NCBI GenBank assembly: GCA_026395955.1
Contig: JAPLXR010000007.1
Location: 1,957 to 65,956, forward strand
DNA length: 64,000 nt
Reading direction: 5' to 3'
Source of the DNA: Candidatus Nomurabacteria bacterium
GTDB taxonomy: Bacteria; Patescibacteriota; Minisyncoccia; Phycocordibacterales; UBA9973
Position numbers and translations under genes: made by a program. A model generated the notes under the pieces. It was not told the DNA's origin. It did not search any database and was given only the letters and a program-made list of their open reading frames with translations. How positions within the stretch are numbered: the stretch's first letter is position 1; each line of letters opens with the position of its first letter. Of this stretch, positions 1-64,000 are shown one piece after another.

Positions 1-50
1 AGATAAAAAAATATTAGAGTTAAAATTAAACATAGAGTAATAAAAATAAA

Positions 51-86
51 GAGTGGATGAAACTATTTCATCCACTCTTTTTACTT
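51..86 (+). terminator. Rho-independent terminator of upstream gene (10-bp stem GAGTGGATGA/TCATCCACTC then T-run)
   Basis: Perfect inverted repeat 51-60/68-77 followed by TTTTTACTTTTT; a short ORF ends at ~40. Confidence 0.6.
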
Positions 87-240
87 TTTAACCCCAAAAT
101 GATAGTATAATCAATATATTTAACAGTTAATCAGTTTGTCTTCAGACACACAGTAGTGTACATCAGAAGTGTGAAACAACTTGTTATCACGTTTCACAGA
201 TGGAACAATACTCTAGTTTGGAGATAAACTAAACTTTTTC

Positions 241-284
241 TTTCCCTCTCTAAATCTACATTTGGGGAGGGTCAGGGAGGGGTA
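241..284. repeat. Degenerate copy (C) of GC-rich palindromic G4-capable repeat, 4 nt upstream of pnp ATG
   Basis: tttccctctc...tggggagggtcagggagggg resembles the core of the copies at 28038 and 45006; G-tracts at 264-282. Confidence 0.45.
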
Positions 285-292
285 AATAAATT

Positions 293-2446
293 ATGCAAAA
301 AAAAGAGTATGTAGTAGAAATCGGTGGAAAAATTATGACCGCTATTTTTTCAGATCTAGCTGACCAAGCCCATGGTAGTGTGATGTTGAAGTACGGCGAG
401 ACTATAGTATTAGCGACAGCTTGTATGAGTAAAGACAAGCAAGCAGGTTTAGGATTTTTTAATCTCACAGTTGATTACGCAGAAAAATTTTATGCGACTG
501 GAAAAATTCTCGGATCACAATATGTTCGTCGTGAAGGTAAACCATCAAACGAAGCAATCCTCGCATCTCGTGTAATCGATAGAACTATCCGCCCACTTTT
601 CGATCAAAATCTTCGCCATGCAGTGCAAGTCATCGTGACTGTTATCGCATGTGATGATAATGATCCAGCGATGCTCGCAGTGAATGCTGCATCACTCGCA
701 CTCGTCGTTTCAAATATTCCATGGAAGGGACCGATAGGTTGTGTGAGAATTGGAAAGTATGATGATGATAATTTAGTAGTGAATGCTTCAACGACAAAAA
801 GACAAGAAGAGTATCCTTACAAATTTGACCTCACAGTTTGCGGAAGAGAGGGAACAATAAATATGATCGAAGCTGCCGCAAGACAAGCAAAAGAAGAAGA
901 GCTCACCCTAGCATTAGAAACAGCAAGTAAAGAAATTACAAAGTTAGAAGATTTCCAAAAGAAGATCCAAGCTGAAATCGGAAAAACAAAAAGAGAAATA
1001 ATTCACGATAAAATAAGTGAAGAGTCTGTCACATTATTCAAAGAAAATATTTTACCAAAAATGGAAGCTGCTATTTTTGCCGGAGCAGGGAAAGCAAAGA
1101 TTGATGAATTACATTCTATCTGGAACGAACTTGTAAAAGAAAAATATCGCCAAGAAATAAAACAGGGTGATAGAAAAGATTTTCAATTAGAAGATGACCT
1201 TTTCGACGAAACAGAAAACGATATGCTTCACGAAAAAGCTATCAAAGAAAATCGTCGCGCTGATGGTCGCGCGATGGATGAAGTTCGTGAACTCTATGCG
1301 CAAGCTGGAGGTCTTTCAAAAATTTTACATGGCTCAGGAATTTTTTATCGTGGAGGAACACACGTTCTCTCTGCACTGACACTCGGTGGACCAGATGATA
1401 AACAAGAAGTGAATGGAATGGATTTACAAACTTCAAGAAGATTTATGCATCACTATAATTTTCCTCCATTCTCTGCAGGAGAACCAGGAAGAAGTGGTTT
1501 TACAAATCGTCGTGAGATAGGACACGGAGCACTCGCAGAAAAAGCATTGATGATGGTCTTACCAGAAAAAGAAATTTTTCCTTACACTATTCGTATCGTT
1601 TCTGAATCAACTGCATCAAACGGTTCAACTTCACAAGCAAGTATTTGTGCATCAACTCTCGCACTCATGGATGCTGGTGTTCCAATCAAAGCCCCTGTCG
1701 CAGGAATCGCAATGGGACTAATGTATGAAAATGATAATGCATATAAAATTTTGACAGACATTCAAGGTCCAGAAGATCATCATGGTGATATGGATTTCAA
1801 AGTTGCTGGAACACGTGAAGGAATCACTGCAATCCAACTCGATGTAAAAGTCGACGGTGTGCCAATAAAGATTTTGAGTGAAGCAATGGCCCAAAGTAAA
1901 AAAGCTCGTCTCACAATTCTCGACACTATTGAAAAGGAAATTGCTAAACCTCGTGATCATATTTCACCAAACGCTCCAGAAATTTTGATAATTAAAATCA
2001 AACCGGAACAAATAGGTGGAGTCATAGGATCAGGAGGAAAAGTCATTAAAGATATAAAAGAAAGAACAGGCGCAGAAATAACTATCGAAGACGATGGTAC
2101 AGTTTACTTCACTGGTCGCGATGGTTCTGCAGGAAAAGCAAAACAAATCGTTGAAGAAATGACACACCAATACGCTGTCGGAGATATGATAAACGGAGAA
2201 GTAGTAAAGATTGCAGACTTCGGTGCATTCGTCAGACTAAATGATTTTACAGATGGAATGGTTCACATTTCTGAAATTGCACCTTTCCGTGTTAACGCTG
2301 TAGCTGAGTTAATAAAAGAAGGAATGATTGTACCAGTAAAAGTTATCGGTATCGATGCACAAAGAGGAAAAATTAGTCTATCTATCAAAGAAGCAAATCC
2401 AACTTTCTTCCAACCAAAACTACCACCACAAATACCTCAAGCATAG
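293..2446 (+). CDS. pnp: Polynucleotide phosphorylase (PNPase): two RNase PH-like domains plus C-terminal KH and S1
   Basis: 717 aa with PNPase-typical N-terminus (KYGETIVLATA, FFNLTVDY), KH (GSGGKVIKDIKERTGAEI) and S1 (GEVVKIADFGAFV) motifs. Confidence 0.95.
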   Translation: MQKKEYVVEIGGKIMTAIFSDLADQAHGSVMLKYGETIVLATACMSKDKQAGLGFFNLTVDYAEKFYATGKILGSQYVRREGKPSNEAILASRVIDRTIRPLFDQNLRHAVQVIVTVIACDDNDPAMLAVNAASLALVVSNIPWKGPIGCVRIGKYDDDNLVVNASTTKRQEEYPYKFDLTVCGREGTINMIEAAARQAKEEELTLALETASKEITKLEDFQKKIQAEIGKTKREIIHDKISEESVTLFKENILPKMEAAIFAGAGKAKIDELHSIWNELVKEKYRQEIKQGDRKDFQLEDDLFDETENDMLHEKAIKENRRADGRAMDEVRELYAQAGGLSKILHGSGIFYRGGTHVLSALTLGGPDDKQEVNGMDLQTSRRFMHHYNFPPFSAGEPGRSGFTNRREIGHGALAEKALMMVLPEKEIFPYTIRIVSESTASNGSTSQASICASTLALMDAGVPIKAPVAGIAMGLMYENDNAYKILTDIQGPEDHHGDMDFKVAGTREGITAIQLDVKVDGVPIKILSEAMAQSKKARLTILDTIEKEIAKPRDHISPNAPEILIIKIKPEQIGGVIGSGGKVIKDIKERTGAEITIEDDGTVYFTGRDGSAGKAKQIVEEMTHQYAVGDMINGEVVKIADFGAFVRLNDFTDGMVHISEIAPFRVNAVAELIKEGMIVPVKVIGIDAQRGKISLSIKEANPTFFQPKLPPQIPQA

Positions 2447-2454
2447 CCAAAATA

Positions 2455-2478
2455 AAAAGCCCCATTTGGGGCTTTTTA
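2455..2478 (+). terminator. Intrinsic terminator after pnp
   Basis: aaaaGCCCCatttGGGGCttttt hairpin plus T-run. Confidence 0.7.
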
Positions 2479-2541
2479 TTTTATTGCTTTTTATTATAAA
2501 AGTACTAAACTTAAAACAAAAGTACTTAAAACACAGAAATC

Positions 2542-2730
2542 ATGCCTGAACAAAAAGCCTCTATGTACGAGCTGTTTAAAAATGGTCCAAATTTTGAATT
2601 CAAAAAAATAGATTATTCTTCTCCTAAAATTACAAAAGAAGTTGAAGAACTTAAAAAACAAAAGGAAAAAATTCAAAATCAAGCCAAAGTATCCATTTGG
2701 GAACTGCAGCAAATTGTATTTACAATTTAA
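2542..2730 (+). CDS. Small hypothetical protein (62 aa)
   Basis: ORF bracketed by the pnp terminator and its own terminator; no recognisable motifs. Confidence 0.35.
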   Translation: MPEQKASMYELFKNGPNFEFKKIDYSSPKITKEVEELKKQKEKIQNQAKVSIWELQQIVFTI

Positions 2731-2732
2731 AT

Positions 2733-2765
2733 AAAATCTCATTATTATAGTGAGATTTTTTTATT
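2733..2765 (+). terminator. Intrinsic terminator
   Basis: aaaatctca / tgagatttt inverted repeat followed by a T-run. Confidence 0.6.
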
Positions 2766-2766
2766 T

Positions 2767-3678
2767 TTGGTATACTTATTGAATATGGAAGGGAATGAAT
2801 TAAATACTCCAAAACCAATTGAAATAAAAGAAGAGCCAATCCTAACTAAAAATGGAATGGTGCAGACATATGCCGAAGATATGGCAAAAGCTGCAGAAAG
2901 TTTACAGGGAATGGAATTAAAAAAACTTATCGAACGTGATGAGCAATTTGGTGAGCAAAAAGAAAACCTTTCTCCTGAATCAAAGAAGAACAAGATCTTG
3001 ATGATTATTTCTACTATTTTAATGATCGCTACTGTAACACTAGTCTTTTTGGTATATAAAAAAAGTAATACTATAGTCAGTATACCTGTAATACAACAAA
3101 ACAAATCAATAATTTATACAGATAAAACTCAGTTCCTATCTATCGATGGATTAAACAAAGATCAAATAATTCAAACAATTAAAAATGAAGTTTCTTCTAC
3201 AGACGTAAAAAGTGGAGGGATAGAGAGTATTTATCTAACTGAAAACAAACAAGTTATTGGTTTTAATAGATTTACAACACTACTCAATCTAAATATTCCG
3301 AACGAAGTTTCAAGTTACACAAATGACAATTTCCTTATAGGAGCATACAACGGTTCTACTAAATCATTCTTTATATTATTGAAAGTAAAATCATTTACAG
3401 ATATTTTCCCTGGATTTAAGTTATGGGAAAATAAAATGTTTAGTGATTTATATAATCTTTTTGGTATAAATTTAAATACCGACAATCAAGACTTGTTAAC
3501 AAAAGATTTTGCTGACAGTATTTTAAATAACAAAAATGCTCGTACTTTATATGACAAAGACAATAATCCTATTTTAGAATATGTATATGCTAGTGATACT
3601 TCTGTAGTGATAATTGCAAACAACGAAACAGCTCGTGAAATAATGACTAGACTTTCTGTAAATCCTCTTGGGAATTAA
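2767..3678 (+). CDS. Hypothetical single-pass membrane protein (start may be the Met at 2785)
   Basis: 303-aa ORF with one hydrophobic helix (ILMIISTILMIATVTLVFLVY) and a non-repetitive C-terminal domain. Confidence 0.55.
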   Translation: MVYLLNMEGNELNTPKPIEIKEEPILTKNGMVQTYAEDMAKAAESLQGMELKKLIERDEQFGEQKENLSPESKKNKILMIISTILMIATVTLVFLVYKKSNTIVSIPVIQQNKSIIYTDKTQFLSIDGLNKDQIIQTIKNEVSSTDVKSGGIESIYLTENKQVIGFNRFTTLLNLNIPNEVSSYTNDNFLIGAYNGSTKSFFILLKVKSFTDIFPGFKLWENKMFSDLYNLFGINLNTDNQDLLTKDFADSILNNKNARTLYDKDNNPILEYVYASDTSVVIIANNETAREIMTRLSVNPLGN

Positions 3679-3726
3679 GCTTAAAAAATTGATTGCCTTA
3701 AAAATAGAAAGTGCTATCATTTAGGC

Positions 3727-4086
3727 ATGACATTAAACAAAGAAAAAATTAAAGAAGAATTAGAAAAAGAAAGAGATGCTTTAAAAACCCAAATGGGTGA
3801 TATGGCCAAGCTAAACCCTGAGACAGGCGAATGGGAAGCTCAACCAGAAGCTCAAGATTTCCCTGAAGCTGATTTGAATGACCAAGCCGACCGTTTTGAA
3901 GAATTCGAAAGTCGTAGTTCAATGATAAAAGATTTAGGTATCAGATGGAAAAATATATTATCTTCATTAAAAAATATAAACAAGGCCTCTTTTGCAAAAT
4001 GTTCAGTATGTGGAAAAGATATTGAAGCAGCTAGAATGAAAGCCAATCCAGCAGCAAAGACTTGTAAAAAGCATTTAGAAAATTAA
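3727..4086 (+). CDS. DksA/TraR-family C4 zinc-finger protein
   Basis: C-terminal CxxC...C-x-K-H pattern (CSVCGKDIEAARMKANPAAKTCKKH) after an acidic coiled-coil N-terminus. Confidence 0.6.
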   Translation: MTLNKEKIKEELEKERDALKTQMGDMAKLNPETGEWEAQPEAQDFPEADLNDQADRFEEFESRSSMIKDLGIRWKNILSSLKNINKASFAKCSVCGKDIEAARMKANPAAKTCKKHLEN

Positions 4087-4096
4087 GAAAAGAAAA

Positions 4097-4131
4097 AAGA
4101 GCAGTTGTATATAATACAGCTGCTCTTTTGA
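4097..4131. terminator. Bidirectional terminator between convergent genes
   Basis: 13-bp near-perfect inverted repeat agagcagttgtat/atacagctgctct with flanking A/T runs. Confidence 0.6.
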
Positions 4132-4596
4132 TTAATTTTTTCTACTCCAAGTATTTTCTATTGGCTCTTGTGGAAAATTATCCAGTATCCATGCAATTGC
4201 TGAAATAGCAGCTCCTCCAGTCATTCTACCTCCTCCAATAACAGGAATGCATTCGCAATCAAAACATACATCTGCTCCAGCTTCTAGAACTTCTTTTGAT
4301 GTTGTTTGTATTGTTGTACTAATAAAAATTATTTTTGTTCTTGGGCTTATCTCTTTTACTTTTTTTATTACATGGCAATTAGATTCAGGGCCGCTAAGAT
4401 AGTTCATGGCAAAGAAATCTGGTTTATTTTCTATAAGCAAGTTAAGATTTTTTATTTCATGTTTTTCATAATCAAATTCTAAATCTCCTGGGTATATAAA
4501 CATATTAGTGACTTCCTTGTTAAAGTATTGATGCAGTGTCCTTTGTAAATAGGACACACCACTTCTACATCCCATTATTGTTATGTTTTTTCTCAT
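4132..4596 (-). CDS. Hypothetical protein, Rossmann-like (GGGRMTGG motif), function unknown
   Basis: 154-aa ORF with alternating beta-alpha character and a glycine-rich loop; family not recognised. Confidence 0.5.
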   Translation of the reverse strand: MRKNITIMGCRSGVSYLQRTLHQYFNKEVTNMFIYPGDLEFDYEKHEIKNLNLLIENKPDFFAMNYLSGPESNCHVIKKVKEISPRTKIIFISTTIQTTSKEVLEAGADVCFDCECIPVIGGGRMTGGAAISAIAWILDNFPQEPIENTWSRKN

Positions 4597-4700
4597 TTTA
4601 TTTATTTTTTAATGAACATTTATATTATTTACACTATCAACCAACAAATTTCTTTATTAATTGAACAATGTGGGCGAGAAATTCTCTCGCCCAAAATTAA

Positions 4701-5054
4701 TTAAATGGTTATTGTTCTCTCTCGGGTAATAGTAAAAACTATTCCGTCTTTAGTGCGTGATATCTTTGATACACACTCACCATCTTCTAACTCCAATTTC
4801 TGCTTCAAAAAAATATTAGACTGCTTATGAACACGACCAACCACTCCTAGAAACAAGTGGTCTTTTTGTCCGTTCTCTTTATCATCCATCAAACCAAGTT
4901 CTCTTATTTTCTCTTTTTGCTCTTTCGTAAATTGATCTCCCCATTTACAGCAAAAACAGTCCTCACTCGAGATTTCATTGATTTGTAAACCAACTATTTC
5001 AAAGAATTTATGTAGTATTTCAATAAACTTTTCTTCTGTTATCTTATTTTCCAT
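4701..5054 (-). CDS. Hypothetical protein (117 aa)
   Basis: Clean ORF, likely co-oriented operon with 4132..4596; Cys cluster CFCCKWGD. Confidence 0.45.
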   Translation of the reverse strand: MENKITEEKFIEILHKFFEIVGLQINEISSEDCFCCKWGDQFTKEQKEKIRELGLMDDKENGQKDHLFLGVVGRVHKQSNIFLKQKLELEDGECVSKISRTKDGIVFTITRERTITI

Positions 5055-5215
5055 TATCTATATTTACCCTATCCTTGGTAGGGGATCTTTAAAACGTTTG
5101 TAATGAACTTATTTCTGGGTATAGTATAGCAGTATTTTATGTTAATGTCAATTATAGTAACACTATATGCTATAAAACTATTTAAATATAAGGGTATTTG
5201 TAGTATATTATTAGT

Positions 5216-5232
5216 TGTCAGAATAGTTGACA
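5216..5232. promoter_or_regulatory. Palindrome TGTCA-N7-TGACA just upstream of the TrmB-like gene (candidate operator)
   Basis: Perfect 5-bp arms at 5216-5220 and 5228-5232, overlapping a TTGACA -35-like hexamer. Confidence 0.3.
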
Positions 5233-5261
5233 AATAGATGTTATTGGAATATACTAGGTTT

Positions 5262-6002
5262 ATGTCACAAGAACTATCAAAAACCCTTGAAAAGCTCGGT
5301 CTTTCTGATAAACAAGCAAAGGTATATGTTGCTGGGCTGAAACTCGGCAGATTTTCAGTATTGGCTTTAGCAGAAAAGACAGGCATCAAAAGACCAACAT
5401 GTTACTTAATTTTAGATGAACTTATAAAAAAAGGTTTGATTTCAACATATCCAAAAGAAAAGAAGGTTATTTATGTAGCCGAACATCCAAACAATCTTTT
5501 GAAGCAAGCAGCTGATGCGTATGCAACCGCAAAGGAACTAATGCCAGAATTACAAAATTTAATAAACACCAATGCAGAAAAACCAGTGTTGAAAGTTTAT
5601 TCAGGGCAGAGTGGAATACAAAATATTTATGAAGATATGACTGATGAAGGAAAGGATTTATTTTACTTTGGATCAGTGAAGGAACTAGTTGAATCTGTCG
5701 GGCAGGAATTTTTGGATAATTGGATTAAAAAAAGAATTGCAAAAGGAATGAAATCGAAGAGTATCAGAATACGAGAAAAAGAAATGGATTACAAATTGTA
5801 CGGAAACTCACCAGAAAATCTTAGAACAATAAGATATGCACCAGAAGGTTTCACAATGCCATACACTATTTATATTTACAGTAAAAAAGTGGCGTTTGTT
5901 TCAACGAAAAAAGACCTGTTTGGTTTTATTGTAGAGAGTGACGACTTGGCAAAATCAATGAAGGCATTATTTGATGTAGTGTGGAATATTTCAACAAACT
6001 AG
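5262..6002 (+). CDS. TrmB-family transcriptional regulator (N-terminal winged HTH)
   Basis: LEKLGLSDKQAKVYVAGLKLGRFSVLALAEKTGIKRPTCYLILDELIKKGLIS matches the TrmB HTH pattern; alternative start at 5238. Confidence 0.65.
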   Translation: MSQELSKTLEKLGLSDKQAKVYVAGLKLGRFSVLALAEKTGIKRPTCYLILDELIKKGLISTYPKEKKVIYVAEHPNNLLKQAADAYATAKELMPELQNLINTNAEKPVLKVYSGQSGIQNIYEDMTDEGKDLFYFGSVKELVESVGQEFLDNWIKKRIAKGMKSKSIRIREKEMDYKLYGNSPENLRTIRYAPEGFTMPYTIYIYSKKVAFVSTKKDLFGFIVESDDLAKSMKALFDVVWNISTN

Positions 6003-6038
6003 CTTTTATTTTAAAAAACAAATTGATATAATTAAATT

Positions 6039-7610
6039 ATGAGTTTTGCAAAAGTTTATTCTGCGCAAATTAATTTACTCACCGGCACGATTGTCACAAT
6101 AGAGACAGACCTCTCTCGAGGTTTAAATGCTTTTACAATTGTTGGACTACCAGATAAGGCAGTAGATGAAGCGCGCGACCGAGTAGGGAGCGCGCTTAAA
6201 AATTCTGGCTACGAATCTCCAAAAAGTAAAAACCAGAAAACCGTAGTCTCACTCGCACCAGCAGATCTTAAAAAAGAAGGACCATATTTCGACCTTGGTA
6301 TTGCTGTCGCATATTTACTAGCAACAAATGAAATAAAATTTAATACAGAAAACAAAATTTTCCTCGGTGAGCTTTCGCTCAATGGTGATTTGAAAAGTAT
6401 CCGTGGAGTTTTACCTTTAGTCCAAGAAGCAAAACACCAAGGATTTGAAGAAATTTATTTACCGAAAGAAAATGCTGTCGAGGCCGCACTCGTAGATGGA
6501 ATAAAAATTTTTGGTGCTGATACTTTAAAACAAGTTATTGAACATATAGATGAAAGTAAAATACAATTAGAAGAAGACGATGACGAAATCAGAAAAACAA
6601 AAAAGAAAATTACTCTCCAACCAAAAACAGAAATAATTTTTGAAAAAATAATTACTAATGCAGACTTTTCAGATATTCGCGGACAAGAAGGTGCAAAGAG
6701 AGGTCTCGAAATAGCGGCCGCAGGCGGACACAACATAGCAATGTCAGGCCCACCAGGCACAGGAAAGACAATGCTCGCTCGAGCATTTAGTGGATTGCTT
6801 CCTGATCTGAGCATCGATGAAGTTTTAGAAATTACAGGTATACATTCTATCGTCGGTGCGAATGGAGGTGAACTTGTAAAAAATGCTCCGTTCCGTTCAC
6901 CACACCATACTTCATCTTATGTCTCACTCATCGGAGGAGGAACTTTCCCAAAACCAGGTGAGGTAACTCTCGCACATCGTGGAGTTTTATTTCTCGATGA
7001 ATTTCCCGAATTTGATAAGAGAGTGATGGAGTCTCTACGCCAACCACTCGAAGACAATATAGTAACAATTTCTCGCGCAAAAGGTACAGCTGTTTTTCCT
7101 TCTAATTTTATTTTAGTTGCTGCTATGAATCCTTGTCCATGTGGCAACCAAGGCAATAAACAAAAAGCCTGTATTTGTAAACAAAATGATTTAGATAGAT
7201 ACAAGAGAAAACTTTCTGGCCCAATAATGGACCGTATCGATTTATGGATCACAGTCAGCAATATTGATTATAAAAAATTAGGAGAAAAAGGGGATGGAGA
7301 AAGAAGTGAAACAATTCGTGAGAGAGTTATAAAAGCTAGAAAAATCCAAAAAGAAAGATTTGAAAAGGCTGAAAGAAAAATAACTTCCAACAGTGAAATG
7401 AATGTAAAAGATTTAACATTACTTATTAAACTAACAGACGAAGTTCGCAGTTTGCTCGAAGAAAGTTCTGAACGCCTAGCACTCTCAGCTCGTGCTTATC
7501 ATCGTGTTATAAAAATAGCCCGCACAATTGCGGACTTGGAAAATTCTATAGACATAGAAAAACATCATATACTCGAAGCGATACAATATAGACCTAAGGT
7601 GCAAATTTAA
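6039..7610 (+). CDS. comM: YifB/ComM-family Mg-chelatase-like AAA+ ATPase
   Basis: N-terminal Lon-protease-like domain, Walker A GPPGTGKT, Walker B LFLDEFPEF, C-terminal ChlI-like region. Confidence 0.85.
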   Translation: MSFAKVYSAQINLLTGTIVTIETDLSRGLNAFTIVGLPDKAVDEARDRVGSALKNSGYESPKSKNQKTVVSLAPADLKKEGPYFDLGIAVAYLLATNEIKFNTENKIFLGELSLNGDLKSIRGVLPLVQEAKHQGFEEIYLPKENAVEAALVDGIKIFGADTLKQVIEHIDESKIQLEEDDDEIRKTKKKITLQPKTEIIFEKIITNADFSDIRGQEGAKRGLEIAAAGGHNIAMSGPPGTGKTMLARAFSGLLPDLSIDEVLEITGIHSIVGANGGELVKNAPFRSPHHTSSYVSLIGGGTFPKPGEVTLAHRGVLFLDEFPEFDKRVMESLRQPLEDNIVTISRAKGTAVFPSNFILVAAMNPCPCGNQGNKQKACICKQNDLDRYKRKLSGPIMDRIDLWITVSNIDYKKLGEKGDGERSETIRERVIKARKIQKERFEKAERKITSNSEMNVKDLTLLIKLTDEVRSLLEESSERLALSARAYHRVIKIARTIADLENSIDIEKHHILEAIQYRPKVQI

Positions 7611-7613
7611 CAA

Positions 7614-7702
7614 AAAAACCCCTTACAAAAAATTTCTGTCCGAGGGTCCCACCCAGTATTCTGAGAAGGGCGCAGGACGAAATTTTTTGTAAGGGTTTTA
7701 AA
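7614..7702. terminator. Long AT-rich stem (~21 bp) enclosing a GC-rich 42-nt loop; probable bidirectional terminator or structured element
   Basis: aaaaccccttacaaaaaatttc ... gaaattttttgtaagggtttta; the loop contains a GTCC...GGAC substem. Confidence 0.45.
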
Positions 7703-7708
7703 ATTTAA

Positions 7709-8779
7709 TTATTGAGCCCAAGAGTTATCAAAGCCTGGATTCCATCCACCACGTACTTCGAAATGAAGGTGAGGACCAGTAGAGTGACCAGTAGAACCCA
7801 CATAACCGATTATTTGTCCTTGATAAACACTGTCTCCAATAGACACATTTAATTTTGTTTGGTGCGCATAATATGTTTGCATACCATTTGGGTGTTGGAT
7901 AATAACCAAGTTACCATAACCACCATTTTTTCCATAACGAGCAAAGATAACTTTACCTTTTGCTGCAGCCTTGATAGGTGTGCCTATAACATGACAACTC
8001 ATATCTACAGCATATTTATCATGTCTTCCTTGAGTAAGTCCACAAGGGATTGGTTTAATGAAATATCCAGCTGAAGATTTCATATTTGTATTCTTGTTCC
8101 AAGGTAAACTACCACCTTGTTTAATACTACCTGATTGAGAAGATGCTGTGTTTGGAATGTCTGCACCTGGAATAACAAGTTGATCTCCAATATTTAGGTT
8201 TACATCTATAGAAATATCATTAAAAGAAGTTATATCTTCAACGTCTACATTGTATATTTTAGCTATTATTTTCAATGTTTGACCTTTTGTCACTACATGA
8301 ACAACCCCAGAAACAGGAGGTATAAGCAAAGTATCTCCTTCAGTCAAAGGTGCACCTCTCTTTAAATCGTTAGCCCATATTATGGTATTAGAAGAAACAC
8401 CAAACATTTTAGCTATACCAGCCAAAGAATCTCCTTTTCTAATTACGTACACACTTATTTGATCGGCAGAAGCATCTGCTTCATCTGAACTAGTACCCAT
8501 AGCACTAGTAGCAGGTAATAGAGCACTATCTGAAAGAATATTAACATCCTCAGTAGAAGTGACGTCTTTTGAAACTACAGCCAAAGGAGAAACATTCGCC
8601 TGAAGAGCTGTATTTTGAATAGTATTATCAACAATAGTGGCATTATCAGCAGAAGCAGAAGAGCCTAAAAATAGATCTGAGACAAAATTAGCTTTTGCAG
8701 AAAAAGGTGCAAAAAAGACCCCAAACACTAAGAAAAGGGCTAAAATTGAAAATACTGTTTTAAATTGAGGTTTTTTCAT
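7709..8779 (-). CDS. Secreted M23-family peptidase with two LysM domains
   Basis: Signal peptide; LysM repeats (YVIRKGDSLAGIAKMFGVS..., HVVTKGQTLKIIAKIYNV...); M23 motifs HxxxD and GSTGHSTGPHLHFE. Confidence 0.85.
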   Translation of the reverse strand: MKKPQFKTVFSILALFLVFGVFFAPFSAKANFVSDLFLGSSASADNATIVDNTIQNTALQANVSPLAVVSKDVTSTEDVNILSDSALLPATSAMGTSSDEADASADQISVYVIRKGDSLAGIAKMFGVSSNTIIWANDLKRGAPLTEGDTLLIPPVSGVVHVVTKGQTLKIIAKIYNVDVEDITSFNDISIDVNLNIGDQLVIPGADIPNTASSQSGSIKQGGSLPWNKNTNMKSSAGYFIKPIPCGLTQGRHDKYAVDMSCHVIGTPIKAAAKGKVIFARYGKNGGYGNLVIIQHPNGMQTYYAHQTKLNVSIGDSVYQGQIIGYVGSTGHSTGPHLHFEVRGGWNPGFDNSWAQ

Positions 8780-8866
8780 AAATTATGACTGAGTATCGGT
8801 ATTTCGGACAGGTCTTTCGTTCATCTGTAGCGGTATATATTAAGGGTACCTCTTTGGATGTCGATA

Positions 8867-8897
8867 GTCAATGGGGGTGTGGAAAACACCCATTGAC
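8867..8897. promoter_or_regulatory. Strong hairpin/inverted repeat overlapping the -35 of the downstream promoter (candidate operator)
   Basis: gtcaatggg / cccattgac 9-bp perfect arms with an inner 2-bp extension; the 3' arm contains TTGACA. Confidence 0.35.
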
Positions 8898-8921
8898 AAA
8901 ACTAAATAAAAGGTATATAAT
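8893..8921 (+). promoter_or_regulatory. Consensus sigma70-type promoter (TTGACA-17-TATAAT) for the 8989 gene
   Basis: TTGACA 8893-8898, 17-nt spacer, TATAAT 8916-8921. Confidence 0.6.
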
Positions 8922-8988
8922 ATATAGGTATAAAAGCTCAAAAAATTAGGTATTATCAGACAAACGTTTTATAATATAAATATAAAAA

Positions 8989-9840
8989 ATGACAATTGGA
9001 ACCTTATTTAAAACAGAAAGAGTAAACACAAAACCTGCTACAGCAAAAACTGCAGGAGTAGAAGAGGTACAAAATGACCCTATTGAGAAACTCAAGAAAG
9101 AATGGGGTGCAAATAACACAAATTCAAATAAAGACAAGAAAAAGAACAGTATTAAGAATGAAAGTCTACCCTCAAATATAAAGGAGGAGTTGCTAATACA
9201 ACAAAGAGAAAGGGAGGAGAAAGAAAAAATAAATAATACATTATTGAATGATTTTGGATATCCTAGTGAAGCATTAAGGACGCTTTCAATTAATCAGAAA
9301 AAGGCTATGTTTTTAGCAAAAACAACATATGCTGATTTTCTAGCTGAAAAAAGAGCTAAAATGGTAGAGGAGATTAATATGACACCTGAGCAACTTCATA
9401 ATACTAACAAAATTCAAGCTTCGGTCAGAAGAACAAATGAACAAGCAAAGGCTTTTGAAGAAAATAAAAAGAGTGGTAAAAAGATAAAAACAACTGAAGA
9501 AAAAGTAGATAATTTAATAGGGGCTATGTTTCCAAAACTTGAATTAATAAAACAATTACCAGATGAAGATGTAGAAGAATGGAGAGAGTACTATCAAGGA
9601 CGACTAAAAAATGAAAATATAAGCAATGAAGCAAAAGAAAGATATTTAAAAAAATTAAAAGTAATTAGAGAATACAAAGAATTCCTTAACGAAGTAGATA
9701 CTTCAAAAACAATTACTAATAAAAAAGGAGAGAAAGAAATATTAGAAATACTTACAAGTAAAATCGAAGCTAAAAGAACAGAAGAGAGAGAGGACAGAAG
9801 AAAAAAAGGTTTATTAAAAGATATAAAAATAAAACAATAA
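8989..9840 (+). CDS. Hypothetical Lys/Glu-rich soluble protein (283 aa)
   Basis: ORF with upstream consensus promoter; charged, coiled-coil-like composition; no TM segment. Confidence 0.55.
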   Translation: MTIGTLFKTERVNTKPATAKTAGVEEVQNDPIEKLKKEWGANNTNSNKDKKKNSIKNESLPSNIKEELLIQQREREEKEKINNTLLNDFGYPSEALRTLSINQKKAMFLAKTTYADFLAEKRAKMVEEINMTPEQLHNTNKIQASVRRTNEQAKAFEENKKSGKKIKTTEEKVDNLIGAMFPKLELIKQLPDEDVEEWREYYQGRLKNENISNEAKERYLKKLKVIREYKEFLNEVDTSKTITNKKGEKEILEILTSKIEAKRTEEREDRRKKGLLKDIKIKQ

Positions 9841-9844
9841 AATT

Positions 9845-12800
9845 ATGTCAGAACAACCACCAAAAGTTCGCACAAAAGAAGAGATACAGAAAGAACTAGA
9901 TGATCTTGAATTAAATCCTGAAAAACTAAAAGCTGAAGATTTTGATAAAAAAACCAGTGCGCTAGAAAAAGAATTAAAACAAGCAAATAATCTTTCTAAA
10001 AAAGAAAAAAATAATAGGAAAGACAAAGAGCCTAAATACGCTAGAGGTACGAGAATTTGGAACACTGGTTCAAATAACAAAGAAAACAAAGGAGCCTATG
10101 AAATATTGGAAACTCCTTCAAAAGAAAATGGTTATATGTATCTTTTAAACAAAGAAGGTACATCAATAATGGAACCTATTACTGAAGCAGATTTGATAGA
10201 TGCTTTAAATTCTTCATCTGGAATAATTAGAAAAGAAGAAGAAAAACCTAAAACAAAAAAGACTCCAAATTCAAAAAAGAATGAAAATAAAAAAACTACA
10301 GTAGTAGAAAATAAAATTCTAGAAAAAGTAACAAAAGGTAGAAATGTTTGGTTTAACGACAAAGCAAATGGTGGTAATTATATTGTAAATGAAACTCCAG
10401 CTGAAAATAAAGACAAAAAATATGTCTTGAAAAAAGAAAGTGGTGGAGGTAATTTCAGAGTTTCTGCACAAGAACTAGAAAAACTACTAAAGGATGAAAA
10501 AGTACAAGTAGTTTTAAAAGATGGGGAATATGAATTTAAAAAACCAGAAGTAAAAAATATAGTTGCTCCTGCAGTTGTAAAATCTCCGACAGTACCAGCT
10601 ACACCAACAAAAACACCTGATACAAAAAATAAAATTAAAACTCCAGAAGATGCAAAGAAAGAGTACTGGGATTTTATTCGTAAGGCTGTAGATTTAATCA
10701 AGGCAAATGGTTTAGACAGGGTTGTTATTCATGGAGATGAAACTAAAAATAAAGATAAATTAGAAAAATGGAATAGTGGATATACAGAAGAAAAACACAA
10801 AGAGCAAGGCCCTATTCTAGATATTTCTCCTGACTTAGACACAAGAGGTGCACTACTTTTCTTGAACAAAATTCAAGAAGCAAATTCTAATATATTTAAA
10901 AAAGGAGCCTTTATAGAAACAATTCCAAAGGGCACAGAACAGACTTTTACCAAAACAAAAAACAAAGGAAACGAACTTGTACTATATATGGATGTCGGAG
11001 GTAAAAATCCAAGTGTAGAAATAGGAGGTAAAAAAATAAATATATTTGCAGACCATCACGGAACAGAAGGTGGTTTTACAACTTCTGCAACTCAAATAAT
11101 GAAAGACATAGCAGTAACAGGAGGTCTTTCATTAGGCAACAAAGAAGAAACAGAATTTTTAAATAAAACATCTAGCTTTATAGCAAAGTTTGATAACTTG
11201 GCATATTTAGATGATAAAAAAGACAAAAGAGATCCTAAAAGTGAAAGGTTAGTAGATGAAAAATATTTACGAAATACTTTTCCTAGAAGTTTGTATTCAC
11301 TTGCAAAGTTCTTACCATTTGAAACAACCCTAGAAATACTAGGTAATAACGAAAAATTTGAAGATGGTAAAAAAATAGTTGATTGGAAAAATCCATTTCT
11401 AAAAGATGGAAAACCTCGTGATTGGGCAAATACTTTTACTGATGATGAAATAGAAAAAGGAGATATTGGAAAGATCGTTATTGATTATAAAAACCCAATA
11501 AATGGTGAAATAACCAAAATGACTGTAAAAGAGTTGGTTAAAAAAAACAAAGGAGATATAAACTACACAATAAAAGGTGAAGAAACAGCATTAAAAAACC
11601 AAGGTAAAAATACAGAGAGTTCAACTCTAGGTAAATTTGTATTTCATAACTTTGCAGACAATGGAAAAGGCAAAACAAATACAATACCAAAACACATGGC
11701 ATACCTTACATCTCGTGCACTTGGATATGATGCTTTTGTTTCTTACAACCCAGAAAGTGGAGCGATATTTATAAATTCAGATGGAAAGAAAGATCTAATG
11801 CCTGTTTGGGAAAAACTTAATGCAATAATTCCAGGATATCCAAAACCAGTCCGTAATCAAATGATGTTTGCACCGAAAGATCCAGAAATGATGAAAAAGA
11901 TGAAAGACATTTCACAAGAAAAACTTCTTGAGATTTTAGGAGCAAGAGAAAGTAAAGAAAAAGAAATTATTTCTGATAAAGAATATACTGACTTTGTAGA
12001 TAAAAATAAAGTATCTACATCTAGACTAGAAAGTCTTGCAGATAAAGTAATAGCTAGACACCAACTTTCAACAAGAGAACAAGCTATATTCAATGGAAAA
12101 ACTTCTGAAATAAATAAAATTATTGAAGAAAGATCTAAACAAGATAAAAAAGAAAACAAAACTGCTGACTTAAAGAAAGACATCAATAAAAAAATTGACG
12201 ATAAAGACAAGAAGAAGGATGACAAAACAGCGGGACCAACAGCGGAAGATTTAGAAAAACAAAAGAGAGAGAAAGCTGATTTAATGCAAGCTGTTATTTC
12301 TGCACGAGAAGAATTATTTGCTGCAAAAAATTCACCAGAAGGATTCTTTACTAAATTCAAAGCAAAGTGGGCAGGAAAGGCTAGTGAAAAAGAAAAGAGT
12401 ACAACAGAAAAAGAAAAAGCTTACTTCTCTGCCAAAAAAGCATATATAGAAAAATTACCAGCAGGAAGTCCTGAAATAAATATTTTTATACTTTCTGAAA
12501 TGGAAATAGTGAAAGCTAGAAAAATAGAAAACCTTCCACTTTCTGAAAGAATTAAAAATGGAATTTCAAAAGGAATAAAATGGTGGGAAGAAATAGGTAC
12601 AAATCCAGATGATAGTACACTAAAACGTTTTGGTAAAAAGACAGCAAAAGCTCTAGTAGCTATAGGTATTATCGGTGGAGCATCAGCTGCAGCAGTTAGT
12701 GGACTTGCAGCAGTAGGAATAGGTAGCGCTAGTGCACTCGGAGCAGGAGCTACATCATACTTGGGTAGAAAAATGCTTATGTCAGTAGGAATGAGTAGTG

Positions 12801-14152
12801 CAATGTCAATAATGCCACCAGGTGCAAAATCTCTCTTTGCAAAAGTAGTGCCAATGTTCAGTGTTGCTGGTGCATTAGGATATGGAGCTTCAAAAGCTGC
12901 ACAATTTGCAACAAACAAATGGCTCGGCGAAGAATCAATAACCAATAGTTTAAATGCACGCATAGATGCGTTAAAAAATTCAAAAAATGAAACTGAATCT
13001 TTAGATTCAAAATTAAAGAGAATGGAAAAGGAGTATGCAGAAATACATAAATCTGCAGAGAATAAAAGATTCGGAAGAAGACTTATGGGTGGAGTAGTTG
13101 CTCTAGGTACAAGTATCGCTTTCTTAGAATACGGTGGTCATAAAATAGATCAACACAATCTAGAGACACAAACTCATGCAGTACCAGAAAAACATCCAGA
13201 AATAATACACAAAGAAGCACCAGTGGAACAAAATCATGGAATAAATACTAAAGTAGAATTCAGTTCTAATGGAGCTATAGCAACACTTGATAATTTGAAA
13301 GGTGAGTTGAATAAACAATACCATGGAGATTTTTCTCATGCACCAAAAAGTGTTCAAGAATTTATGAATACAAATTCTACTCAAGCTGCTATAAACTTAG
13401 GAATGTTTCATCCGAATGATCCTACAGGAAATGAAAGTATGATGATTATGAGAGGTTCAACTATTAGCTTCGATGAACATGGTAATTTGTCTTATCATGA
13501 CATACAAAAAAATATTGATCATACTCTAATAGAAGGAGATAAAAATTCTGTAGAACAATACCATGGAAACATGTTTCATGCAGGTAATAGTGATCAACAA
13601 ACACACAATTACGATGAAAATTTGAAACCAGTAAGACCAGTAATGAGTTTTGAACATAACATGATAAATGAAACAAATGATGTAAATCATTCTGAAGTTC
13701 CAATAGCAGAAAAAAACATGACATATACAGAAGAAGCGGAAAAAGAAAATGCGGACAATAATGTAAATGTGAATGAAAATAGTAATACAGAAAATAATAA
13801 TTCAAATGAAAATACAGAAACAACACAAGTTGAACATTTCGGTTTACATGCAGACAAATTAGCAGAAGTATTTACCGTTCACGATGAAAATATTAACAAA
13901 CTTTTTGAAGACCAGAAAGTATGGGATAGTGTAAGTTATAGACCAGCAAATTTCTTCATAGAACAATCAGCAGAAGATATGAATGACACTTATAAACCTT
14001 TTATAGAACACATTCAAGATTTGCATGAAAAAAGTGGACTAGAGCCTAGAGCCTCAACAATATTAATGCCAGCAGAAACAGCAGATCAATATATAGAACG
14101 TGCCTTAGAGAAAATCGCATCAGAAGATAAATTAGAAGAAGTTAAACTTTAA
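9845..14152 (+). CDS. Giant protein (1435 aa): K-rich N-terminus, DHH-like phosphoesterase motifs, coiled coils, glycine-zipper TM block, His-rich C-terminus
   Basis: VVIHGD...ISPDLDTRGA...IFADHHGTEGG (DHH-family-like motifs, ~10700-11110); GxxxG/AxxxA hydrophobic block ~12650-12950. Confidence 0.6.
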   Translation: MSEQPPKVRTKEEIQKELDDLELNPEKLKAEDFDKKTSALEKELKQANNLSKKEKNNRKDKEPKYARGTRIWNTGSNNKENKGAYEILETPSKENGYMYLLNKEGTSIMEPITEADLIDALNSSSGIIRKEEEKPKTKKTPNSKKNENKKTTVVENKILEKVTKGRNVWFNDKANGGNYIVNETPAENKDKKYVLKKESGGGNFRVSAQELEKLLKDEKVQVVLKDGEYEFKKPEVKNIVAPAVVKSPTVPATPTKTPDTKNKIKTPEDAKKEYWDFIRKAVDLIKANGLDRVVIHGDETKNKDKLEKWNSGYTEEKHKEQGPILDISPDLDTRGALLFLNKIQEANSNIFKKGAFIETIPKGTEQTFTKTKNKGNELVLYMDVGGKNPSVEIGGKKINIFADHHGTEGGFTTSATQIMKDIAVTGGLSLGNKEETEFLNKTSSFIAKFDNLAYLDDKKDKRDPKSERLVDEKYLRNTFPRSLYSLAKFLPFETTLEILGNNEKFEDGKKIVDWKNPFLKDGKPRDWANTFTDDEIEKGDIGKIVIDYKNPINGEITKMTVKELVKKNKGDINYTIKGEETALKNQGKNTESSTLGKFVFHNFADNGKGKTNTIPKHMAYLTSRALGYDAFVSYNPESGAIFINSDGKKDLMPVWEKLNAIIPGYPKPVRNQMMFAPKDPEMMKKMKDISQEKLLEILGARESKEKEIISDKEYTDFVDKNKVSTSRLESLADKVIARHQLSTREQAIFNGKTSEINKIIEERSKQDKKENKTADLKKDINKKIDDKDKKKDDKTAGPTAEDLEKQKREKADLMQAVISAREELFAAKNSPEGFFTKFKAKWAGKASEKEKSTTEKEKAYFSAKKAYIEKLPAGSPEINIFILSEMEIVKARKIENLPLSERIKNGISKGIKWWEEIGTNPDDSTLKRFGKKTAKALVAIGIIGGASAAAVSGLAAVGIGSASALGAGATSYLGRKMLMSVGMSSAMSIMPPGAKSLFAKVVPMFSVAGALGYGASKAAQFATNKWLGEESITNSLNARIDALKNSKNETESLDSKLKRMEKEYAEIHKSAENKRFGRRLMGGVVALGTSIAFLEYGGHKIDQHNLETQTHAVPEKHPEIIHKEAPVEQNHGINTKVEFSSNGAIATLDNLKGELNKQYHGDFSHAPKSVQEFMNTNSTQAAINLGMFHPNDPTGNESMMIMRGSTISFDEHGNLSYHDIQKNIDHTLIEGDKNSVEQYHGNMFHAGNSDQQTHNYDENLKPVRPVMSFEHNMINETNDVNHSEVPIAEKNMTYTEEAEKENADNNVNVNENSNTENNNSNENTETTQVEHFGLHADKLAEVFTVHDENINKLFEDQKVWDSVSYRPANFFIEQSAEDMNDTYKPFIEHIQDLHEKSGLEPRASTILMPAETADQYIERALEKIASEDKLEEVKL

Positions 14153-14175
14153 TTATTAATTAATAAAAAAATAAA

Positions 14176-14481
14176 ATGGCTACAATAAAACAAACATTAA
14201 TAGAATTGTTCGAATTAGAAAAAATGTCTCCAGAGCAGGCGACAGAGACAGCAGAGAGATTAGCAAAATTAGTAATGCAAGGAGTTTTAACTAGAGTATT
14301 ACCGACATTATCAGAAGAAGATTTACAAAAATATGAAGAAATTATAGACACATATCAAAGCCCAGAAGTATTGTTTGATTTCTTAAACTCTAAAGTTGTA
14401 AACTTTCAAGACATCTTAACAGAAGAAACAGAAAGTTTACATAGAGAACTTTCCGGAGAAATGTCAGCACTAACTAATTAA
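14176..14481 (+). CDS. Small hypothetical acidic protein (101 aa)
   Basis: ORF between the giant gene and a terminator. Confidence 0.45.
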   Translation: MATIKQTLIELFELEKMSPEQATETAERLAKLVMQGVLTRVLPTLSEEDLQKYEEIIDTYQSPEVLFDFLNSKVVNFQDILTEETESLHRELSGEMSALTN

Positions 14482-14493
14482 AATAAATATTTA

Positions 14494-14530
14494 AAAAACA
14501 TTCTGAAATAAAATTCAGAATGTTTTTTAT
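14494..14530 (+). terminator. Intrinsic terminator
   Basis: aaacattctgaa / ttcagaatgttt 12-bp stem followed by TTTTTT. Confidence 0.7.
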
Positions 14531-14549
14531 TTTATGCTATATTTGAGTA

Positions 14550-16574
14550 ATGGAACATTTGAATGGCTTAAATAATTCTCAAAAAGAAGCTGCTTTACAC
14601 ACAACAGGTCCACTACTCATAGTGGCTGGGGCAGGAGCAGGGAAGACAAAAACTATAACTCATAGAATTGTTAATCTTATAAAAGAAGGCGTTTCACCAG
14701 AAAAAATATTGGCTGTGACTTTCACAAACAAATCAGCCAAGGAAATGCGTGAGAGAATAATAAATGAAATAGAGAAGAATGCAAAAGGGCAAAATAAGGT
14801 TCCTTTTGTTAGCACTTTTCACGCCCTCGGCGTACACATAATAAAAGAAAACTCACGGTTAATCGGTGTCACAAGACATTTTACTATATTAGATGAAGGG
14901 GATGCTCTATCTATAATAAAAGAAGCTCTAAAAGAAAATGATTTGGACCCAAAACAATTTGAACCGAAAAAAATAAAGAATCTAATAAGCCGAGAAAAAG
15001 GTAAATTTACTAAAATGGAAGATTATTTTGAAAGTGCAACAGAATACCTCCCTCGTATCGTCGCTCGTGTTTGGAAAAGTTATGAAAGCAAAAAAGCAAA
15101 AGAAAATGCACTTGATTTCGATGATCTACTTTCAAAAGCTACACTACTGTTAAAAGAAAACAAGGAAGTTAGAAAAATGTACCAAGATCGCTGGAGTCAT
15201 ATACATATAGATGAGTATCAGGATACAAACGAAGCTCAATACGTAATGAGTAAATTACTATCTGAAAATCATAAAAATATATGTGTTGTCGGAGATGCTG
15301 ATCAAAATATTTATTCTTGGCGTGGAGCAAATTTAAAAAATATTTTATCTTTTGAAAAAGATTATCCAGATGCAAAAATAGTTTTGCTTGAAGAAAATTA
15401 CCGTTCAACACAAAATATACTAGAAGCAGCAAATACAATAATAAAGAAAAACAAATATCGTCCTGATAAAAATCTATTTACATCAAACCCTGTCGGTGAA
15501 AAAATTTCTGTCTATGAAGCACTCGAGGAAACTGAAGAGGCTGATTTTATAGCTACAAAAATTTTAGAAATTGTAGATGGTTCCGACAGTAATAAAATTT
15601 TTGATCCTGCGCCCTTCTTTGGGCGCAATTCTGGGGACAAAGTGGGATCCTTGGATACAAAAATTTCATCACTGTCTCCACAATTTAGCGACATAGCTAT
15701 TTTATACCGTGCGAATTTTCAATCACGCGTACTCGAAGAAGCAATGCTAAGGTACAATATTCCATATCAAGTTTTGGGAGTAAAATTCTTCGAGAGAAAA
15801 GAAATAAAAGACACACTCGCATATCTACGCGCAGCGATGAATCCTGAAAGTTTATCTGATATAAAAAGAATTATAAATTTCCCAGCACGAGGGATAGGCA
15901 AAGTTACTCTCGCAAAAATATTTGTAAAAGAAACATCTGACTTACCAATAAAAATGCAAATTAAAATAAAAAACTTCTATGAACTACTAGAAGAAATAAA
16001 AGCAAACATAGAACACAACACGGTATCAGAAGTTATAAAATTCGTAATTAAAAAAACAGGAATAGAAGAAGAATTGAAAAATGGGGGAGATGAAGAAATG
16101 GAAAGATTAGCAAACATAAAAGAACTCGCAACTCTCGCTCTCAAATATGAGAATCTAGAAAATGGACTAGGAGTAGAAAAACTTATCGAAGACGCATCTC
16201 TCGCCTCTGATCAAGATTCAATAATGATCACGGAAGAAAAACCTGAAAAAGTAAATGCTGTAAAACTCATGACTGTCCATGCTTCAAAAGGACTTGAGTT
16301 TAAATATGTTTTCGTCACAGGACTCGAAGAAGGACTTTTTCCAAGCCAGCGTGATACTGAAAGTAAATCAGCAGAAGATAGTGAGGAAGAACGCAGGCTT
16401 TTCTATGTAGCCATAACTCGTGCACGTGAAAAATTATTTTTATCTTTTGCAAATTTCCGTACTATATTCGGAGAGAGAAGAATCAATTCGCCATCACAAT
16501 TCATATCAGATATTCCAGGAGATATAATAGAGAAGGGAGGTGAGAATCAAAATGTAAAAACAATATATATTTAG
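14550..16574 (+). CDS. uvrD: UvrD/PcrA-family ATP-dependent DNA helicase
   Basis: Starts LNNSQKEAA...; Walker A AGAGAGKTKT; helicase motifs DEYQDTN, VGDADQNIY, TVHASKGLEF, VAITRAR. Confidence 0.9.
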   Translation: MEHLNGLNNSQKEAALHTTGPLLIVAGAGAGKTKTITHRIVNLIKEGVSPEKILAVTFTNKSAKEMRERIINEIEKNAKGQNKVPFVSTFHALGVHIIKENSRLIGVTRHFTILDEGDALSIIKEALKENDLDPKQFEPKKIKNLISREKGKFTKMEDYFESATEYLPRIVARVWKSYESKKAKENALDFDDLLSKATLLLKENKEVRKMYQDRWSHIHIDEYQDTNEAQYVMSKLLSENHKNICVVGDADQNIYSWRGANLKNILSFEKDYPDAKIVLLEENYRSTQNILEAANTIIKKNKYRPDKNLFTSNPVGEKISVYEALEETEEADFIATKILEIVDGSDSNKIFDPAPFFGRNSGDKVGSLDTKISSLSPQFSDIAILYRANFQSRVLEEAMLRYNIPYQVLGVKFFERKEIKDTLAYLRAAMNPESLSDIKRIINFPARGIGKVTLAKIFVKETSDLPIKMQIKIKNFYELLEEIKANIEHNTVSEVIKFVIKKTGIEEELKNGGDEEMERLANIKELATLALKYENLENGLGVEKLIEDASLASDQDSIMITEEKPEKVNAVKLMTVHASKGLEFKYVFVTGLEEGLFPSQRDTESKSAEDSEEERRLFYVAITRAREKLFLSFANFRTIFGERRINSPSQFISDIPGDIIEKGGENQNVKTIYI

Positions 16575-16617
16575 TCCTCACCACTTCTAGCGATAGCAAA
16601 GAGTGGTGAGTAAAATT

Positions 16618-17487
16618 ATGAAAACAATACAACACAAAGCAAAAAAATCATTAGGGCAAAACTTTTTAAAATCAGTACCAGCACTGCATGCTATTGTGAA
16701 TGCAGGTGAAATAAAAGATACTGATACTATTTTAGAAATTGGTCCTGGTAAAGGTGCCCTCACAGAGAAACTTTTAGAAGTCGCAGGTACTGTTATCGCA
16801 ATAGAAAAAGATCGCGACTTGTTAGAATTTTTACAAACAAAATTTTCTAAAAAAATTACAGAAGGTAAATTTATTTTAATAAATGGAGATGTGCTAGAAG
16901 TGGAGGATAGTATTGTAAAAAACCTTGGTAGGAGCGACGGCGACGGACAGAGAAAATCTTTAGCAAAAGATTTTCGTGTTTTCGAAAATGCTATCCTCCA
17001 CGGAGGATATAAAATAATTGCAAATATTCCATACAACATTACTGGAGCGATTTTGAAAAAGTTCCTTACTGCAGAAAATCAACCAGAAAGAATGGTATTA
17101 ATGGTGCAAAATGAAGTAGCAAAGAGAATAGTCGCTCGTGATGGAAGTGAAAGTATTTTATCTATCTCAGTCAAAGCATATGGAAATCCAAAAATAATTA
17201 TGAAAGTTCCTGCACGATATTTTTCTCCAGCACCAAAAGTTGATTCTGCAATTATAGCTATCACAGAAATAAATAGAAATAATTTTAAAAATAAAAACTT
17301 AGAGGAAAAATTCTGGGAACTGGTAAAGACTGGTTTTGCACATAAAAGAAAAATACTACTAAGTAATCTCAAAGAACTTGCTAGGCAAGACCTAGCAAGT
17401 ATATTTGTGAATTTAAAAATACCAGAAAAAGCTCGAGCTGAAAATTTAAAACCAGTAGACTGGCTAGAAATTGCTAAAAAATTATAA
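16618..17487 (+). CDS. rsmA: 16S rRNA (adenine1518/1519-N6)-dimethyltransferase RsmA/KsgA, with a ~27-aa insertion
   Basis: KKSLGQNFL start, SAM motif LEIGPGKGALT, NIPYNIT motif; ORF-table start 16603 shortened to Met 16618. Confidence 0.85.
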   Translation: MKTIQHKAKKSLGQNFLKSVPALHAIVNAGEIKDTDTILEIGPGKGALTEKLLEVAGTVIAIEKDRDLLEFLQTKFSKKITEGKFILINGDVLEVEDSIVKNLGRSDGDGQRKSLAKDFRVFENAILHGGYKIIANIPYNITGAILKKFLTAENQPERMVLMVQNEVAKRIVARDGSESILSISVKAYGNPKIIMKVPARYFSPAPKVDSAIIAITEINRNNFKNKNLEEKFWELVKTGFAHKRKILLSNLKELARQDLASIFVNLKIPEKARAENLKPVDWLEIAKKL

Positions 17488-17507
17488 CTTTATGTTATAA
17501 TTTATAT

Positions 17508-17900
17508 ATGCAAAAAATGGCAAAAAAAGACTGGACTAAACTTTCTATACTAATAGTACTAATAGTCTCATTTGAAATAGCTCATGCATCTAGTGGTCAA
17601 TTTTTTGCTGGTAGAATAACTCAAGCTCCTGATCAAGAAGTACAATCTTTAGCAGACTCTGATTATACTTGTGAACCAGAAAATACGACCATAGATATTC
17701 AATCATTTAAAGGTCCAACAGCTTACTATATACCACAAGGCACAGAATCAAAAACAAAAAACCAACAAAAAGATGGTCAATTAGTAATAGGACGTTATAG
17801 TGGCACAACAACGATAACATGCACAGAAGACACTGAACCTTACGATGTACAAACATTTCAATTTAACACGATAGATATGTGGGCAAATTCAAAACAATAA
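17508..17900 (+). CDS. Small secreted protein (130 aa, signal peptide); first gene of the surface/T4SS-like island
   Basis: N-terminal hydrophobic signal ending AHA-SS; -10 TATAAT immediately upstream. Confidence 0.5.
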   Translation: MQKMAKKDWTKLSILIVLIVSFEIAHASSGQFFAGRITQAPDQEVQSLADSDYTCEPENTTIDIQSFKGPTAYYIPQGTESKTKNQQKDGQLVIGRYSGTTTITCTEDTEPYDVQTFQFNTIDMWANSKQ

Positions 17901-18883
17901 TGTTAAATAAAATAATAAATAGTAAATATATGCCTAGTAAAAAAATAAAAATAGTTTTATTTATTTTTATTTTTTTACTAGTTATTTTATTTATTTTCTT
18001 AAAATCATCAACAAAATCAAGCTTTTTTTCAAAAAAAGATAATTTAGAGGTTCAGAATTCAACAATAAATGACCTTATAGCAAAAGACACAGATGGTGAT
18101 GGTATTCCAGATTGGGAAGAGTCACTTTGGGGGACTGACAAAAACAAAGTATCAACTTTTACTGGAACAGATGATAAAACATACATTGAAAACAAGAAAA
18201 AAGAACTAAGTTTGTCAAATGCAAGTAGTACAGACAATTTAACAGAAACACAAAAATTCTCTAGAGATTTCTTTACAGCTTTTATGTCTATGAAAACAGG
18301 ACAAGTAGACAATACTACAATTAATAGTTTTTCTGCTGCGTTAGGACAAAAAGTAGCAGATCCTAATCTAACAGATCAATACACTGAAAAAGATTTAAAA
18401 TTAGATGTTTCAGGAGATTTAAATAAACAAAAAAAATATTACATGAGTATACAGAGTCTTTTTGAACAATATCAACTTTCAGGATTAGGAGACGAATTAG
18501 ATATTGTTAGCCAAACATTGGCATCTGGAGATGATACAAATAAAGCAACTCAAATAATGCAATTACTTAAAATATCTGATGCTTACAAGGGTTTTGCATC
18601 TAAAATCATGGATTTAGAAGTTCCAGAAAAACTAAAAAATATACATCTAAGGATAGCAAACAGTTCAAATAACACAGGAATCAGTGTCTTAAATATGTCT
18701 AAAATAATAGGAGACCCTGTTGTTGGATTGTCCGGCCTTTCTCAATATCAAAAATATAGTAATGATTTAATAATTGCTGCTGGTGACCTAGAGACAACTC
18801 TACCAGATAATGGTAATATAGTAAGTAATACAAAAAATGTTAAAAGTAGCACCCAACAAAATTTATTAAATAGTATTCAATAA
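17900..18883 (+). CDS. Membrane-anchored protein with a DTDGDGIPDWEE calcium-binding-like motif
   Basis: TAATG stop/start coupling with the upstream ORF; N-terminal TM then a DxDGDGxxDxxE loop. Confidence 0.5.
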   Translation: MLNKIINSKYMPSKKIKIVLFIFIFLLVILFIFLKSSTKSSFFSKKDNLEVQNSTINDLIAKDTDGDGIPDWEESLWGTDKNKVSTFTGTDDKTYIENKKKELSLSNASSTDNLTETQKFSRDFFTAFMSMKTGQVDNTTINSFSAALGQKVADPNLTDQYTEKDLKLDVSGDLNKQKKYYMSIQSLFEQYQLSGLGDELDIVSQTLASGDDTNKATQIMQLLKISDAYKGFASKIMDLEVPEKLKNIHLRIANSSNNTGISVLNMSKIIGDPVVGLSGLSQYQKYSNDLIIAAGDLETTLPDNGNIVSNTKNVKSSTQQNLLNSIQ

Positions 18884-21664
18884 ATGATAAAAAAGTATTT
18901 TCAAAAAATAATCTGTTCAATTGCAATGCTAGGCATTATATTAATGCCATATTTAAGCATACCAACAACAACATATGCTTATAGTAGCCCAGTGGGAATA
19001 GAAGGGTATATAAAAACATTATCACCGCTCATATCCTCATTACCTGGATGTAAAGAAGTTTTGAAGTCAGGAATGAAAGATATGTTTTCTAAAATAAAAG
19101 GTGCTTTTAGTAGTAGTGGGAGTAGTGATACAGAAAACACAAATATTAATGATGCTGCAGACACAGACACACTAGGAGAAGAACAACAAGCCATAGAAAT
19201 ATACAACAAAGGCCTTGAAACAAATATTAAGGGAACAAAAGCATCATCAGCAGAAACAGAAAAACAAACTAGTTCTATCAATAAAAACAAAACATGTCTT
19301 GATGGAATAGGAAAAGCTGTCGCAAAAATACTTTTAAACGAAATGACAAAGAGTATGGTGGAATGGATCAACGGTGGAATGGATGGTACACCAAAATTTG
19401 TTCATGATCCTGCTGCTTTTTTTGGTGACATAGCTAAAAATGAAGTTTTACAATTTGGCCTTGAAATAAATAATCCAGCCTTATTCCCATTCGGGAAAGA
19501 TTTTATAAAAATGCAAAAAGATGCTTTTGTAAAACATTTTTCTGATAATGCAAAATATTCTCTAGACCAAGCAATCGGTGCTACAAATCCAGGTAAAACT
19601 GGTGCAGATTTTAAATTAAATTTTAGTGACGGAGGATGGGGAGCATGGACTGCAATGACACAAAATACTGCAAACAATCCTATTGGATTTAATATCGCTG
19701 CATCAAATGAACTCTCAATGAGATTAAATGGAACACAACAAACTACAGCAGATAAATATAAAGACCAGATAGCGACAGCTAACGGCTATTTAAACCAAGA
19801 ACGTTGTGCCGAAGAAGCTGTTGTAGATGACACAGATGGAAGTGTTCATTTAGAAACAAACCATGACATAACAAGAGGTGAAGACAATCAATATTTAAGA
19901 GGTGTCGAAGGTGCTCGTCATTGTGCTACATGGGAAACTGTCACTCCAGGTAAACTCATCTCGGAATCAGCAACAAAAACACTTAATTTCAGGTCTGACT
20001 CATTATTATCTGTAGGTGACTTAAATGATGCTACGGCAGCATTGATAGACGCAACCCTTAGTATGATCGCTACAAAAATCGCAGGTAGTGATGGTTTCAC
20101 AGGACTTTCAGAAGATCCGAATGGAACTTCAAATTCATTTGATTTAAATGGTGGAAGTTCTTTAGCTTCACAATCTCAAACAGATCAAGATTTCCCTGCA
20201 TCTCTTGGTGGTAGTAATTGGTTAACAGCAAATCCTGATTTCAACATCAGAACAGATATAACCCAAGCTTTGATAGATGAACAAAGAATATATATACAAA
20301 AACTACAAGACCAAAATACTGAATTAAAATCAGTGAAAAATGTTAACAATACGAATTATAACTATGGATTGTTGCCAATAATTTATCAACTTGATTATTG
20401 TATTCCAGGACCACATCCAGGATGGGAAGATGAGGCACAGAGAAATCTAGATGACGCTAAAAGTAAAATAGTTGATATTGGTGGTATGAATTTTGCACAG
20501 ATAAATAGAGCAACCGGTGTAGGTAGTTCAGCAGATTGGGATGTTATGTTCCTTGCATTTAATACTTTTGTTTTGGGAACAGGTGGAATAGCTAACTATG
20601 AAACAGTAGATAAAGCGCTTCATTTAACAGATAAATATTCATATCAATATTTAGATGGTTTTAGTCAAAAATACTTAGGGATTTCATTCACAAAAGATGG
20701 TGCTTCTGAATCGTATAAAAATACAATTGGTGCCCTTAATCAAGCTTTTGATGGATATAAACAATCAGTAAATAATGTGTTTAACACTCTTACTCTTCCA
20801 GGTGTTGCAGATCAAGCTAAAAAAGAATTTAACACTGCTACTGGTTATCAAGGAATATTTGATAAAAATACTACAGAAATAGCAGGTAAACAAGCTGATA
20901 TAAAAAGACTTGTAGATATTAAATCAGCAATAGAAAATTTGACAATTCAAAAAAATAACCAGACACTACCATTAACAATGATTGACCCTATAACAAATTC
21001 TGTTACAACAGATTATAATGCTCAATTTGAAGAAGATTTAAAGCCTTACATAAGTACTTTTGCTCGTGTATCTGCAAACATGGTTACAGGAGATGATATA
21101 GCAAAAGCAGATAATCTGTTGCAACAAATAAAAGACAAGGAAAAATATATCTATAATGACTTAATAAAAGGCCCAACTGGTTGTGAAAAAGAACTATCTA
21201 CTCAACCATGGCAAATGAAAAGATACCCTTATCCTTTACCTATAATATATGATTACAATTCAACAACAAACCCGTTACCTGATCCTTTTGGAAATGGTAT
21301 TTTCCATACAACACCAGTATTAAATCCTTCAGTTTATACTGCAAGTAGTATGCCATCTACTGCAGGAATGATATGGGTTGATTTCTCTGGTGTAAAAGAA
21401 AATCCTCCACCAAACTTACCAATGTTTGATGGAGAACAAGACCACTATAATGGACCAGGTAGCTTACAAACATTAACATCCTTCTGTCAGTATATTGCGG
21501 AAAAATCAAGACTAACTCAGCCAGGAGTAGCATATTCTTCATGTAATGAAGTGGGAAGTAACTTTACTAATATTCACATAGGAGAATTAAACTTTGATAC
21601 CGGATGGAGTCAGGGCACACAATACAATGTAACTACCCTTGAGAGAACGTTGGGGATTTATTAA
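18884..21664 (+). CDS. Large secreted protein (926 aa), unknown function
   Basis: Signal peptide (IAMLGIILMPYLSIPTTTYAYS); start abuts the upstream stop. Confidence 0.6.
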   Translation: MIKKYFQKIICSIAMLGIILMPYLSIPTTTYAYSSPVGIEGYIKTLSPLISSLPGCKEVLKSGMKDMFSKIKGAFSSSGSSDTENTNINDAADTDTLGEEQQAIEIYNKGLETNIKGTKASSAETEKQTSSINKNKTCLDGIGKAVAKILLNEMTKSMVEWINGGMDGTPKFVHDPAAFFGDIAKNEVLQFGLEINNPALFPFGKDFIKMQKDAFVKHFSDNAKYSLDQAIGATNPGKTGADFKLNFSDGGWGAWTAMTQNTANNPIGFNIAASNELSMRLNGTQQTTADKYKDQIATANGYLNQERCAEEAVVDDTDGSVHLETNHDITRGEDNQYLRGVEGARHCATWETVTPGKLISESATKTLNFRSDSLLSVGDLNDATAALIDATLSMIATKIAGSDGFTGLSEDPNGTSNSFDLNGGSSLASQSQTDQDFPASLGGSNWLTANPDFNIRTDITQALIDEQRIYIQKLQDQNTELKSVKNVNNTNYNYGLLPIIYQLDYCIPGPHPGWEDEAQRNLDDAKSKIVDIGGMNFAQINRATGVGSSADWDVMFLAFNTFVLGTGGIANYETVDKALHLTDKYSYQYLDGFSQKYLGISFTKDGASESYKNTIGALNQAFDGYKQSVNNVFNTLTLPGVADQAKKEFNTATGYQGIFDKNTTEIAGKQADIKRLVDIKSAIENLTIQKNNQTLPLTMIDPITNSVTTDYNAQFEEDLKPYISTFARVSANMVTGDDIAKADNLLQQIKDKEKYIYNDLIKGPTGCEKELSTQPWQMKRYPYPLPIIYDYNSTTNPLPDPFGNGIFHTTPVLNPSVYTASSMPSTAGMIWVDFSGVKENPPPNLPMFDGEQDHYNGPGSLQTLTSFCQYIAEKSRLTQPGVAYSSCNEVGSNFTNIHIGELNFDTGWSQGTQYNVTTLERTLGIY

Positions 21665-21701
21665 AAGTAACATTAAATAATAAATGTGCTAAAATAAAGA
21701 T

Positions 21702-24700
21702 ATGTTACTTTTTAAGGGAGCTAAGAAAAATATTTTTGGGATATCTTTATTAATTATATTAATAATATATTTTAGTGTTCTAATTTTTTCAAAAAAAACT
21801 TCAGCTTACGCAACAGGTCCTGTTGTTCTAGGTACACAACCAGCAACAAATATAACGACAACGTCTGCGGTTTTAAATGGAATTGTTACAAATACAAGAG
21901 GAGAGATACCAACTTATATAAAGTTTATGCTTTCAACAGACCAACAGTCTTGGACTGATTTTCCTTTAAATCCAGCATATTTACTAATGGCACCAGACAC
22001 AGACGGAAATCCATACTCAATAGATACCTCTATGGCTACTTCACCTGTAAATAATTTAACTTCCAATACTCTTTATTATTATAAAGCTTGTGCCATGAAT
22101 AGTGCTGGAAGTAGCTGTAGCAATTTGCCTCTTAGAACATTTACAACATCCAATCCAAATAGTTCTGGAAACAATAACGGTTCAAGTAATACAGGCACAT
22201 CATATAACACAACGACTCAATCAACAATAAGCAATGTAATAACACACGATTTTACTAACCTTACTGACACTTCTGTAAAGTTAAATGGTGAAGGAACAGT
22301 ATCTGCTCCTGATTATGCATATTTCAGATATTCAAAAGTAGACCCAAATCCTCCTATTTTTTGTAATGATTTATATGGATCAAGTATGAGTTCAAAAAAG
22401 GCAACATTTCCAAATTCAGACGGATCATACACAAGTGCTAACAGTGGTACTATTTTTTCTACTGGAATAAATGGATTAGAACCAGACACAACATATTACT
22501 ATTGTGCAGTAGTATCAAATAGTGCAAATAGTTCTGGTTTTGGAAGACCAAATACTGAAATAAAATATGGTGGTGTAAAAACATTCAAAACAAAGTGTGG
22601 TACTACATGTACAACAATAGAAACAAAAAATCCTTCAAGCATCACAAAAGATTCTGTATATCTAAATGGATCTTTTAACTCCACACAAGCTACAAAAACT
22701 TGGTTTGAATACGAAATAGATCCGGCATCATTACCTCAAGGTAGTCCAACTCCTGTATGGCAAACAGTAAATGTTGAAAATCATACAGCGCAATCAGTGG
22801 GTAATAATAATAGAATACAATTTCAAGTTACAGGATTAACACCAAATACTTCATATATATACAAAGCAGTAGCTCAAACAGACTGGGGAACACTAGGCAA
22901 TCCAAATCCTCAAAATTATTATGGTATTGATATGAGTTTTACAACAAATCCTCCAGACTCAACACCAGATACTCCGACAGATCCAGGAACAACACAAGAT
23001 CCAAATAGTGGTTATGATAGTGGCGGACCATCATATGATAATGGAGGAGGTGCTCCTAGTGCTTGTTCTTCATTAACAATCAAACCAATAAGTAACAAAA
23101 CTATTTACGCTGGTCATAATTTATCTTTTGCTGTACACACTTGTGGAGCAAATGGAGAGACAGTAACATATCAAATAACTAACATACCACCATTAGCTAT
23201 TTTTAATTCTAATGGAATGTTTGTCTGGAATACTAATTTCAGCCAAACAGGTATTTATGATGTAACATTCGATGCGTCTACTCCATCAGGTAATAATGCA
23301 AGTCCAGTCACTGTGAGAATAACAGTGACCCCACCAAACACAAATTGTCCTTCATTAACAATTGAACCGATCGAAGATCAAGAATTTATAACTGACCAAT
23401 ATAATACTTTTTATGCAAATATCTGTGGAAATTTCGGACAACAAGTAACATACTCAATAGCTAATCTTCCAACAGGTGCAGGAATACTTCCAAATGGACT
23501 TTTTGTATGGGTTCCTACAGCTGATCAAGTAGGACAACATCAGATATTTGTTAATGCAGTTTCTGGTACACAAACAGTATCACTAACAGTTAATGTAAAC
23601 GTTACATTAACACAAAATGGACCAAACCCTAATGGTAATCCTAACGGAGATCCTAATGGTGGACCAAATGGAGGAAATACAAACAACTGTCCTAATTTTA
23701 TAATTAGACCAATAAGTGATAAACACACCCAAGCAGGATCACCTATTTCTTTTACAGCACATACATGTGGAAACCAAGGCAAACCAGTAACATATTCTAT
23801 AACTTCAACACTAATGCCTGGAGGTGCAGGAATAGGACCAGCAAATGGAAGATTTTCTTGGTCAACAGGAGGAAATCAGGCTGGTAGTTATGATATAACT
23901 ATACATGCTAAAGCACCGATAGGAGCATTAGATTTGATCACTAATACTCAAGCTATGGTTGATGCAACGCCAATAACAGTACACATAACAGTAACACCTA
24001 TACCTATCAGTTGTGGAACTTTAACAATAAATTCATTACATAATGAGCATTTCTATGTTGATCAAATAGATACTTTCAATGTAACAGTTTGTGGAAATCA
24101 TGGAGAACAAGTTACTTATTCTCCTGAGAATATACCTTCAGGTGCAACTCTTGATCCTTCAACAGGACTATTTACATGGACACCGACTTCTAGTGATTTA
24201 GGTTTACATGCAATATTAATAGGTGCAAAAACATCAACACAAAGAATGGTAACAGCATCTATGAGTATTAATGTTACAGACAGATCAGGCAATTCAAATA
24301 ACCAAGGAGACCCTAACACTGGACGTACTTGTCCAACGACATCAACTGGTGTTTGGCCAAGATGTGTAGACAATGCTACTGGTGTTGGATTTTGTGATAC
24401 AGGATCAACAGGGACTTATCCTAATTGTGTTGTTACAAATACAGGAGGTAGTGGTTCTGGAAATGGTAACAGTAATGGTGGTAATGGAACATTCGGAAAT
24501 GGAAACAATGGTAATGGAGGAAATGGAAATGGTCCAACAGTATTAGGGTCTGCAAACAATCCAGCTCCGGCTATTGGAAGCTTCTTGGTACCACCGAGTA
24601 TGGACTTGGTTCACTATCACGAAGGAGTAGAACACGTATTAACAAGACAAATAATGGGCGACATTGCTCTGGCAAAAATATATGGATATCAAGATGGCCA

Positions 24701-24935
24701 AAACTTGTTAGTATTTGCACAAAACCTAGCGCATACTTTTGCAACAATGTTTGGTTATTACCAAGGAGGAGGCAGAGAAATTCGTGTCACTGTTCCAGAC
24801 ATCGCAGCATACCAACTCGGACTCAAAGACGGAATGCTCGCAGTATATGAATATTACGACAACCATTTAACAGGTGTAGCTACAGCGACAGGAAGCATCA
24901 GAGATATATTTGAATACGAATATTATTTCCACTAA
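21702..24935 (+). CDS. Large surface protein (1077 aa): N-terminal anchor, FN3-like region, four ~90-aa Ig-like (putative-Ig/cadherin-like) repeats separated by N/G/P-rich linkers
   Basis: Four repeats C..L.I.PI...........F.....CG..G..VTYS....P.GA.......F.W.P; linkers NGNPNGDPNGGPNGGN and GNGNSNGGNGTFGNGNNGNGGNGNG. Confidence 0.65.
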   Translation: MLLFKGAKKNIFGISLLIILIIYFSVLIFSKKTSAYATGPVVLGTQPATNITTTSAVLNGIVTNTRGEIPTYIKFMLSTDQQSWTDFPLNPAYLLMAPDTDGNPYSIDTSMATSPVNNLTSNTLYYYKACAMNSAGSSCSNLPLRTFTTSNPNSSGNNNGSSNTGTSYNTTTQSTISNVITHDFTNLTDTSVKLNGEGTVSAPDYAYFRYSKVDPNPPIFCNDLYGSSMSSKKATFPNSDGSYTSANSGTIFSTGINGLEPDTTYYYCAVVSNSANSSGFGRPNTEIKYGGVKTFKTKCGTTCTTIETKNPSSITKDSVYLNGSFNSTQATKTWFEYEIDPASLPQGSPTPVWQTVNVENHTAQSVGNNNRIQFQVTGLTPNTSYIYKAVAQTDWGTLGNPNPQNYYGIDMSFTTNPPDSTPDTPTDPGTTQDPNSGYDSGGPSYDNGGGAPSACSSLTIKPISNKTIYAGHNLSFAVHTCGANGETVTYQITNIPPLAIFNSNGMFVWNTNFSQTGIYDVTFDASTPSGNNASPVTVRITVTPPNTNCPSLTIEPIEDQEFITDQYNTFYANICGNFGQQVTYSIANLPTGAGILPNGLFVWVPTADQVGQHQIFVNAVSGTQTVSLTVNVNVTLTQNGPNPNGNPNGDPNGGPNGGNTNNCPNFIIRPISDKHTQAGSPISFTAHTCGNQGKPVTYSITSTLMPGGAGIGPANGRFSWSTGGNQAGSYDITIHAKAPIGALDLITNTQAMVDATPITVHITVTPIPISCGTLTINSLHNEHFYVDQIDTFNVTVCGNHGEQVTYSPENIPSGATLDPSTGLFTWTPTSSDLGLHAILIGAKTSTQRMVTASMSINVTDRSGNSNNQGDPNTGRTCPTTSTGVWPRCVDNATGVGFCDTGSTGTYPNCVVTNTGGSGSGNGNSNGGNGTFGNGNNGNGGNGNGPTVLGSANNPAPAIGSFLVPPSMDLVHYHEGVEHVLTRQIMGDIALAKIYGYQDGQNLLVFAQNLAHTFATMFGYYQGGGREIRVTVPDIAAYQLGLKDGMLAVYEYYDNHLTGVATATGSIRDIFEYEYYFH

Positions 24936-24965
24936 TTTATTTTTATAAAGTAGGGGATAAAAGTA

Positions 24966-24994
24966 TTACTTTTAAAAAGTGAATATAGTATAAT
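24966..24994 (+). promoter_or_regulatory. Sigma70-like promoter (TTACTT-17-TATAAT) upstream of the VirB6-like gene
   Basis: Hexamers at 24966-24971 and 24989-24994. Confidence 0.45.
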
Positions 24995-25031
24995 ATATTC
25001 AGAGTGAATAACTCTATCTCATAATTTTTAA

Positions 25032-27203
25032 ATGAAAAAAAATTTTCCAAAAATAGTAATATCAGTTATAATGATAGGTATTTTTTTGGCACCTGTTGTT
25101 CCAAATTTACAAACAAAAGACGAAAGAGTATCTGTCTCAATAGAAAGTAATACTGCATTGGCTGTAACTTGTCCAACAGGGCAACACGATGATGGGACTG
25201 GAAACTGTGTTGCTGATACGGTTGCGCCAACACAGCAAGCTGGAGACAATCTAGACTTTGGTTGTGGTTATAATCCTCTTACATGGTTTAGACAGTGTAT
25301 CATCACAACAATTTATTATATTATCTTTATTCCACTAGCATGGGTATCATCACTCGCTGCAAACATATTAGACTTTTTTATTTATTATTCTACAAACAGT
25401 AGTTCTTATTCTGCTGGTTTTGTCAGCACAGGATGGAAGACTGTTAGAGATATCGCTAATATATTTTTCATAATAGCACTTCTATATATAGCAATACAAA
25501 CGATACTGGACATGGGATCTAACGGCAAAAAAATGATAGCCAATATTATCGTTGTAGCTTTGATGATAAATTTTAGTCTATTTTTTACTCAAGTAGTTAT
25601 AGACAGTAGTAATATTCTGGCAAAAGTTTTTTACAATCAAATAACACCCCAAGATAGCAATGGTACTCCTTTACAAGATACTCATAAACAAAAATCGATA
25701 ACAGTTGGACTTGTAGATGCTTTTAGTCCAGAAACAATGCTTCATGATGCAAAAGATGCTCCAGGTAGACAATTTATGATACTAATACTCCTAATCATAA
25801 TGTCCTTCGTAATGATTTATGTTTTTATTTCTATAGCATTACTCTTTGTGGCCAGAGTAGCCGGACTTTGGCTCGCGATGATATTTTCACCTGTTGCTTT
25901 TGCCTCAATAACATTACCTTTTAAAATACCTAGCTTGGGTTGGGATGACTGGAAAAATGATTTATTAAAACAAGCATTCATGGCTCCTATTTTAGTTTTC
26001 TTTCTTTATATAATTTTATTATTCGGTAAAAACCTAAAGTTAATAAATGCTGATGCTGTTAATGCAGGAGGGGATTTTGATGCAATTATGAAAGTAATAA
26101 TTCCTTTCTTTATTGTTATGGTTTTACTTCTACAAGCCAAAAAACTCGCAGGTCAATATTCTGGAGAAATAGGAAAAGCTTTGAATAGTGCAGGTGGAAC
26201 CGTCTTAGGTTTCGCTGCTGGAGCAGTTACAGGAGGTGCTGCAGTATTGGGACAAAAAGTTATCGGTGGAGCCGCTTCAAGAGTTGCAAACAATGATGAA
26301 ACAAAAAGACTAGCAGCTGGTGGTAATGGTATCAGTAAAGATGAACAATTAAAAGCACAAAAAACTCTTGAAAGAGCAAACAGAAGAGCAAGTAAAAGTT
26401 ATGATCTTCGACAAACAAGTGTTGGTGGTTTTGCAGCCAAAAAAGCTGGTCTTGATTTAAATAGTGGAACTGGAGCATTGGGAATGGATACTAGAACACT
26501 AAAAGGTGGATACAGGGCAAAAGTCAAAAGAGCAACCGAAAAAGAAGAAGCTAAACTTAAGACATATGAAATAAGTGGTGAAGCAGCTTCAACACAAAAT
26601 CACAAAGCAGAAGTAAGTAAGGTAAGAAACGAGCAGTATGAAAAAGATAAAAAAGAAGCTCAAGATAAAGGCTTTGTATTTAATGATAAATCAGAACAAA
26701 AGTTTAAAGAAGCATATGAAAAAGGAGAGGATTTAAGAAAATTTGGACTAGATAAAAAATCAGAGGCAGGTAGCGTTGCAATAGTTAAAGATTCAAAAGA
26801 AATAAATATGGACAGAAGAAAAGCTTATGCTGACAGTCTAGTTGATGAAGGCAAAGTAAGAGAAGTAAAAGGGGCAATGAAGTCATTCTTTAGTGAATGG
26901 GGCAATGGAATGAAAACAATGACAACATCAGCAACGGGAATCGGAACAATTGCCACAGCAGGAACATTCTTAGGTCCAGCTGGAGCTTTGGGTGCTTTGT
27001 TAATTGGAAGCTTGAACGAAGCTAGAAAAAATGTAAAAACTGAAGGAATAAAAAGAGATAATTCAGAGTTAATATCAAGTCTACGAAAAGGGCAAGACCC
27101 AAACAAAGCAATTATTGATGAATTAAAGAAAATGAATTCTGGTAAAGATGCCGATTATTCAGAATTAGCTAAAAAAATAAAAGGAGAGGATACAAAAAAA
27201 TAA
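25032..27203 (+). CDS. VirB6/TrbL-like polytopic membrane protein with a long hydrophilic C-terminal extension
   Basis: Signal peptide, Cys-containing periplasmic segment, then ~6-7 TM helices (nt ~25290-26150), K/E-rich tail; architecture typical of VirB6/TrbL. Confidence 0.55.
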   Translation: MKKNFPKIVISVIMIGIFLAPVVPNLQTKDERVSVSIESNTALAVTCPTGQHDDGTGNCVADTVAPTQQAGDNLDFGCGYNPLTWFRQCIITTIYYIIFIPLAWVSSLAANILDFFIYYSTNSSSYSAGFVSTGWKTVRDIANIFFIIALLYIAIQTILDMGSNGKKMIANIIVVALMINFSLFFTQVVIDSSNILAKVFYNQITPQDSNGTPLQDTHKQKSITVGLVDAFSPETMLHDAKDAPGRQFMILILLIIMSFVMIYVFISIALLFVARVAGLWLAMIFSPVAFASITLPFKIPSLGWDDWKNDLLKQAFMAPILVFFLYIILLFGKNLKLINADAVNAGGDFDAIMKVIIPFFIVMVLLLQAKKLAGQYSGEIGKALNSAGGTVLGFAAGAVTGGAAVLGQKVIGGAASRVANNDETKRLAAGGNGISKDEQLKAQKTLERANRRASKSYDLRQTSVGGFAAKKAGLDLNSGTGALGMDTRTLKGGYRAKVKRATEKEEAKLKTYEISGEAASTQNHKAEVSKVRNEQYEKDKKEAQDKGFVFNDKSEQKFKEAYEKGEDLRKFGLDKKSEAGSVAIVKDSKEINMDRRKAYADSLVDEGKVREVKGAMKSFFSEWGNGMKTMTTSATGIGTIATAGTFLGPAGALGALLIGSLNEARKNVKTEGIKRDNSELISSLRKGQDPNKAIIDELKKMNSGKDADYSELAKKIKGEDTKK

Positions 27204-27227
27204 AAATTATAAATAATAAATAAAATT

Positions 27228-28037
27228 ATGGACGAAAATACAAAAAAAATAATAAAAGAAAAATTTGATTCTCTGCCAGAGAGCATCCAAGAAGTTATTT
27301 TGTCTTCAAATTATCAAGACACTTTGGTTGAGATAGGAAAACAAAATAATTTAAGTCTAAACCAAATGGGAACATTAGAACTAGAAGCTACTTTGGTCAT
27401 GATGGGTCTAACTCCGACAGCAGAATTTGAAACAGAACTAACGAAAGAATTAGCCGTCGATCCTATGAAGGGTTCAAAAATAGTGAATGAAATCAATGAA
27501 AAAATATTTATAAAAATCAGAGATTTATTAAAATTAATGAACACCCCAAAAGGAGAGGAACCTAGTTTAGATGCTGAAAACGAACGTTTACACGAAGAAT
27601 CAAATGTTCCTTTTAAAGTATTTACTCCTACAGAAAAAATTACTATTCCAGTAAAAACAGAAAGCCTAATTACTACACTTCAACAAGAAAAAGAATCTAT
27701 TAAAGACAATTCAGTATTAGAAACAGCTGGTATTGAAATAGTGAATCAAGCTCCAATGAGAAATGCTGTACCTTCAGATGCAGGAGGTGAGACAAGAAAT
27801 GAAATATTAAAAAGTGTTGAGCAACCAGAATCAATAGGTAAAACAGTTGAAAAACCAAAAGAAACAAGTAATGTTGGTTCTATTTTGGCCTCCAAGTTAA
27901 CAGAGAGTTTTAAAATCCCTGCAGGAAATACAGAATACACGATGAACAACATGACAAAAGATAATCAAAAAACACAATTAGCTGCAAGCCCAAGTATTCC
28001 AAAAGTTGATCCATACAGAATGCCGTTAGACGAATAA
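27228..28037 (+). CDS. Hypothetical soluble protein (269 aa) within the T4SS-like module
   Basis: ORF between the VirB6-like and PrgI-like genes; no TM segment. Confidence 0.5.
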   Translation: MDENTKKIIKEKFDSLPESIQEVILSSNYQDTLVEIGKQNNLSLNQMGTLELEATLVMMGLTPTAEFETELTKELAVDPMKGSKIVNEINEKIFIKIRDLLKLMNTPKGEEPSLDAENERLHEESNVPFKVFTPTEKITIPVKTESLITTLQQEKESIKDNSVLETAGIEIVNQAPMRNAVPSDAGGETRNEILKSVEQPESIGKTVEKPKETSNVGSILASKLTESFKIPAGNTEYTMNNMTKDNQKTQLAASPSIPKVDPYRMPLDE

Positions 28038-28122
28038 CCCCACCCCAATGCTTTGCATTTTCCCCTCCCCATTTTTTAAAAAAAATGGGGAGGGGTTAAG
28101 GGAGGGGTTCTGCATACATTCG
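28038..28122. repeat. GC-rich palindromic repeat element, copy A (85 bp): G4C4 hairpin with A/T loop plus G-quadruplex-capable tail
   Basis: cccctcccca-T6A8-tggggagggg hairpin (28062-28095); GGGGAGGGGTTAAGGGAGGGG (28087-28107); ~88% identical to 45006-45086. Confidence 0.7.
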
Positions 28123-28147
28123 ATTTGTTTCATGCTAAAATTAAAAT

Positions 28148-28573
28148 ATGCAATTTAAAGTTCCACAATTCTTAGATATAGAAGATAAAATATTCGGACC
28201 TTTTACGTTCCGTCAATTTGCATACATGGCTGGTGGAGCTGGACTTTGTTTTGTAATTTACAGAACAACTTCTTTAATAGTAGGAATAATACCTATTTTA
28301 GCTATAGCTGGTTTTTCTCTCGCTTTAACTTTTTACAAAATAAATAACAAACCTTTTATTTTTGTTTTAGAAGCTGCTTTTAGTTATTTATTTCGTGATA
28401 AATTATATATTTGGAAAAGAAGGTTAAAGAAACCAGGAGAAAAAGAAGCAGAAGACTTGAAGAAAAGCGAAGAAAATACAGAAAACCAAGCAAGGAGAGT
28501 AAGTAAATTAGGTACAAGTAAATTAAAAGATTTAGCATGGAGTTTAGATGTATTAGACGTAAAGAAACAATAA
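28148..28573 (+). CDS. PrgI-family protein (VirB3 analogue of Gram-positive-type T4SS)
   Basis: MQFKVPQFLDIEDKIFGPFTFRQFAYMAGGAGL followed by two TM helices; length and motif typical of the PrgI family. Confidence 0.6.
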   Translation: MQFKVPQFLDIEDKIFGPFTFRQFAYMAGGAGLCFVIYRTTSLIVGIIPILAIAGFSLALTFYKINNKPFIFVLEAAFSYLFRDKLYIWKRRLKKPGEKEAEDLKKSEENTENQARRVSKLGTSKLKDLAWSLDVLDVKKQ

Positions 28574-28582
28574 TAAAATTAT

Positions 28583-29236
28583 ATGGCATTATCAGCAAAA
28601 GCAACTCAAGAGTTCGTCCCAATAAAAGAAGTCCGCGATGGTATCGTGGTTCTTAAAGATGGGGGACTTCGTGCTATTGTTTTGGCCAATTCTACAAACT
28701 TATCTCTAAAATCAGCAGATGAACAAAAAGCTACGATAATGCAATTCCAATCTTTTTTGAATACTATAGATTTTCCAATTCAAATAGTTGTCCAATCAAG
28801 ACGCCTAGATATTCGTCCATATCTTTTACTTTTAGAAAATAGAATAAAAGTACAAAACGAACCACTCTTGAAAGTTCAAACAAAAGAATATATGGAATTT
28901 ATCAGAAACTTCACTGAGACTACAAATATAATGACAAAAAGTTTCTTTGTAGTTGTTCCTTATACACCAAACAAATTAGCTTCAACGGGTGGAATTTTTA
29001 GTAATTTTTTTAATAAAAAAAACAAAGCAATGGAAAAAGAAGCTCAGAAGCAGGATTTTGAAGAAAAAAGATCTCAACTTGATCAAAGAATAGGAATAAT
29101 AGAGCAAGGATTAGCACGTTGTGGTTTGAAATCTGTAGAGCTTGGAACCGAAGAAGTAGTAGAAGTTTATTATAAAGTTTTTAACCCAGGTGAAGTTGAA
29201 GGTAAAATAGATTTAGGACAAGGACAATCAGCATAA
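28583..29236 (+). CDS. VirB4/TraC-family ATPase, N-terminal domain fragment
   Basis: FVPIKEVRDGIVVLKDGGLRAIVLANSTNLSL...EQKATIMQFQSFLNTIDFPIQIVV matches the conserved N-terminus of VirB4/CD1110-type ATPases. Confidence 0.5.
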   Translation: MALSAKATQEFVPIKEVRDGIVVLKDGGLRAIVLANSTNLSLKSADEQKATIMQFQSFLNTIDFPIQIVVQSRRLDIRPYLLLLENRIKVQNEPLLKVQTKEYMEFIRNFTETTNIMTKSFFVVVPYTPNKLASTGGIFSNFFNKKNKAMEKEAQKQDFEEKRSQLDQRIGIIEQGLARCGLKSVELGTEEVVEVYYKVFNPGEVEGKIDLGQGQSA

Positions 29237-29270
29237 TACTGTTATAATATAACAAGTTAAATAAATATAT

Positions 29271-31109
29271 ATGTCGATATTTGATTCATTATTTGGAAAA
29301 AAGAAAACAGGAAAAGATGCCACCAGGGCTTCTGTTTTAGCCGTATTACCAGAAGAAATATATGAATCAGCAACACTAGAACTCCAAGATATAATAGCCC
29401 CTTCAGCATTAAAAGTAGAACCGAAATCATTAAACTTAGGGGATAAAATAGCTCGTACATTTTTCGTTATTTCTTATCCTAGATTCCTCACAGACAATTG
29501 GTTTTCTCCAATCATTAACTTGGATAAAATTTTTGATGTTGCTATCTATATACACCCAATAGATACATCATTAGCATTACGTGAATTTCAAAAGAAGGTT
29601 GCTGAAGTACAAAGTCAGATAAATGCTCGTGAATCAAAAGGTATGGTTCGTGATCCTATGCTTGATACTGCGAACGAAGATTTGGAAAATCTTCGTGACA
29701 GTTTAATGCAGGCACAAGAAAAGATGTTTGATGTTGGATTATATATTACTATTTATGCCGACAATGACCTAGAATTATTTAAAATAGAAAGTGAAATAAA
29801 ATCTATCCTAGAATCAAAACTTATTTATTTAAAACCTGCCTTATTCCAACAAGATGAAGGTTTTAAAAGTGTTATACCGATAGGTAATGATACTCTAAAT
29901 GTTCATCAAAAATTAAATTCTGAGCCATTATCGAGTATTTTTCCATTCGTTTCTTTCGACCTTACATCAGACAAAGGTATTTTGTACGGTTTAAACAGGC
30001 ACAATTCAAGTCTCGTTATCTTCGATAGATTTTCTCTCGAAAACTATAACTCTGTTATGTTCGCAAAGTCTGGATCCGGAAAATCATATTTTACAAAACT
30101 AGAAATTCTTCGTTCTCTAATGTTTGAAACAGATGTTATTGTTATTGACCCTGAAAGGGAATATGAATTCTTAGCAGAAGCTGTAGGTGGTAGATATTTT
30201 AATATCTCACTTTCTTCTGACCACCATATCAATCCTTTTGATTTACCTATACCACGTGAAGACGAAACAGCTGCTGATGTTTTACGTTCAAACATCATCA
30301 ACCTTGTTGGTTTATTTCGTCTCATGCTAGGAGGACTTACACCGGAAGAAGATTCATTAGTAGATCGTGCTATTTCTGAAACTTATGCAATCAAAGACAT
30401 AACTCCTGATTCTGATTTTTCAAATATTGAACCACCACTTCTTTCAGACTTTGAAATGGTTCTTTCTGGCATGGAAAACAGTGAGTCAGTTATTCAACGT
30501 TTAGTTAAATACACACGTGGATCTTGGTCTACATTCTTAAACAAACCATCAAACGTAGATATTAATAGAAAATTCATAGTTTTCTCTGTACGTGATATGG
30601 AAGATGAATTAAAACCTATCGCGATGTATATAGTTACACACTTTATATGGAATGCTGTACGTAAAAATCTTAAAAAGAGATTACTGGTGGTTGACGAGGC
30701 TTGGTGGATGATGAAAAGTGAAGACACTGCTTCATTCCTTTATAGTATTGCAAAAAGAGGTAGAAAATATTATTTAGGGCTTGCTACTATTACTCAAGAT
30801 GCGGCAGACTTTATGAAATCTCCATACGGAGCACCTATTGTTACAAACTCTTCTATTCAAATACTATTAAAACAATCTCCATCTACAATAGACATTCTAC
30901 AAAAAACATTCAACTTAACAGATGAAGAAAAATATCTCTTACTTGAATCCGGAGTGGGGGAGGGTATATTCTTCGCCGGAACAAAACACGTTGCTTTGAA
31001 AGTAATATCTTCATATACAGAAGACCAGATTATTACTTCTGATCCATCACAAATATTATCTATAAAGAAGGCGAAACAAGAGCTAGCGGAAGCAGAAGGT
31101 AAGAAATAA
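29271..31109 (+). CDS. VirB4/TraC-family T4SS ATPase (central and C-terminal ATPase domains)
   Basis: Walker A AKSGSGKSYF (30061-30090), Walker B LLVVDEAWWMM; pilus-assembly/conjugal ATPase context. Confidence 0.7.
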   Translation: MSIFDSLFGKKKTGKDATRASVLAVLPEEIYESATLELQDIIAPSALKVEPKSLNLGDKIARTFFVISYPRFLTDNWFSPIINLDKIFDVAIYIHPIDTSLALREFQKKVAEVQSQINARESKGMVRDPMLDTANEDLENLRDSLMQAQEKMFDVGLYITIYADNDLELFKIESEIKSILESKLIYLKPALFQQDEGFKSVIPIGNDTLNVHQKLNSEPLSSIFPFVSFDLTSDKGILYGLNRHNSSLVIFDRFSLENYNSVMFAKSGSGKSYFTKLEILRSLMFETDVIVIDPEREYEFLAEAVGGRYFNISLSSDHHINPFDLPIPREDETAADVLRSNIINLVGLFRLMLGGLTPEEDSLVDRAISETYAIKDITPDSDFSNIEPPLLSDFEMVLSGMENSESVIQRLVKYTRGSWSTFLNKPSNVDINRKFIVFSVRDMEDELKPIAMYIVTHFIWNAVRKNLKKRLLVVDEAWWMMKSEDTASFLYSIAKRGRKYYLGLATITQDAADFMKSPYGAPIVTNSSIQILLKQSPSTIDILQKTFNLTDEEKYLLLESGVGEGIFFAGTKHVALKVISSYTEDQIITSDPSQILSIKKAKQELAEAEGKK

Positions 31110-31163
31110 AAATAAAAGATTTTAGTCTTTTATAACTTATGATTATAGGTTATAATAAATAGA

Positions 31164-32144
31164 ATGATAAAAAGGTTCAAAATTTCAGCTATTATATTTA
31201 CTTTAATGTTTTTTGCTTTTTCTGCTCATGCAGAAGTACATAATAGTGATATTATTTTAAATACATCGCCTAGATTTCCTAATCCAAATCAAAATGTTAA
31301 GGCAAGTGTCAGCACTTATGCAACAGATTTAAATAAGGCAAACATATCTTGGTCTATAAATGGAAAAGAGTCTGCAGTTGGTGTAGGTAAAAAAGATTTT
31401 ACTTTTACAATGGGAAATGTCGGTGAATCTTTGAGCCTCGAAGCTAAAATAGAAACAGTTGAAGGACAGAGTATTAATAAAAATATTCTTTTAACTCCAG
31501 CTGAAGTAGACATGCTTTGGGAGGGTTATGATTCATACACACCACCTTTTTATCGTGGAAAAACATTAGTTCCAGAAGAGGGAACTTTTAAAGTCGTTGC
31601 TATGCCAAACCTAACAACAACATACGGACACATGAATCCAGAAAATCTATCTTATATATGGAAACAAGATGATAATGGCCAACCACAAGCTTCTGGTTGG
31701 GGTAAGAATTATTATACTTTCAAAAATAGTTATTTAGATAAAAACAATAAAATAGAAGTAACTGCTTCTGACATAACAGGTGCGACTAATGCAACAGGGA
31801 ATCTAACTTTATATACAGCAAATCCTGAAATACTTTTTTATGAAAACAATCCAAATCTAGGTATAAATTATAGCTCTGTAATAAACAATGGTTTCAATAT
31901 AAATAAAAAAGGAGAGACTTTTGTGGTAGAACCTTATTTCTTTGAACCAAGAGATTTAAGTTCTCCAAACCTACAATTCGATTGGTCAATAAATGACACA
32001 CAAACAGCTACGCCAACTCCTAAGAATTTTCTATCTATAAAACCAGACCCAAATCAATCCGGAAGTGCTAAAATAAACATATCGATTAATAATGCAAAAA
32101 CACTTTTCCAAAGTTTAACCAAAGAATTAAATGTTAATTTTTAA
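31164..32144 (+). CDS. Secreted protein (326 aa), unknown function
   Basis: Signal peptide (AIIFTLMFFAFSAHA); stop overlaps the start region of the next gene. Confidence 0.55.
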   Translation: MIKRFKISAIIFTLMFFAFSAHAEVHNSDIILNTSPRFPNPNQNVKASVSTYATDLNKANISWSINGKESAVGVGKKDFTFTMGNVGESLSLEAKIETVEGQSINKNILLTPAEVDMLWEGYDSYTPPFYRGKTLVPEEGTFKVVAMPNLTTTYGHMNPENLSYIWKQDDNGQPQASGWGKNYYTFKNSYLDKNNKIEVTASDITGATNATGNLTLYTANPEILFYENNPNLGINYSSVINNGFNINKKGETFVVEPYFFEPRDLSSPNLQFDWSINDTQTATPTPKNFLSIKPDPNQSGSAKINISINNAKTLFQSLTKELNVNF

Positions 32145-32145
32145 T

Positions 32146-33981
32146 ATGAAAAAAATAATCTCAAAAATTTTAATAAGCACTATACTTGCTTCTATTGTGT
32201 TTGGGTTTTTTGTATTTAATCCTAAAACATCTTTTGCTACAGGCACTTGTACAGTTCAATCTGCGACATTTACTCCAAACGGAACTCAGGTTGCTGCATG
32301 GTATCATGATGGACACGAACCAGAAGTACTGGTTGATATAGTAACAACAAACTGTGAAGGGCAAACAATACAGGCATCTATTCGAGCTACAATACAACAG
32401 CAAAGCATTGCAGCATTAAACAGAAAGGATATTATCGTACCTGCAAGCAATCACATGATCATCCATATGAAGGCAGGAGAAGATACTTGTACTAGTATTG
32501 GCCACTCTTCTACTACCCCGGATTGTACCTTCTTTATTGCTGTATACCTCCCAGGAACATTAGTAACACCTGATTACGAAACTAACTCGCAAGCAACAAC
32601 TGCAGGTAAATTACTGTATAAATGTGACGGTTATTGTACTACTGCCAACTGGCAATTTCTCTACGTTGATCGAGTGGGTGGGCAAGTATCTTTTGATACA
32701 AACAGTTTTATTACCCAAGTCAACACCACAGCAGCTAATTTGAGTCTGATCATTCTAACTACCGAAGACGGCTATGTGAACAACTCAGCTGGTGTAACAT
32801 TAACCGATGCTACTGGTGCAGTAATCGGAACCGAACAACTTGTTCCTATAGCAAATAATACAGCGACTCAAACAGTGCATGCTCAATTTCCTAATCTTAC
32901 TGCGGGAGCAAGTTACGCATGGCGTGCGCACATCACTAAAAGTGACACAAATGTAATTAAAAGTATTACGAAAACATTTACCTTACAAGATAGTTCACAT
33001 AATGGTCAACCTCTTACAAGTGGCACTGCTCCGCAATTAGACACGGGCCACCTGGATGATACATCTTCTTCTGTAAACACTAATACCGATTATTATCCAT
33101 TAGCACCATTACCAGGAGTAGGGGTGGTGTGTTCAAATAATCCAGATACAAACGACCCGACAAATAAAAATTGTATTCATACACAAAAAGATGAATCTAC
33201 AAACCCTTGTCCTTTTGGAGATTATTTAAATGCTTTAATAAAAATATTTATCGGTATTTGTGCAGTCTTAGCTTTTATAATGATCGTTCTCGGTGGAATA
33301 GAATATATCACAAGCGAGCTCATCTCTAATAAGGCAGAAGGCAAGAAGCGCATAACCGGCGCAATATTCGGTCTCATTCTCGCTCTTGCTTCTTATGCAT
33401 TACTTAACACAATCAATCCTGCAGTGTTACAGGTTTGTTTAAATCAATTGCCTCAAGCAACAGTAACAATAGGTGGTGATACAAATACTCCAATTGCTAG
33501 CAACATAACAGGTACACTTCCTTCTGGGATAGTATGTACTAGTGGACAATCAAACATACCAGCTATTGCAAATAGTTTTGCTGGTAAGATGACTTATCTT
33601 ATGGGAGCAAAAGGAACTCCAGGACCAAACAACACAATACAACTTGATTGTTCTGGTTTCGTAAACTATGTATTAAAATGCGCTGGTGTACCATTTATAA
33701 ACGGAGGTACAGCAAATATCTTTAGTGGAGCTGAAAATGTAACTTCGATTTCTGGAAGTTCAGTAAATGGTCAAGCATTACATATAGGAGATTTATTAGG
33801 ATGGATGCCAGGAGAACTAGGAAATAAATACGGAGGCTCAGGTCACGTAATGATATATATAGGAAATAGCAGTGTTCAAGCAGCAGATTCTCATGGAGGA
33901 TCTTCTGTTGGAAATGCATTAGGAGTATTTCCAATAACAAAGTATGCAACAGATATTAAACACATTAAAAGAGCACCATAA
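32146..33981 (+). CDS. Secreted/membrane protein with C-terminal NlpC/P60 (CHAP-like) cell-wall hydrolase domain; candidate VirB1-like hydrolase
   Basis: Signal peptide; TM pair near IFIGICAVLAFIMIVLGG...GAIFGLILALASYALL; catalytic Cys in LDCSGFV and His in GHVMIY. Confidence 0.65.
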   Translation: MKKIISKILISTILASIVFGFFVFNPKTSFATGTCTVQSATFTPNGTQVAAWYHDGHEPEVLVDIVTTNCEGQTIQASIRATIQQQSIAALNRKDIIVPASNHMIIHMKAGEDTCTSIGHSSTTPDCTFFIAVYLPGTLVTPDYETNSQATTAGKLLYKCDGYCTTANWQFLYVDRVGGQVSFDTNSFITQVNTTAANLSLIILTTEDGYVNNSAGVTLTDATGAVIGTEQLVPIANNTATQTVHAQFPNLTAGASYAWRAHITKSDTNVIKSITKTFTLQDSSHNGQPLTSGTAPQLDTGHLDDTSSSVNTNTDYYPLAPLPGVGVVCSNNPDTNDPTNKNCIHTQKDESTNPCPFGDYLNALIKIFIGICAVLAFIMIVLGGIEYITSELISNKAEGKKRITGAIFGLILALASYALLNTINPAVLQVCLNQLPQATVTIGGDTNTPIASNITGTLPSGIVCTSGQSNIPAIANSFAGKMTYLMGAKGTPGPNNTIQLDCSGFVNYVLKCAGVPFINGGTANIFSGAENVTSISGSSVNGQALHIGDLLGWMPGELGNKYGGSGHVMIYIGNSSVQAADSHGGSSVGNALGVFPITKYATDIKHIKRAP

Positions 33982-33989
33982 ATTATAAT

Positions 33990-35363
33990 ATGCAAAAAAG
34001 AAACGTAATACTTTTAATAATCACTCTCGGGGCCATCACACTTGGTTTCTTTATATATTTATATATGTTCCCAAGCACAAAACCATTAACACAAAACACA
34101 GATTCAGGTTCTTTTAATTTCTTTCCATTTGGAAGTACTCCTAAAAAGGGGACTACAGACAATCCGGCAAACATATCAGGAATAATTACAAATAACCCAT
34201 TAACAGACAATCCAGTTGTAAATAACGCAAAAATAAAAAAAATCTCTAGTTTCCCTGTAGCAGGTTATGGTATATATAACAAACAAATTTTCCAAAACAT
34301 ACCACTAGAGACACCTTCATCAACTCCAATGATAGATCAAACAGCTACAAGTACACCAAAAAAGGCAGTAGCTAAAACACCAGCAGTAAAACCTACACCA
34401 CCACCTACGATACTCGTCACCACAGTTAGATACGTAAACAAAGAAACAGGTAACATATACCAAACACCAGCAGATAATATCAGCGAGACAAAATACACAG
34501 CAACAATAATTCCAAAAATATATGAATCATTTTTTGCAAACAATTCTGGTCAAGTTATAATGCGTTATTTAAAAGAAGACTATAAGACAATAGAAACTTA
34601 TCTAGGAACACTCCCTGTAGAAGTTCTAGGAGGGGACTCAACAAACACAAATGAAATAAAAGGTTCTTTCTTGCCAGAAAACATTACAGACATGAGTGTT
34701 TCTCCAGACGAAAGTAATATTTTTTACTTAATAAATTCTAATAATTCTACAGTAGGTGTCACAGCAGGAGCATTAGGAGACAAGAAGACTCAAATATTTA
34801 ATTCTGCTTTTAATGGTTGGATTACACAATGGCCAAATGCAAAAATAATTACAATTACAACAAAAGCTGCAGCGGGTTATCCTGGATATATGTATTCAAT
34901 AGATCCATCAATGAAAACTATAAATAAAGTTATTGGTGGAATAAGTGGCCTTACAACACTCATGAGTCCTTCAGGAAATTTTGTTCTATACAATACTTCA
35001 AATAATGGAACAGTTAGTCTAAATATTTATCACACAGATACAGGCAATTCAGATCAATTGGGAATAAAAACTTTACCAGAAAAATGTGTTTGGGCTAAAG
35101 CAAGTAGTTCTCTATACTGTGCAGTTCCTCGTTTTATGGATAGTGCTAAATATCCAGATGACTGGTATAAAGGATTAATTTCTTTTGGAGATGAAATTTG
35201 GAAAGTAGATTTAACTAATGGAAATGCAAAGAAAATAGCAGACTCAGTACAAACAACAGGGGAGGAAGTAGATGGAATAAAATTAGGAATAGATGATGGA
35301 GAAAATTATTTATTCTTCATAAACAAAAAAGACGGCTATCTCTGGGAATTGAATTTAAAATAA
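33990..35363 (+). CDS. N-terminally anchored extracytoplasmic protein (457 aa), unknown function
   Basis: Single N-terminal TM, then Thr/Pro-rich linker and a beta-rich domain; last gene of the island. Confidence 0.55.
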   Translation: MQKRNVILLIITLGAITLGFFIYLYMFPSTKPLTQNTDSGSFNFFPFGSTPKKGTTDNPANISGIITNNPLTDNPVVNNAKIKKISSFPVAGYGIYNKQIFQNIPLETPSSTPMIDQTATSTPKKAVAKTPAVKPTPPPTILVTTVRYVNKETGNIYQTPADNISETKYTATIIPKIYESFFANNSGQVIMRYLKEDYKTIETYLGTLPVEVLGGDSTNTNEIKGSFLPENITDMSVSPDESNIFYLINSNNSTVGVTAGALGDKKTQIFNSAFNGWITQWPNAKIITITTKAAAGYPGYMYSIDPSMKTINKVIGGISGLTTLMSPSGNFVLYNTSNNGTVSLNIYHTDTGNSDQLGIKTLPEKCVWAKASSSLYCAVPRFMDSAKYPDDWYKGLISFGDEIWKVDLTNGNAKKIADSVQTTGEEVDGIKLGIDDGENYLFFINKKDGYLWELNLK

Positions 35364-35368
35364 TATAA

Positions 35369-35396
35369 AAAACCGGCATTGCCGGTTTTTTATATA
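35369..35396. terminator. Bidirectional terminator between convergent genes
   Basis: aaaaaCCGGCAttGCCGGtttttt. Confidence 0.7.
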
Positions 35397-35875
35397 TTAC
35401 CTATATATTTAATAACTACATGACGACTTGGTCCAAAACCAGCTGATTCAGATTTTAAATCAGAATGATTTGAAACATATTCATGAACAATACGGCGATC
35501 AAAAGCTGACATTGGCTCCACTTCAACACTAGACTGAAAATAACGAGCTCTTTCGGCAATCATATGAGCGACAGCTTTAACACTTTCAACTCTTTTCTTT
35601 TGAAGATCTCCAATATCTATCAATATACCTTCATGTCCACCTTCTATATTTTCATTTAAAACAGGTTGGTTCTTTTCAAGAACCCTTTTAACCAAGTGAT
35701 TCAAGGCATGCAACGCTTCACCTTCACGATTAGTAAAAAAATGAGGTTGATCTACTATGATAGAGTACCATGTTGTTTTAGAATTTTCAGGAGTTTCAAC
35801 AATAATATCAGAAACAGTTATATTCATATTTTGAATAATGTCTTTTATTAAATTTTGAATTTCTTGTTTATTCAT
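35390..35875 (-). CDS. jag: Jag/KhpB-like RNA-binding protein (KH plus R3H domains)
   Basis: R3H signature SAFDRRIVHEYV...GFGPSRHVVI; gene order jag-yidC-yidD-rnpA-rpmH. Confidence 0.85.
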   Translation of the reverse strand: MNKQEIQNLIKDIIQNMNITVSDIIVETPENSKTTWYSIIVDQPHFFTNREGEALHALNHLVKRVLEKNQPVLNENIEGGHEGILIDIGDLQKKRVESVKAVAHMIAERARYFQSSVEVEPMSAFDRRIVHEYVSNHSDLKSESAGFGPSRHVVIKYIGNI

Positions 35876-35889
35876 AATATTTTAAAAAA

Positions 35890-36609
35890 TTACTTGATAA
35901 CTAAATTCTTGTTTTTCTTATTAACATGGATTTGTTGAAAGACAGTAAAAACATTACTTGTAATCCAATATAAGGCAATTGCACCAGAAATACGGTAAGC
36001 AATAAAGGTGATAAGGATAGGGAAGACGTATTTCATCTGCATTTGCATACTTCGAGCAAAACTTTCTTGGAAAGAATTACCTCCAGTGTCTGGAGTATTT
36101 GGTTTTGGCATATAATAAGCCTGGAAGAATTGTGACGCACCGGCCAAAATAGCTAAGATTAAACTCTTACTAGCTAAGTCTATACCTAGGAAATACATAT
36201 TTATCTTTGCTGGAATATGAACAAAAGAATATAAAATATCAGCATTAAAATCTATACCCTTAAAGAAAACATAATATAAAGCTAAAATAATAGGAATTTG
36301 TATAAAAACTAAAAGACAACCAGAAAATGGATTGGTCTTGTATTCTTTATATAATTCGAAAGTCTTTTTAGCTTGTTCTTCTTTGTTTAAACCAGAAGCT
36401 TTAATCTTTGCTATCTCTGGCTCTAAAAGCTTCATTTTTGACTGAGATTCAATAGAGCGACGAGAAAGGGGAATAAGTGCTGTTTTAACTAAAAGAGTTA
36501 ATAAAATAACAGCAATACCAACATTTCCACCAGGAATAAAAGAAACAATTAAGGCCAAAGCATTAACAAAAGGTTTATATAAAATTGAATTCCAAAGATT
36601 ATGTAACAT
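35890..36609 (-). CDS. yidC: Membrane protein insertase YidC (short form)
   Basis: 239 aa, 5 TM segments, motifs PLSRRS...QSKMKLLEPEIAKIK and NPFSGCL. Confidence 0.9.
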   Translation of the reverse strand: MLHNLWNSILYKPFVNALALIVSFIPGGNVGIAVILLTLLVKTALIPLSRRSIESQSKMKLLEPEIAKIKASGLNKEEQAKKTFELYKEYKTNPFSGCLLVFIQIPIILALYYVFFKGIDFNADILYSFVHIPAKINMYFLGIDLASKSLILAILAGASQFFQAYYMPKPNTPDTGGNSFQESFARSMQMQMKYVFPILITFIAYRISGAIALYWITSNVFTVFQQIHVNKKNKNLVIK

Positions 36610-36645
36610 TCTCTCATTCTACTCTAGAATTATAAAAAATCAAAG

Positions 36646-36864
36646 TTACTTTAATGGATCTATATGGTTTTTTTGCCAAGGGTGACAACGGAGAATACGT
36701 AAGATACTTAAATATAAACCTTTTAATACACCATATTTTTCAAAGGCTTGTTTTGAATATTCAGAGCAAGTAGGATAAAAAATGCAATTACCCTTATTTT
36801 TTAAGGGTGATATGCTTTTTTGGTAAAAATTAATGAATTTTATTAAGTATTTCTTTAATTTCAT
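36646..36864 (-). CDS. yidD: Membrane protein insertion efficiency factor YidD
   Basis: ISPL...CIFYPTCSEYSKQAFEKYG...RCHPW motif. Confidence 0.9.
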   Translation of the reverse strand: MKLKKYLIKFINFYQKSISPLKNKGNCIFYPTCSEYSKQAFEKYGVLKGLYLSILRILRCHPWQKNHIDPLK

Positions 36865-37192
36865 TTTCTAAATTTAATGTTGGATTATAAAGCTTATTTT
36901 TCTTTTTACCAAAGATATCAAGACTCTTTTTACCAAATACAAATACTCCTGTAGTATTTTTAGGTAATAAATCAAAATATTTTCTAATAACGGCATAACC
37001 ACGACGACGTAATAAATTTCTTCCTACAGCTCTTTTACAAACACTTTTAGGTGCAGTAAAAGAAATTTGAGGGGAGTCTATTTCAGGATACTTTATATAT
37101 TTAAAGGATAAATTAGTAGAATTAACAAAACAGCCTTGTTTAAAGACTTTTTCAACCGTTTTACGGTCAGTTCTGTTTTTTTGAGTTAGCAT
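36830..37192 (-). CDS. rnpA: RNase P protein component RnpA
   Basis: Basic 120-aa protein overlapping yidD start, directly downstream of rpmH; RNR-like LRRRGYAV. Confidence 0.85.
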   Translation of the reverse strand: MLTQKNRTDRKTVEKVFKQGCFVNSTNLSFKYIKYPEIDSPQISFTAPKSVCKRAVGRNLLRRRGYAVIRKYFDLLPKNTTGVFVFGKKSLDIFGKKKNKLYNPTLNLENEIKEILNKIH

Positions 37193-37206
37193 ACGCTAAA
37201 ATAAGC

Positions 37207-37341
37207 TTATACTGCAAGCTTTTTTCGTCCTTTTTGTAAACGACGCTTTAGAACAGCTTTACCATTTTTAGTCTTTGAACGGACTAAGAAGCCGTGAGTT
37301 GTTGCTCTTTTTCTCTTTTTAGGTTGGTATGTTTGTGACAT
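37207..37341 (-). CDS. rpmH: 50S ribosomal protein L34
   Basis: Reverse-strand translation [44 protein letters not shown], 44 aa; absent from the ORF table because under 60 aa. Confidence 0.9.
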
Positions 37342-37415
37342 ATTTATATACTATAATATTTTTATTTAAAAATCAAGAAATAACTATATAAATCATTAAT
37401 ATTAGAGTAGCTGAG

Positions 37416-37424
37416 TTATCCACA
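37416..37424 (+). promoter_or_regulatory. Consensus DnaA box TTATCCACA upstream of dnaA
   Basis: Exact 9-mer in the rpmH-dnaA intergenic region. Confidence 0.6.
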
Positions 37425-37492
37425 GTTTATAAACATGGTTAATAAGTTTTAGTAATTTCCTTTGAAACACGAGAGCGGGTATAATAGTAAGC

Positions 37493-38854
37493 ATGATTGA
37501 TGCAAAAGAACTTTGGAGAAAGTGTTTAGGTGAAATAGAAAATGAAGTTTCAAAAGCTAATTTTAGTACATGGTTTAAAAATACTTGTATATTAAAAGAG
37601 GACACGGGTGTTATATATATTGGTGTACCAAATGAGTTTGTTCGTGATTGGTTAAAAAATAAATATCACAAATTAATAACTAAAACTATTGCTGATTTCT
37701 ATGATTCAATGAGAGCAGTAGAATACTCTATCACTAAAATAGATAGCTTACAAAAAGATGTACAAATAGGAGGAGAATCTAATCAACAAAATACAAACAA
37801 GGAACTTCCATTGAAAGATCTTTATATAAACAAAGACGATAATTTAAATCCTAGATATAGATTTGATTCCTTTATTGTTGGACCATTTAATGAATTAGCC
37901 TATTCAGCTGCTCAAAATATCGTTGCAAAACCAGGAATGAATTATAATCCATTCTTCGTTTATGGTGGAACAGGTTTAGGAAAAACTCATTTACTCCAAG
38001 CAATAGGCAACGCTATAAAAGAAAAGTATCAAGATAAAAAAGTTCATTATATAACTCTTGAGAAATTTGCTACAGATTTAGTTAATTCTTTCCAAGCAGG
38101 GAACAATAAAGCAAATGCATTTAAAGAAAAATATCGTAAATATGATTTATTAATCATAGACGATATTCAATTCATTGGAAAAATGGAAAAAACTCAAGAA
38201 GAACTTTTTCATACATTTAATACTTTTCACGAAAACAATAAACAAATAGTTTTTTCTTCTGATAAACATCCGAACTTTATTCCAGGACTCGAAGACAGAT
38301 TGAAGTCTCGTTTTTCTGCTGGAATGATTGTAGATATTTCAGAACCAGAATATGAATCTCGTTTGGCTATTTTAAAAGTTAAATTACAAGAACTTGGAAT
38401 AACACTAGAAGACGAATTAGTTCAATATGTAGCTGAAGCTATTCAAGGGAATATTCGTGAATTAGAAGGTTCTCTAAACACAATAATAGCCCAATTACGC
38501 CTTAAAAATAGACCTATTTCAGTAAATGAAGTTAAAAATTTAATTAAAAATAATATTAAACCAAAGAAGAATGTAGCTATTAAAGAAATAGTAAAGATTG
38601 TTGCTGATTTTTATAACTTAGAAGAAGCAGAAATATACGAAAAAACTCGTCGTAAAGAAATAGTAAGAGCTAGACAAGTAGTTATGTATGTACTTCGTGA
38701 AGATTTTAATATTTCTTATCCTTTAATAGGACAAAAACTCGGGGGTAAAGATCACACTACAGTTATTCATTCACATTTAAAAATAAAATCTGATTTAAAA
38801 ACTGATCCGAGTTTGGTCCAAGATTTAGAACAGATAAGAGTATTATTTAAGTAG
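37493..38854 (+). CDS. dnaA: Chromosomal replication initiator DnaA
   Basis: Walker A GGTGLGKTHL, Walker B LLIIDDIQF, sensor/arginine-finger region and C-terminal DNA-binding helix (VMYVLRED...GGKDHTTVIHS). Confidence 0.95.
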   Translation: MIDAKELWRKCLGEIENEVSKANFSTWFKNTCILKEDTGVIYIGVPNEFVRDWLKNKYHKLITKTIADFYDSMRAVEYSITKIDSLQKDVQIGGESNQQNTNKELPLKDLYINKDDNLNPRYRFDSFIVGPFNELAYSAAQNIVAKPGMNYNPFFVYGGTGLGKTHLLQAIGNAIKEKYQDKKVHYITLEKFATDLVNSFQAGNNKANAFKEKYRKYDLLIIDDIQFIGKMEKTQEELFHTFNTFHENNKQIVFSSDKHPNFIPGLEDRLKSRFSAGMIVDISEPEYESRLAILKVKLQELGITLEDELVQYVAEAIQGNIRELEGSLNTIIAQLRLKNRPISVNEVKNLIKNNIKPKKNVAIKEIVKIVADFYNLEEAEIYEKTRRKEIVRARQVVMYVLREDFNISYPLIGQKLGGKDHTTVIHSHLKIKSDLKTDPSLVQDLEQIRVLFK

Positions 38855-39105
38855 TTGAAAACATTGTGGAAAAAGTAATGAAAAGTTAATAATAAAAAAT
38901 GGATAAAAGAAATTAACTACTTAATAAAATGTTAATAAAAAATTGTAAAAAATAAATTATGTGGATAACATTAAAATTATTAAAAAGAAATTAAATTACA
39001 AATATAAAAAATAGCGTTATAAATAAAATATAAAAACTACTTATCCACTTATCCACTTGTATAGTAGTAATAATAAATTATATATATAATATTTAATAAA
39101 ATACT
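38855..39105. other. Candidate oriC: DnaA-box cluster plus AT-rich unwinding element between dnaA and dnaN
   Basis: TGTGGATAA (38960-38968), TTATCCACT twice (39041-39049 and 39049-39057), degenerate boxes at ~38869 and ~38899, then a >90% AT stretch up to dnaN. Confidence 0.7.
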
Positions 39106-40203
39106 ATGAAATTAGAAATCAATATTGAAAAAATAAAAAATGCGATTAACTTAACAGAGAAAGTAACTGGTAAAAATTTAACTCTTCCTATTCTATCTTC
39201 AATACTTTTTATTGCATCTGGAAAATCTTTAAAATTAAGAGCTACGAATCTAAGCGTTGGTATTGAAATAGAATTACCAGCTAAAATAGAAAAAGAAGGA
39301 GTAGTAGCTATTTCTGGTTCTGTAATCTCTGGAGTATTTTCTAATATTATCCAAAATGACAATGTTATCTTAAATGAAGAAGATGGTAATTTAATTATTC
39401 AAACAAAAAAAAGTAAAATTAAATTAAAATGTCAGCCATATGAAGATTTCCCAACTATACCTACTGTAGATGGTCAAAACTTCCTTATAGAAGGAAATAA
39501 ACTTGTAGATGGTATAAAATCTGTTTATTATAGTTCAGCTGTTTCTGATATAAAACCAGAGATTTCTAGTGTTTATATATATTCAAATAATGATGATTTA
39601 ACTTTTGTATCTACAGATTCATTTCGTTTAGCTGAAAAGAAAATTAAAATTAAAAATTTAACTGAAATAACTGGAATATTAATACCTTTTAAAAATATTC
39701 CTGAAATATTACGTATTTTTGGAGATAATACAGGAGAAGTTAAAGTTTGTTTTAATAAGAATCAAATATCTATGTTTATGGATGGTATATATTTTACTTC
39801 TCGTATTATAGATGGAGTATTTCCAGATTATAAACAAATAATGCCAAAAGAAAATAAAACAGAAGCTATTGTCTTAAAACAAGATTTATTAAATGCATTA
39901 AAACTTTCAAATATTTTTTCAGATAAATTTAATCAGTTAAATCTTTCTATTAAACCAAAAGAAAAGATATTTGAAATATATTCTCAAAATTCAAATGTTG
40001 GAGAAAATAAAACAGCACTCGATGCAGCACTAACAGGGAACGATGTAGAACTTTCATTTAATTATAAATATTTCTTAGATTGCCTAAGCTCTATAAATTC
40101 CGACAGTATTGTTTTAAGATTAAATGAATCAAATCGTCCAATGGTTATATCTGGAGTGTCTGACGGGTCATTTACATACCTTATAATGCCAATGAATAGA
40201 TAA
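39106..40203 (+). CDS. dnaN: DNA polymerase III beta sliding clamp
   Basis: 365 aa, three-domain clamp directly after dnaA/oriC; N-terminus MKLEINIEKIKNAINLTEKV. Confidence 0.9.
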   Translation: MKLEINIEKIKNAINLTEKVTGKNLTLPILSSILFIASGKSLKLRATNLSVGIEIELPAKIEKEGVVAISGSVISGVFSNIIQNDNVILNEEDGNLIIQTKKSKIKLKCQPYEDFPTIPTVDGQNFLIEGNKLVDGIKSVYYSSAVSDIKPEISSVYIYSNNDDLTFVSTDSFRLAEKKIKIKNLTEITGILIPFKNIPEILRIFGDNTGEVKVCFNKNQISMFMDGIYFTSRIIDGVFPDYKQIMPKENKTEAIVLKQDLLNALKLSNIFSDKFNQLNLSIKPKEKIFEIYSQNSNVGENKTALDAALTGNDVELSFNYKYFLDCLSSINSDSIVLRLNESNRPMVISGVSDGSFTYLIMPMNR

Positions 40204-40213
40204 GTATATCTCT

Positions 40214-40471
40214 ATGATAGAAATAAAAGATTTATTATCTAAATTTAATGATTTATTACTTTCAGGAGGGTTAAGGAAAGATACAGTTCGAACTGTTATT
40301 TCTGAAACTATAGGAATAGAAATAAAATCAGAAGATATAGAAATAAAAAATGGAACAGTAAAATTAAATATTAAACCTATTTATAAAAATGAAATTTTTA
40401 TAAAACAAGAAATAATACTATCTAAACTTTCAGAAATACTCGGTAAAAAATCCCCACAAAATATTAGATAA
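40214..40471 (+). CDS. DUF721/DciA-like small protein following dnaN
   Basis: 85 aa; alternating hydrophobic pattern resembles DUF721 proteins commonly encoded next to dnaN. Confidence 0.4.
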   Translation: MIEIKDLLSKFNDLLLSGGLRKDTVRTVISETIGIEIKSEDIEIKNGTVKLNIKPIYKNEIFIKQEIILSKLSEILGKKSPQNIR

Positions 40472-40475
40472 ATAT

Positions 40476-42989
40476 TTACTGAACACTGAATTCAGAAATA
40501 GTCTCTGAATTATTAAATACAGAATCATAAGAAATTAATTTAATTTCATTTGTTTGTTTTAAGTTGTCTAAATCAGAAGGATTAAATGAAAAACTAAATG
40601 GAGGTTTTATTGTTTGTATATATGTATTATTTATAAATACATCTATTTTTGCTAATGTAAATTTACCAGTACTAGAAATTTGTAAATTAATTGGTTGGTT
40701 AGCTGGTGTAGGAGTAGTGTTATTTGGGTTTATAATCGTTACTATAGGTTTATTTTCATCAGTATGAATATCATCAACTAAAACAGGTTTTTGATTAATA
40801 CTAACATAAGGATATTTATAACTATTTTGTGCCCACCAATTTTGTATTGGTATTTCCCAATGTTCAAATTGTGAATCATTAGATGGATTTATAGGTGCTG
40901 GTCCAGAAATATTATCTTTATCTATCCAATAAAGTATTGAATGAACATTTGTTAAAACTTTTTCTTCCTTTGTTTCTTTTGGAGTATTAGATGTTGCTAA
41001 TTTACCTGTTATTTTATCTATAAAAAAATTATCATTTCCTTGCCAAAAACCTCTTAATATAGGTTTCATTGTTTCAGAATCTGTTTCTAAATTAGGTTTT
41101 TCAAATTTTCCGCTTGGATATAATTTTAAAGCCTCAACCATAAATTTATTCCATATAGGTCCTGCTGTTCCAGAGCCACCTTTTTTCATTGGTGTATTGT
41201 TATTGTTTCCAGCCCAAACACCTACAGAAATAGAAGGTGTATATCCTACAGTCCAAGCATCCTTGTTATTATTTGTGGTTCCTGTTTTTACAGCTATGTC
41301 TTGACCAGGAATTTGAAGACTTGAATTAGCACCGAAAGTAGGAGTTCTCGCTATATTATCAGAAAGAACATCAGAAATAGTTAATGCTGTATTTTTAGGT
41401 AAAACTTCGTGTGAATTTTGAGTATATTGTTCTAATACATTACTATCATTATCTTCTACTTTTAAAATTCCTGTTGCTGGATTTCTTATTCCATTATCTG
41501 CAAACACACCATAAGCAGAAGTAATATCTAGAAGTTTTACTTCTCCACCTCCGATAACTAGAGTTAAACCATATTGACTCGCATCTTTTAAGTTACTAAT
41601 GCCCATACTCTCAGCAACTTTTATAGAATCTTTTACTCCTGATAAATAAAATAATTTTACTGCTGGAATGTTTATTGATTGAGCTAAGGCATCACGGAGA
41701 GTCATTGGACCACGAAATTTATTATCATAATCATTTGGCATATAACATTCACTTTGTAAGTGTCCTGGCAATGCTTTTCCATACGCATTACATGTTGTTT
41801 GGAATTCTGTAGGTAAATCAAATAAAACTGTATTAGGAGTAAAACCTTTATTAAATGCATTTGCGTAAATAAACGTTTTAAAACTTGATCCTGGTTGTCT
41901 GCTTGCTGTAGCAACATTGAAATTACCATCAATATTTTTATCAAAATAATCTCTAGATCCAACCATTGTTAATATTTGTCCTGTATTTGGATCTATAGCA
42001 ACCAATGCTGCATTTGTTCCATTGTAATCTTTTTCATTTTGTAATGCTCCGTCTTTTACTATTTGTTCTGCTTTTTGTTGTAAGTTGTAATCAAGTGAAG
42101 TAGTAACTTTTAATCCACCACTTGAAACAACATCAGTACCATATTTTTGTTCAAGATAATCTTTAATATAAAAAACAAAGTGTGGAGCTTTGATTCCATT
42201 TGTTTGTTGTGGTAAAAAATTAACAACTTCATTTTTTGCTTGGTCATATTGTATTTGATTTATCATTTTTACTGCAAGCATTCTAGATAAAACAAAGTTT
42301 TTTCTATCATCTAATTTCTTTTTATTTTTTCCATAAGGAGAAAGTGTTGTAGGGGATTGAGGTAATGATGCTATATATGCAGCTTCAGCTAAATCTACAT
42401 CAGATGCATTTTTACCGAAATATGTTTGACTAGCTTCTTGAACTCCATAAATACTTCCACCATATGGTGATTCATTTAAATATAATTCAAGAATTTTTTC
42501 TTTTGGCATTGAACGATCTATCTTTATTGCTAGGACCCATTCTTTTACTTTTCTTAAAATTGTTTTTTGAGAATTTAATAAAGTATTTTTAACTAATTGT
42601 TGAGTAATAGTAGAACCACCCTGTGTTCCTCCTGTATGAAATATATTTGCCAATACTGCACGAATAATAGAGGTGAGTTTAATTCCTCCATGAGTATAGA
42701 ATTCAGCATCTTCTACTGCTACCGTAGCATTTTTAATATTGATACTCATTTGATCAAAAGGAATAATTGTTCGTTTAACATTTTGGTTTAAATCATATAA
42801 AAGAACAGTACCAGTACGGTCATATATTTTTGTTGAACTTATAACTTTTCTTCCATCAAAAGAATGAAAATCAGGTATTTTTATTGTTGATAGGTATATT
42901 ATTGCAAAACCTACAATTAATAAAAAAGAACCTGCTCCAAATAAAATTAAGTTCTTCCAAAATGTTCTCTTTTTATGTATTTTCCTCAT
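40476..42989 (-). CDS. Class A penicillin-binding protein (GT51 transglycosylase plus transpeptidase) with long C-terminal extension
   Basis: N-terminal TM; GT51 motifs EDAEFYTHGG and GGSTITQQLVKN; SxxK/SxN/KTG transpeptidase region; 837 aa. Confidence 0.9.
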   Translation of the reverse strand: MRKIHKKRTFWKNLILFGAGSFLLIVGFAIIYLSTIKIPDFHSFDGRKVISSTKIYDRTGTVLLYDLNQNVKRTIIPFDQMSINIKNATVAVEDAEFYTHGGIKLTSIIRAVLANIFHTGGTQGGSTITQQLVKNTLLNSQKTILRKVKEWVLAIKIDRSMPKEKILELYLNESPYGGSIYGVQEASQTYFGKNASDVDLAEAAYIASLPQSPTTLSPYGKNKKKLDDRKNFVLSRMLAVKMINQIQYDQAKNEVVNFLPQQTNGIKAPHFVFYIKDYLEQKYGTDVVSSGGLKVTTSLDYNLQQKAEQIVKDGALQNEKDYNGTNAALVAIDPNTGQILTMVGSRDYFDKNIDGNFNVATASRQPGSSFKTFIYANAFNKGFTPNTVLFDLPTEFQTTCNAYGKALPGHLQSECYMPNDYDNKFRGPMTLRDALAQSINIPAVKLFYLSGVKDSIKVAESMGISNLKDASQYGLTLVIGGGEVKLLDITSAYGVFADNGIRNPATGILKVEDNDSNVLEQYTQNSHEVLPKNTALTISDVLSDNIARTPTFGANSSLQIPGQDIAVKTGTTNNNKDAWTVGYTPSISVGVWAGNNNNTPMKKGGSGTAGPIWNKFMVEALKLYPSGKFEKPNLETDSETMKPILRGFWQGNDNFFIDKITGKLATSNTPKETKEEKVLTNVHSILYWIDKDNISGPAPINPSNDSQFEHWEIPIQNWWAQNSYKYPYVSINQKPVLVDDIHTDENKPIVTIINPNNTTPTPANQPINLQISSTGKFTLAKIDVFINNTYIQTIKPPFSFSFNPSDLDNLKQTNEIKLISYDSVFNNSETISEFSVQ

Positions 42990-43026
42990 CCTTTAATCAT
43001 AGCAAATTGTATGTTATTATACGAGT

Positions 43027-44223
43027 ATGAAAGTAATAACTGATGAAAAAATAATAGACGAAATATTGTCTAAAGGAGTTGAAGATGTTTTTGTTAAAGA
43101 ACACCTTAAAAAACAATTAATGTCTGGGAAAGTTTTACGTATTAAATTAGGTATAGACCCAACAGGACCGAAGATACATTTAGGTAGAGCTATACCACTT
43201 CGTAAATTAAGAGCATTTCAAGATTTAGGTCATAAGGCTGTTTTAATTGTTGGTGATTTTACTGCAACTATTGGTGATCCTTCAGATAAACTAGAGAAGC
43301 GTCCAATGCTTACAACAAATAAAATAAAAGAAAATATGAAGGATTATAAAAAGCAGATAGGGAAAATTATAGATATTAAAAAAGCTGAATTTGTTTACAA
43401 TAGTTCTTGGTTAAAAAAATTAAGTATGATGGAAACCTCTATTCTTGCTGAAAGTTTTTCTTTGCAACAAATGTCTAAAAGAAGAAATTTTCAAGATCGT
43501 TTAGAAAAAGATGAAGAAATTTCTTTACGTGAATTGTTTTATCCTTTAATGCAAGGCTATGATAGTGTTGCTGTAAAATCAGACGTAGAAATTGGAGGGT
43601 TCGATCAATTATTTAATGTAAAAGCCGGTAGAACAATACAAAAACATTATGGTATGTCGGAACAAGATATTTTAACTGTTCAAATGCTTGAGGGTACAGA
43701 TGGTAGAAAAATGTCTACTTCTTGGGGTAATGTTATTACAATAGTAGATGAACCAAATGATATGTATGGAAAAGTTATGTCTGTAAAAGATGAACTACTT
43801 TCAAAGTATTTTTTACTTTGCACAGATATACCAATGTCACAAATAAAAGATTTTGAGAAAAAAATCACTGATGGTATGAATCCAAAAGATTTTAAAATGG
43901 GACTTGCTTACGAAATAGTAAAAATCTATCACGGAGAGAAAAAAGCTAAAGAAGCAGAAACAAATTTCGTGAATACTTTTTCTAAAAAAGAAATTCCAGA
44001 TGAAATGGAAGAAATAAAAGGGAATGCTGGAGAAAGTCTCGTAGATGTTTTACTTAACAAAAAAGTTCTAACATCAAAAGGGGAATGGCGTAGACTGGTA
44101 GAACAAAATGCAATTCATGATTTAGAGAATGATACTAGAATTACAGACGTGAATTATAAAGTAGAAAAAGATCTAACTTTAAAGATTGGCAAGAAGAGAT
44201 TTATAAAAATAATAGTTAAATAA
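43027..44223 (+). CDS. tyrS: Tyrosine--tRNA ligase (class I, with C-terminal S4-like domain)
   Basis: GIDPTGPKIHLGRAIPLRKLRAFQ (HIGH region, TyrRS-like), KMSTS motif, S4-like C-terminus (SKGEWRRLVEQNAI). Confidence 0.8.
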   Translation: MKVITDEKIIDEILSKGVEDVFVKEHLKKQLMSGKVLRIKLGIDPTGPKIHLGRAIPLRKLRAFQDLGHKAVLIVGDFTATIGDPSDKLEKRPMLTTNKIKENMKDYKKQIGKIIDIKKAEFVYNSSWLKKLSMMETSILAESFSLQQMSKRRNFQDRLEKDEEISLRELFYPLMQGYDSVAVKSDVEIGGFDQLFNVKAGRTIQKHYGMSEQDILTVQMLEGTDGRKMSTSWGNVITIVDEPNDMYGKVMSVKDELLSKYFLLCTDIPMSQIKDFEKKITDGMNPKDFKMGLAYEIVKIYHGEKKAKEAETNFVNTFSKKEIPDEMEEIKGNAGESLVDVLLNKKVLTSKGEWRRLVEQNAIHDLENDTRITDVNYKVEKDLTLKIGKKRFIKIIVK

Positions 44224-44257
44224 TAAAAACCCTCGAGCAATCGAGGGTTTTTATTTT
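44224..44257. terminator. Bidirectional terminator
   Basis: aaaaaCCCTCGAgcaaTCGAGGGttttt. Confidence 0.7.
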
Positions 44258-44396
44258 ATAGAGCTTCTTCGTCTTCATGAAAACCAAGAGGTAGATCTAA
44301 ATCTTCGTCTAGAAGATCAGCTGCCTCTAATGGATCCAATTCTTCATCCAAATCAGGACCAATATTCATATCTTTTACTTCATCTTCGTCGTACAT
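44256..44396 (-). CDS. Small highly acidic protein (46 aa), possible last gene of the ruv operon
   Basis: Reverse-strand ORF MYDEDEVKDMNIGPDLDEELDPLEAADLLDEDLDLPLGFHEDEEAL, co-directional with ruvC, ends at the terminator; not in the ORF table (<60 aa). Confidence 0.3.
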   Translation of the reverse strand: MYDEDEVKDMNIGPDLDEELDPLEAADLLDEDLDLPLGFHEDEEAL

Positions 44397-44496
44397 ATTT
44401 GTTTTTTATTTTTTGTTAATTTAAAAAACGACCTTTTAAAAATAATAATCTATTTATGAAACTATTTTATAACAAATATAAACATCTTGTGCAATC

Positions 44497-44988
44497 TTAT
44501 TTTTTATAAACTGTGGATAAGTGTGCGAAGCCAGTGAGGGCTATAGCTATTGCATCTAGCTCGTCATCTGATTTTTTAGAATTATCTATATCTACAAGCA
44601 TTTTAACCATGCGCATTACTTGCTCTTTGTCTGCTTTACCATATCCTGTCGTCGCTATTTTTATTTGAGGAGGGGAAGCTTCAAATATTTTTAGATCTGC
44701 TTTTATGGCTTCGTATATCACTACTCCACGTGCTTCGGCGACATGCATTACCGTTTTTTGATTTGTAGTTAGAAATAAAGTTTCAATTGCGAGAACTTCT
44801 GGTTTGTATTTTTTGATTATCATTTGGACTTGTTCACCGATAAGTTTTAGTCTGTCCGCGAATTCTAATTTTGCTGAAGTTTTAAAACATTCAGAAAAAA
44901 TAACATTCTCGCGTTTGTCATCAGTATTTTTTTCTAATACTGCGATACCTAATCTTTCAAACCCCGGATCAATTCCTAGTATTTTCAT
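44497..44988 (-). CDS. ruvC: Holliday junction resolvase RuvC
   Basis: MKILGIDPGFERLGIAVLE start and RuvC catalytic acidic residues. Confidence 0.9.
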   Translation of the reverse strand: MKILGIDPGFERLGIAVLEKNTDDKRENVIFSECFKTSAKLEFADRLKLIGEQVQMIIKKYKPEVLAIETLFLTTNQKTVMHVAEARGVVIYEAIKADLKIFEASPPQIKIATTGYGKADKEQVMRMVKMLVDIDNSKKSDDELDAIAIALTGFAHLSTVYKK

Positions 44989-45005
44989 ATTGTAATTATA
45001 TCAGA

Positions 45006-45086
45006 CCTCACCCCAATGCTACGCATTTGCCCCTCCCCATTTTTTAAAAATGGGGAGGGGTTAGGGGAGAGGTTATTCCGCATTCG
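45006..45086. repeat. GC-rich palindromic repeat element, copy B (81 bp), between yebC and ruvC; 3' end overlaps the yebC stop
   Basis: cctcaccccaatgctacgcatttgcccctccccattttttaaaaatggggaggggttaggggagaggttattccgcattcg aligns to 28038-28122. Confidence 0.7.
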
Positions 45087-45612
45087 TAAAAACTTCTTGC
45101 ACGTCGTCGTAATTTTCTAATTCATTTATTATTGTTTCGAGTAAATTCGCATCTTCTTCTGAATTTATTTCAGTAAGCATATTTGGTTTCCAAACTAAAC
45201 CTTCTGGAGAAAGTTCTTTTGTGAAGCTCCATGCGACAGAGCCGATACCTCCGAGTGCGAAGCCGTGTTTTGTCATTATGTGACGAATGTCCTGTGAAGA
45301 TCTATTTCTACTATCAGTCAGAACTTCGATAATTATTCCCACACCCGCAGGACCATAAGCTTCGTAAGTAATAGCATCCATCTGTGCTGATGGTTCACTT
45401 GCTTTTTTTATGGCTCTATCAACGTTGTCAGAAGGGAGGCCTTCGCGTTTTGCTTTCAATATCGCAGCTTTGAGTCCGGGTGCTTCTCTATTACCTCCGC
45501 AGTTTTTAGCTTCAGCTGTAATCAGGCGCACCATTTTAGTAAAGATTTTATGTGTATCTTTACCATTCGCCTCCTTTTTCATTTTATTTTTTACCCACTG
45601 TGAATGACTCAT
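45073..45612 (-). CDS. yebC: YebC/PmpR-family transcriptional regulator, shortened (179 aa)
   Basis: N-terminal HSQWVKNKMKKEA...KIFTKMVRLITAEA typical of YebC; C-terminal DDVQEVFTN motif; missing part of the middle domain. Confidence 0.75.
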   Translation of the reverse strand: MSHSQWVKNKMKKEANGKDTHKIFTKMVRLITAEAKNCGGNREAPGLKAAILKAKREGLPSDNVDRAIKKASEPSAQMDAITYEAYGPAGVGIIIEVLTDSRNRSSQDIRHIMTKHGFALGGIGSVAWSFTKELSPEGLVWKPNMLTEINSEEDANLLETIINELENYDDVQEVFTNAE

Positions 45613-45624
45613 ATCTGTAATATT

Positions 45625-46656
45625 TTATTTCTCTCCTACAAATTCAAAACCTAAATGCTCATAGGCTTTGCGGGTTGCAGTACGGCCGCGAGCGGTGCGT
45701 TCGAGGAGGCCGAGCTGGATCATGTATGGCTCTATGACTTCTTCAATAGTTGCTTCTTCTTCAGACGTTGCAGCAGCGATGGTCTTGAGACCGACGGGTC
45801 CGCCGTTGAACTTTTCAATAATTATTTCAAGAATTTTTCTGTCAGCAGAATTGAGCCCGAGCTCATCTATTTCGAGTAACTCTAAAGCCTTCTTTGCAGA
45901 TGTTTTACTAATATTTTTACCTGCCCCGTACTGAGCTTGCTCTAGTTCGGGGTGTACTTGAGCAAAGTCACGACAGCGCTTGAGGAAATAGTTTGCAGTA
46001 CGTGGAGTGAAGCGTGAGCGTTTTGCGATTTCTTCCATTGCTTCTTCATCGACTTCAATATTTAAAATTTTTGCAGAACGGAGGAGAATTTGTTTTATTT
46101 CTTCTTCACTATAAAATTCCATACGGAAAGTTCCTCCAGAGAAACGAGAACGGAGAGGGGAAGAGATGAGAGCCATACGAGTCGTCGCGGCGATGAGTGT
46201 GAATGGTGGTAAGTCGAGCTGGATAGTGCGAGCAGATGGGCCTTTGCCGATAATGATATCGAGTACGCCGGATTCCATCGCTGGATAGAGGACTTCCTCT
46301 ATCATTTTGTTGAGGCGGTGGATTTCATCTATAAAGATAATATCCCCAGGAGCGAGGTTAGTCAAAATACTCGCCAAATCACCAACTTTTTCAATAGCAG
46401 GACCAGAAGTTATCTTCATTTGGCGTCCAGATTCTTTGGCTATAAGGTGGGCGAGGGTAGTTTTACCTAATCCTGGTGGTCCATAGAAAAGGATGTGTTC
46501 AGGGATGTGTCCACGCTCTTCTGCGGCACCTAAAAGGATTTTTAGATTTTCTTTTATGACTTTTTGGCCAATATAGTCATCCCAAGTCGAAGGACGCAAA
46601 GTTTGGTCTAGGTGGCTTTCGTCTTTATTTATATTGGTTTTTTCATCTTTTGACAT
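45625..46656 (-). CDS. ruvB: Holliday junction branch-migration ATPase RuvB
   Basis: Walker A GPPGLGKTTLA, sensor motifs and winged-helix C-terminus; ruvC-yebC-ruvB neighbourhood. Confidence 0.95.
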   Translation of the reverse strand: MSKDEKTNINKDESHLDQTLRPSTWDDYIGQKVIKENLKILLGAAEERGHIPEHILFYGPPGLGKTTLAHLIAKESGRQMKITSGPAIEKVGDLASILTNLAPGDIIFIDEIHRLNKMIEEVLYPAMESGVLDIIIGKGPSARTIQLDLPPFTLIAATTRMALISSPLRSRFSGGTFRMEFYSEEEIKQILLRSAKILNIEVDEEAMEEIAKRSRFTPRTANYFLKRCRDFAQVHPELEQAQYGAGKNISKTSAKKALELLEIDELGLNSADRKILEIIIEKFNGGPVGLKTIAAATSEEEATIEEVIEPYMIQLGLLERTARGRTATRKAYEHLGFEFVGEK

Positions 46657-46697
46657 AATTTTTATACCTTATTTATCAATATTTGTGAATAATTTGC

Positions 46698-46726
46698 TTG
46701 ACATTTCAATTCGAATATGCTATATT
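46698..46726 (+). promoter_or_regulatory. Consensus-like promoter (TTGACA-17-TATATT) pointing into an ORF-free region
   Basis: Hexamers at 46698-46703 and 46721-46726; no plus-strand ORF downstream before the terminator at 47090. Confidence 0.4.
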
Positions 46727-47089
46727 TCTACTGTTGACATGTTATCAACATACATATCCACATTATAGCATTTGCTATGAATTGTATATAGTATAATGAA
46801 TTTGTTGAGGATCACACCTCAATTTTATTTTACAAAAGAAGAAGGCACTAATCTAAGCACGCTCTGATAGTTGCCTCTGGCAACAAGATAAGTGTGTTAT
46901 ACAAGATTAGTGATCTTCAAAAACAAGAAGGCATCAATCTCTAAGCAATCAGCCCCTGGTTCTATAGTTTTGCATAGGACGTTTTGGTTTCTAATTTATT
47001 ATTTTCTGGAACCATCCTATAATGATCTGTTACTTTTGGAGCATAGCTCCGGAAGGATTGTTTAGAGATTAATGCTTTTTATCTCTCAT

Positions 47090-47125
47090 AAAAAATACCC
47101 CGATTTTATTCGGGGTATTTTTTAT
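47090..47125. terminator. Bidirectional intrinsic terminator (end of pilB on minus; possible end of a plus-strand ncRNA)
   Basis: aaaaTACCCCGattttattCGGGGTAtttttt. Confidence 0.7.
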
Positions 47126-48819
47126 TCTTCCATAAAGTCTACGACACTTTTTACTTCATCGTAGGAGGTCACACCAGTGAATATTTTTATGATACCGTCT
47201 TGGCGCATTGAGAGTATTCCTTGAGTCGATGCAATTTTTTTAATTTCTCTTTCTGAAGGATTGTTCGGCATTATTTTTTCTATTGCTTCATCTGTTTTAA
47301 TAGCTTCAAAGATTCCCATACGGCCTTTGTAACCAGTCATATTACATTTCTCACAACCGACAGCCTTAAATAATTTAATCGGTGCATTGATATCAACATT
47401 ATATTTCTTCAAATCTTTTCCTTCGGCTACAGCACCTTCCAAAATCATTTTAATTGTTTTAGTTTCTTCTTCTGTTGGAGGTATTTCTTGTTTGCATTCT
47501 TTACAAAGTTTACGCACGAGACGTTGAGCGATAGACAGAGATAGAGCAGATACGAGAATTTTAGGGTTAACTTCGAGGTCGATGAGACGGGGGATAACAC
47601 CTGCAGCATTGTTGGTGTGGAGAGTAGAGAAAACAAGGTGACCAGTAAGGGCAGACTCGACTGCGATTTTTGCAGTTTCAGAATCACGGATTTCTCCCAC
47701 CATCACAACATCAGGGTCTTGGCGGAGAGCAGAACGCAAACCCTCGAGGAACGTATATCCCTTTTTTGCATCTGTTTGTGTTTGTGTAATACCTGCGAGG
47801 TGGTATTCTACTGGGTCTTCGATTGTTATAATTTTTATTTCAGAGGAATAAATCTTACGTAAAAAAGCATATAGGGTTGTAGTCTTACCGGAACCAGTCG
47901 GTCCTGTTACTAGTATCATTCCATTTGGTTTTGCAATTTCATTTTGAATAATATTGAAAAGGAAAGGATCGATACCCATGTCTTCTAGATTTACTTGGAT
48001 AGATTTAGGATCCAAAATACGCATAACAATAGATTCACCATATGCTCCTGGAATCATAGAGTTACGAATACTTATTTCTTCTCCTCCGATCATAATAGAG
48101 AAACGTCCATCCTGTGCTGTTTTGCTAGTAAGCTTCATTCCAGAAAGAAGTTTCAATCTAGAATTTAATAAACGGTAAATATCTAGTCCGAAAAACATGA
48201 CGTCTTGTAAAACACCGTCGAGACGAAAACGAAGTCTCGCACGAGCTTCTTCGGCTTCCATGTGAATATCAGATGCTTTGATAGAAATAGCACCAGCTAA
48301 AATAATTTCCAAGATTCTAGAAATTTTGTGAGTTTGTCCATTGTTTAAAGCTTCAGTTATGAGCTTCTCAACATCTTGCATCATTTTTATTTTTCCTGCA
48401 GTTTCCATTAAAACTTCTCCTGAAATATCGAGTCCTCCAACTTTAGAATTTTCTGCCATAGAGAGTTCAGAATATCTATCCCAAACTTTAGTTAGACTTG
48501 CTGTTGAGGCCATAAAAAAAAGAGTGTTTAGATTTTTGTCTTCCATTTCTTTTTTAAACTTATCCATCAAATCTGGGTCAGGGGAGCGTAAAGCAATAGA
48601 GATATTTTTACCAGAAAGTTTAAAAGGAGCCACGTTTAATTTACGAGAGTCTGCTTCAGATATATAACGTAGAGATTCGTTATCAATAGCTAAACCACCT
48701 AGGTTTATATAAGGTAAGTTGTATTTTGATTCAGCTAGCATTTGGACGAGTTCTTCTTCCTCTTCTTTGTGAATTTCGCCTAATTGCTTGTTTGATTTGT
48801 CTTCATCGAATGTTGTCAT
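47122..48819 (-). CDS. pilB: GspE/PilB-family type IV pilus / type II secretion assembly ATPase
   Basis: Walker A GPTGSGKTTT, Asp box, Walker B and His box of secretion ATPases; tetracysteine-like CKEC...C..C motif in the C-terminal region; N-terminal GspE_N-like domain. Confidence 0.85.
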   Translation of the reverse strand: MTTFDEDKSNKQLGEIHKEEEEELVQMLAESKYNLPYINLGGLAIDNESLRYISEADSRKLNVAPFKLSGKNISIALRSPDPDLMDKFKKEMEDKNLNTLFFMASTASLTKVWDRYSELSMAENSKVGGLDISGEVLMETAGKIKMMQDVEKLITEALNNGQTHKISRILEIILAGAISIKASDIHMEAEEARARLRFRLDGVLQDVMFFGLDIYRLLNSRLKLLSGMKLTSKTAQDGRFSIMIGGEEISIRNSMIPGAYGESIVMRILDPKSIQVNLEDMGIDPFLFNIIQNEIAKPNGMILVTGPTGSGKTTTLYAFLRKIYSSEIKIITIEDPVEYHLAGITQTQTDAKKGYTFLEGLRSALRQDPDVVMVGEIRDSETAKIAVESALTGHLVFSTLHTNNAAGVIPRLIDLEVNPKILVSALSLSIAQRLVRKLCKECKQEIPPTEEETKTIKMILEGAVAEGKDLKKYNVDINAPIKLFKAVGCEKCNMTGYKGRMGIFEAIKTDEAIEKIMPNNPSEREIKKIASTQGILSMRQDGIIKIFTGVTSYDEVKSVVDFMEE

Positions 48820-48869
48820 ATAGCTACAGTATACAGCATTTAAGGCTTAAAATGAAAGCCTTATTTAGC

Positions 48870-48898
48870 TTGACTTTTGTATAGCAATATGCTATACT
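48870..48898 (+). promoter_or_regulatory. Sigma70-like promoter (TTGACT-17-TATACT) for the 49022 gene
   Basis: Hexamers at 48870-48875 and 48893-48898. Confidence 0.5.
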
Positions 48899-48941
48899 TA
48901 ATAGGTAATAAGGTTCTTTGAAAAAAGGTTGTTTTTAGGGA

Positions 48942-48992
48942 TTTTGTGAATTATATAACGACTAAATTTTGGTCTGTGTATAATTCACAAAA
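48942..48992 (+). promoter_or_regulatory. 14-bp perfect inverted repeat with 23-nt spacer in the 5' leader of the 49022 gene
   Basis: ttttgtgaattata (48942-48955) pairs with tataattcacaaaa (48979-48992). Confidence 0.45.
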
Positions 48993-49021
48993 TAACAAAC
49001 CCTTTAAAACAATAAATAATA

Positions 49022-50107
49022 ATGAAAAAATTAATTTTAACAACAATCGTTATATTTTTAACAAATGTAACTTTTGCACAGACTTCACCTAAAAGCTTAA
49101 GTCCGGTTCGCCCTCATGGTGATCATTTCCGTACTATTACTGAATTTCGTTATGATTTTCATGATTCAATTAGTCTTAAAAGTTGGCAGATTGTTTTAGT
49201 AAAGAATGCTGAAATAAGAGGCCTTTCAAAAGAATTAATTGAATGGACTAAAAATCTTTCGTGTGCTGAACTTCTGTGGATATTAGATTCTGCAACTATC
49301 ATTAAAGCAACTTCTTTTAAAAAAGAAGACATAATGATGGCAGGAATTGATAAACAAGACAATCGTAAACCATATTTTGGTGGACCAATTAACAGAGACA
49401 GTAAGCCAGGTGAAGGTGCTTTGTGTGAGCAAATGAAAGTTATCTATGGTGATCGTGAAGATTATCCAGGACAGCTCGATGATGCAGAAACTGCATCTAC
49501 GTATTGCGAAAACTATTATTACAAAGTTGCAAAACCAAGTAATACAAGTTTAAACAATCTGATGATGCCTGCACCTATTGCTACAGCTCCAGTTGCGATG
49601 ATGCAACAATCACCAATAACGCAACAACCTCAAGTAATACACGACACTCTTTATGTTGATAACAATCAAAATAATAATGTTGAGCAGAATCGTACAGGTT
49701 CAAAGATCAGATATGGTCGTGGTTACTATCTTCAGGCAGGACACTATGCGGATGGTTATAGTTATCATTACGATAACGATAATTATTACTATAGTAGTAG
49801 ACCAGAAACATATTGTTATGAAGGTCGTCAGTATCGTTCTTGTGGACAGGTTGGTTATCATTATGGTGCCGGTTATCAGTATCGTTCAGGAAGTCAAAAC
49901 CCCGGAGGTCACATTTATTCTGCTGGTCATCGTGGAAATGATGGTCACTCTATGAATGCAGGTAATCACTATCAAGGTGGTTATAGTCATTCTAGTGGTT
50001 ACGGTTACAATAGTGGTGGTCATAATCCTGGTGGTTATGTATCAAATAGCGGTAACCATAACACTGGTGGTAATAATAACGCTGGTGGACATTATGGAAG
50101 ACATTAG
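49022..50107 (+). CDS. Secreted protein with Tyr/Gly/His/Asn-rich low-complexity C-terminal tail
   Basis: Signal peptide MKKLILTTIVIFLTNVTFA; ~150-aa C-terminus dominated by GY, GH and NxGG repeats (e.g. GYQYRSGSQNPGGHIYSAGHRGNDGHSM...). Confidence 0.6.
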   Translation: MKKLILTTIVIFLTNVTFAQTSPKSLSPVRPHGDHFRTITEFRYDFHDSISLKSWQIVLVKNAEIRGLSKELIEWTKNLSCAELLWILDSATIIKATSFKKEDIMMAGIDKQDNRKPYFGGPINRDSKPGEGALCEQMKVIYGDREDYPGQLDDAETASTYCENYYYKVAKPSNTSLNNLMMPAPIATAPVAMMQQSPITQQPQVIHDTLYVDNNQNNNVEQNRTGSKIRYGRGYYLQAGHYADGYSYHYDNDNYYYSSRPETYCYEGRQYRSCGQVGYHYGAGYQYRSGSQNPGGHIYSAGHRGNDGHSMNAGNHYQGGYSHSSGYGYNSGGHNPGGYVSNSGNHNTGGNNNAGGHYGRH

Positions 50108-50154
50108 TATTTGCCCTTAGTCTAAAGACTGGGGGCATTTTTTTATGCTAAAAT

Positions 50155-50598
50155 ATGAAAGTTATGAAAATAATTTCAAAAAATATAGAAGATACAGAAA
50201 AAATAGCGAAAGATTTTTTAAATAAAATTTTAGCTTTTCCTAAACAAGCAACTCTCGTTGCTTTGTATGGTAATCTCGGTGCAGGGAAGACTACTTTCAC
50301 TCAATCATTAGGAAAACATTTAGGAATAAAAAGAAAGGTAAATAGTCCTACATTTGTAATAATGAAGAAATATTTAATAAAAAATAATAAGCATAAAAAT
50401 TTAATTCATATAGATGCTTATCGTTTAAAAAATGAAAAAGATTTAGAAAATCTAGGTTGGGCAGAAATAATATCTAATCCAGATAATTTAATATTTATTG
50501 AATGGCCAGAAAATGTACCAAAGGCACTTCCAAAAAAACACCATAAAATAAAAATATCTCATACAAAAGAGAGCTATAGAAGTTTTGAAATAAAATAA
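50155..50598 (+). CDS. tsaE: tRNA t6A biosynthesis ATPase TsaE (YjeE)
   Basis: LYGNLGAGKTTFTQSLGKHLGI...VNSPTF signature; start may be Met 50164. Confidence 0.8.
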   Translation: MKVMKIISKNIEDTEKIAKDFLNKILAFPKQATLVALYGNLGAGKTTFTQSLGKHLGIKRKVNSPTFVIMKKYLIKNNKHKNLIHIDAYRLKNEKDLENLGWAEIISNPDNLIFIEWPENVPKALPKKHHKIKISHTKESYRSFEIK

Positions 50599-50622
50599 GT
50601 ATAAAATGTTATACTGTATTTA

Positions 50623-53055
50623 ATGGTTAAAAATACTGCAAAAACATTGGTATTGCTGGACTCTCATGCGATTATTCATCGCGCGTATCATGCATTGCCG
50701 GACTTCGTATCTAGCACTGGTGAGCCGACAGGGGCGCTCTACGGTATGGCAAATATGATTATGAAAATAATTTCTGATTTGAAGCCAGACTATATCGTAG
50801 CTTGTTATGATCTTCCACAGAAAACTTTTCGTCACGAAGCTTATGATAATTATAAAGCTGGCCGTGCGAAGGCCGATGATGCTTTAATTTCTCAATTAAA
50901 ATCTTCTCGTAAAATTTTTGAAGCATTTAATATTCCTATTTATGATGCGCCAGGTTTTGAAGCTGATGATGTGCTCGGAACGATCACAGAAATTTTTAAA
51001 AAAGATAAAAATATAAATATCATAATTGCATCAGGGGATATGGATACGATGCAACTCGTCGATGGTAAAAAAGTTCAAGTTTATACTTTGAAAAAAGGAA
51101 TTACAGATACTATTTTATATGATGAACAGGCCGTACTCGATAGGTTCCACTTCAAGCCATTATTACTTCCAGACTATAAAGGTCTTCGTGGAGATACTTC
51201 TGACAATATTATAGGCATCAAAGGCATCGGAGAAAAGACTGCAACTGATTTGATAATGAATTTTAGTACAATAGAAAATTTATATAAAGTATTAAAAAAG
51301 AATCCAGAAGAATTGGAAAAAGTAGGTATTAAAGCTCGCATGATACAACTCCTCAAAGACAATGAAGAAGAAGCAATTTTTTCTAAAACATTGGCGACAA
51401 TTCGTCGTGATGCACCAATAGATTTCAAACTCCCAGAAAAAACTTTTTGGGAAAGTGCCGATTTGTCTCAAATTGAAAGGGTTTTTGCTGATTTTGAATT
51501 TAGAAGTTTATTTGGAAGATTAAAAAGTTTTTTTAATAAAGGTAGTAATCAGTCAGAGAGTTCACAAATTTTTCTGGCGGACAAAACGCAGCCAGTGCCC
51601 GCAGGCGAAAAATCTGTGAGCTCTCTGACTCAAAGTACTCAAGTGGTAAATCCAGAAGAGCTTCAAGAAACAAGTGTTGCTTTGTGGTTGATAAATTCTG
51701 AGATGACGAATCCGACATTACAAGATATTTTGTTGTATACAAAAACAAAAGATTTTAAAGTCGCCCGTGATTTTATTTTTGAAAAGTTAAAAAAGGAAAA
51801 CCTGACATTAGTATATGAAGAAATTGAAAAACCAATTATTCCTATAGTAAAAGCCATGCAAGACGTCGGTATTTTAATCGATCAAGAATATTTTAAAAAT
51901 TTATCTACTGAATATCACACAGAACTCGATAAATTAACTAAAAAAATATATGAGGTAGCAGGTCAGGAATTTAATATTAATTCTCCAAAACAGCTAGCCG
52001 AAATACTTTTTGAAAAAATGGGAATAAAATCTCCAAAGAAAAAATCCGCGAGCGGTTCATATTCTACAAATATTTCTGTGTTGGAAGAGTTAGAAGAAGA
52101 AAATCCAATTATTTCAGAGATTATGAAATATCGTGAATTACAAAAATTACTTTCTACATACATAGATGTAATTCCGCAAATGGTAGGCGAAGATAAAAGA
52201 CTTCATGCAAAATTTGTGCAAAATGGCACAACGACTGGAAGATTCTCTTCACAAGATCCGAATTTACAAAACTTACCTATCAAGAGTGATTTAGGTCAGA
52301 GGATTCGTCGAGGTTTTACAGCAGAAAAAGGATATAAGCTTGTAGCTTTTGACTATAGTCAGATAGAGCTTCGTGTCACAGCCATGCTTTCAAATGATCA
52401 AAAAATGATAGAAATTTTTAAAGAAGGAAAAGATATTCATTCTGGTGTAGCGTCTTTTGTCTTTGGTGTACCGATTGAAAATGTCGATCGAGAAATGCGC
52501 AGAAAAGCGAAAGTTATAAATTTTGGGATTATTTATGGTATGGGAGTTTCAGCTCTCCGTAAAAATCTCGGTGGCACTCGCGAAGAAGCACAAAAATTCT
52601 ATGATAATTATTTTAGACAATTTTCTAGAATCCAAGAATATATGGAAGAAGTAAAAACTTTTGCCAAAGCTCATGGATATACAGAAACACTTTTTGGTCG
52701 ACGCAGAATGTTTCCTATGATAAACTCTCGCATTCCATTTATAAAGTCTATGGCAGAGCGTACAGCGACAAATGCTCCGATACAGGGGACTGCAACAGCT
52801 GATCTTATCAAACTCGCAATTCGTTATGCTAATGAAGATTTAGAAAAGGCAGGGATATTAGATAAATCACGAATGGTCTTACAAATTCATGATGAATTGG
52901 TTTATGAAGTGAAGGAAGATGCTTTAGAACAAGCTCAAAAAATAATACTTTCCGCTATGCAGGGAGTACTGGAGAGATCATTTTTACATTATAAAACTGA
53001 TATTCCACTAGAGGTCCACTTTGGTGTAGGGGATAATTTTGGAGAAGTAAAGTAA
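50623..53055 (+). CDS. polA: DNA polymerase I (5'-3' exonuclease plus polymerase domains; no obvious 3'-5' proofreading domain)
   Basis: N-terminal 5'-nuclease motifs (LVLLDSHAIIHRAYHA), polymerase motif A (DYSQIELR), motif B (RRKAKVINFGIIYG) and motif C (QIHDE). Confidence 0.9.
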   Translation: MVKNTAKTLVLLDSHAIIHRAYHALPDFVSSTGEPTGALYGMANMIMKIISDLKPDYIVACYDLPQKTFRHEAYDNYKAGRAKADDALISQLKSSRKIFEAFNIPIYDAPGFEADDVLGTITEIFKKDKNINIIIASGDMDTMQLVDGKKVQVYTLKKGITDTILYDEQAVLDRFHFKPLLLPDYKGLRGDTSDNIIGIKGIGEKTATDLIMNFSTIENLYKVLKKNPEELEKVGIKARMIQLLKDNEEEAIFSKTLATIRRDAPIDFKLPEKTFWESADLSQIERVFADFEFRSLFGRLKSFFNKGSNQSESSQIFLADKTQPVPAGEKSVSSLTQSTQVVNPEELQETSVALWLINSEMTNPTLQDILLYTKTKDFKVARDFIFEKLKKENLTLVYEEIEKPIIPIVKAMQDVGILIDQEYFKNLSTEYHTELDKLTKKIYEVAGQEFNINSPKQLAEILFEKMGIKSPKKKSASGSYSTNISVLEELEEENPIISEIMKYRELQKLLSTYIDVIPQMVGEDKRLHAKFVQNGTTTGRFSSQDPNLQNLPIKSDLGQRIRRGFTAEKGYKLVAFDYSQIELRVTAMLSNDQKMIEIFKEGKDIHSGVASFVFGVPIENVDREMRRKAKVINFGIIYGMGVSALRKNLGGTREEAQKFYDNYFRQFSRIQEYMEEVKTFAKAHGYTETLFGRRRMFPMINSRIPFIKSMAERTATNAPIQGTATADLIKLAIRYANEDLEKAGILDKSRMVLQIHDELVYEVKEDALEQAQKIILSAMQGVLERSFLHYKTDIPLEVHFGVGDNFGEVK

Positions 53056-53070
53056 TATAATTTTATTATT

Positions 53071-53610
53071 TTGTGCTATAGTTTTAGTATGAATTCAGAC
53101 AAAACAATTAAAGAGAAAATCAAAGAAAAAATGAGCCAATTAGGTGTAAAATCTGTTTATATGACAAGTGTGCATAATATTTTGGCGCATTCATATTCTT
53201 TCTATTTTATGTCTTTTTTATTGGCTATTATTTTAGATTCTTTTTTTTATGTAAGTTATTTCAATATTAGCTCTATACAATATACTGGTATTTTTCTAAC
53301 AGTTATTGCTTCAATTTTAATTTTTTGGGCACAGAAAACTTCTAGCGATCTAAGGAAGACAAGTCCTACTGATATTCATCATGAAAATTTTTTAAAAGGC
53401 CCATATAGATTTTCTCGAAGACCAACACATTTGGGCCTTTTCCTTTTAATGCTTGGTTTCGGTATAACTAGTAATTCTTTTTGGGTAATTTTAATGTCTC
53501 TTGTATCTGTTATTTTTACTAAATATGTTTTTTTGAACGAAGAAGAAAATTTCTTACAACATAAATACGGAGAACATTATTCAAAATACAAAGATATTGT
53601 AAAGCTATAA
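53071..53610 (+). CDS. Membrane methyltransferase-family protein (ICMT/PEMT-like)
   Basis: Multiple TM helices and GPYRFSRRPTHLG motif resembling isoprenylcysteine carboxyl / phospholipid methyltransferases. Confidence 0.5.
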   Translation: MCYSFSMNSDKTIKEKIKEKMSQLGVKSVYMTSVHNILAHSYSFYFMSFLLAIILDSFFYVSYFNISSIQYTGIFLTVIASILIFWAQKTSSDLRKTSPTDIHHENFLKGPYRFSRRPTHLGLFLLMLGFGITSNSFWVILMSLVSVIFTKYVFLNEEENFLQHKYGEHYSKYKDIVKL

Positions 53611-53612
53611 AT

Positions 53613-54260
53613 ATGATTTATCTTTTTACTGGTGATGACACAAAGAAAAAGCGTATTGCTTATGATAAATTTTCAAATACTTTTCCTAAAGAAGTAGAAA
53701 AATTTTTCATCATAAAAAATGATTTTGACCCTTTGCAGTTAGAAAGTTTTCTATCTTCTCAAGGTTTGTTTTTTACTAAATGTGCCGTATTTTTTGAAAA
53801 TGCTTTTGAAAGGGAAGAAATGAAAGATTATATTCTCAGTAAATTAGACCAAATGAGTGAAGCCGGAAATGACTTTATATTTATGACTTCTAAATTAAAC
53901 AAGCCAGTTCTCGATGCTTTTAAAAAAGCTCGCGCCGAAATCAATGTTTATGAATTGCCAAAGATGGCAAAAGAAAAATATGATAATTTTATTCTTGCTA
54001 ATGATTTCGGCGCGAAAGATAAACTAAATCTTTGGCTCCACTATCGCCAAGCAGTAGACCTGGGTGTCAGTCTCGAAGAATTAGTCGGTATTTTATTTTG
54101 GAAAGCGAAAGATACGCTCGTTAAAAAAAGTTATGGAAAGTTTTCTGAAACAGAACTTAAAAATTTCACTTCACAAATTTCTTATCTTCTACCCAAAGCC
54201 CGTGGAGAGGGAATAGATGCAGAAATAGCATTAGAAGAGTTTTTGCTTGAATTTTTATAG
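53613..54260 (+). CDS. Possible DNA polymerase III delta subunit (HolA-like), short
   Basis: MIYLFTGDD N-terminus resembles HolA; 215 aa; weak. Confidence 0.35.
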   Translation: MIYLFTGDDTKKKRIAYDKFSNTFPKEVEKFFIIKNDFDPLQLESFLSSQGLFFTKCAVFFENAFEREEMKDYILSKLDQMSEAGNDFIFMTSKLNKPVLDAFKKARAEINVYELPKMAKEKYDNFILANDFGAKDKLNLWLHYRQAVDLGVSLEELVGILFWKAKDTLVKKSYGKFSETELKNFTSQISYLLPKARGEGIDAEIALEEFLLEFL

Positions 54261-54285
54261 AAATCTGTTATTATCTATTTTATAT

Positions 54286-54320
54286 GCGCTCGTAGATCAG
54301 TTGTAGCGGTTCCAACTGAT
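54286..54320 (+). other. Duplicated 5' fragment of tRNA-Lys (15 nt + upstream TATAT) fused to an unrelated 8-bp hairpin
   Basis: tatatgcgctcgtagAtcagt vs tatatgcgctcgtagCtcagt at the true tRNA 72 nt downstream; no matching 3' acceptor strand. Confidence 0.4.
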
Positions 54321-54357
54321 TACGTATAAATTACAAAATAAACCGTTATAAATATAT

Positions 54358-54430
54358 GCGCTCGTAGCTCAGTCGGTAGAGCAGCTCCCTTTTAAGGAGA
54401 CGGTCGAAGGTTCGATTCCTTCCGAGCGCA
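54358..54430 (+). tRNA. tRNA-Lys (anticodon TTT), no encoded CCA
   Basis: Cloverleaf: acceptor GCGCTCG/CGAGCGC, D-arm GCTCAGTCGGTAGAGC, anticodon loop CTTTTAA, T-arm GGTTCGATTCC. Confidence 0.9.
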
Positions 54431-54434
54431 CAAA

Positions 54435-54905
54435 ATGTTAGAAAATATTCTAATCCTTCACAATATTAGAAGCACCGAGAACGTCGGGGCGATGTTTCGT
54501 ACTTCTGATGCTTTAGGAATAAATAAAATTTATCTTACTGGTTATACTCCAGCACCGCTAGATAGATTCGGTAGAAAGAGAAGTGATATAGCAAAGTCTG
54601 CACTTGGAGCAGAAGAATTTATACCTTGGGAACAGAAAAAACTAGTTTGCCCTGTCATAGCTAAATTAAAAAGAGACGGTTTTAAAATTATTGCTATTGA
54701 ACAAGATAAAAAATCTATTGATTATAAAAAAGTAAAAATAGGGAAGAAGAATGTTTTCCTGGTAGGAAATGAGGTTTTAGGGATAGATAAAAAGACATTA
54801 GAGAAATGTGATGTCATAGCCGAGATACCGATGAAAGGTAAAAAGGAGTCACTGAATGTTTCAGTTTCTTTTGGTGTAGCAATGTTTCGAATTCTAAATA
54901 TTTAA
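54435..54905 (+). CDS. SpoU/TrmH-family RNA 2'-O-methyltransferase, TrmL-like
   Basis: 156 aa; SPOUT motifs LHNIRSTENVGAMFRTSDALGI, LVGNEVLGI, IPMKGKKESLNVSVSFGV. Confidence 0.75.
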   Translation: MLENILILHNIRSTENVGAMFRTSDALGINKIYLTGYTPAPLDRFGRKRSDIAKSALGAEEFIPWEQKKLVCPVIAKLKRDGFKIIAIEQDKKSIDYKKVKIGKKNVFLVGNEVLGIDKKTLEKCDVIAEIPMKGKKESLNVSVSFGVAMFRILNI

Positions 54906-55057
54906 TTAGCTGGTCCGTACTTGTCACCAGTAGAAAGTGGTGCAGGTGGATTGATAAATGGTTTGGTGCTGTCTTTGTTTGGTCCAATCATAAAATACCA
55001 CAAGAACCATAGTCCTACTATTAATAAAAGAAGTTGTTTTAAGTGATCCATTGCCAT
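54902..55057 (-). CDS. Small membrane protein (51 aa), speculative
   Basis: Reverse-strand ORF MAMDHLKQLLLLIVGLWFLWYFMIGPNKDST... with one TM helix, directly downstream of fpg; overlaps trmL-like by 4 nt. Confidence 0.25.
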   Translation of the reverse strand: MAMDHLKQLLLLIVGLWFLWYFMIGPNKDSTKPFINPPAPLSTGDKYGPAN

Positions 55058-55067
55058 AAAGGTTTTT

Positions 55068-55994
55068 TTAAATTAATTTTAATTGATGTATTGGGCAGAA
55101 ATGTGCACTTCTACCATTTACGACTTTTCTAATTATAACACCACTACAACCACTTTTTCTACACTTTTCTCCAGCACGTCTGTAAACTTCATGATGAAGT
55201 TGAAATTTACCAGGAAGACCATATATATTACGGTAATCAGACATTGAATCTCCTCCAAAATTGATACCTTTTTTAAGTAAATTTTGCATTGCTGTAAAAA
55301 TCTCTTTTATTTTATTGTCTGGAATTTTACTGGCTAAACTTTCTGGCTGTATTCCAACTTTCCATAAAATTTCATCAGAATAAATATTTCCTATACCTGC
55401 GATAATACTTTGATCCATTAAGACTGTTTTTATTTTACCTTTTGGTTTTAGAGATAATCTCTCTTTTAATATTTTCCAATTTATATTTTTATCTAATGGA
55501 TCCGGACCAATATCTTTTAAATGTTTAGTATCACGGGCTGTATCAGTATCAAGTAATGTAATTTTACCGAATTTTCTAGTATCACAAAAAACTAAATGTT
55601 TTTTATTAGATAAAGTAAAAACCACATGCACGAATCTGTTATATGGATCATTCAAAGGATTATTTTTTTCTTTATTTATTGGATACCATTTATTTTCTTT
55701 TTTATTATATTCATATTCACCAACCATTAAATGTCCAGTCATTTTCATGTGAATAAGGATTGTTTTATTTCCAGATAAATTTATTAAAATATTTTTTGCA
55801 TGTCTTTCTGCTGATAAAACTTTTTTACCTATTATTTCTTTTTTGAAGAATATAAAATACTTTGGATTTTTCACCGCATCATTTTGTCGTTTGTCTTTAC
55901 TGTTTAGATCTGTCCAAACGTCTTTTATTGTGAGGCCTATAATTTCTTTCTGTATCCCTCTGGTTGTTGTTTCTACTTCTGGTAACTCAGGCAT
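55068..55994 (-). CDS. mutM: Formamidopyrimidine-DNA glycosylase (Fpg/MutM family) with internal insertion
   Basis: N-terminal MPELPEVE catalytic motif and C-terminal zinc finger (CRKSGCSGVIIRKVVNGRSAHFCPIHQ). Confidence 0.85.
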   Translation of the reverse strand: MPELPEVETTTRGIQKEIIGLTIKDVWTDLNSKDKRQNDAVKNPKYFIFFKKEIIGKKVLSAERHAKNILINLSGNKTILIHMKMTGHLMVGEYEYNKKENKWYPINKEKNNPLNDPYNRFVHVVFTLSNKKHLVFCDTRKFGKITLLDTDTARDTKHLKDIGPDPLDKNINWKILKERLSLKPKGKIKTVLMDQSIIAGIGNIYSDEILWKVGIQPESLASKIPDNKIKEIFTAMQNLLKKGINFGGDSMSDYRNIYGLPGKFQLHHEVYRRAGEKCRKSGCSGVIIRKVVNGRSAHFCPIHQLKLI

Positions 55995-55997
55995 GGT

Positions 55998-56873
55998 ATG
56001 ATTATACTATATTTATTTATGATAAAGAGTTTAAAGATATTTTTAATAGTTTTTTGTGTTTTTTTGATTAACATTGCACCACTTTCTGCTATCGCTAATA
56101 CTGGTGCTAATAAACCTGTTCGGATTTTAATCGTTCCTGGCCATGATGATGAGGTTTGGGGGACACAGTATAAAAATTTAAAAGAAGCTGATATGAATTT
56201 AGTCCTAGCTTCACAGATTTATAATATTCTAAATAAAGACAAGAGATATCAAGTATATATAACTAGAAATAGTTCTGGATATACAAAAGATTTTGCTGAT
56301 TATTTTGCAAACCATATGGATGAAATAAAATCTTTTAAAGACAATGCAAAACAAAAAATAGCTGACAAGATTTCAGCTGGAAGTTTCGTTAGCGTTGATG
56401 GGACTCCACACCAAACAGTATCAGAAAATGTTGCTCTAAAATTGTATGGAATAAATAAATGGGCAAATGAAAATAATATAGATGCAATGATCCATGTTCA
56501 TTTTGATGATTATCCTAGACCTACTAATTCTACAATAGGGAAATACAAAGGTTTTACTGTTTATATGCCAGAAGCACAATTGGCTAATTCACAAAATAGT
56601 TCATTGTTGGCTGGAAATATATTTGCACAATTAGAAAAAGTTTATCAAACGAGTACTTATCCCGAAGAAAAAGGAGGTTTGATTCCAGACCAAAAGCTTA
56701 TTGCTTTGGGTTCATATGGAACATTGTTACCTAGTACTAGGAGTGTGTTGATAGAATATGGTTATATTTATCAAAAGATTTTTAGGAATAGTGTTACTCG
56801 TCACCAAGCATATAGAACAATGGCTGACCTGACAACCAAGGGGATAAATAACTTTTTCTTTCCTAAAAAATAA
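55998..56873 (+). CDS. Secreted N-acetylmuramoyl-L-alanine amidase-like protein (Amidase_3-like)
   Basis: Signal/TM N-terminus; ILIVPGHDDE...E...MIHVHFDDY resembles Zn-amidase motifs. Confidence 0.45.
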   Translation: MIILYLFMIKSLKIFLIVFCVFLINIAPLSAIANTGANKPVRILIVPGHDDEVWGTQYKNLKEADMNLVLASQIYNILNKDKRYQVYITRNSSGYTKDFADYFANHMDEIKSFKDNAKQKIADKISAGSFVSVDGTPHQTVSENVALKLYGINKWANENNIDAMIHVHFDDYPRPTNSTIGKYKGFTVYMPEAQLANSQNSSLLAGNIFAQLEKVYQTSTYPEEKGGLIPDQKLIALGSYGTLLPSTRSVLIEYGYIYQKIFRNSVTRHQAYRTMADLTTKGINNFFFPKK

Positions 56874-57431
56874 TTATTTACCTCCTAGCCTTTTTAAGGC
56901 TTCTTTTATCTTTGTATTAGTATCGACAGCTGTGACATTTTTCAATGCATCACGAGCTTCATTTTGAGAATAGCCGAGAGATTTGAGTGCTTCGAGAGCG
57001 TCCATTTCTTCTTTTAATGTTCCACCTTCTTCTCCTTTAAATTTATCACGAAGTTCAATGACTATTTTTTCAGCAGTTTTTCTACCAATACCAGAAATTT
57101 TTGTGAGGTATGAAATATCATTTGTTCCGATTGCTTGGCGAAGTGTATCTATTGAAGCAATAGATAATATTCCGAGTGCTGACTTTGGTCCTATTCCTGA
57201 AACACTAATAAGCATTTCAAAAAATTCCAATTCACTCCTTTCAAGGAAGCCGTATAAGTCTAGTGCATCTTCGCGTACTATTGTATGAGTCCAAATGAAT
57301 ATATCAGTATTATTTTTGATTTTCATCATAGAATACAGTGGAATACTGATTTTATAACCAACCCCGTTTGTTTCCACGATGATGAATTTGTCTGTTTTTA
57401 GTATTGTTTTCCCTTTTATGCTTCCGATCAT
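56874..57431 (-). CDS. ruvA: Holliday junction DNA helicase RuvA
   Basis: MIGSIKGK start, OB domain, two HhH motifs (GIGPKSALGIL, GIGRKTAEKI). Confidence 0.9.
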   Translation of the reverse strand: MIGSIKGKTILKTDKFIIVETNGVGYKISIPLYSMMKIKNNTDIFIWTHTIVREDALDLYGFLERSELEFFEMLISVSGIGPKSALGILSIASIDTLRQAIGTNDISYLTKISGIGRKTAEKIVIELRDKFKGEEGGTLKEEMDALEALKSLGYSQNEARDALKNVTAVDTNTKIKEALKRLGGK

Positions 57432-57486
57432 GTGCTAAGTATAACATATTTGCGTTTTTTCTATATTTCTGTTATGTTATACGTAT

Positions 57487-57738
57487 ATGCCAATAACAAA
57501 ATCAGCTGAAAAAGCAATGCGTGGATCACTTCGAAAGAAGGGTATTAATGATCGTCGCAAAAGAGCTATGAAAGAAATAGTGAAAACTATGGATAAAGTA
57601 GTAAAAACTGATAAAAAAGGAGCATCAGAAATGCTCTCAAAAGCCTACCAAGCAATCGATAAGGCTGCTAAAAGAGGTGTTATCAAGAAAAATACTGCTG
57701 CTCGTAAAAAAGCTCGTCTTTCAAGACTCGTAAAATAA
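57487..57738 (+). CDS. rpsT: 30S ribosomal protein S20
   Basis: 83-aa basic protein MPITKSAEKAMRGSLRKK... Confidence 0.9.
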   Translation: MPITKSAEKAMRGSLRKKGINDRRKRAMKEIVKTMDKVVKTDKKGASEMLSKAYQAIDKAAKRGVIKKNTAARKKARLSRLVK

Positions 57739-57740
57739 AA

Positions 57741-57836
57741 AAACTCTTGTATTCCAGGTACGAAAATTTTTTGCTAAAAATTTTCTGAAGTTTCTCAGCC
57801 GTCGCTGAGAAAACCCCTTACATACAAGAGTTTTCT
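57741..57836 (+). terminator. Nested hairpin element downstream of rpsT (12-bp outer stem enclosing a 7-bp GC hairpin)
   Basis: aaactcttgtat ... atacaagagttt; inner tctcagc-cgtc-gctgaga; followed by TTTTCTTATTTTT. Confidence 0.5.
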
Positions 57837-57867
57837 TATTTTTATTTATTTACTGTATAATATATTT

Positions 57868-58149
57868 ATGAATCATTTATTAGAATTTTATGGAACTGAA
57901 TGTCCACACTGCATAGTTATGCATGATTTGGTGGAAAGATTAGAAAAAGAAGAAGGAATAAAAGTCGATATTTTTGAGGTTTGGCATAATGAGGAAAATG
58001 CTAAGAAATTAGAAGAGCTCGATAAAGACATGTGTGGAGGTGTTCCTTTTTTCTATAACACTCAAACAAAGAAATTTATTTGTGGAGATGCTAGTTATGA
58101 AATTTTAAAAGCTTGGGCAAAAGGAGAACCATTTACTCAAGAAGAATAA
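57868..58149 (+). CDS. Small thioredoxin-fold (glutaredoxin-like) protein with CPHC active site
   Basis: 93 aa, YGTECPHC motif near the N-terminus. Confidence 0.7.
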   Translation: MNHLLEFYGTECPHCIVMHDLVERLEKEEGIKVDIFEVWHNEENAKKLEELDKDMCGGVPFFYNTQTKKFICGDASYEILKAWAKGEPFTQEE

Positions 58150-58191
58150 TTTCTCTTTCTATTTGTCGAAAAATAAGCTAGTATAGGGTTT

Positions 58192-59667
58192 ATGTCAACA
58201 GAAACTATAGTTAGATTTGATCAAGTGTCTTTTGAACACAGTGTGAACAAACCAATCCTCGAAGAGGTGTCTTTTTCTATTCGTCGTGGTTCAAAATTCA
58301 CTTTGATGGGACAAAATGGCGCAGGGAAGAGTACTATATTTTCACTTATCACCGGAGAGAAGAAACCAGAAGATGGAATTATAAATATTGTTAAAGGTGT
58401 CACTATCGCTATTTCTCGCCAGGTTATTCCTCGTGCTGACCTCGAGCTCACTGTACGAGAATTCTTCCAGAAAAGTTTTAAAGAAAAGATTTATGATATT
58501 GATGTAAAAATCGATGATGTATTAGAAGTTGTGAATTTGAAAGGTCATGAAAAAGTTCACGACAGAGTTTTGAAAACTTTCTCAGGCGGACAACAAGCAC
58601 GCCTCCTCCTCGCTTCTGCTCTTATCCAAAATCCAGATATTTTACTTCTCGATGAGCCGACAAATAATTTGGATAAAGGCGGTATCGCGCACCTCACAGA
58701 ATTTCTAAAAAATTATAAAAAGACTGTGATAGTTATTTCTCACGATGCAGAATTCTTGAATGCTTTCACTGAAGGAGTTTTTTACCTTGATGTTCATACT
58801 CGTAAAGTGGAACAATATGTCGGTAACTATTTCAACGTGGTAAAAGATATCAAAGCCAGAGTAGAAAGAGAAAATATGAAGAATGCCCAACTTCAAAAAA
58901 CTATTCAAGCAAAGAAAGACCAGGCTAATGTCTTCGCCCATAAAGGAGGACGTCTACGTCTCGTTGCTCGTCGTATGCGTGAACTGGCTGAAGATTTAGA
59001 AGAAGATATAGTGGATGTTCGTAAAGAAGACAAAGCTATTCGTCCATTTATTATTCCTGCACAGCAAGACATGATCGGAGAAATAATAAATATTTCTGCA
59101 TACACTACACTAAATCCAAAGACTCACAAAATCGTAAAACATACTGCGCATGTTTCTCTAAATAAAAATAAACATTTACTTTTGAAAGGTCCAAATGGAA
59201 TTGGAAAAAGTACATTGCTCGAAGCCCTTGCTTCAGGTAAAGCTCCAGGTGTGACTATAAAAGAGGGAACACGCGTCGGATATTATCGCCAAGATTTTTC
59301 TACTTTGAATTTCGATCATACTGTTTACGAATCTCTCGCTTCTGCGATGGCTATCGGTGGAGAAAAATTAGACGAAGAGAGAATGCGCTCTATCGCTGCT
59401 TCTTTCCAAATTACTGGAGAATTTATTCGCACAAAGATTGGAAGTCTTTCTGAGGGACAAAAAGGTCTCGTCGCTTTTGCTCGTCTCGTAATGGAAAAAC
59501 CAGGGCTACTCATCCTCGACGAGCCGACAAACCATATCAACTTCCGTCATTTGCCTGTAATTGCAAAAGCTCTCGATGAATACAAAGGCGCGATGATCCT
59601 CGTATCTCACGTGCAAGAATTCGTAGACCAAATTCGCATTGATGAAATACTTGATTTAGAAAAATAA
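58192..59667 (+). CDS. ABC-F family ATPase (tandem ABC domains, no TMD)
   Basis: Two Walker A (GQNGAGKST, GPNGIGKST), two signature motifs (LSGGQQARLLLA, LSEGQKGLVAFA), two Walker B (LLLDEPTN, LILDEPTN). Confidence 0.85.
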   Translation: MSTETIVRFDQVSFEHSVNKPILEEVSFSIRRGSKFTLMGQNGAGKSTIFSLITGEKKPEDGIINIVKGVTIAISRQVIPRADLELTVREFFQKSFKEKIYDIDVKIDDVLEVVNLKGHEKVHDRVLKTFSGGQQARLLLASALIQNPDILLLDEPTNNLDKGGIAHLTEFLKNYKKTVIVISHDAEFLNAFTEGVFYLDVHTRKVEQYVGNYFNVVKDIKARVERENMKNAQLQKTIQAKKDQANVFAHKGGRLRLVARRMRELAEDLEEDIVDVRKEDKAIRPFIIPAQQDMIGEIINISAYTTLNPKTHKIVKHTAHVSLNKNKHLLLKGPNGIGKSTLLEALASGKAPGVTIKEGTRVGYYRQDFSTLNFDHTVYESLASAMAIGGEKLDEERMRSIAASFQITGEFIRTKIGSLSEGQKGLVAFARLVMEKPGLLILDEPTNHINFRHLPVIAKALDEYKGAMILVSHVQEFVDQIRIDEILDLEK

Positions 59668-59850
59668 ATACAACCCCTAACCCCTTATCAGGGGAATAAA
59701 TGCTTATAAAACAAGCTTATTTTTATACCTTGACTTTTTATTAAAATAAGTGTATACTTATATAATAAATTTGCCCTTTGAAATTTTGGGTTTTATTGGT
59801 TACTACAGTAGGTTTAAGCCTTTTGTCGTAACCAATTAAATCTAGATTAT

Positions 59851-60513
59851 ATGAATAATAAATTTAAGTCAGTAGAACAATTAAACAATTGGCTACTTGA
59901 AAATAAAGTTTTTAGCTTTTCTTCACAACCAAAAAAGCTTAGAAAAATTTCTATTTTATTGCATTCACTTGCAGGTAGAGATTTCAATCCTGCTCATATT
60001 GTTTCCAGTTTTGCTGATAAATCAATATTTAAAGGCATTGTGTCGCACGGAATTGAAATACTTTCACGTGCAGAAGGTTACTTTGTGCAAATGATTCAAT
60101 TTGAGAAATCGGTTGAGATTATTGCACTTGGTTTTGAGTCAGTACATTATTATAAACCTTTGCGTTTAGGTAGCGTATATCATTATAAATTTGAGATATC
60201 AAATTTAAGACAAGTTAAAGGCCGTTGGGATTTTGATTGTCAGGTACGTTGCGTAGTAGGTGATAAAATTGTAGCTGAGTGGTTGTGGAAAGCTTCTTTC
60301 GTAGAACATTTGGAGTTATCGCAGGAAATGAAAAAAGTTCTCAAACCAAAAAGTTATTTTTGGAATGTTGTGAATAATTTTTTTATTAATCCTTTAAGTA
60401 ATTCTTTTTTGTTTGTGATAGGCGTAGTAGTTCTCTTGAGCCCTGTCTTTATGATTTTAGGGAACATAGGAATTCTTCCACAAAGTAGCGTTGATTTTAG
60501 TTATTGTTTTTGA
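59851..60513 (+). CDS. MaoC-like hotdog-fold dehydratase domain protein with C-terminal TM helix
   Basis: GRDFNPAHIVSSFADKSIFKGIVSHG matches the MaoC dehydratase motif; hydrophobic C-terminus. Confidence 0.55.
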   Translation: MNNKFKSVEQLNNWLLENKVFSFSSQPKKLRKISILLHSLAGRDFNPAHIVSSFADKSIFKGIVSHGIEILSRAEGYFVQMIQFEKSVEIIALGFESVHYYKPLRLGSVYHYKFEISNLRQVKGRWDFDCQVRCVVGDKIVAEWLWKASFVEHLELSQEMKKVLKPKSYFWNVVNNFFINPLSNSFLFVIGVVVLLSPVFMILGNIGILPQSSVDFSYCF

Positions 60514-60634
60514 TTATTTAAGGGCCACTATATTTTTGTAGTGGTCTTTTTTATTTTAAGACTAATTATAAAAAGTTTTTAAGTTCGGTCTTAGTATTTT
60601 GAATAAAAATAATTTTAGTCTATAATAGTTTTCT

Positions 60635-61855
60635 ATGCCAAAGAAGACTTGGTTTTTATTTTTAACTATTTTAATAGATATGATCGGTATCGGAGTTTTG
60701 ATACCTGTTATTCCACAATTACTCGGTGAACCTAATTCTCCGGCTTTTTTGCTTGCTCAAAATCAGCAACATCTCGGTTTTATTTTATTAGGATTTTTGT
60801 CTGCGATATATCCTATAGCAATGTTTTTCGCTTCACCGATACTCGGTAGTCTTTCTGACAAATACGGTCGTCGTCCAGTATTACTTATTTCTATTTTAGG
60901 GACTTCAATCGGATATTTTCTTTTTGCTTATGCAATTATGACAAAAAATATCCCGCTTCTTTTTTTCTCTAGACTAATAGATGGTCTTACAGGAGGAAAT
61001 ATAGCTACTGTTCAAGCTTCTATCACAGATCAAGTTAAACCAGAAAATCGTGCCAAAGCTTTTGGTTTGATGGGTGCTTCATTTGGTTTAGGTTTTATAC
61101 TTGGTCCATTTATTGGAGGCAAACTCGCTGACCCAAGTCTTGTTTCATGGTTTGGGGCTTCGGTACCATTTATTTTTGCTGGCTTATTGGCATTAGTAAA
61201 TCTAATTTCAATTTATTTTTTCTTTACTGAAACAAATGAACATATCGATAATACTAGAAAAATTGATTTTTTTGGATCTGTCGGTAATTTAGTAAAAGCA
61301 AAAAAACTTATAGAAATAAGACATTTACTTTTGGTCTCTTTTTTATTTAATGCTGGCTTTGCTTTCTTTACTTCTTTTTTTAATGTCTATTTAACAACAA
61401 AATTTCACTATAGTGTAGGACAAATAGGAACTTTCTTTGGTTATATTGGTGTGTGTGTAATATTTACACAGCTAGTTATAATTCGTTTAGTTTCAAAGAA
61501 ATATAGTAATATTTCTTTATTACGTTTCGCATATCCTGCTACTGGTATCGCACTACTTCTTTATTTATTACCGACACATTCTTGGTGGATTTATGTTATT
61601 GCTTTAATTTTTGCTATTCCAAATGGCTTGCAACAAGCTAATTTCTCAGCTCTCTTAACTCATAGAATTGATCCAAAACAAAGAGGAGAGATACTAGGTA
61701 TCAACGCTTCTGTGAATTCTCTAGGACAAGCTGTACCTCCACTTTTAGCAGGGTTGATCGCTGTTATTTTTGCTCCTTGGGCACCTATATTAATAGCTGG
61801 AATATTTATTATTTTAGCTGGAGTAGTTTTTAGATTTACTGAGAAGAAAGTTTAA
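60635..61855 (+). CDS. MFS transporter (12 TM, drug:H+ antiporter-like)
   Basis: 406 aa, motif A-like GSLSDKYGRRPVLL between TM2 and TM3. Confidence 0.8.
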   Translation: MPKKTWFLFLTILIDMIGIGVLIPVIPQLLGEPNSPAFLLAQNQQHLGFILLGFLSAIYPIAMFFASPILGSLSDKYGRRPVLLISILGTSIGYFLFAYAIMTKNIPLLFFSRLIDGLTGGNIATVQASITDQVKPENRAKAFGLMGASFGLGFILGPFIGGKLADPSLVSWFGASVPFIFAGLLALVNLISIYFFFTETNEHIDNTRKIDFFGSVGNLVKAKKLIEIRHLLLVSFLFNAGFAFFTSFFNVYLTTKFHYSVGQIGTFFGYIGVCVIFTQLVIIRLVSKKYSNISLLRFAYPATGIALLLYLLPTHSWWIYVIALIFAIPNGLQQANFSALLTHRIDPKQRGEILGINASVNSLGQAVPPLLAGLIAVIFAPWAPILIAGIFIILAGVVFRFTEKKV

Positions 61856-61856
61856 T

Positions 61857-62558
61857 TTATTTTAAAACTAATTCTAAAAAGTTTTTGAGTTCAGGACCTT
61901 CGATTTTACGAACTTCGTTGTCGCGGATAGATCCTAGACGGATGTTCATAATACGGACGCGTTTGAGATCTGCAACTTCTTGAAACAAAGCACTACACAT
62001 TCTACGAATTTGGTGTTTCTTGCCTTCTGTTAGAGTAATACGGAAAGTATTTTCATCGATTATTTTTACAATACATTTTTTAGTTTTATAATCATCGATA
62101 TTTACACCAGCTTCCATTTTAGCTTTGAAGCTCGTTCGCAATTTATTTAAAGTTTTAACGACGTATTCTTTTTCGTGTATATATTTTGGATTTAAAAGTT
62201 TATCAGTTATTCTGCCGTCATTGGTAAGGATGATGAGCCCATGACTTGCTTTGTCGAGTCTGCCGATAGGGAAGACATCACTCGGTAAATTCTTGCCCTT
62301 GATTTTTTCTTTGATATCTACTTCTTCGTCCGATGGTGAGTGGGTTATAGTACCGATAGGTTTGTTGTAAGCATAATACACATAAGATTTTGAAATCTCT
62401 TTTTTATCTCCTTTGAGTTCGACTTTGTCGGTTTCTTCTACTTGGTCACCGAGTTTAGCTTTCTTGCCATTAATAAAAACCAAACCTTTTTCTATGAGTC
62501 CGTCTGCTCCTCTTCTAGTTGAGAAGTTATGTAATGCTAGGTATTTGTTTATTCTCAT
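61857..62558 (-). CDS. RsuA/RluB-family rRNA pseudouridine synthase
   Basis: S4 domain (MRINKYLALHNFSTRR) and catalytic motif PIGRLDKASHGLIILTNDG; start taken at Met 62558 rather than 62600. Confidence 0.8.
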   Translation of the reverse strand: MRINKYLALHNFSTRRGADGLIEKGLVFINGKKAKLGDQVEETDKVELKGDKKEISKSYVYYAYNKPIGTITHSPSDEEVDIKEKIKGKNLPSDVFPIGRLDKASHGLIILTNDGRITDKLLNPKYIHEKEYVVKTLNKLRTSFKAKMEAGVNIDDYKTKKCIVKIIDENTFRITLTEGKKHQIRRMCSALFQEVADLKRVRIMNIRLGSIRDNEVRKIEGPELKNFLELVLK

Positions 62559-62559
62559 G

Positions 62560-62631
62560 TGCTCTCGGTAGGAATCGAACCTACATCGCAACTTCCGCAA
62601 AGTTGCGTCCTATCCATTGAACGACGAGAGC
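62560..62631 (-). tRNA. tRNA-Arg (anticodon GCG), no encoded CCA
   Basis: Reverse-strand cloverleaf GCTCTCG-TC-GTTCAATGGATAGGAC-G-CAACT-TTGCGGA-AGTTG-CGAT-GTAGG-TTCGATT-CCTAC-CGAGAGC-A. Confidence 0.75.
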
Positions 62632-62683
62632 AATATTGTTAGATTAACAGTTTTCTTCAAAAAAGTCCAAATTTTAGTTAAAT

Positions 62684-63139
62684 TTAAAGGTCGAGTCTTT
62701 CTACTATTTTTTCTGAATAATGTTCCTTCATTTCTTCTTCTGGAACATTATTTTCAATAAAAAACTCTTTTACATTTTCAGGATAGACATTGTCTAGATA
62801 AGTCACTATTACTGGCAAAAAAATTCTCTTTGTTTTTATAAATAATGCTGGAGTATGTTCTGTTCTTACAAAGAAAGATTGTATATCTTTGTAAAGATAC
62901 ATTTTGTCTTTTATTTTTAAACCTTTATCACTTAGTTCGTGTGTTATTAGTTGTGGTTTTCTAACTGCGAAAAATCCGAGAGACACACCTCCTAGCACTA
63001 ATAATATTGCAAAAAAAGCATCACCTAAAATTATAGCAGTTATACTACCAGCTACGACGATAATACCGAGAGCCCAAAACCAATCTGGACTTCTTTTTTT
63101 TTCTTCATACTCAAAAGCAGACCAAGAAATATTATTCAT
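62684..63139 (-). CDS. Hypothetical membrane protein (151 aa, two TM helices)
   Basis: ORF with N-terminal hydrophobic pair. Confidence 0.5.
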   Translation of the reverse strand: MNNISWSAFEYEEKKRSPDWFWALGIIVVAGSITAIILGDAFFAILLVLGGVSLGFFAVRKPQLITHELSDKGLKIKDKMYLYKDIQSFFVRTEHTPALFIKTKRIFLPVIVTYLDNVYPENVKEFFIENNVPEEEMKEHYSEKIVERLDL

Positions 63140-63175
63140 ATTTTAATTGTATCAAATGAAACAATAAAACAAAAG

Positions 63176-63204
63176 AAAAATCCCCTATCAATAGGGGATT
63201 TTTC
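63176..63204. terminator. Intrinsic terminator downstream of tRNA-Ser (minus) / bidirectional
   Basis: aaaaaTCCCCTAtcaaTAGGGGAttttt. Confidence 0.7.
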
Positions 63205-63208
63205 TTTT

Positions 63209-63298
63209 TGGCGGAGGCGGTGAGATTCGAACTCACGGACCCCGTAAAGAGTCTCTTGTTTTCAAGACAAGTGCCTTCAACCACTCAGCCACGCCTCC
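63209..63298 (-). tRNA. tRNA-Ser (anticodon TGA), class II with long variable arm, CCA encoded
   Basis: Reverse strand GGAGGCG-TG-GCTGAGTGGTTGAAGGC-A-CTTGT-CTTGAAA-ACAAG-[AGACTCTTTACGGGGTCC]-GTGAG-TTCGAAT-CTCAC-CGCCTCC-G-CCA. Confidence 0.9.
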
Positions 63299-63339
63299 AC
63301 AAGAGAGTTTACTTCATTTTGCTTTTTTTCTCAAGTTTT

Positions 63340-63573
63340 CTACTTTATTTTAAGTCCACTTTTGAAAGCACTTTTTACATCACTCCAATTCTTTTTTGAA
63401 ACATGAAATATATAGATCATGTCTAAAATTCCAACAGTATTTAAAACCACTAGAGCTATAAACCATTTCTTGTTGTTATTTTTTGCTGCTGTCCATGTAG
63501 AGTAGCATTTCCAAAAAATACTCCAAACTAAAACTATCATAAATAATATATTTGTGTTGATATCTGTATTCAT
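63340..63573 (-). CDS. Small membrane protein (77 aa)
   Basis: Two hydrophobic helices; function unknown. Confidence 0.4.
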   Translation of the reverse strand: MNTDINTNILFMIVLVWSIFWKCYSTWTAAKNNNKKWFIALVVLNTVGILDMIYIFHVSKKNWSDVKSAFKSGLKIK

Positions 63574-63618
63574 ATCTTGATAATATCAGGAAAATGTTTT
63601 TTATGCTAATATACGGAT

Positions 63619-64000
63619 ATGAGATTTTTAAGTATAGATTTTGGTATGAAAAGGATAGGCATAGCTATTTCAGACGAGGGTGGAACATTGGCTTTTCCTA
63701 AAGAGATTATTTTGAACACCAAGGACAATAAGGTTTTAGATCGGATTGGTGAGATTATAAAAATAGAAAATGTTTCAGAAATAGTTATCGGTGAGTCTGT
63801 AGATTTTTCTGGAAGATTAAATATGCTAATGTCTCATATAGAACTTTTTATTACAGATTTAGAAAATGCTTTTCATTTACCTGTACATAGACAAAAAGAA
63901 TTTTTAACTTCTGTCGAAGCTCGGAGATCAAAAACTGGTAAAAAAGATATGAGCCCTTCTCAAGCACACAGTAAATTAAAAGATACAAAAGCAGGTAGGG
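63619..64000 (+). CDS. yqgF: YqgF/RuvX-like putative pre-16S rRNA nuclease (partial, continues past window end)
   Basis: MRFLSIDFGMKRIGIAISDEGGTLAFP N-terminus typical of RuvC-like YqgF. Confidence 0.75.
   Translation, partial: MRFLSIDFGMKRIGIAISDEGGTLAFPKEIILNTKDNKVLDRIGEIIKIENVSEIVIGESVDFSGRLNMLMSHIELFITDLENAFHLPVHRQKEFLTSVEARRSKTGKKDMSPSQAHSKLKDTKAGR

Follow-up and report, generated by a model that had tools for sequence, protein, structure and literature searches.

Which enzyme, if any, is carried by the giant gene at positions 9845–14152 (forward strand, ATG start) of this 64,000-nucleotide stretch of Candidatus Nomurabacteria DNA (the window), and on which side of the membrane would it work? 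The open reading frame exists as given in the first-pass annotation and encodes a 1435-residue multidomain protein, identical to the NCBI MAG protein NTW62_02160 of Candidatus Nomurabacteria. From the N-terminus the protein consists of short repeats, a DHH/DHHA1-like core, a Lys/Glu-rich linker, a membrane block and an acidic, His-rich C-terminal region; proteins fused in the same way are encoded in independent assemblies (P0002-4, P0017, P0021, P0027, P0038, P0044, P0074-76). It is lysine-rich as first described, with 18% Lys both in residues 1–264 and in residues 706–930. The repeat is present in two copies (residues ~64–104 and ~161–200; 10034–10489, +) within the Lys-rich N-terminal region. 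The copies share 37% identity over 41 residues (blastp, E 9e-8); outside this protein they are conserved in P0002 and P0003 alone. The protein also contains large insertions and its low-complexity extensions are long, and long helices are predicted within residues 900–1105 at low confidence only.

The conserved core spans residues 265–705 (10637–11959, +) and comprises a DHH catalytic lobe, an inserted region of ~140 residues and a DHHA1-like lobe. The three sequences which first suggested a DHH phosphoesterase, VVIHGD (10721–10738), ISPDLDTRGA (10823–10852) and IFADHHGTEGG (11042–11074), lie where they were reported, and two DHH motifs absent from that account, LVLYMDVGG (10976–11002) and FDNLAY (11189–11206), can be added; all are on the forward strand. 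Conservation was scored in 72 full-length homologous cores of 25–45% identity. Motif I is ISPDLDTRGA (D330 96%, D332 100%), motif II LVLYMDVGG (D383 99%), motif III IFADHHGTEGG (D403, H404 and H405 each 99%), which is followed by conserved T413-S414, and motif IV FDNLAY (D450 97%, N451 99%, Y454 96%). The median spacings I–II, II–III and III–IV are 50, 20 and 42 residues. D330, D332, D383, D403, H404, H405 and D450 are each 96–100% conserved and occur all together in 68 of the 72 cores. Such conservation places the motifs far beyond chance, and its persistence between such dissimilar cores argues for selection on catalysis. With the full metal-binding set (DxD, D, DHH, D) in place, hydrolysis of a phosphoester or phosphoanhydride bond is expected and the core is apparently active as a phosphoesterase.

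The predicted fold agrees with the motifs. An AF2 model of the core, made with 30 sequences, has a pLDDT of 89.1 and a pTM of 0.88, and its six best Foldseek matches in the PDB are all DHH proteins. The best is RecJ-Cdc45 (7bih, E 4.9e-4, probability 0.99); RecJ2 (7yik and 7ykv) and S. aureus NrnA/Pde2 (8iu7) are also matched, with 5ghr at rank 8. In a viral structure library the top matches are NrnB and DHH phosphohydrolases (probability 0.93–0.99). The C lobe separately matches the C-terminal domain of AlaRS (2zvf), an enzyme known to have a DHHA1 domain but no DHH domain (PMC9779919). In the model, motif I directly precedes helix 67–82, motif II is at the end of strand 113–118, motif III at the end of strand 133–138 and motif IV at the end of helix 169–186, positions at strand and helix ends which the DHH fold predicts. 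At the sequence level, the family profile matches PDB entry 6mtz_A (E 8.9e-4) over the DHH...TSAT...W...vD stretch and the RecJ-type 5ghr_A at E 1.2. Alignment of the family with E. coli RecJ (hhalign, E 0.11) pairs motifs II and III in register, motif II with LIVTVDNG and motif III with IVTDHH; the latter also pairs with lDHH of 6mtz_A. Predicted fold and family-wide conservation of all four motifs thus bear out the DHH reading for residues ~290–455, and a DHHA1-type second lobe follows.

A top structural match of the RecJ-Cdc45 type, together with the insertions and low-complexity extensions, might suggest that the fold serves here as an inert scaffold, as in eukaryotic Cdc45, and forms a protein-interaction module of a membrane complex. 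Retention of the seven metal-binding and catalytic residues in nearly all cores, which are otherwise so divergent, makes this extremely improbable.

The fold can be retrieved by structure searches, but the HMMs of Pfam and NCBIfam are silent: Pfam (PF01368, PF02272), NCBIfam and single-sequence PDB searches gave no DHH-domain match, even at E up to 10. Homologues of the core nevertheless make up at least 109 clusters at 50% identity (E<=1e-3). The source names are Nomurabacteria, Pacebacteria and ‘Patescibacteria group’ only, and all records in which the family is known to date carry Patescibacteria (CPR) names. PHROGs and PADLOC models gave no match to the core, phage records none to the family, and a literature search found no experimental work on any member. 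The core family consists of very divergent DHH phosphoesterases overlooked by standard domain libraries.

Comparison with known systems narrows the likely function. The nanoRNases NrnA, NrnB and Pde2 (S. aureus 8iu7, B. subtilis NrnA) are among the best structural matches of the core and likewise have a DHH lobe with motifs I–IV and a beta/alpha second lobe; like these stand-alone enzymes, most members of the new family appear to be soluble, cytoplasmic and stand-alone. The new family differs in having no Pfam DHH or DHHA1 match, in ~30 residues inserted between a conserved His-Gly (residues 296–297) and the DxD of motif I, in ~140 residues rather than a short linker between the lobes, and in variable, Lys/Glu-rich N- and C-terminal extensions. 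RecJ, archaeal RecJ-Cdc45/GAN and RecJ2 (7bih, 7yik, 5ghr) provide the best Foldseek matches, with both lobes aligned, and they too have extra inserted regions within the DHH-DHHA1 frame. Sequence identity to the core is however only 8–10%, RecJ sequences score no better than E about 1 against the profile, and no OB-fold or CID-type domain was identified. The best sequence-profile match, 6mtz_A, is a structural-genomics entry of 355 residues (‘HepC.19480.a.B1’), for which our literature search found no publication and which therefore offers no clue to function. The match covers the DHH, the next (T/C)-A-T helix and a W-L...V-x-x-V-D stretch ending in motif IV, only about 50 residues aligning with the family profile; 6mtz_A is not among the Foldseek matches of the core model.

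The second lobe is the most distinctive part of the core. The canonical DHHA1 substrate-binding motifs GGGH and RxRxR, present in the nanoRNases, are absent from all 72 cores. A signature P663-G664 ... V-R670-(G/N)671-x-M (11831–11869, +; P663 92%, R670 97%, G671 81% conserved) probably replaces GGGH structurally, judging from its position in the sequence, and belongs to the lobe's own invariant set (G596, N612, G627-x-D629, N644-S645, P663-G664, R670-G671). All DHH-DHHA1 proteins are described as sharing GGGH (PMC9779919), so its absence suggests that the second lobe may bind something unexpected. Given both the loss and the family's own invariant set, a substrate specificity unlike that of NrnA, GdpP and RecJ is expected, and the label ‘nuclease’ in the first-pass annotation is not supported. 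The DHH superfamily also includes pyrophosphate/polyphosphate-type phosphatases (PMC9779919). Lacking motifs that bind a nucleic-acid backbone and having a second lobe dominated by a single invariant Arg and by Lys/Asn, the protein could instead be a phosphatase like family II pyrophosphatase, PPX1 or Prune, with pyrophosphate, polyphosphate or a different phosphorylated metabolite as its substrate and the altered lobe in the role of DHHA2. We regard this as rather unlikely: the Foldseek matches are of RecJ, NrnA, NrnB and AlaRS-C (DHHA1) type, with no family II pyrophosphatase or PPX1 structure, and a family I pyrophosphatase gene lies near the core gene in locus L003, where pyrophosphatase function is thus already covered. 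A short nucleic acid or a (cyclic) di- or oligonucleotide is our best guess and most likely the substrate class.

The C-terminal half of the protein is of quite different character. A Gly/Ala/Ser-rich hydrophobic block (residues 936–1020; 12650–12904, +) would form two to three membrane-spanning or re-entrant segments, with Kyte-Doolittle peaks at 936–973 (1.95) and 993–1016 (1.37). Gly, Ala and Ser make up 54% of the block against 20% protein-wide. It had been described as a glycine zipper; the membrane block rich in small residues is indeed present, but it has one strict GxxxG and its 23 small-xxx-small pairs equal the count in shuffled blocks (mean 23.4, sd 2.4), so that zipper periodicity is undemonstrated and the pairs are an effect of composition. 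A charged helical segment follows (residues 1021–1078; 12905–13078, +; 12 K/R, 10 D/E), ending in KRFGRR and presumably cytoplasmic, then the last predicted transmembrane helix (residues 1079–1098, RLMGGVVALGTSIAFLEYGG; 13079–13138, +; hydropathy 1.28). In nine homologues there are 4–8 K/R per 15 residues just before this helix and 0–3 after it, which by the positive-inside rule suggests an in-to-out orientation. The region beyond it (residues 1101–1435; 13145–14149, +), probably extracellular, has a net charge of -36 to -37 (-20 to -49 in all nine aligned homologues) and is His-rich as first noted: His accounts for 21 of its 335 residues (6.3%), compared with 0.8% elsewhere in the protein. 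Two conserved sub-domains (residues ~1144–1234 and ~1334–1435) are separated by an Asn/Glu-rich spacer, and the region is conserved in 12 other family proteins and in part of L007_901. The AF2 model of the C-terminal half is poor overall (pLDDT 48.7; 60–83 and 65–91 in the two sub-domains) and its structure search gave no fold match.

The 1435-residue protein joins the core to a membrane-plus-C-terminal module which other genomes encode as a separate gene nearby. The module is fused to the core in the window, L001/L009, L008, L017 and several further clusters; in L004 and L012 the next gene downstream encodes it, and in L005, L007 and L013/L014 a few genes intervene. The hydrophobic block is homologous to the separate genes L004_764 (E 1e-25) and L007_901. 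This pattern of fusion and adjacency points to the module as a functional partner of the core.

Neither the giant nor any of 111 family proteins has an N-terminal signal or transmembrane segment; the N-termini are hydrophilic, and 96 of the 111 have no TM-like segment at all. The catalytic core thus appears to be cytoplasmic and to be tethered to the membrane in a minority of the family. On hydropathy and charge distribution, the enzyme most likely faces the cytoplasm with the acidic, His-rich C-terminus outside; an even total of membrane spans would put that C-terminus inside. The first-pass annotation had proposed a surface or membrane-tethered DHH nuclease that scavenges nucleotides or oligonucleotides, or a contact-dependent effector. 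Some observations would suit a nuclease exposed or secreted to take up external nucleic acids, or an effector: nucleotide auxotrophy is generally ascribed to Patescibacteria, a large part of this membrane-associated protein is predicted to lie outside, and T4SS-like genes lie 14 kb downstream. However, all hydrophobic segments come after the DHH core in the sequence, the C-terminal region predicted outside is devoid of DHH motifs, and PADLOC, PHROGs and phage records gave no matches. The core gene has a fixed, housekeeping-like position, between housekeeping genes in every locus, with nothing recognisable as an immunity gene alongside. Scavenger and effector are both very unlikely.

A DHH/DHHA1-type unit at the cytoplasmic face of the membrane recalls GdpP, the membrane-anchored c-di-AMP phosphodiesterase of Firmicutes. 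The protein may be regarded as analogous to GdpP in logic, the architecture not being homologous: GdpP is ordered TM-TM-PAS-GGDEF-DHH-DHHA1, whereas here the DHH core is N-terminal, with the transmembrane block and a ~335-residue, predicted external region C-terminal to it, no PAS or GGDEF domain was detected and some genomes encode the membrane module independently. GdpP is linked to cell-wall physiology and, in parallel, the gene of a LysM-M23 peptidoglycan hydrolase adjoins the cluster here (7709–8779, reverse strand; Pfam Peptidase_M23 2.1e-30, LysM 6.6e-21). Counting the window, 16 of 18 loci have a divergent homologue of it directly upstream of the core gene or cluster; the other two (L015, L016) are short fragments with too little upstream sequence. 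The parallel with GdpP is one of membrane anchoring and gene neighbourhood and does not extend to c-di-AMP.

In the window the giant gene is flanked by two small genes, both as first described. The upstream gene (8989–9840, +) encodes a 283-residue Lys/Glu-rich protein with no family match in Pfam, NCBIfam, PHROGs or PADLOC; the downstream gene (14176–14481, +) encodes a 101-residue acidic protein of the DUF5663 family (PF18908, E 0.0015, below cut-off; its homologues in L001, L004 and L007 have precomputed PF18908 matches). A promoter-like site, TTGACA-17-TATAAT (8893–8921, +), matches the sigma-70 consensus at 12/12 positions, the sole such match in 8600–17600, and lies 68 nt upstream of the first gene. 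Gaps of 4 and 23 nt separate the three genes, and a 16-bp hairpin flanked by A/T runs (14492–14529; RNAfold -17.2 kcal/mol), resembling a bidirectional terminator, stands between the DUF5663 gene and uvrD. The three genes are probably co-transcribed. In L004 (-18.5) and L007 (-42.8) the corresponding position holds a hairpin of unrelated sequence, whereas L012 and L017 have none there. Of the functional links proposed for the two neighbours, the downstream one holds: the DUF5663 gene shares the promoter-to-hairpin interval with the giant gene and recurs in the cluster in 10 of the 18 loci, distant ones included and once upstream (among them the window, L001, L002, L004, L007, L008, L009, L012 and L017). 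The upstream link is limited, that gene being conserved only in the closest relatives (L001, 46% identity; L002, L008, L009).

The presence of uvrD raises the question of DNA repair. It lies downstream of the cluster in every locus reaching far enough. In L003 and L011, which lack the membrane module and DUF5663, it comes directly after the core gene, with gaps of 3 and 30 nt respectively; comM lies upstream in the window, L001, L006, L007, L008 and L018. As RecJ-type proteins (7bih, 7yik) are the best structural matches, the core could be a RecJ-like single-strand exonuclease of DNA repair or recombination that partners the neighbouring UvrD/PcrA-type helicase and replaces canonical RecJ in this lineage. 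The synteny, however, extends in the same order over unrelated housekeeping genes, namely ksgA and three unannotated ones, and thus points to conserved gene order of the clade and not to an operon. The uvrD gene has its own TGCTATAnT extended -10-like motif upstream in most loci and is separated from the cluster by a hairpin in the window, L001, L004, L007 and L008. No OB-fold or other DNA-binding domain was detected, and a repair nuclease is hard to reconcile with membrane tethering and an external domain; we know of no RecJ with a membrane-fused architecture. Such a role is unlikely.

We favour, as the probable explanation, a membrane-tethered cytoplasmic, divergent phosphoesterase of DHH/DHHA1 type with a short nucleic acid or a (cyclic) di- or oligonucleotide as its likeliest substrate. 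The two-lobed, metal-dependent enzyme (residues 265–705), the only recognisable enzymatic part of the protein, would cleave the phosphoester or phosphoanhydride bond of its substrate in the cleft between the lobes. The lack of a signal peptide and the mostly soluble relatives suggest that it does so in the cytoplasm. The Lys/Glu-rich linker would join the enzyme to a membrane module made up of the small-residue-rich hydrophobic block, the charged cytoplasmic helix and the final transmembrane helix, which would project the acidic, His-rich region of ~335 residues to the outside of the cell.

The 1435-aa protein is encoded at 9845–14152 on the forward strand, as the first-pass annotation had claimed, and an identical sequence is annotated as a 'hypothetical protein' in a MAG of Candidatus Nomurabacteria. 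The window is a segment of a Patescibacteria chromosome with pnp, comM, uvrD, ksgA, dnaA/dnaN, ruvABC and polA. The three motifs quoted earlier for the protein were located at 10721–10738 (VVIHGD), 10823–10852 (ISPDLDTRGA) and 11042–11074 (IFADHHGTEGG). Its composition is also as described: lysine makes up 18% of residues 1–264 and likewise of residues 706–930, the block at residues 936–1020 is 54% Gly/Ala/Ser, and histidine accounts for 6.3% of the last 335 residues versus 0.8% elsewhere. The idea that this block forms a glycine zipper did not hold: it has 23 small-xxx-small pairs against a mean of 23.4 ± 2.4 after shuffling and a single strict GxxxG, and the protein gave no Pfam glycine-zipper match. 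The hydrophobic block is small-residue-rich, with zipper periodicity not demonstrated. We note that a short module is duplicated within the lysine-rich N-terminal region (residues ~64–104 and ~161–200; window 10034–10489). The two copies match each other by blastp (E 9e-8), follow the pattern K..G..(I/V)W...N.G.Y.(I/V).ETP......Y(L/V)L.KE and are common only to the two closest homologues.

Scans with Pfam, NCBIfam, PHROGs and PADLOC gave no meaningful match for the protein, its neighbours or five homologues. The Pfam DHH profile (PF01368) did not match the protein, its isolated core (residues 265–705, a DHH lobe, an inserted region and a DHHA1-like lobe) or five homologues at E ≤ 10, and single-sequence searches of the PDB with the whole protein or the DHH lobe returned nothing. 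Word-indexed homologue searches were dominated by low-complexity words and yielded only 3–6 relatives per query. The family was recovered by an exhaustive HMMER search of representative sequences with residues 265–705, which gave 109 clusters (50% identity); 85 had E ≤ 1e-10. Members, which run from 101-aa fragments up to proteins of 1589 aa, have a core of about 400 residues in common; one naturally short member, P0007, has 442 aa. A scan of genome contigs returned just the two loci already known, and a first metagenome scan found no locus. Alignments A2 and A4 proved too diverse to be scanned by pattern; the subgroup alignment A6 then yielded eight loci.

To assess conservation, 72 full-length cores with 25–45% identity to the query were aligned with MAFFT. 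Motif I, DxD (D330-L-D332), is conserved at 96% for D330 and 100% for D332; the motif II aspartate, D383, at 99%; motif III, D403-H404-H405, at 99% for each residue; and motif IV at 97% for D450, 99% for N451 and 96% for Y454. Thr-413 and Ser-414 are also among the most conserved positions. At the level of the alignment, the conserved residues reproduce the DHH-superfamily pattern DxD / D / DHH / D; in that superfamily two metal ions are coordinated by the DHH motif together with acidic residues close by (PMC9779919).

An AlphaFold2 (AF2) model of the core, built from 30 family sequences, has a pLDDT of 89.1 and a pTM of 0.88. Every motif sits at a strand or helix end of the α/β lobe, D383 ending strand 113–118 of the model. 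The six best Foldseek matches in the PDB are DHH proteins, with RecJ-Cdc45 (7bih) first (E 4.9e-4, probability 0.99) and RecJ2 (7yik and 7ykv) and S. aureus NrnA/Pde2 (8iu7) among the others; 5ghr ranks eighth. The alignments to NrnA and RecJ cover both lobes. Probabilities to RecJ-Cdc45, RecJ2, NrnA and NrnB are 0.93–0.99, yet the TM-scores of this predicted structure are only 0.31–0.37 overall. A viral structure library returned NrnB of phage AR9 and giant-virus DHH phosphohydrolases, again at probabilities of 0.93–0.99. The C lobe matched C-terminal chains of AlaRS (2zvf and 3wqy) at E 0.2–1.4 and probabilities of only 0.1–0.5; the AlaRS C-terminal domain is a DHHA1 domain (PMC9779919). The family profile run against PDB sequences matched 6mtz_A at E 8.9e-4, the alignment spanning DHH and motif IV; a chain of the RecJ type followed at E 1.2. 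With hhalign, motifs II and III fall in register with E. coli RecJ, motif II pairing with TVDNG, and the DHH of motif III is aligned to the DHH of both RecJ and 6mtz. The earlier DHH reading is thus upheld, by a predicted fold that matches DHH structures and by seven acidic and histidine motif residues kept jointly in 68 of the 72 cores. Our conclusion from the model and the alignment is that this core is a real DHH/DHHA1-type enzyme, though a very divergent one, with a catalytic site apparently maintained by selection. The top structural match, being of the RecJ-Cdc45 type, would also suit an inert Cdc45-like scaffold; conservation of the catalytic residues argues against this.

The core departs from known DHH systems in several respects. 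Some 30 residues lie between a conserved His-Gly (residues 296–297) and the DxD, unlike in known DHH-DHHA1 proteins, and about 140 residues (~455–595) separate the two lobes, which a short linker joins in canonical members. The GGGH motif described as common to all DHH-DHHA1 proteins (PMC9779919) is found in none of the 72 cores; an invariant (V/I)-R670-(G/N) appears to occupy its region. The RxRxR motif by which NrnA binds the backbone and 5′ phosphate of its substrate (PMC9779919) is likewise absent from all 72. The second lobe has a near-invariant set of its own, comprising G596, N612, G627-x-D629, N644-S645, P663-G664 and R670-G671. Given the differences in the lobes, the loss of both motifs and this separate residue set, the substrate cannot be transferred from NrnA, GdpP or RecJ. 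Loss of GGGH and RxRxR would fit a PPase/PPX-like phosphatase, a reading against which the list of structural matches speaks. The substrate is probably a short nucleic acid or nucleotide. The architecture also differs from that of GdpP, which has N-terminal TM helices, PAS and a degenerate GGDEF before its DHH-DHHA1 domains, whereas the protein here has a hydrophilic N-terminus and a TM block C-terminal to the core; Pfam gave no PAS or GGDEF match for the protein, its core or five homologues.

None of 111 family proteins has a hydrophobic N-terminus and 96 lack a TM-like segment, from which we take the core to be a cytoplasmic enzyme. In long members, including the window's protein, three added elements begin about 230 residues past the core: the hydrophobic block, a charged ~58-residue helix, and a last TM helix that leads into a conserved C-terminal region some 335 aa long. 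This membrane module is a separate gene directly downstream of the core gene at two of the loci compared (L004 and L012), lies a few genes away at others (L005, L007 and L013/L014) and is absent at L003 and L011. The recurrence of fusion and fission is good evidence that module and core are functional partners. We note a 554-aa relative (P0005), N-terminally truncated on a 1970-nt contig, whose core is 62% identical and whose C-terminal extension is different and lacks membrane association. In this family extensions are freely exchanged, even between close relatives. In nine homologues the last TM helix is preceded by 4–8 Lys/Arg and followed by 0–3, and the net charge of the C-terminal region lies between −20 and −49. 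Under the positive-inside rule this Lys/Arg bias would put the C-terminus on the outer side of the membrane and the DHH core on the inner; how many times the first hydrophobic block crosses the membrane is uncertain. The AF2 model of residues 900–1435 (9 sequences) is poor (pLDDT 48.7), with two moderately confident sub-domains, and gave no Foldseek match (best E 5.6). A LysM-like reading of residues ~1144–1234 was dropped, as neither this model nor Foldseek supported it. Membrane association, and T4SS-like genes nearby, could be seen as favouring the first-pass proposal of a surface scavenger or contact-dependent effector; we found no export signal at all and most relatives are soluble, and the proposal was set aside.

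Eighteen loci were compared, with the window as one of them; L009 is a duplicate of L001, and L002 represents this same gene from a second assembly. The order is comM, further along a LysM-M23 peptidase gene on the opposite strand, the core gene, at some loci with a DUF5663 gene before it and the membrane module after it, DUF5663, then uvrD, ksgA and three unannotated genes. The LysM-M23 gene is divergent and upstream in 16 of the 18, the remaining two being short fragments. In the window, the 283-aa gene (8989–9840), the core gene and the DUF5663 gene (14176–14481), separated by gaps of 4 and then 23 nt, are bracketed by a perfect TTGACA-17-TATAAT (8893–8921) and a 16-bp hairpin with T-runs (14492–14529). 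Hairpins of unrelated sequence occupy the equivalent position in L004 and L007. Nearly all loci have an extended −10-like motif, TGCTATA(T/G)(T/A), before uvrD regardless of the upstream gene (window 14514–14543; just upstream of uvrD also in L001, L007, L008, L011 and L012), which suggests an independent uvrD promoter. With the hairpins, this makes conserved gene order a more likely account of the uvrD adjacency than an operon. That adjacency and the structural matches could indicate a RecJ-like repair nuclease partnering UvrD. Against it stand the putatively separate promoter and terminator, the membrane fusion and the region after the core, where RecJ has OB-fold or other DNA-binding domains after DHHA1 and this protein a low-complexity K/E-rich region; Pfam and NCBIfam detected no OB fold or extra DNA-binding domain.

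The suggested link to the downstream 101-aa protein is borne out, the DUF5663 gene being a recurrent partner of the core across loci. For the upstream 283-aa protein the link stands in part: it lies beside the core gene, but its homologues are limited to the closest relatives. The window's DUF5663 copy scores 19.5 bits against a PF18908 cut-off of 23.7; its homologues in L001 (90% identical), L004 and L007 have precomputed PF18908 matches. Two DUF5663 genes flank the cluster in metagenome locus L017 (2727–3044 and 11731–12036), and L007 has a single copy upstream, not downstream. Y1_Tnp (IS200/IS605-type) transposase genes occur at differing points of the syntenic block (L001 276–902; L003 9303–9977, between uvrD and ksgA). 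A phage tape-measure-like reading was rejected on the housekeeping synteny and negative PHROGs and phage searches, tblastn of phage records giving no match. Among 43 window ORFs scanned against Pfam there is no canonical DHH protein or diadenylate cyclase.

Elsewhere in the window, three successive genes after ksgA (17508–21664; 130, 334 and 926 aa) have no family match and are syntenic in L001, L003, L007, L008 and L017; they are followed by a 1077-aa protein with He_PIG, fn3 and purple-acid-phosphatase-N domains (21702–24935). A T4SS-like set at 28148–33981, interspersed with unannotated genes, comprises a PrgI-family protein (28148–28573), a VirB4/TraG P-loop ATPase (29271–31109) and a 616-aa protein with a T4SS_pilin domain and NlpC/P60 (32131–33981). 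dnaA and dnaN (37493–40203) adjoin the lowest-GC stretch (0.245 at 38–40 kb), and the region probably contains the replication origin; upstream, the opposite strand carries yidC and an R3H/Jag-like gene.

The best explanation of the sequence and model data is a DHH-type phosphoesterase, predicted to be tethered to the membrane and to face the cytoplasm, whose substrate lobe has been re-tooled; it would be coupled to a membrane module bearing an external domain. A bolder reading, which we consider improbable as a whole, is that the fused and split versions constitute a transmembrane device for signalling or coupling in Patescibacteria that has so far gone unrecognised. The acidic, His-rich domain outside the cell would sense the state of the cell wall or contact with a host, beside the LysM-M23 peptidoglycan hydrolase, and would control the cytoplasmic DHH-type phosphodiesterase across the membrane; the enzyme would degrade a nucleotide messenger or nanoRNA, as an independently arisen 'inverted GdpP' with DUF5663 as accessory subunit.

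Literature searches found nothing relevant on DUF5663, DHH with Patescibacteria, RecJ with CPR or 6MTZ, and nothing on this family. Both fold and chemistry are known; what is undescribed is the clade, with its altered second lobe, inserted regions and fusion to a membrane module. DHH-DHHA1 enzymes govern nanoRNA turnover, cyclic-dinucleotide signalling and DNA repair, and their substrate specificity is not yet readable from sequence (PMC9779919). Here a compact conserved clade has been wholly missed by current domain libraries and is labelled 'hypothetical' in the Patescibacteria MAGs seen. Since the catalytic machinery is kept and the canonical substrate-binding motifs are replaced, the family could reveal a new specificity. 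The core gene is fixed in position beside a peptidoglycan hydrolase gene, and its repeated fusion to and splitting from the membrane module offers a testable link between cell envelope and nucleotide metabolism in minimal-genome organisms. If the family is the nanoRNase or cyclic-dinucleotide phosphodiesterase of Patescibacteria, an annotation gap would be filled; if it is neither, it would be a new branch of a well-studied superfamily.

Follow-up and report, generated by a model that had tools for sequence, protein, structure and literature searches.

A conserved type IV secretion-like gene block beside dnaA in Candidatus Nomurabacteria, probably derived from monoderm conjugation machinery

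The analysis covered a 64-kb stretch of Candidatus Nomurabacteria DNA (64,000 nucleotides), henceforth the window. At positions 17508-35363, an unbroken run of plus-strand genes lies between rsmA (16603-17487) and the convergent minus-strand genes jag, yidC, yidD, rnpA and rpmH (35390-37341), beyond which follow dnaA (37493-38854) and dnaN (39106-40203). An earlier note on this DNA had counted twelve genes in the run; the run from rsmA to jag is indeed uninterrupted, but it comprises 13 ORFs because the VirB4 gene consists of two. The products had been described as mostly signal-peptide or transmembrane (TM) proteins, and hydropathy analysis agrees, with an N-terminal signal or anchor or TM segments in 10 of the 13 ORFs. 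The features of the locus are as follows:

17508-17900, plus strand: o130, small secreted protein with a signal-peptide-like N-terminus (hydropathy)
17879-18883, plus strand: o334, protein with an N-terminal membrane anchor (hydropathy) and a Ca-binding-like motif, 'DTDGDGIPDWEE'
18884-21664, plus strand: o926, large secreted protein with a signal peptide (hydropathy)
21702-24935, plus strand: o1077, variable Ig/FN3-repeat surface protein with He_PIG repeats (Pfam)
25032-27203, plus strand: VirB6/TrbL-like polytopic protein (transitive homology and predicted fold)
27228-28037, plus strand: o269, soluble acidic protein without a TM segment
28148-28573, plus strand: PrgI-family VirB3 analogue, two-TM hairpin (PF12666)
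28583-29236, plus strand: TrsD-like protein of 217 aa, the VirB4 N-terminal domain as its own polypeptide (NCBIfam, PF26593, hhalign)
29271-31109, plus strand: VirB4 core ATPase of 612 aa, Walker A and B intact (Pfam, NCBIfam, PDB)
31164-32144, plus strand: o326, secreted protein with three tandem Ig/FN3-like beta-sandwich domains (AF2)
32131-33981, plus strand: modular envelope protein of 616 aa (PF18895 and PF00877)
33990-35363, plus strand: o457, N-terminally anchored extracytoplasmic protein, the last gene of the block (hydropathy)
35363-35395, no strand assigned: hairpin terminator, bidirectional, separating the T4SS block from convergent jag (15-bp stem with 5 GC pairs, T-rich tails)
38865-39057, no strand assigned: DnaA-box cluster of 193 nt in the dnaA-dnaN spacer (context; putative oriC)

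The putative oriC spacer is the GC minimum of the window, and it holds one perfect DnaA box (TTATCCACA) and three with a single mismatch, while matches of this type number just 26 across the whole 64 kb. A second perfect box is found at 37416-37424, in the rpmH-dnaA spacer. A dedicated promoter had been proposed at 24966-24994. This element does not stand out from chance: it is a 9-of-12 match to the consensus, and the region contains 79 such matches compared with 85 ± 10 in shuffled sequences.

For comparison with relatives, a one-genome-per-species collection was used, in which at least 594 candidate stretches encode a relative. The counts of loci given below refer to the best 80 of these, which come from species-level genomes and have VirB4 identities of 75-95%.

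The ATPase with Walker A and B motifs announced for 28583-31109 is present, although not as a single gene. A TAA stop, followed by a 34-nt spacer with more stops, separates the TrsD-like ORF from the VirB4 core. The core carries the motifs KSGSGKSY (Walker A) and LLVVDEAWW (Walker B) and matches Pfam P-loop_TraG (1e-25) and AAA_10, the PDB VirB4 structure 4ag5 (3e-41) and, as its top NCBIfam model, the VirB4-like CD1110 family of Clostridioides (379 bits, cutoff 325). The TrsD-like ORF matches the N-terminal parts of NCBIfam VirB4 models (1e-11 and 4.8e-5) as well as NCBIfam TrsD/TraD (3.4e-5), and an identical ORF carries a precomputed Pfam assignment to PF26593 (TraC-like). Together the two ORFs tile an unsplit 783-aa Clostridium VirB4: the TrsD-like ORF aligns with residues 21-200 (hhalign) and the core with residues 205-755 (E = 2e-83). 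The split is kept in relatives, where 77 complete ORFs of 214 aa and 79 complete ORFs of 613 aa were found; the TrsD-like ORF occurs in 80 of the 80 loci, with a median length of 214 aa. The PrgI assignment was upheld by the PF12666 search (E = 3.1e-8, 34.5 bits, cutoff 27). Hydropathy places its TM hairpin at aa 33-61, and PrgI was seen in 76 of the 80 loci, immediately 5' of TrsD/VirB4.

The VirB4 core is identical to P0001, an NCBI protein of a Nomurabacteria MAG. Among the best 120 clusters, the other 119 listed share 86-95% identity and measure 596-626 aa, and those with a named source belong to Nomurabacteria, Paceibacterota, Minisyncoccia or Patescibacteria. The best plasmid-borne relatives outside the CPR, from Bacillota and Actinomycetota, show 28-36% identity. 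Judged by similarity and not by a tree, this VirB4 is closest to Patescibacteria VirB4 and, outside these, to monoderm (MPF-FATA) VirB4.

The VirB6/TrbL-like product is polytopic as claimed, with a signal peptide, about six TM helices (aa 80-420) and a long charged C-terminal tail. A direct match to Pfam TrbL (PF04610) was obtained neither for this protein nor for 39 orthologues, and its profile did not retrieve VirB6 from PDB sequences. The connection is made by P0228, which is related to the VirB6-like query with an E value of 1.2e-32 and matches TrbL at 27.5 bits (cutoff 25.9); two other intermediates, P0233 and P0235, fall slightly under that cutoff. The best natural-protein matches of the predicted fold are TrwI/VirB6 and DotA. 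Transitive homology and the predicted fold are the two lines of evidence that support a VirB6-like identity.

The NlpC/P60 domain expected from its DCSGFV cysteine and a histidine was recovered at aa 490-586 of the 616-aa envelope protein (PF00877, 28.6 bits, cutoff 23), with the catalytic Cys in LDCSGFV and the His in GHVMIY. The same protein contains a VirB2-like T4SS_pilin hairpin (PF18895, 29.7 bits, cutoff 26.6), overlooked in the earlier note, whose TM character is supported by hydropathy. The domain order is signal peptide, variable ectodomain (aa ~30-320), TM hairpin (aa ~366-430) and NlpC/P60; about 320 aa precede the hairpin and 184 aa follow it, and the pilin-like element is not a small free propilin of about 100-150 aa. 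Conservation among orthologues is confined to aa ~320-450. PF18895 is matched by 59 of 72 orthologues, and five match TrbC (PF04956) too; a domain-sized C-terminal extension past the hairpin is present in 67 of the 72 and in 146 of 150 representatives. The enzyme head is swapped between species, each protein bearing one domain of the NlpC/P60, VanY/M15, YkuD, SLT or amidase type, and heads are unlike even between sister species. By the positive-inside rule, the NlpC/P60 domain would lie outside the membrane; it is predicted to be a peptidoglycan endopeptidase with a VirB1-type role. The fusion of a pilin-like hairpin to interchangeable cell-wall enzymes is the one detail that we did not find in print.

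The T4SS genes are flanked by exported or membrane-anchored products: o334, o926, the Ig-repeat protein o1077, o326 with its three Ig domains and the propeller-like o457. Their features, and those of o130 and o269, can be summarized as follows:

(i). Detected by tblastn in three of the 80 loci, most of which stop short of this upstream stretch, o130 had no Pfam match and appears to be a poorly conserved extra. The conserved first gene after rsmA is o334, present in 38 loci and each time located between rsmA and o926. It has a single strong TM segment (aa 23-41); Pfam gave TSP3_bac only, below threshold, and a profile search of the PDB gave nothing. The o926 gene keeps its position in 49 loci. 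The N-terminal third of its product is conserved (about aa 138-530) and the middle is coiled-coil-like; no consistent Pfam family was found across 39 orthologues, and the PDB search returned coiled-coil noise.

(ii). The o1077 protein matches He_PIG (1.5e-15) and fn3-like families in Pfam, and its gene contains internal repeats of 282-342 nt. ORFs of 309-1257 aa occur in 14 loci and have in common only aa ~957-1077, the conserved part being a C-terminal module of about 115 aa (24543-24932). In one locus, L006, this module and VirB6 lie within one ORF. The o1077 gene is a clade-specific insertion directly 5' of VirB6.

(iii). Between VirB6 and PrgI, o269 is found in 55 loci with a median identity of 32%. 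It had neither a Pfam nor an NCBIfam match; it is weakly conserved, probably cytoplasmic and a putative accessory factor.

(iv). The AF2 model of o326 (pLDDT 89.6) is all-beta, and Foldseek returned generic Ig-tandem or adhesin matches and nothing else. The gene occurs in 75 of the 80 loci with a steady length of about 326 aa, and its product is a conserved envelope component.

(v). The o457 protein has a TM segment at aa 6-24 and is found in 70 loci with a median identity of 41%. None of 39 members matched a Pfam family at E ≤ 0.001; the family profile weakly matches a TolB propeller (E = 0.006), and o457 is possibly a TolB-like beta-propeller.

A VirB8-like (NTF2-fold) component was looked for among o326, o334, o926 and o457 and was not found. 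The candidate o326 was rejected, as its model shows three Ig-like beta sandwiches and not an NTF2 fold, and PDB profile searches with o334, o926 and o457 did not yield VirB8. VirB8 is reported to be mostly undetectable in Patescibacteria (PMC12102498).

The gene order from pcrA to dnaN is repeated in the 23 full-length loci, from the 80 genomes, whose maps were read. In the related Paceibacteria genomes examined, the recurring order is pcrA-rsmA-...-VirB6-o269-PrgI-TrsD-VirB4-o326-pilin/hydrolase-o457-jag-yidC-rnpA-dnaA-dnaN, in keeping with the earlier description of a stable chromosomal system beside dnaA. Identity of the VirB4 core exceeds that of DnaA in 98.5% of 1176 genome pairs (median 80% versus 66%); ranking the 80 loci by VirB4 similarity slightly favours VirB4, but the gaps of 10-25 points far exceed this bias. 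Purifying selection on VirB4 is very strong (dN 0.045-0.073 relative to the three closest relatives), and the exported Ig-like and propeller-like proteins of the block evolve fast. Calling the block an 'island' misleads: GC content shows no step, flanking direct repeats and a nearby tRNA are absent, and synteny is conserved across species. The block is part of the chromosomal core and its position is fixed in the related genomes examined.

The system has already been published, including its lack of a relaxase and its proximity to dnaA (Wang et al. 2023, Cell, PMC10633639; Quinonero-Coronel et al. 2025, Microb Genom, PMC12102498). The likeness to the pared-down T4SS of episymbiotic CPR bacteria was well founded, as the same system is described in PMC10633639 and PMC12102498. 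In the latter survey, VirB4 was found in 2,417 of 3,035 genomes, mostly as one Patescibacteria clade nested in MPF-FATA, with TrsD, PrgI, VirB6 and VirB2-like genes near virB4, and Paceibacteria virB4 lies close to dnaA, dnaN, rnpA, ksgA and rpmH (PMC12102498). The present block shares with that Paceibacteria T4SS the separate TrsD-like ORF, PrgI/VirB3, VirB6, the PF18895 pilin domain, a VirB1-type hydrolase with virB4, the lack of a nearby relaxase or T4CP, and the location beside dnaA, dnaN, rnpA, ksgA (rsmA) and rpmH; there are no essential differences. The text of PMC12102498 makes no mention of hairpin and hydrolase in one polypeptide with exchangeable heads, of VirB4 being conserved above DnaA, or of o334, o926, o326 and o457 as conserved block members.

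The T4SS of the saccharibacterium Southlakia epibionticum (SEML1_0006-0019) is likewise chromosomal, with Gram-positive-type subunits and pilin-like genes, lacks a recognizable coupling protein and relaxase, and is essential for epibiotic growth by Tn-seq (PMC10633639). Its low locus-tag numbers suggest proximity to dnaA. It differs in having an array of six small divergent VirB2-like pilins, in place of one hairpin fused to a hydrolase, and separate peptidase and lysozyme genes 3' of virB4 (PMC12102498, PMC12857230). Essentiality is shown for Southlakia only; the result for the present block is strong purifying selection on VirB4.

The Clostridium perfringens plasmid pSXP-169_2 (MPF-FATA, CD1110/CD1115 families) has the same order of PrgI, VirB4 and peptidoglycan hydrolase, and its VirB4 is 32% identical to that of the block over 550 residues. 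However, this VirB4 is unsplit (783 aa), and MobC, a relaxase and a VirD4-like T4CP lie directly upstream (the T4CP three genes before PrgI), whereas the block sits in a housekeeping neighbourhood. Membrane-anchored VirB1-type hydrolases of Gram-positive T4SSs include CwlT of ICEBs1, PrgK of pCF10 and TraG of pIP501. Their anchor is a simple N-terminal TM helix, and a peptidase is usually paired with a muramidase or an SLT domain; CwlT also has an NlpC/P60 endopeptidase domain. In the fusion protein, by contrast, the anchor is a mid-protein VirB2-like two-helix hairpin and a single head is exchanged. Common to both is a membrane-held cell-wall hydrolase encoded next to virB4 (PMC12102498). A separate TrsD ORF is also found in the pGO1 subclass (TrsD/TrsE; PMC12102498), and monoderm conjugation systems, unlike the block, have no VirB2-like pilins (PMC12102498, PMC12857230).

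The effector T4SSs Bordetella Ptl and Brucella VirB belong to the MPF-T type of diderms and possess an outer-membrane core of VirB7/9/10, which the block lacks. Pertussis toxin, delivered by Sec, is the export substrate of Ptl. Both systems, like the block, run without a locus-encoded coupling ATPase (PMC12102498, PMC12857230).

Altogether, we consider it highly probable that the block is a conserved chromosomal Patescibacteria T4SS, derived from monoderm MPF-FATA conjugation machinery and likely used in exchange with a host. Docked via PrgI on a VirB6 channel of the cytoplasmic membrane, VirB4/TrsD hexamers would drive both assembly and transport; the hydrolase, tethered by the hairpin, would open peptidoglycan locally, in the cell's own wall, the host wall or both; and the fast-evolving exported proteins may form an extracellular part that touches the host cell. 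The surrounding secreted proteins are likely accessory or adhesin parts. As to what the system does, a role in exporting proteins or enzymes to the surface of the host has somewhat less than an even chance, import of host macromolecules is a possibility of lower rank, and a main role in adhesion or pilus building is less probable still.

An uptake machine, that is, a reverse T4SS comparable to Helicobacter ComB or archaeal Ced that would bring DNA, RNA or nucleotides of the host into a cell unable to make its own, is unlikely. In its favour, Patescibacteria lack nucleotide biosynthesis (PMC10633639), a build without T4CP suits systems that need no cytoplasmic substrate recruitment, and a cultivated parasite is reported to acquire host RNA and to show, where it touches the host, tubular structures that 'may be' T4SS pili (2026 preprint, 10.64898/2026.06.21.733656). 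The VirB4 core is also weakly similar to the DNA-import ATPase CedB (1.3e-8), but this is generic P-loop similarity (33.9 bits, cutoff 700). In Southlakia a comEC mutant is viable and the T4SS is essential (PMC12857230); hence, essentiality does not act via ComEC-dependent DNA uptake. Moreover, a recognisable nucleic-acid-binding component is absent from the block.

That VirB4 and VirB6 only build a pilus-like or adhesin-bearing structure that keeps the epibiont on its host, without translocation, is rather improbable. In favour of this reading, VirB4 is the pilus-biogenesis ATPase of classical T4SSs (VirB/D4), the VirB2-like hairpin is conserved, and the products of most genes in the block are exported, Ig-like or propeller-like, and change as quickly as surfaces in contact with a host. 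However, the sole pilin-like element of the locus lies within a 616-aa enzyme-bearing protein and is not a free pilin of ~100 aa, and the window also encodes PilB (47122-48819), the ATPase of a separate type IV pilus, for adhesion or motility.

An integrative conjugative element or its decayed remnant, that is, an acquired island whose T4SS moves its own DNA, could be argued from the monoderm conjugation ancestry of the components, from the label 'island' and from the PcrA-type helicase gene two genes upstream, PcrA being the host helicase used by ICEBs1. Pfam searches of the non-nested ORFs of at least about 100 aa detected no relaxase, VirD4/T4CP or integrase in the 64-kb window, and no recombinase was found there. 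The lack of a T4CP is a statement about the window, because VirD4-like genes occur elsewhere in most Patescibacteria genomes (2,918 of 3,035, mostly distant from virB4; PMC12102498). Given also the absence of att-like flanking repeats, an adjacent tRNA gene and a GC discontinuity, a placement between rsmA and jag/dnaA that is identical even where DnaA is only 55% identical, and the detection of relaxases in just 103 of 3,035 genomes (PMC12102498), an integrative element is very improbable; decay is ruled out by VirB4 evolving more slowly than DnaA. The earlier judgement that this is not a standard conjugative element, with T4SS parts present and coupling protein and relaxase missing from the window, therefore stands.

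The additions made here to the published system are incremental: a pilin-like hairpin with variable enzyme heads, four further conserved envelope proteins, and a conserved C-terminal module that ends a variable Ig protein. For the conserved chromosomal T4SS as a whole, we infer a function in host interaction rather than conjugation, and its most likely use is contact-dependent exchange with the host cell, not DNA conjugation.

Thirteen closely packed plus-strand ORFs (17508-35363) lie between rsmA (16603-17487) and a convergent cluster that precedes dnaA and dnaN. The earlier note had counted twelve genes, almost all of them encoding signal-peptide or transmembrane proteins. The gene run stands, and so does its exported character, as a signal-peptide-like N-terminus or TM segments were found in 10 of the 13 ORFs (the exceptions are o269, named by its length in amino acids like other ORFs of the block, and two VirB4 pieces); the count, however, does not. 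The elements relevant to the analysis are the following:

24543-24932, plus strand: C-terminal module of the Ig-repeat protein o1077, with motif VRYHEGxExVF...EIRV..PDxAAY..VYEYY...YEYYF-stop
25032-27203, plus strand: putative VirB6
28148-28573, plus strand: PrgI/VirB3
29271-31109, plus strand: VirB4 core
32131-33981, plus strand: pilin/hydrolase ("hairpin protein") with an NlpC/P60 domain
35363-35395: strong hairpin terminator at the 3' end of the block
35390-37341, minus strand: jag-yidC-yidD-rnpA-rpmH cluster, convergent with the block and followed by dnaA and dnaN

The core of a type IV secretion system (T4SS) was recognized in this block. PrgI/VirB3 and the NlpC/P60 domain, both proposed in the earlier note, scored above their Pfam cutoffs. 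In the protein that carries the NlpC/P60 domain, a T4SS_pilin (PF18895) two-helix hairpin that had been overlooked was detected at residues 366-427. The interval 28583-31109 had been read as a single VirB4 gene. A VirB4 ATPase is indeed present in its core ORF (Pfam P-loop_TraG, 1e-25; NCBIfam CD1110 VirB4-like family, 379 bits versus a cutoff of 325), and PDB matches include 4ag5, the VirB4 C-terminal domain (3e-41), and R388 TrwK (4.5e-8). The interval contains, however, two ORFs, with a stop codon and a spacer of 34 nt between them. In NCBIfam, the matches of the upstream ORF (217 aa) are confined to the TrsD/TraD family and to N-terminal portions of VirB4 models; it also has a precomputed PF26593 TraC-like match, and its profile found no meaningful match in the PDB. 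When compared with the unsplit VirB4 of Clostridium perfringens (783 aa), the TrsD-like profile covered residues 21-200 and the core covered residues 205-755. Hence, the two ORFs tile one VirB4. The split is kept in relatives, with ORFs of ~214 aa and ~613 aa.

Evidence for VirB6 is indirect. No direct Pfam match was obtained for the window protein or for 39 orthologues, and the family profile retrieved nothing from PDB sequences. A homologue (P0228, E 1.2e-32) does match TrbL/VirB6 (PF04610) above the cutoff, two further homologues score just under it, and residues 1-430 of the candidate yielded an AlphaFold model with a pLDDT of 82. The VirB6 proposal is retained as a putative assignment made through homologues and predicted fold.

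Pfam scans of the non-nested ORFs of at least ~100 aa in the 64-kb window detected neither a coupling protein (VirD4/TcpA) nor a relaxase, in agreement with the earlier note, and no integrase or recombinase either. Outside the block, Pfam found only housekeeping functions (e.g., PNPase, PBP1, RuvABC, PolA, a PilB-type ATPase and a tRNA synthetase). The nearest conjugative relatives are plasmids of Bacillota and Actinomycetota, whose VirB4 proteins show 28-36% identity. In a C. perfringens plasmid, the order MobC-relaxase-DUF3801-VirD4-x-x-PrgI-VirB4-SLT hydrolase has the same core as that of the window, and the plasmid adds exactly the DNA-processing genes that are absent here.

Systems of this kind have been described. 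In the saccharibacterium Southlakia epibionticum, the T4SS encoded by SEML1_0006-0019 is essential; it is of the Gram-positive type, with pilins present and without a recognizable coupling protein or relaxase (Wang et al. 2023, PMC10633639). A survey of Patescibacteria found VirB4 in 2,417 of 3,035 genomes, with nearly all of these proteins in a single clade nested within MPF-FATA, and with separate TrsD, PrgI/VirB3, VirB6 and PF18895/VirB2-like genes nearby (Quinonero-Coronel et al. 2025, PMC12102498). In the same survey, virB4-associated VirB1 homologues occurred mainly in Paceibacteria, relaxases in only 103 of the 3,035 genomes, and coupling protein homologues were mostly distant from virB4; in Paceibacteria and Microgenomatia, virB4 lies near dnaA, dnaN, rnpA, ksgA and rpmH. 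A 2025 review makes the same points (PMC12857230). As the system was already published, the locus reported in the earlier note is a correct rediscovery.

The VirB4 core is identical to an NCBI protein from a Candidatus Nomurabacteria MAG, and the other 119 clusters listed for it show 86-95% identity, nearly all with lengths of 609-626 aa. A scan with one genome per species yielded at least 594 stretches encoding a VirB4 relative. Among the best 80 of these, labels were mostly Nomurabacteria or Paceibacterota, and many catalogue MAGs were titled "uncultured Candidatus Saccharibacteria bacterium" (L012, L013, L020 and L021 among others). VirB4 in the latter is 75-87% identical to the Nomurabacteria protein, and wherever a gene map of such a MAG was read, the order was that of Paceibacteria; it seems that an automated catalogue named them wrongly.

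Gene maps were made by tblastn of window proteins against the loci of relatives, and 23 full-length loci were read out. One gene order was found in all 23: pcrA-rsmA-o334-o926-(variable Ig protein)-VirB6-o269-PrgI-TrsD-VirB4-o326-pilin/hydrolase-o457, followed by jag-yidC-rnpA on the opposite strand and then by dnaA-dnaN. In some more distant loci, o269, jag or rnpA was undetected. Such shared order indicates vertical inheritance of the core locus, and the "island" framing of the earlier note must be abandoned: neither a GC step at the block borders nor flanking att-like direct repeats were found, and the nearest tRNA lies 19 kb from the block (Rfam matches in the window are three tRNAs only). 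A dedicated promoter proposed at 24966-24994 was not upheld either, as it is a 9-of-12 match and such matches are no commoner in the region than in shuffled sequence. In one relative (L049:8858-9923), the matches to PrgI and TrsD are on the other strand from VirB4, perhaps owing to a local inversion or to an artefact of assembly.

Proximity to the origin is based on gene order and on a DnaA-box cluster in the dnaA-dnaN spacer (38865-39057; one perfect and three near-perfect boxes); another perfect box is found in the rpmH-dnaA spacer (37416). GC skew in the window tracks the coding strand, has no inflection at dnaA and is by itself no marker of an origin. AT skew also tracks the coding strand, without a switch at dnaA. 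If oriC lies at dnaA, as suggested by the DnaA boxes, transcription of the plus-strand gene run 5238-35363, T4SS included, proceeds in the direction of the origin and meets the leftward fork head-on, an orientation that is awkward for the published gene-dosage rationale for origin proximity.

Other features of the surroundings deserve mention. PcrA is a helicase used by Gram-positive ICEs; here, the block is immediately preceded by pcrA (UvrD-family helicase) and rsmA (14550-17487), as it is in all related loci extending that far (L008, L014, L017, L024, L038, L070 and L078), an adjacency that is probably housekeeping synteny. Further upstream, the ORF 9845-14152 encodes a highly charged protein of 1435 aa without Pfam or NCBIfam matches; this protein contains a DHH-phosphoesterase-like motif ("ADHHGTEGG") and, in the C-terminal half, TM-like segments rich in Gly and Ala, and its DNA has a strong positive AT skew. 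The PilB/T2SSE-type ATPase (47122-48819, E 3.8e-115), 12 kb away, indicates that type IV pilus machinery, distinct from the T4SS, is encoded in the genome as well.

Conservation differs widely among the proteins of the locus.

Median pairwise identity among 49 Paceibacteria genomes (1176 pairs)
VirB4 core (29271-31109): 80%
DnaA (37493-38854): 66%
TrsD: 62%
DnaN: 58%
PrgI: 51%
YidC: 49%
o457: 36%
o326: 33%
VirB6: 26%

The VirB4 core was more conserved than DnaA in 98.5% of the pairs; ranking loci by VirB4 similarity introduces a slight bias towards VirB4, and the gaps are far larger than this bias. Against the three closest relatives, dN was 0.045-0.073 for VirB4, 0.031-0.163 for DnaA, and 0.42-0.76 for the Ig protein and the hairpin protein. 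Synonymous sites are saturated (dS > 1), which makes ratios rough and leaves dN and the ranking as the only usable measures; a dN/dS ratio near 1 was seen for no gene.

Among the accessory proteins, o326 was considered as the missing VirB8-like protein and ruled out: the confident model (pLDDT 89.6) consists of a signal peptide and three tandem Ig/FN3-like beta sandwiches. o457 has a membrane anchor, and a search with its profile gave a weak match to a TolB beta-propeller; Pfam gave nothing. Profiles of o334 and o926, both conserved, found no meaningful PDB matches. The Ig-repeat protein (21702-24935) was found in 14 loci only, as ORFs of 309-1257 aa always directly upstream of VirB6, and the sole common part is a C-terminal module of ~115 aa ending in YEYYF, for which no PDB or Pfam match was obtained. 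In L006:3395-7168, the Ig part, a piece of the module and VirB6 are joined in one 1257-aa ORF.

The hairpin protein shows an unusual architecture. Among 72 positional orthologues (e.g., L002:12844-14259, L005:7688-8893 and L008:12869-14227), the conserved part is limited to residues ~320-450, that is, the pilin-like hairpin and a preceding YxLLAPLP motif; 59 match PF18895 and 5 match TrbC/VirB2. The hairpin is followed by at least 100 aa in 67 of the 72 (median, 186 aa), and in about half of the orthologues this tail is a recognizable cell-wall enzyme whose type differs.

Enzyme heads among the 72 orthologues
NlpC/P60: 16
VanY: 8
YkuD: 5
Peptidase_M15_4: 3
SLT types: 3
Amidase_2: 1

Heads are exchanged even between sister species: in L002, whose VirB4 and DnaA are each 95% identical to those of the window, Peptidase_M15_4 is found in place of NlpC/P60, and other close relatives carry YkuD or VanY. 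The ectodomain at the N-terminus varies just as much: its length ranges from 23 to 478 aa, and TIG, CBM_10 or Big_1 domains occur in it. An exhaustive search with the hairpin only gave 14,836 matching representatives (E <= 1e-3); among the best 150 cluster representatives, 146 have at least 149 aa after the hairpin, and 60 of these representatives display the mix of enzyme heads found among the orthologues. One representative (P0376, 618 aa) has four separate hairpin matches, a tandem multi-hairpin variant. No mention of a fusion between the pilin hairpin and cell-wall enzymes was found in the published papers searched.

How this architecture is used admits more than one explanation. The hairpin protein could be a propilin from which the enzyme domain is cleaved off. 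Another reading, which we consider rather doubtful, is that the only VirB2-like element of the Paceibacteria locus is not a free pilin but the hairpin of a modular enzyme, tethered to the T4SS, fitted to the cell-wall chemistry of the host and acting as a host-range determinant. The architecture is directly observed; a host-directed role of the heads is speculation, and so is the extension that the fast-evolving Ig-repeat protein might dock onto VirB6 via its conserved C-terminal module.

Altogether, the earlier observation largely holds once gene count, VirB4 split, promoter and island framing are corrected, and its interpretation is supported by the T4SS core, the absence of DNA-processing genes from the window, the gene order kept in relatives and the systems published in CPR bacteria. 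We favour contact-dependent exchange with a host, and not conjugation, as the use of the machine; protein or enzyme export is rated somewhat higher than uptake of host macromolecules or pure adhesion. TrsD/VirB4 would probably dock via PrgI onto a VirB6 channel, the hairpin-tethered hydrolase would probably open peptidoglycan locally, and the part outside the cell, facing the host, would probably be built from the exported Ig-like and propeller-like proteins.

A large part of bacterial diversity belongs to Patescibacteria, which, on present knowledge, live attached to host cells; to our knowledge, no T4SS before theirs had been shown to be essential to the organism carrying it. The kind of system in the window is not new; what the window provides is a clean example from Paceibacteria. 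That the VirB4 core is more constrained than DnaA argues that Paceibacteria can no more do without this machine than Saccharibacteria can. The conserved, unannotated envelope proteins o334, o926, o326 and o457, together with the C-terminal module of the Ig protein, are candidates for the missing extracellular parts. In this locus, what surveys count as a "pilin" belongs to a cell-wall enzyme with exchangeable heads, which calls for caution with the view that conjugative-type pili are made by every T4SS of Patescibacteria and suggests the cell wall as a target.

Follow-up and report, generated by a model that had tools for sequence, protein, structure and literature searches.

Results

Three copies of a GC-rich palindromic element adjoin genes in the window

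The window, a 64-kb stretch of a Candidatus Nomurabacteria genome, carries two full copies and one degenerate copy of a GC-rich palindrome, each of which lies at the end or the start of a gene, as a preliminary description made from the sequence alone had stated (Table 1). Copy 1 starts one base past the TAA stop codon of the ORF at 27228-28037, and its neighbors are a PrgI-family gene and a TraC-like/VirB4-like cluster. Copy 2 sits among the genes for YebC, RuvC, and RuvB: it ends one base before the TTA that is the minus-strand TAA stop codon (45073-45075) of yebC (45073-45612), and ruvC starts at 44988 on its other side. Copy 3 ends 10 nt before the ATG of pnp, the gene for PNPase, at position 293. 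The canonical orientation of the element (arm, NNN, main hairpin, small hairpin, arm) is found on the minus strand in copy 1, antisense to the flanking T4SS-like genes, and is sense to the flanking genes in copy 2. The G-rich strand of copy 3 is the sense strand, which is the minority orientation within the family described below.

The sequence of the copies is as previously described, and copies 1 and 2 align far above shuffled sequences. Their cores (28038-28107 and 45006-45072) are 87% identical, with 61 matches over 70 and 67 nt, and the longer intervals first delimited for them give 71 matches in the 85 columns of a global alignment, or 88% of the shorter copy. The alignment score of 55 compares with a mean of -19.7 and a maximum of 1 for shuffles, and the hairpin pattern has two matches in the window versus 0 expected. 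The interval originally given for copy 2, 45006-45086, holds as far as 45072, but its last 14 nt (45073-45086) are native yebC coding sequence (...FTNAE*) that is kept in relatives lacking the element. The 16-nt tail next to copy 1 may be either a piece of the insertion or variable native spacer; the ATTCG within it is able to pair with CGAAT at 28031-28035.

TABLE 1 Coordinates of the element copies, their parts, and adjoining features in the window
Feature	Position	Strand	Remarks
Copy 1, two-sided (Nomurabacteria-type) element	28038-28107	-	Model R1, 58.3 bits, E = 4e-13
Copy 1 outer arm CCCCACCCC	28038-28046		
Copy 1 small hairpin AATGC-TTT-GCATT	28047-28059		
Copy 1 main hairpin CCCCTCCCCA-T6A8-TGGGGAGGGG	28062-28095		Perfect
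Copy 1 outer arm GGGAGGGG	28100-28107		Preceded by TTAA
16-nt tail TTCTGCATACATTCGA next to copy 1	28108-28123	.	Present in the window, missing from the empty orthologous site
Copy 2, two-sided element in the yebC/ruvC spacer	45006-45072	-	Model R1, 55.4 bits, E = 2e-12; missing in L210 and L213
Copy 2 arm CCTCACCCC	45006-45014		
Copy 2 small hairpin AATGC-TAC-GCATT	45015-45027		
Copy 2 main hairpin	45030-45060		
Copy 2 arm GGGGAGAGG	45064-45072		Preceded by TTA
Copy 3, degenerate one-sided form	241-285	+	Model R1, 32.9 bits, E = 1.3e-6, full model length
Copy 3 stem CCCTCTCTAAAT	244-255		
Copy 3 loop	256-259		
Copy 3 stem ATTTGGGGAGGG	260-271		
Copy 3 arm GGGAGGGG	275-282		Preceded by TCA
Possible miniature copy	59666-59696	-	Weak match to model R1, 13.7 bits, E = 0.11
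Extended -10-like box TGCTAAAAT-N6 directly before the PrgI-like ATG	28133-28147	+	Context, outside the element
Matching box before ruvC, TGATATAAT-N6-ATG	about 44991-45005	-	

The -10-like box upstream of the PrgI-like gene is kept in relatives with and without the element. This box and its counterpart upstream of ruvC place both full copies between a stop codon and the putative promoter of the next gene. Among the 53 genes of the window (long ORFs), at least 19 have a TATAAT-like -10 hexamer, often TGnTATAAT, that ends 4 to 9 nt before the ATG (for example, at 28133-28147, 44991-45005, 6024-6038, and 17493-17507), and only 2 have a Shine-Dalgarno-like motif. These counts suggest that leaderless mRNAs are widespread in this Nomurabacteria genome, and they weaken the earlier idea that copy 3 doubles as a ribosome-binding element of pnp. 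No ORF of any length was found on the plus strand upstream of pnp (positions 1 to 292 of the window). This noncoding stretch of about 290 nt ends in copy 3 and could be a long pnp leader. Autoregulation of PNPase through a leader hairpin is known in Escherichia coli.

Two further observations concern the surroundings of the copies. The look-alike at 59666-59696 reads TAA-ATACAA-CCCC-TAA-CCCCT-TATC-AGGGG on the plus strand and lies directly behind the stop codon of an ABC-ATPase ORF (58192-59667), with its CCCC-TAA-CCCCT-TATC-AGGGG part starting six bases past that stop; it might represent either a relic of the element or a minimal version. The YebC protein encoded beside copy 2 is only 179 aa long in this lineage (45073-45612 in the window and in L210/L213), and Pfam matches its second/third domain partially; YebC of typical bacteria is roughly 240 aa long.

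The element belongs to a family shared by Nomurabacteria, Chloroflexota, and tailed phages

The proposal that the copies form a repeat family was borne out by searches outside the window, where loci were obtained as snippets of 2 to 14 kb. A strict 28-base pattern, CCCCTCCCCATTTT-N0-20-AAAATGGGGAGGGG, scanned over 185,579 GTDB species representatives, was found at only 15 loci: 8 in four Nomurabacteria MAGs of 33 to 37% GC, 6 in Chloroflexota (55 to 62% GC), and 1 in an unnamed bin. Elsewhere, the same pattern matched 29 metagenome loci and 1 viral contig. Relaxing the loop gave 47 viral loci, and the G side alone, TGGGGAGGGG-NNN-GGGGWGGGG, gave at least 120, for a total of more than 160 loci on viral contigs. 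These loci form a large family whose core is common to Nomurabacteria (CPR), Chloroflexota, and many uncultured tailed-phage contigs. The contigs with multiple copies are real tailed phages, as they carry terminase, portal, Mu-F-like, capsid, and prohead protease genes. Copy density ranges from 3 to 4 in the 64-kb window to as many as 4 in 5 kb of phage DNA. The commonest form of the element reads tCCCCTCTCCA-AAT..loop..ATT-TGGGGAGGGG-YYR-GGGG(T/A)GGGG on its G-rich strand.

A covariance model (R1) was built from 44 diverse copies, mostly from phages and Chloroflexota. A search of the window with this model, made without filters, gave matches at 28060-28110 (E = 4e-13), 45028-45075 (E = 2e-12), and 241-285 (E = 1.3e-6), with no other match below an E value of 0.1. 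Since R1 was built without copy 3 and yet matches it over its full length, the degenerate core copy previously noted near pnp is a true member of the family, in the one-sided form.

A BLAST search against cultured phages and plasmids returned chance fragments only. Rfam 15, applied at gathering thresholds to the window and the 15 loci, found tRNAs, one SSU rRNA, and one SRP RNA, none of them at an element, and in an Rfam E-value scan of 27950-28200, the only matches were to microRNA-like hairpins, at chance level and well under the threshold. No description of the family was found in the literature searched, the coverage of which was incomplete, so its novelty is unproven.

The stem base is nearly invariant, and the stem above it covaries

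The base of the core hairpin consists of CCCCTC(C/T)CCA paired with TGGGGAGGGG. In the 44-copy alignment, the 10 basal pairs are unchanging except at one position, where 28 copies have T-G and 16 have C-G. Above this base, five pairs covary: 97.3% of their cells are paired, and 74 cells carry double changes, versus 28.5 in shuffles, a level that was reached in 0 of 500 shuffles and that far exceeds those of slid controls. The variable stems comprise 627 Watson-Crick pairs, 9 G-T pairs, and 4 A-C pairs. The near-absence of wobble pairs is unlike RNA families and is more in keeping with a DNA palindrome, one whose complementarity is maintained by the way it is copied, than with an RNA. Wobbles in the variable stems were uninformative as a guide to strand choice (9 G-T versus 4 A-C).

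GGGG(A/T)GGGG blocks lie 2 to 4 nt from the hairpin, with one or more per element, and the GGGGWGGGG-NNN unit can be amplified in tandem two to five times. When 57 hairpins were picked regardless of their flanks, 26 had an extra G-run block 2 to 5 nt away, where chance would give 0.4% per side, and 31 had no extra block. The center base of the extra block was T in 17 cases and A in 11 but never C or G.

The Nomurabacteria form has blocks on both sides and a small extra hairpin, which yield a three-way junction on either strand, and its main hairpins are palindromic right through the center, with TGCA or T/A runs. Each strand of copies 1 and 2 is predicted to adopt the junction with an energy of -43.6 to -46.6 kcal/mol (roughly -44 to -47; -43.9/-46.6 for copy 1), and this stability corresponds to a z score of about -6 relative to shuffles. 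The AATGC-N3-GCATT palindrome, which had been taken as a defining part of the element, proved to be lineage specific: the small-hairpin stems differ by genome (ATGC/GCAT, GCC/GGC, GAC/GTC, ACAGGC/GCCTGT, or GTCACGCC/GGCGGGAC), and the small hairpin can also be missing altogether. The outer arms of copy 2 carry a compensatory change from C-G to T-A, and the same positions also hold wobbles and mismatches across 13 CPR copies; an outer stem formed by the arms is weakly indicated by these comparisons.

A palindrome with this layout could instead be a site for a duplex DNA-binding protein, either a dimeric regulator or an orienting sequence of the FtsK type. The invariant 9-mers occur as inverted and direct repeats, the main hairpin of the Nomurabacteria form is palindromic through its center, and GGGGAGGG fits the consensus of the E. 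coli KOPS, which is GGGNAGGG. However, the variable sequence that separates the half-sites shows self-complementarity in every case, along with covariation, neither of which is required by a duplex-binding protein. The same core is found in distant phyla and phages, and copies are present or absent between close relatives. Near-matches to the 9-mer number 12 in the 64-kb window, and the majority fall within the three copies, as inverted pairs; with only 3 to 4 sites arranged as divergent pairs, the pattern is unlike that of polar orienting sequences, which are frequent and strand polar along each replichore. We consider a duplex-binding site highly improbable.

The G-rich half carries a G-quadruplex motif

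The preliminary description had pointed to a tail capable of forming a G-quadruplex, and the motif (G>=3 N1-7, four tracts) is indeed present in the G-rich half of all three copies. The tracts are GGGGAGGGG-TTAA-GGGAGGGG in copy 1, GGGGAGGGG-TTA-GGGGAGAGG in copy 2, and GGGGAGGG-TCA-GGGAGGGG in copy 3, with G4Hunter scores of 2.28, 2.12, and 1.96, respectively, and the three copies are the only places in 64 kb at which the score exceeds 1.5. As to the fold, when quadruplexes were allowed (with RNA rather than DNA parameters), the three-way junction was still the predicted minimum-energy fold of copies 1 and 2, copy 3 gave a tie, and the G strand of a one-sided phage copy preferred the quadruplex (-44.0 versus -31.9 kcal/mol).

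These features raise the possibility that the element is a structural switch of DNA (or RNA), in which the hairpin competes with a quadruplex of four tetrads, or with a purine-motif triplex, formed by GGGG-A-GGGG-NNN-GGGG-W-GGGG; on the template strand, such a switch would be a roadblock, a recombination hot spot, or a replication signal. The four G4 tracts are separated by loops of 1, 3, and 1 nt, the blocks are amplified in tandem, and the center base of the block is A or T in 28 of 28 cases, which would suit a one-base loop or the A*A-T and T*A-T triplets of a purine-motif triplex. The exclusive G4Hunter peaks, the quadruplex preference of the one-sided G strand (in the RNA model), and the fact that the G-rich strand is the template strand in most one-sided copies are also consistent with this reading. 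Nevertheless, two of the four G tracts pair with a C-rich partner that is equally conserved, and the stem above it covaries, so the hairpin is under constraint. In addition, copies 1 and 2 keep the junction in the RNA energy model, and 31 of the 57 members lack an extra block. A structural switch is therefore distinctly unlikely, in our view, to be what defines the element.

Switching and mobility might also be combined. The element would then be a switch between hairpin and G-quadruplex (or triplex) that is itself mobile. Its invariant G4-A-G4 blocks would be kept since a host or phage enzyme recognizes the single-stranded G-rich form rather than only the hairpin, and it would act as a programmable barrier on the template strand directly after stop codons, between neighboring, largely leaderless units. 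We regard this combination as quite unlikely; if true, it would represent a new class of structure-defined mobile regulatory DNA in ultra-small CPR bacteria, Chloroflexota, and phages.

Filled and empty orthologous sites point to insertion

The spacer upstream of the PrgI-like gene is 110 nt long in the window, whereas it is 24 nt long in two relatives (L065 and L066) with 82% protein identity, and the extra 86 nt start one base past the stop codon. Similarly, the yebC-ruvC spacer measures 84 nt in the window versus 27 nt in L210 and L213 (RuvC 91% and 88% identical, respectively), with the 67-nt copy 2 replacing about 10 nt of the empty spacer; the source MAGs of L210 and L213 hold copies at other loci. 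In a third filled/empty pair, from phage contigs (L077 versus L152), the insert brings its own TAG, and the upstream ORF is shorter by a few codons. This pair was the only addition from an all-against-all search of the fetched loci for further empty sites. Target-site duplications, which the preliminary description had suggested looking for, were found at none of the three filled/empty pairs (both window sites and L077/L152). Judged by these alignments, both full copies in the window are insertions made without target duplication, and the comparison of filled with empty sites demonstrates that copies are gained and lost at orthologous positions.

Copies were also found at unusual sites that tolerate them. 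In the Nomurabacteria MAG Ike-150m-34 (L014:1107-1225), the 4-nt loop of a 16S rRNA helix, which we take from the alignment to be helix 40, is replaced by 119 nt consisting of AT-rich spacers around a full two-sided element. On phage contig L179 (2947-3000, minus strand), a Mu-F-like head-morphogenesis ORF contains the element in frame, so that it encodes SPTPSPSPNSESTNLERGEA, a proline/serine-rich linker; an out-of-frame TAG still abuts the C-rich block. Nested copies (an element within the loop of another), copies that are back to back or in tandem, and runs of up to five GGGGWGGGG-NNN units were observed at L200:43-175, L181:1334-1445, and L207:370-480 and in L142, L167, L070, and L132. In Chloroflexota, the element sits at the tip of a leader that forms a long imperfect helix, TTACAAT ... 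GGAACTGATGGAAC ... CTGGCGCTCCCTGAGTTCC-GGGAGG. This leader was found at six loci with five distinct sequences, two being identical (L005:5323-5378, L015, L192/L198, L203, and L208), and the element is flipped in one of the five (L208) relative to the others.

In their variable part, copies on the same contig have a mean identity of 0.72, versus 0.41 across contigs. This higher likeness within contigs could be a copy-and-paste signal, with gene conversion as an alternative source.

Copies are biased in position and orientation

Most copies lie within a few bases between a stop codon and the start or promoter of the next gene. The spacing between the C-rich block and the stop codon upstream of it has its peak at 0 to 2 nt, and about 80% of the one-sided copies have the C-rich strand sense to the flanking genes (56 versus 18 for upstream genes and 48 versus 11 for downstream genes). 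The trinucleotide before the C-rich block is YRR, like the internal spacer of the element. Among 201 copies, 25% have a genuine stop codon there, versus ~5% expected. No longer target motif was found beyond YRR, and the GAATAA/GAATAG of three sites does not generalize. Either end of the two-sided Nomurabacteria form can adjoin a stop. The bias in orientation and stop distance could reflect function instead of mere tolerance.

If so, the element might be a cis-acting RNA signal of host and phage, namely, a 3'-end stabilizer, an RNase processing site, or a noncanonical terminator/insulator after stop codons, with the conserved sequence read by a conserved factor such as the anti-Shine-Dalgarno tail of the ribosome, Rho, or an RNase, and with mobility being incidental. 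Along with the ~80% sense bias and the 0- to 2-nt peak, this explanation would account for the several copies that lie between one structural gene and the next in a real tailed phage, the retention of a copy in the conserved Chloroflexota leader, the covariation of the hairpin, and its very stable fold (z score of about -6). It is harder to reconcile with the two full window copies facing opposite ways relative to their genes, with close relatives having the same operons without the element, and with the copies located within 16S rRNA and, in frame, within a protein-coding gene. Moreover, the sense RNA of the commonest form has a C-A mismatch in its stem, wobble pairs are nearly missing from the variable stems, no Rfam family matches, and there is no U-tract in a genome that has ordinary terminators. 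Given these conflicts, we judge an RNA signal, although the strongest alternative to a mobile element, to be fairly unlikely.

Two specific RNA-level roles were rejected. The earlier suggestion of a transcription attenuator or terminator did not hold up: no U-tract follows the hairpin, with the flanks reading TTCTGCAT and TCTGATAT, and the two copies face opposite ways to transcription. A terminator scan of 26500-46400 called neither element and did call a classical bidirectional terminator at 35363-35395, indicating that ordinary terminators are in use in the genome of the window. Stop-codon readthrough or recoding was also rejected, as the readthrough peptides of copies 1 and 2 are short and unrelated (PHPNALHFPLPIF and PLP). 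The bidirectional intrinsic terminator at 35363-35395, AAAAAACCGGCAATGCCGGTTTTTT, lies between convergent genes.

Discussion

A proposed mobile palindrome recognized as a folded strand

Among the four roles offered in the preliminary description, the REP/MITE-like mobile repeat is the one favored by the two empty sites, the 16S rRNA copy, the in-frame phage copy, and the likeness of copies within contigs. Our reading, in which we place slightly more than even confidence, is that the element is a REP/MITE-like nonautonomous mobile palindrome of about 67 to 86 bp, GC rich and devoid of genes, that is recognized as a folded single strand and tolerated where its compact fold harms little. Under this model, a folded single DNA strand would be copied by a hairpin-recognizing enzyme supplied in trans, and this enzyme would recognize the invariant base of the stem, in which a single asymmetry (T opposite G) is frequent. 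Copies would persist at places where the compact fold does little harm, and an inserted element would form the 3' end of the transcript from the upstream gene. In that position, the very stable fold probably slows 3' exonucleases and separates neighboring transcription units, which would be a side effect and not the reason for its existence.

An autonomous parent element, with half-sites around a gene, was sought among the fetched loci, and none was found. Nearly every G-side end in these loci has a C-side partner within 70 nt; solo ends are few, none has a partner kilobases away, and no solo half-site flanks a gene. No clear classical terminal inverted repeats were found either. Lacking both target duplication and a parent element, the element is not a classical MITE.

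Comparison with known palindromic elements

According to PMC3733652, the REP superfamilies are defined by a GTAG or CGTC tag beside the palindrome. No GTAG/CTAC or CGTC/GACG occurs at a fixed position in alignments A1, A3, and A4; the only GTAG is the loop of the small hairpin of copy 2, and it is not found in copy 1. By this definition, the element does not belong to the GTAG/CGTC-tagged REP superfamilies. It nonetheless resembles the REP/BIME sequences of proteobacteria, which are mobilized by RAYT (Y1 HUH) transposases, in several respects: both are short, interspersed, imperfect palindromes without genes or target duplication, both are mostly intergenic and often a few bases from a stop codon, and both form clusters and tandems, with copies in the same genome being similar. 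A conserved stem irregularity could mark the active strand in either case. REPs, however, have nothing that corresponds to the GGGG(A/T)GGGG blocks or to the invariant stem base made of G/C runs, and the hosts of the present element are CPR bacteria, Chloroflexota, and phages. Nor was a RAYT gene, which REPs often flank, seen in the 64 kb of the window and the 2- to 14-kb snippets of other genomes.

Other mobile palindromes share different subsets of these properties. Rickettsia palindromic elements (RPE) insert in frame in protein genes and in RNA genes, where the resulting peptide or helix is tolerated, much as the present element does in the Mu-F-like ORF and in 16S rRNA; by description, however, RPE are 100 to 150 bp long, AT rich like their host genome, confined to Rickettsia, and without G-run architecture. 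The GC clusters and 'byp' elements of yeast mitochondria are likewise short, mobile, GC-rich palindromic islands in an AT-rich genome, located in spacers, variable rRNA regions, and occasionally coding sequence, but they belong to eukaryotic organelles and to unrelated sequence classes that lack the CCCCTCCCCA/TGGGGAGGGG core. MITEs such as the Correia elements of Neisseria are also small nonautonomous inserts with inverted ends that are cotranscribed and form hairpins affecting RNA processing. Correia elements, however, have defined terminal inverted repeats, duplicate a TA target, and possess a parent family of transposases, and no such feature was found for the present element. The subterminal hairpins of IS200/IS605 and the attC sites of integrons share the proposed recognition of a folded single strand: in them, too, the stem is conserved at its base and variable at its top, an irregularity marks the strand, and insertion takes place beside a short motif without duplication. 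These hairpins differ in flanking or accompanying a gene cassette and in needing TnpA or IntI, whereas the present element carries no cargo.

Implications for CPR bacteria, Chloroflexota, and their phages

REP, RPE, and Correia elements have shaped ideas on selfish DNA, mRNA stability, and genome plasticity. To our knowledge, almost all known small palindromic repeats come from cultured proteobacteria; the family described here would extend them to CPR bacteria, with their tiny and supposedly streamlined genomes, to Chloroflexota, and to their phages. The presence of one core sequence in all three implies either horizontal traffic or a shared recognizing enzyme, and model R1 provides a sequence marker with which such traffic, and possibly phage-host links, could be traced. 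The element also accounts for at least one short insertion in CPR 16S rRNA and offers a natural test case for the competition between hairpin and G-quadruplex in bacteria. For genome annotation, proline-rich linkers and altered C termini in such genomes may derive from the element.

Gene content of multicopy phage contigs

The Pfam families of 150 ORFs from phage contigs with multiple copies were surveyed. No transposase was among the 25 listed of the 38 families matched, and no Y1 transposase of the RAYT type was among the same 25, which is a weak test for such an enzyme. Apart from two HNH families and one integrase, the survey found genes that are ordinary for tailed phages. The most frequent family among those listed was DUF5131 (PF07505), with 4 of the 150 ORFs; it was present on phage contigs L058, L098, L113, and L129, as well as others (alignment A5).
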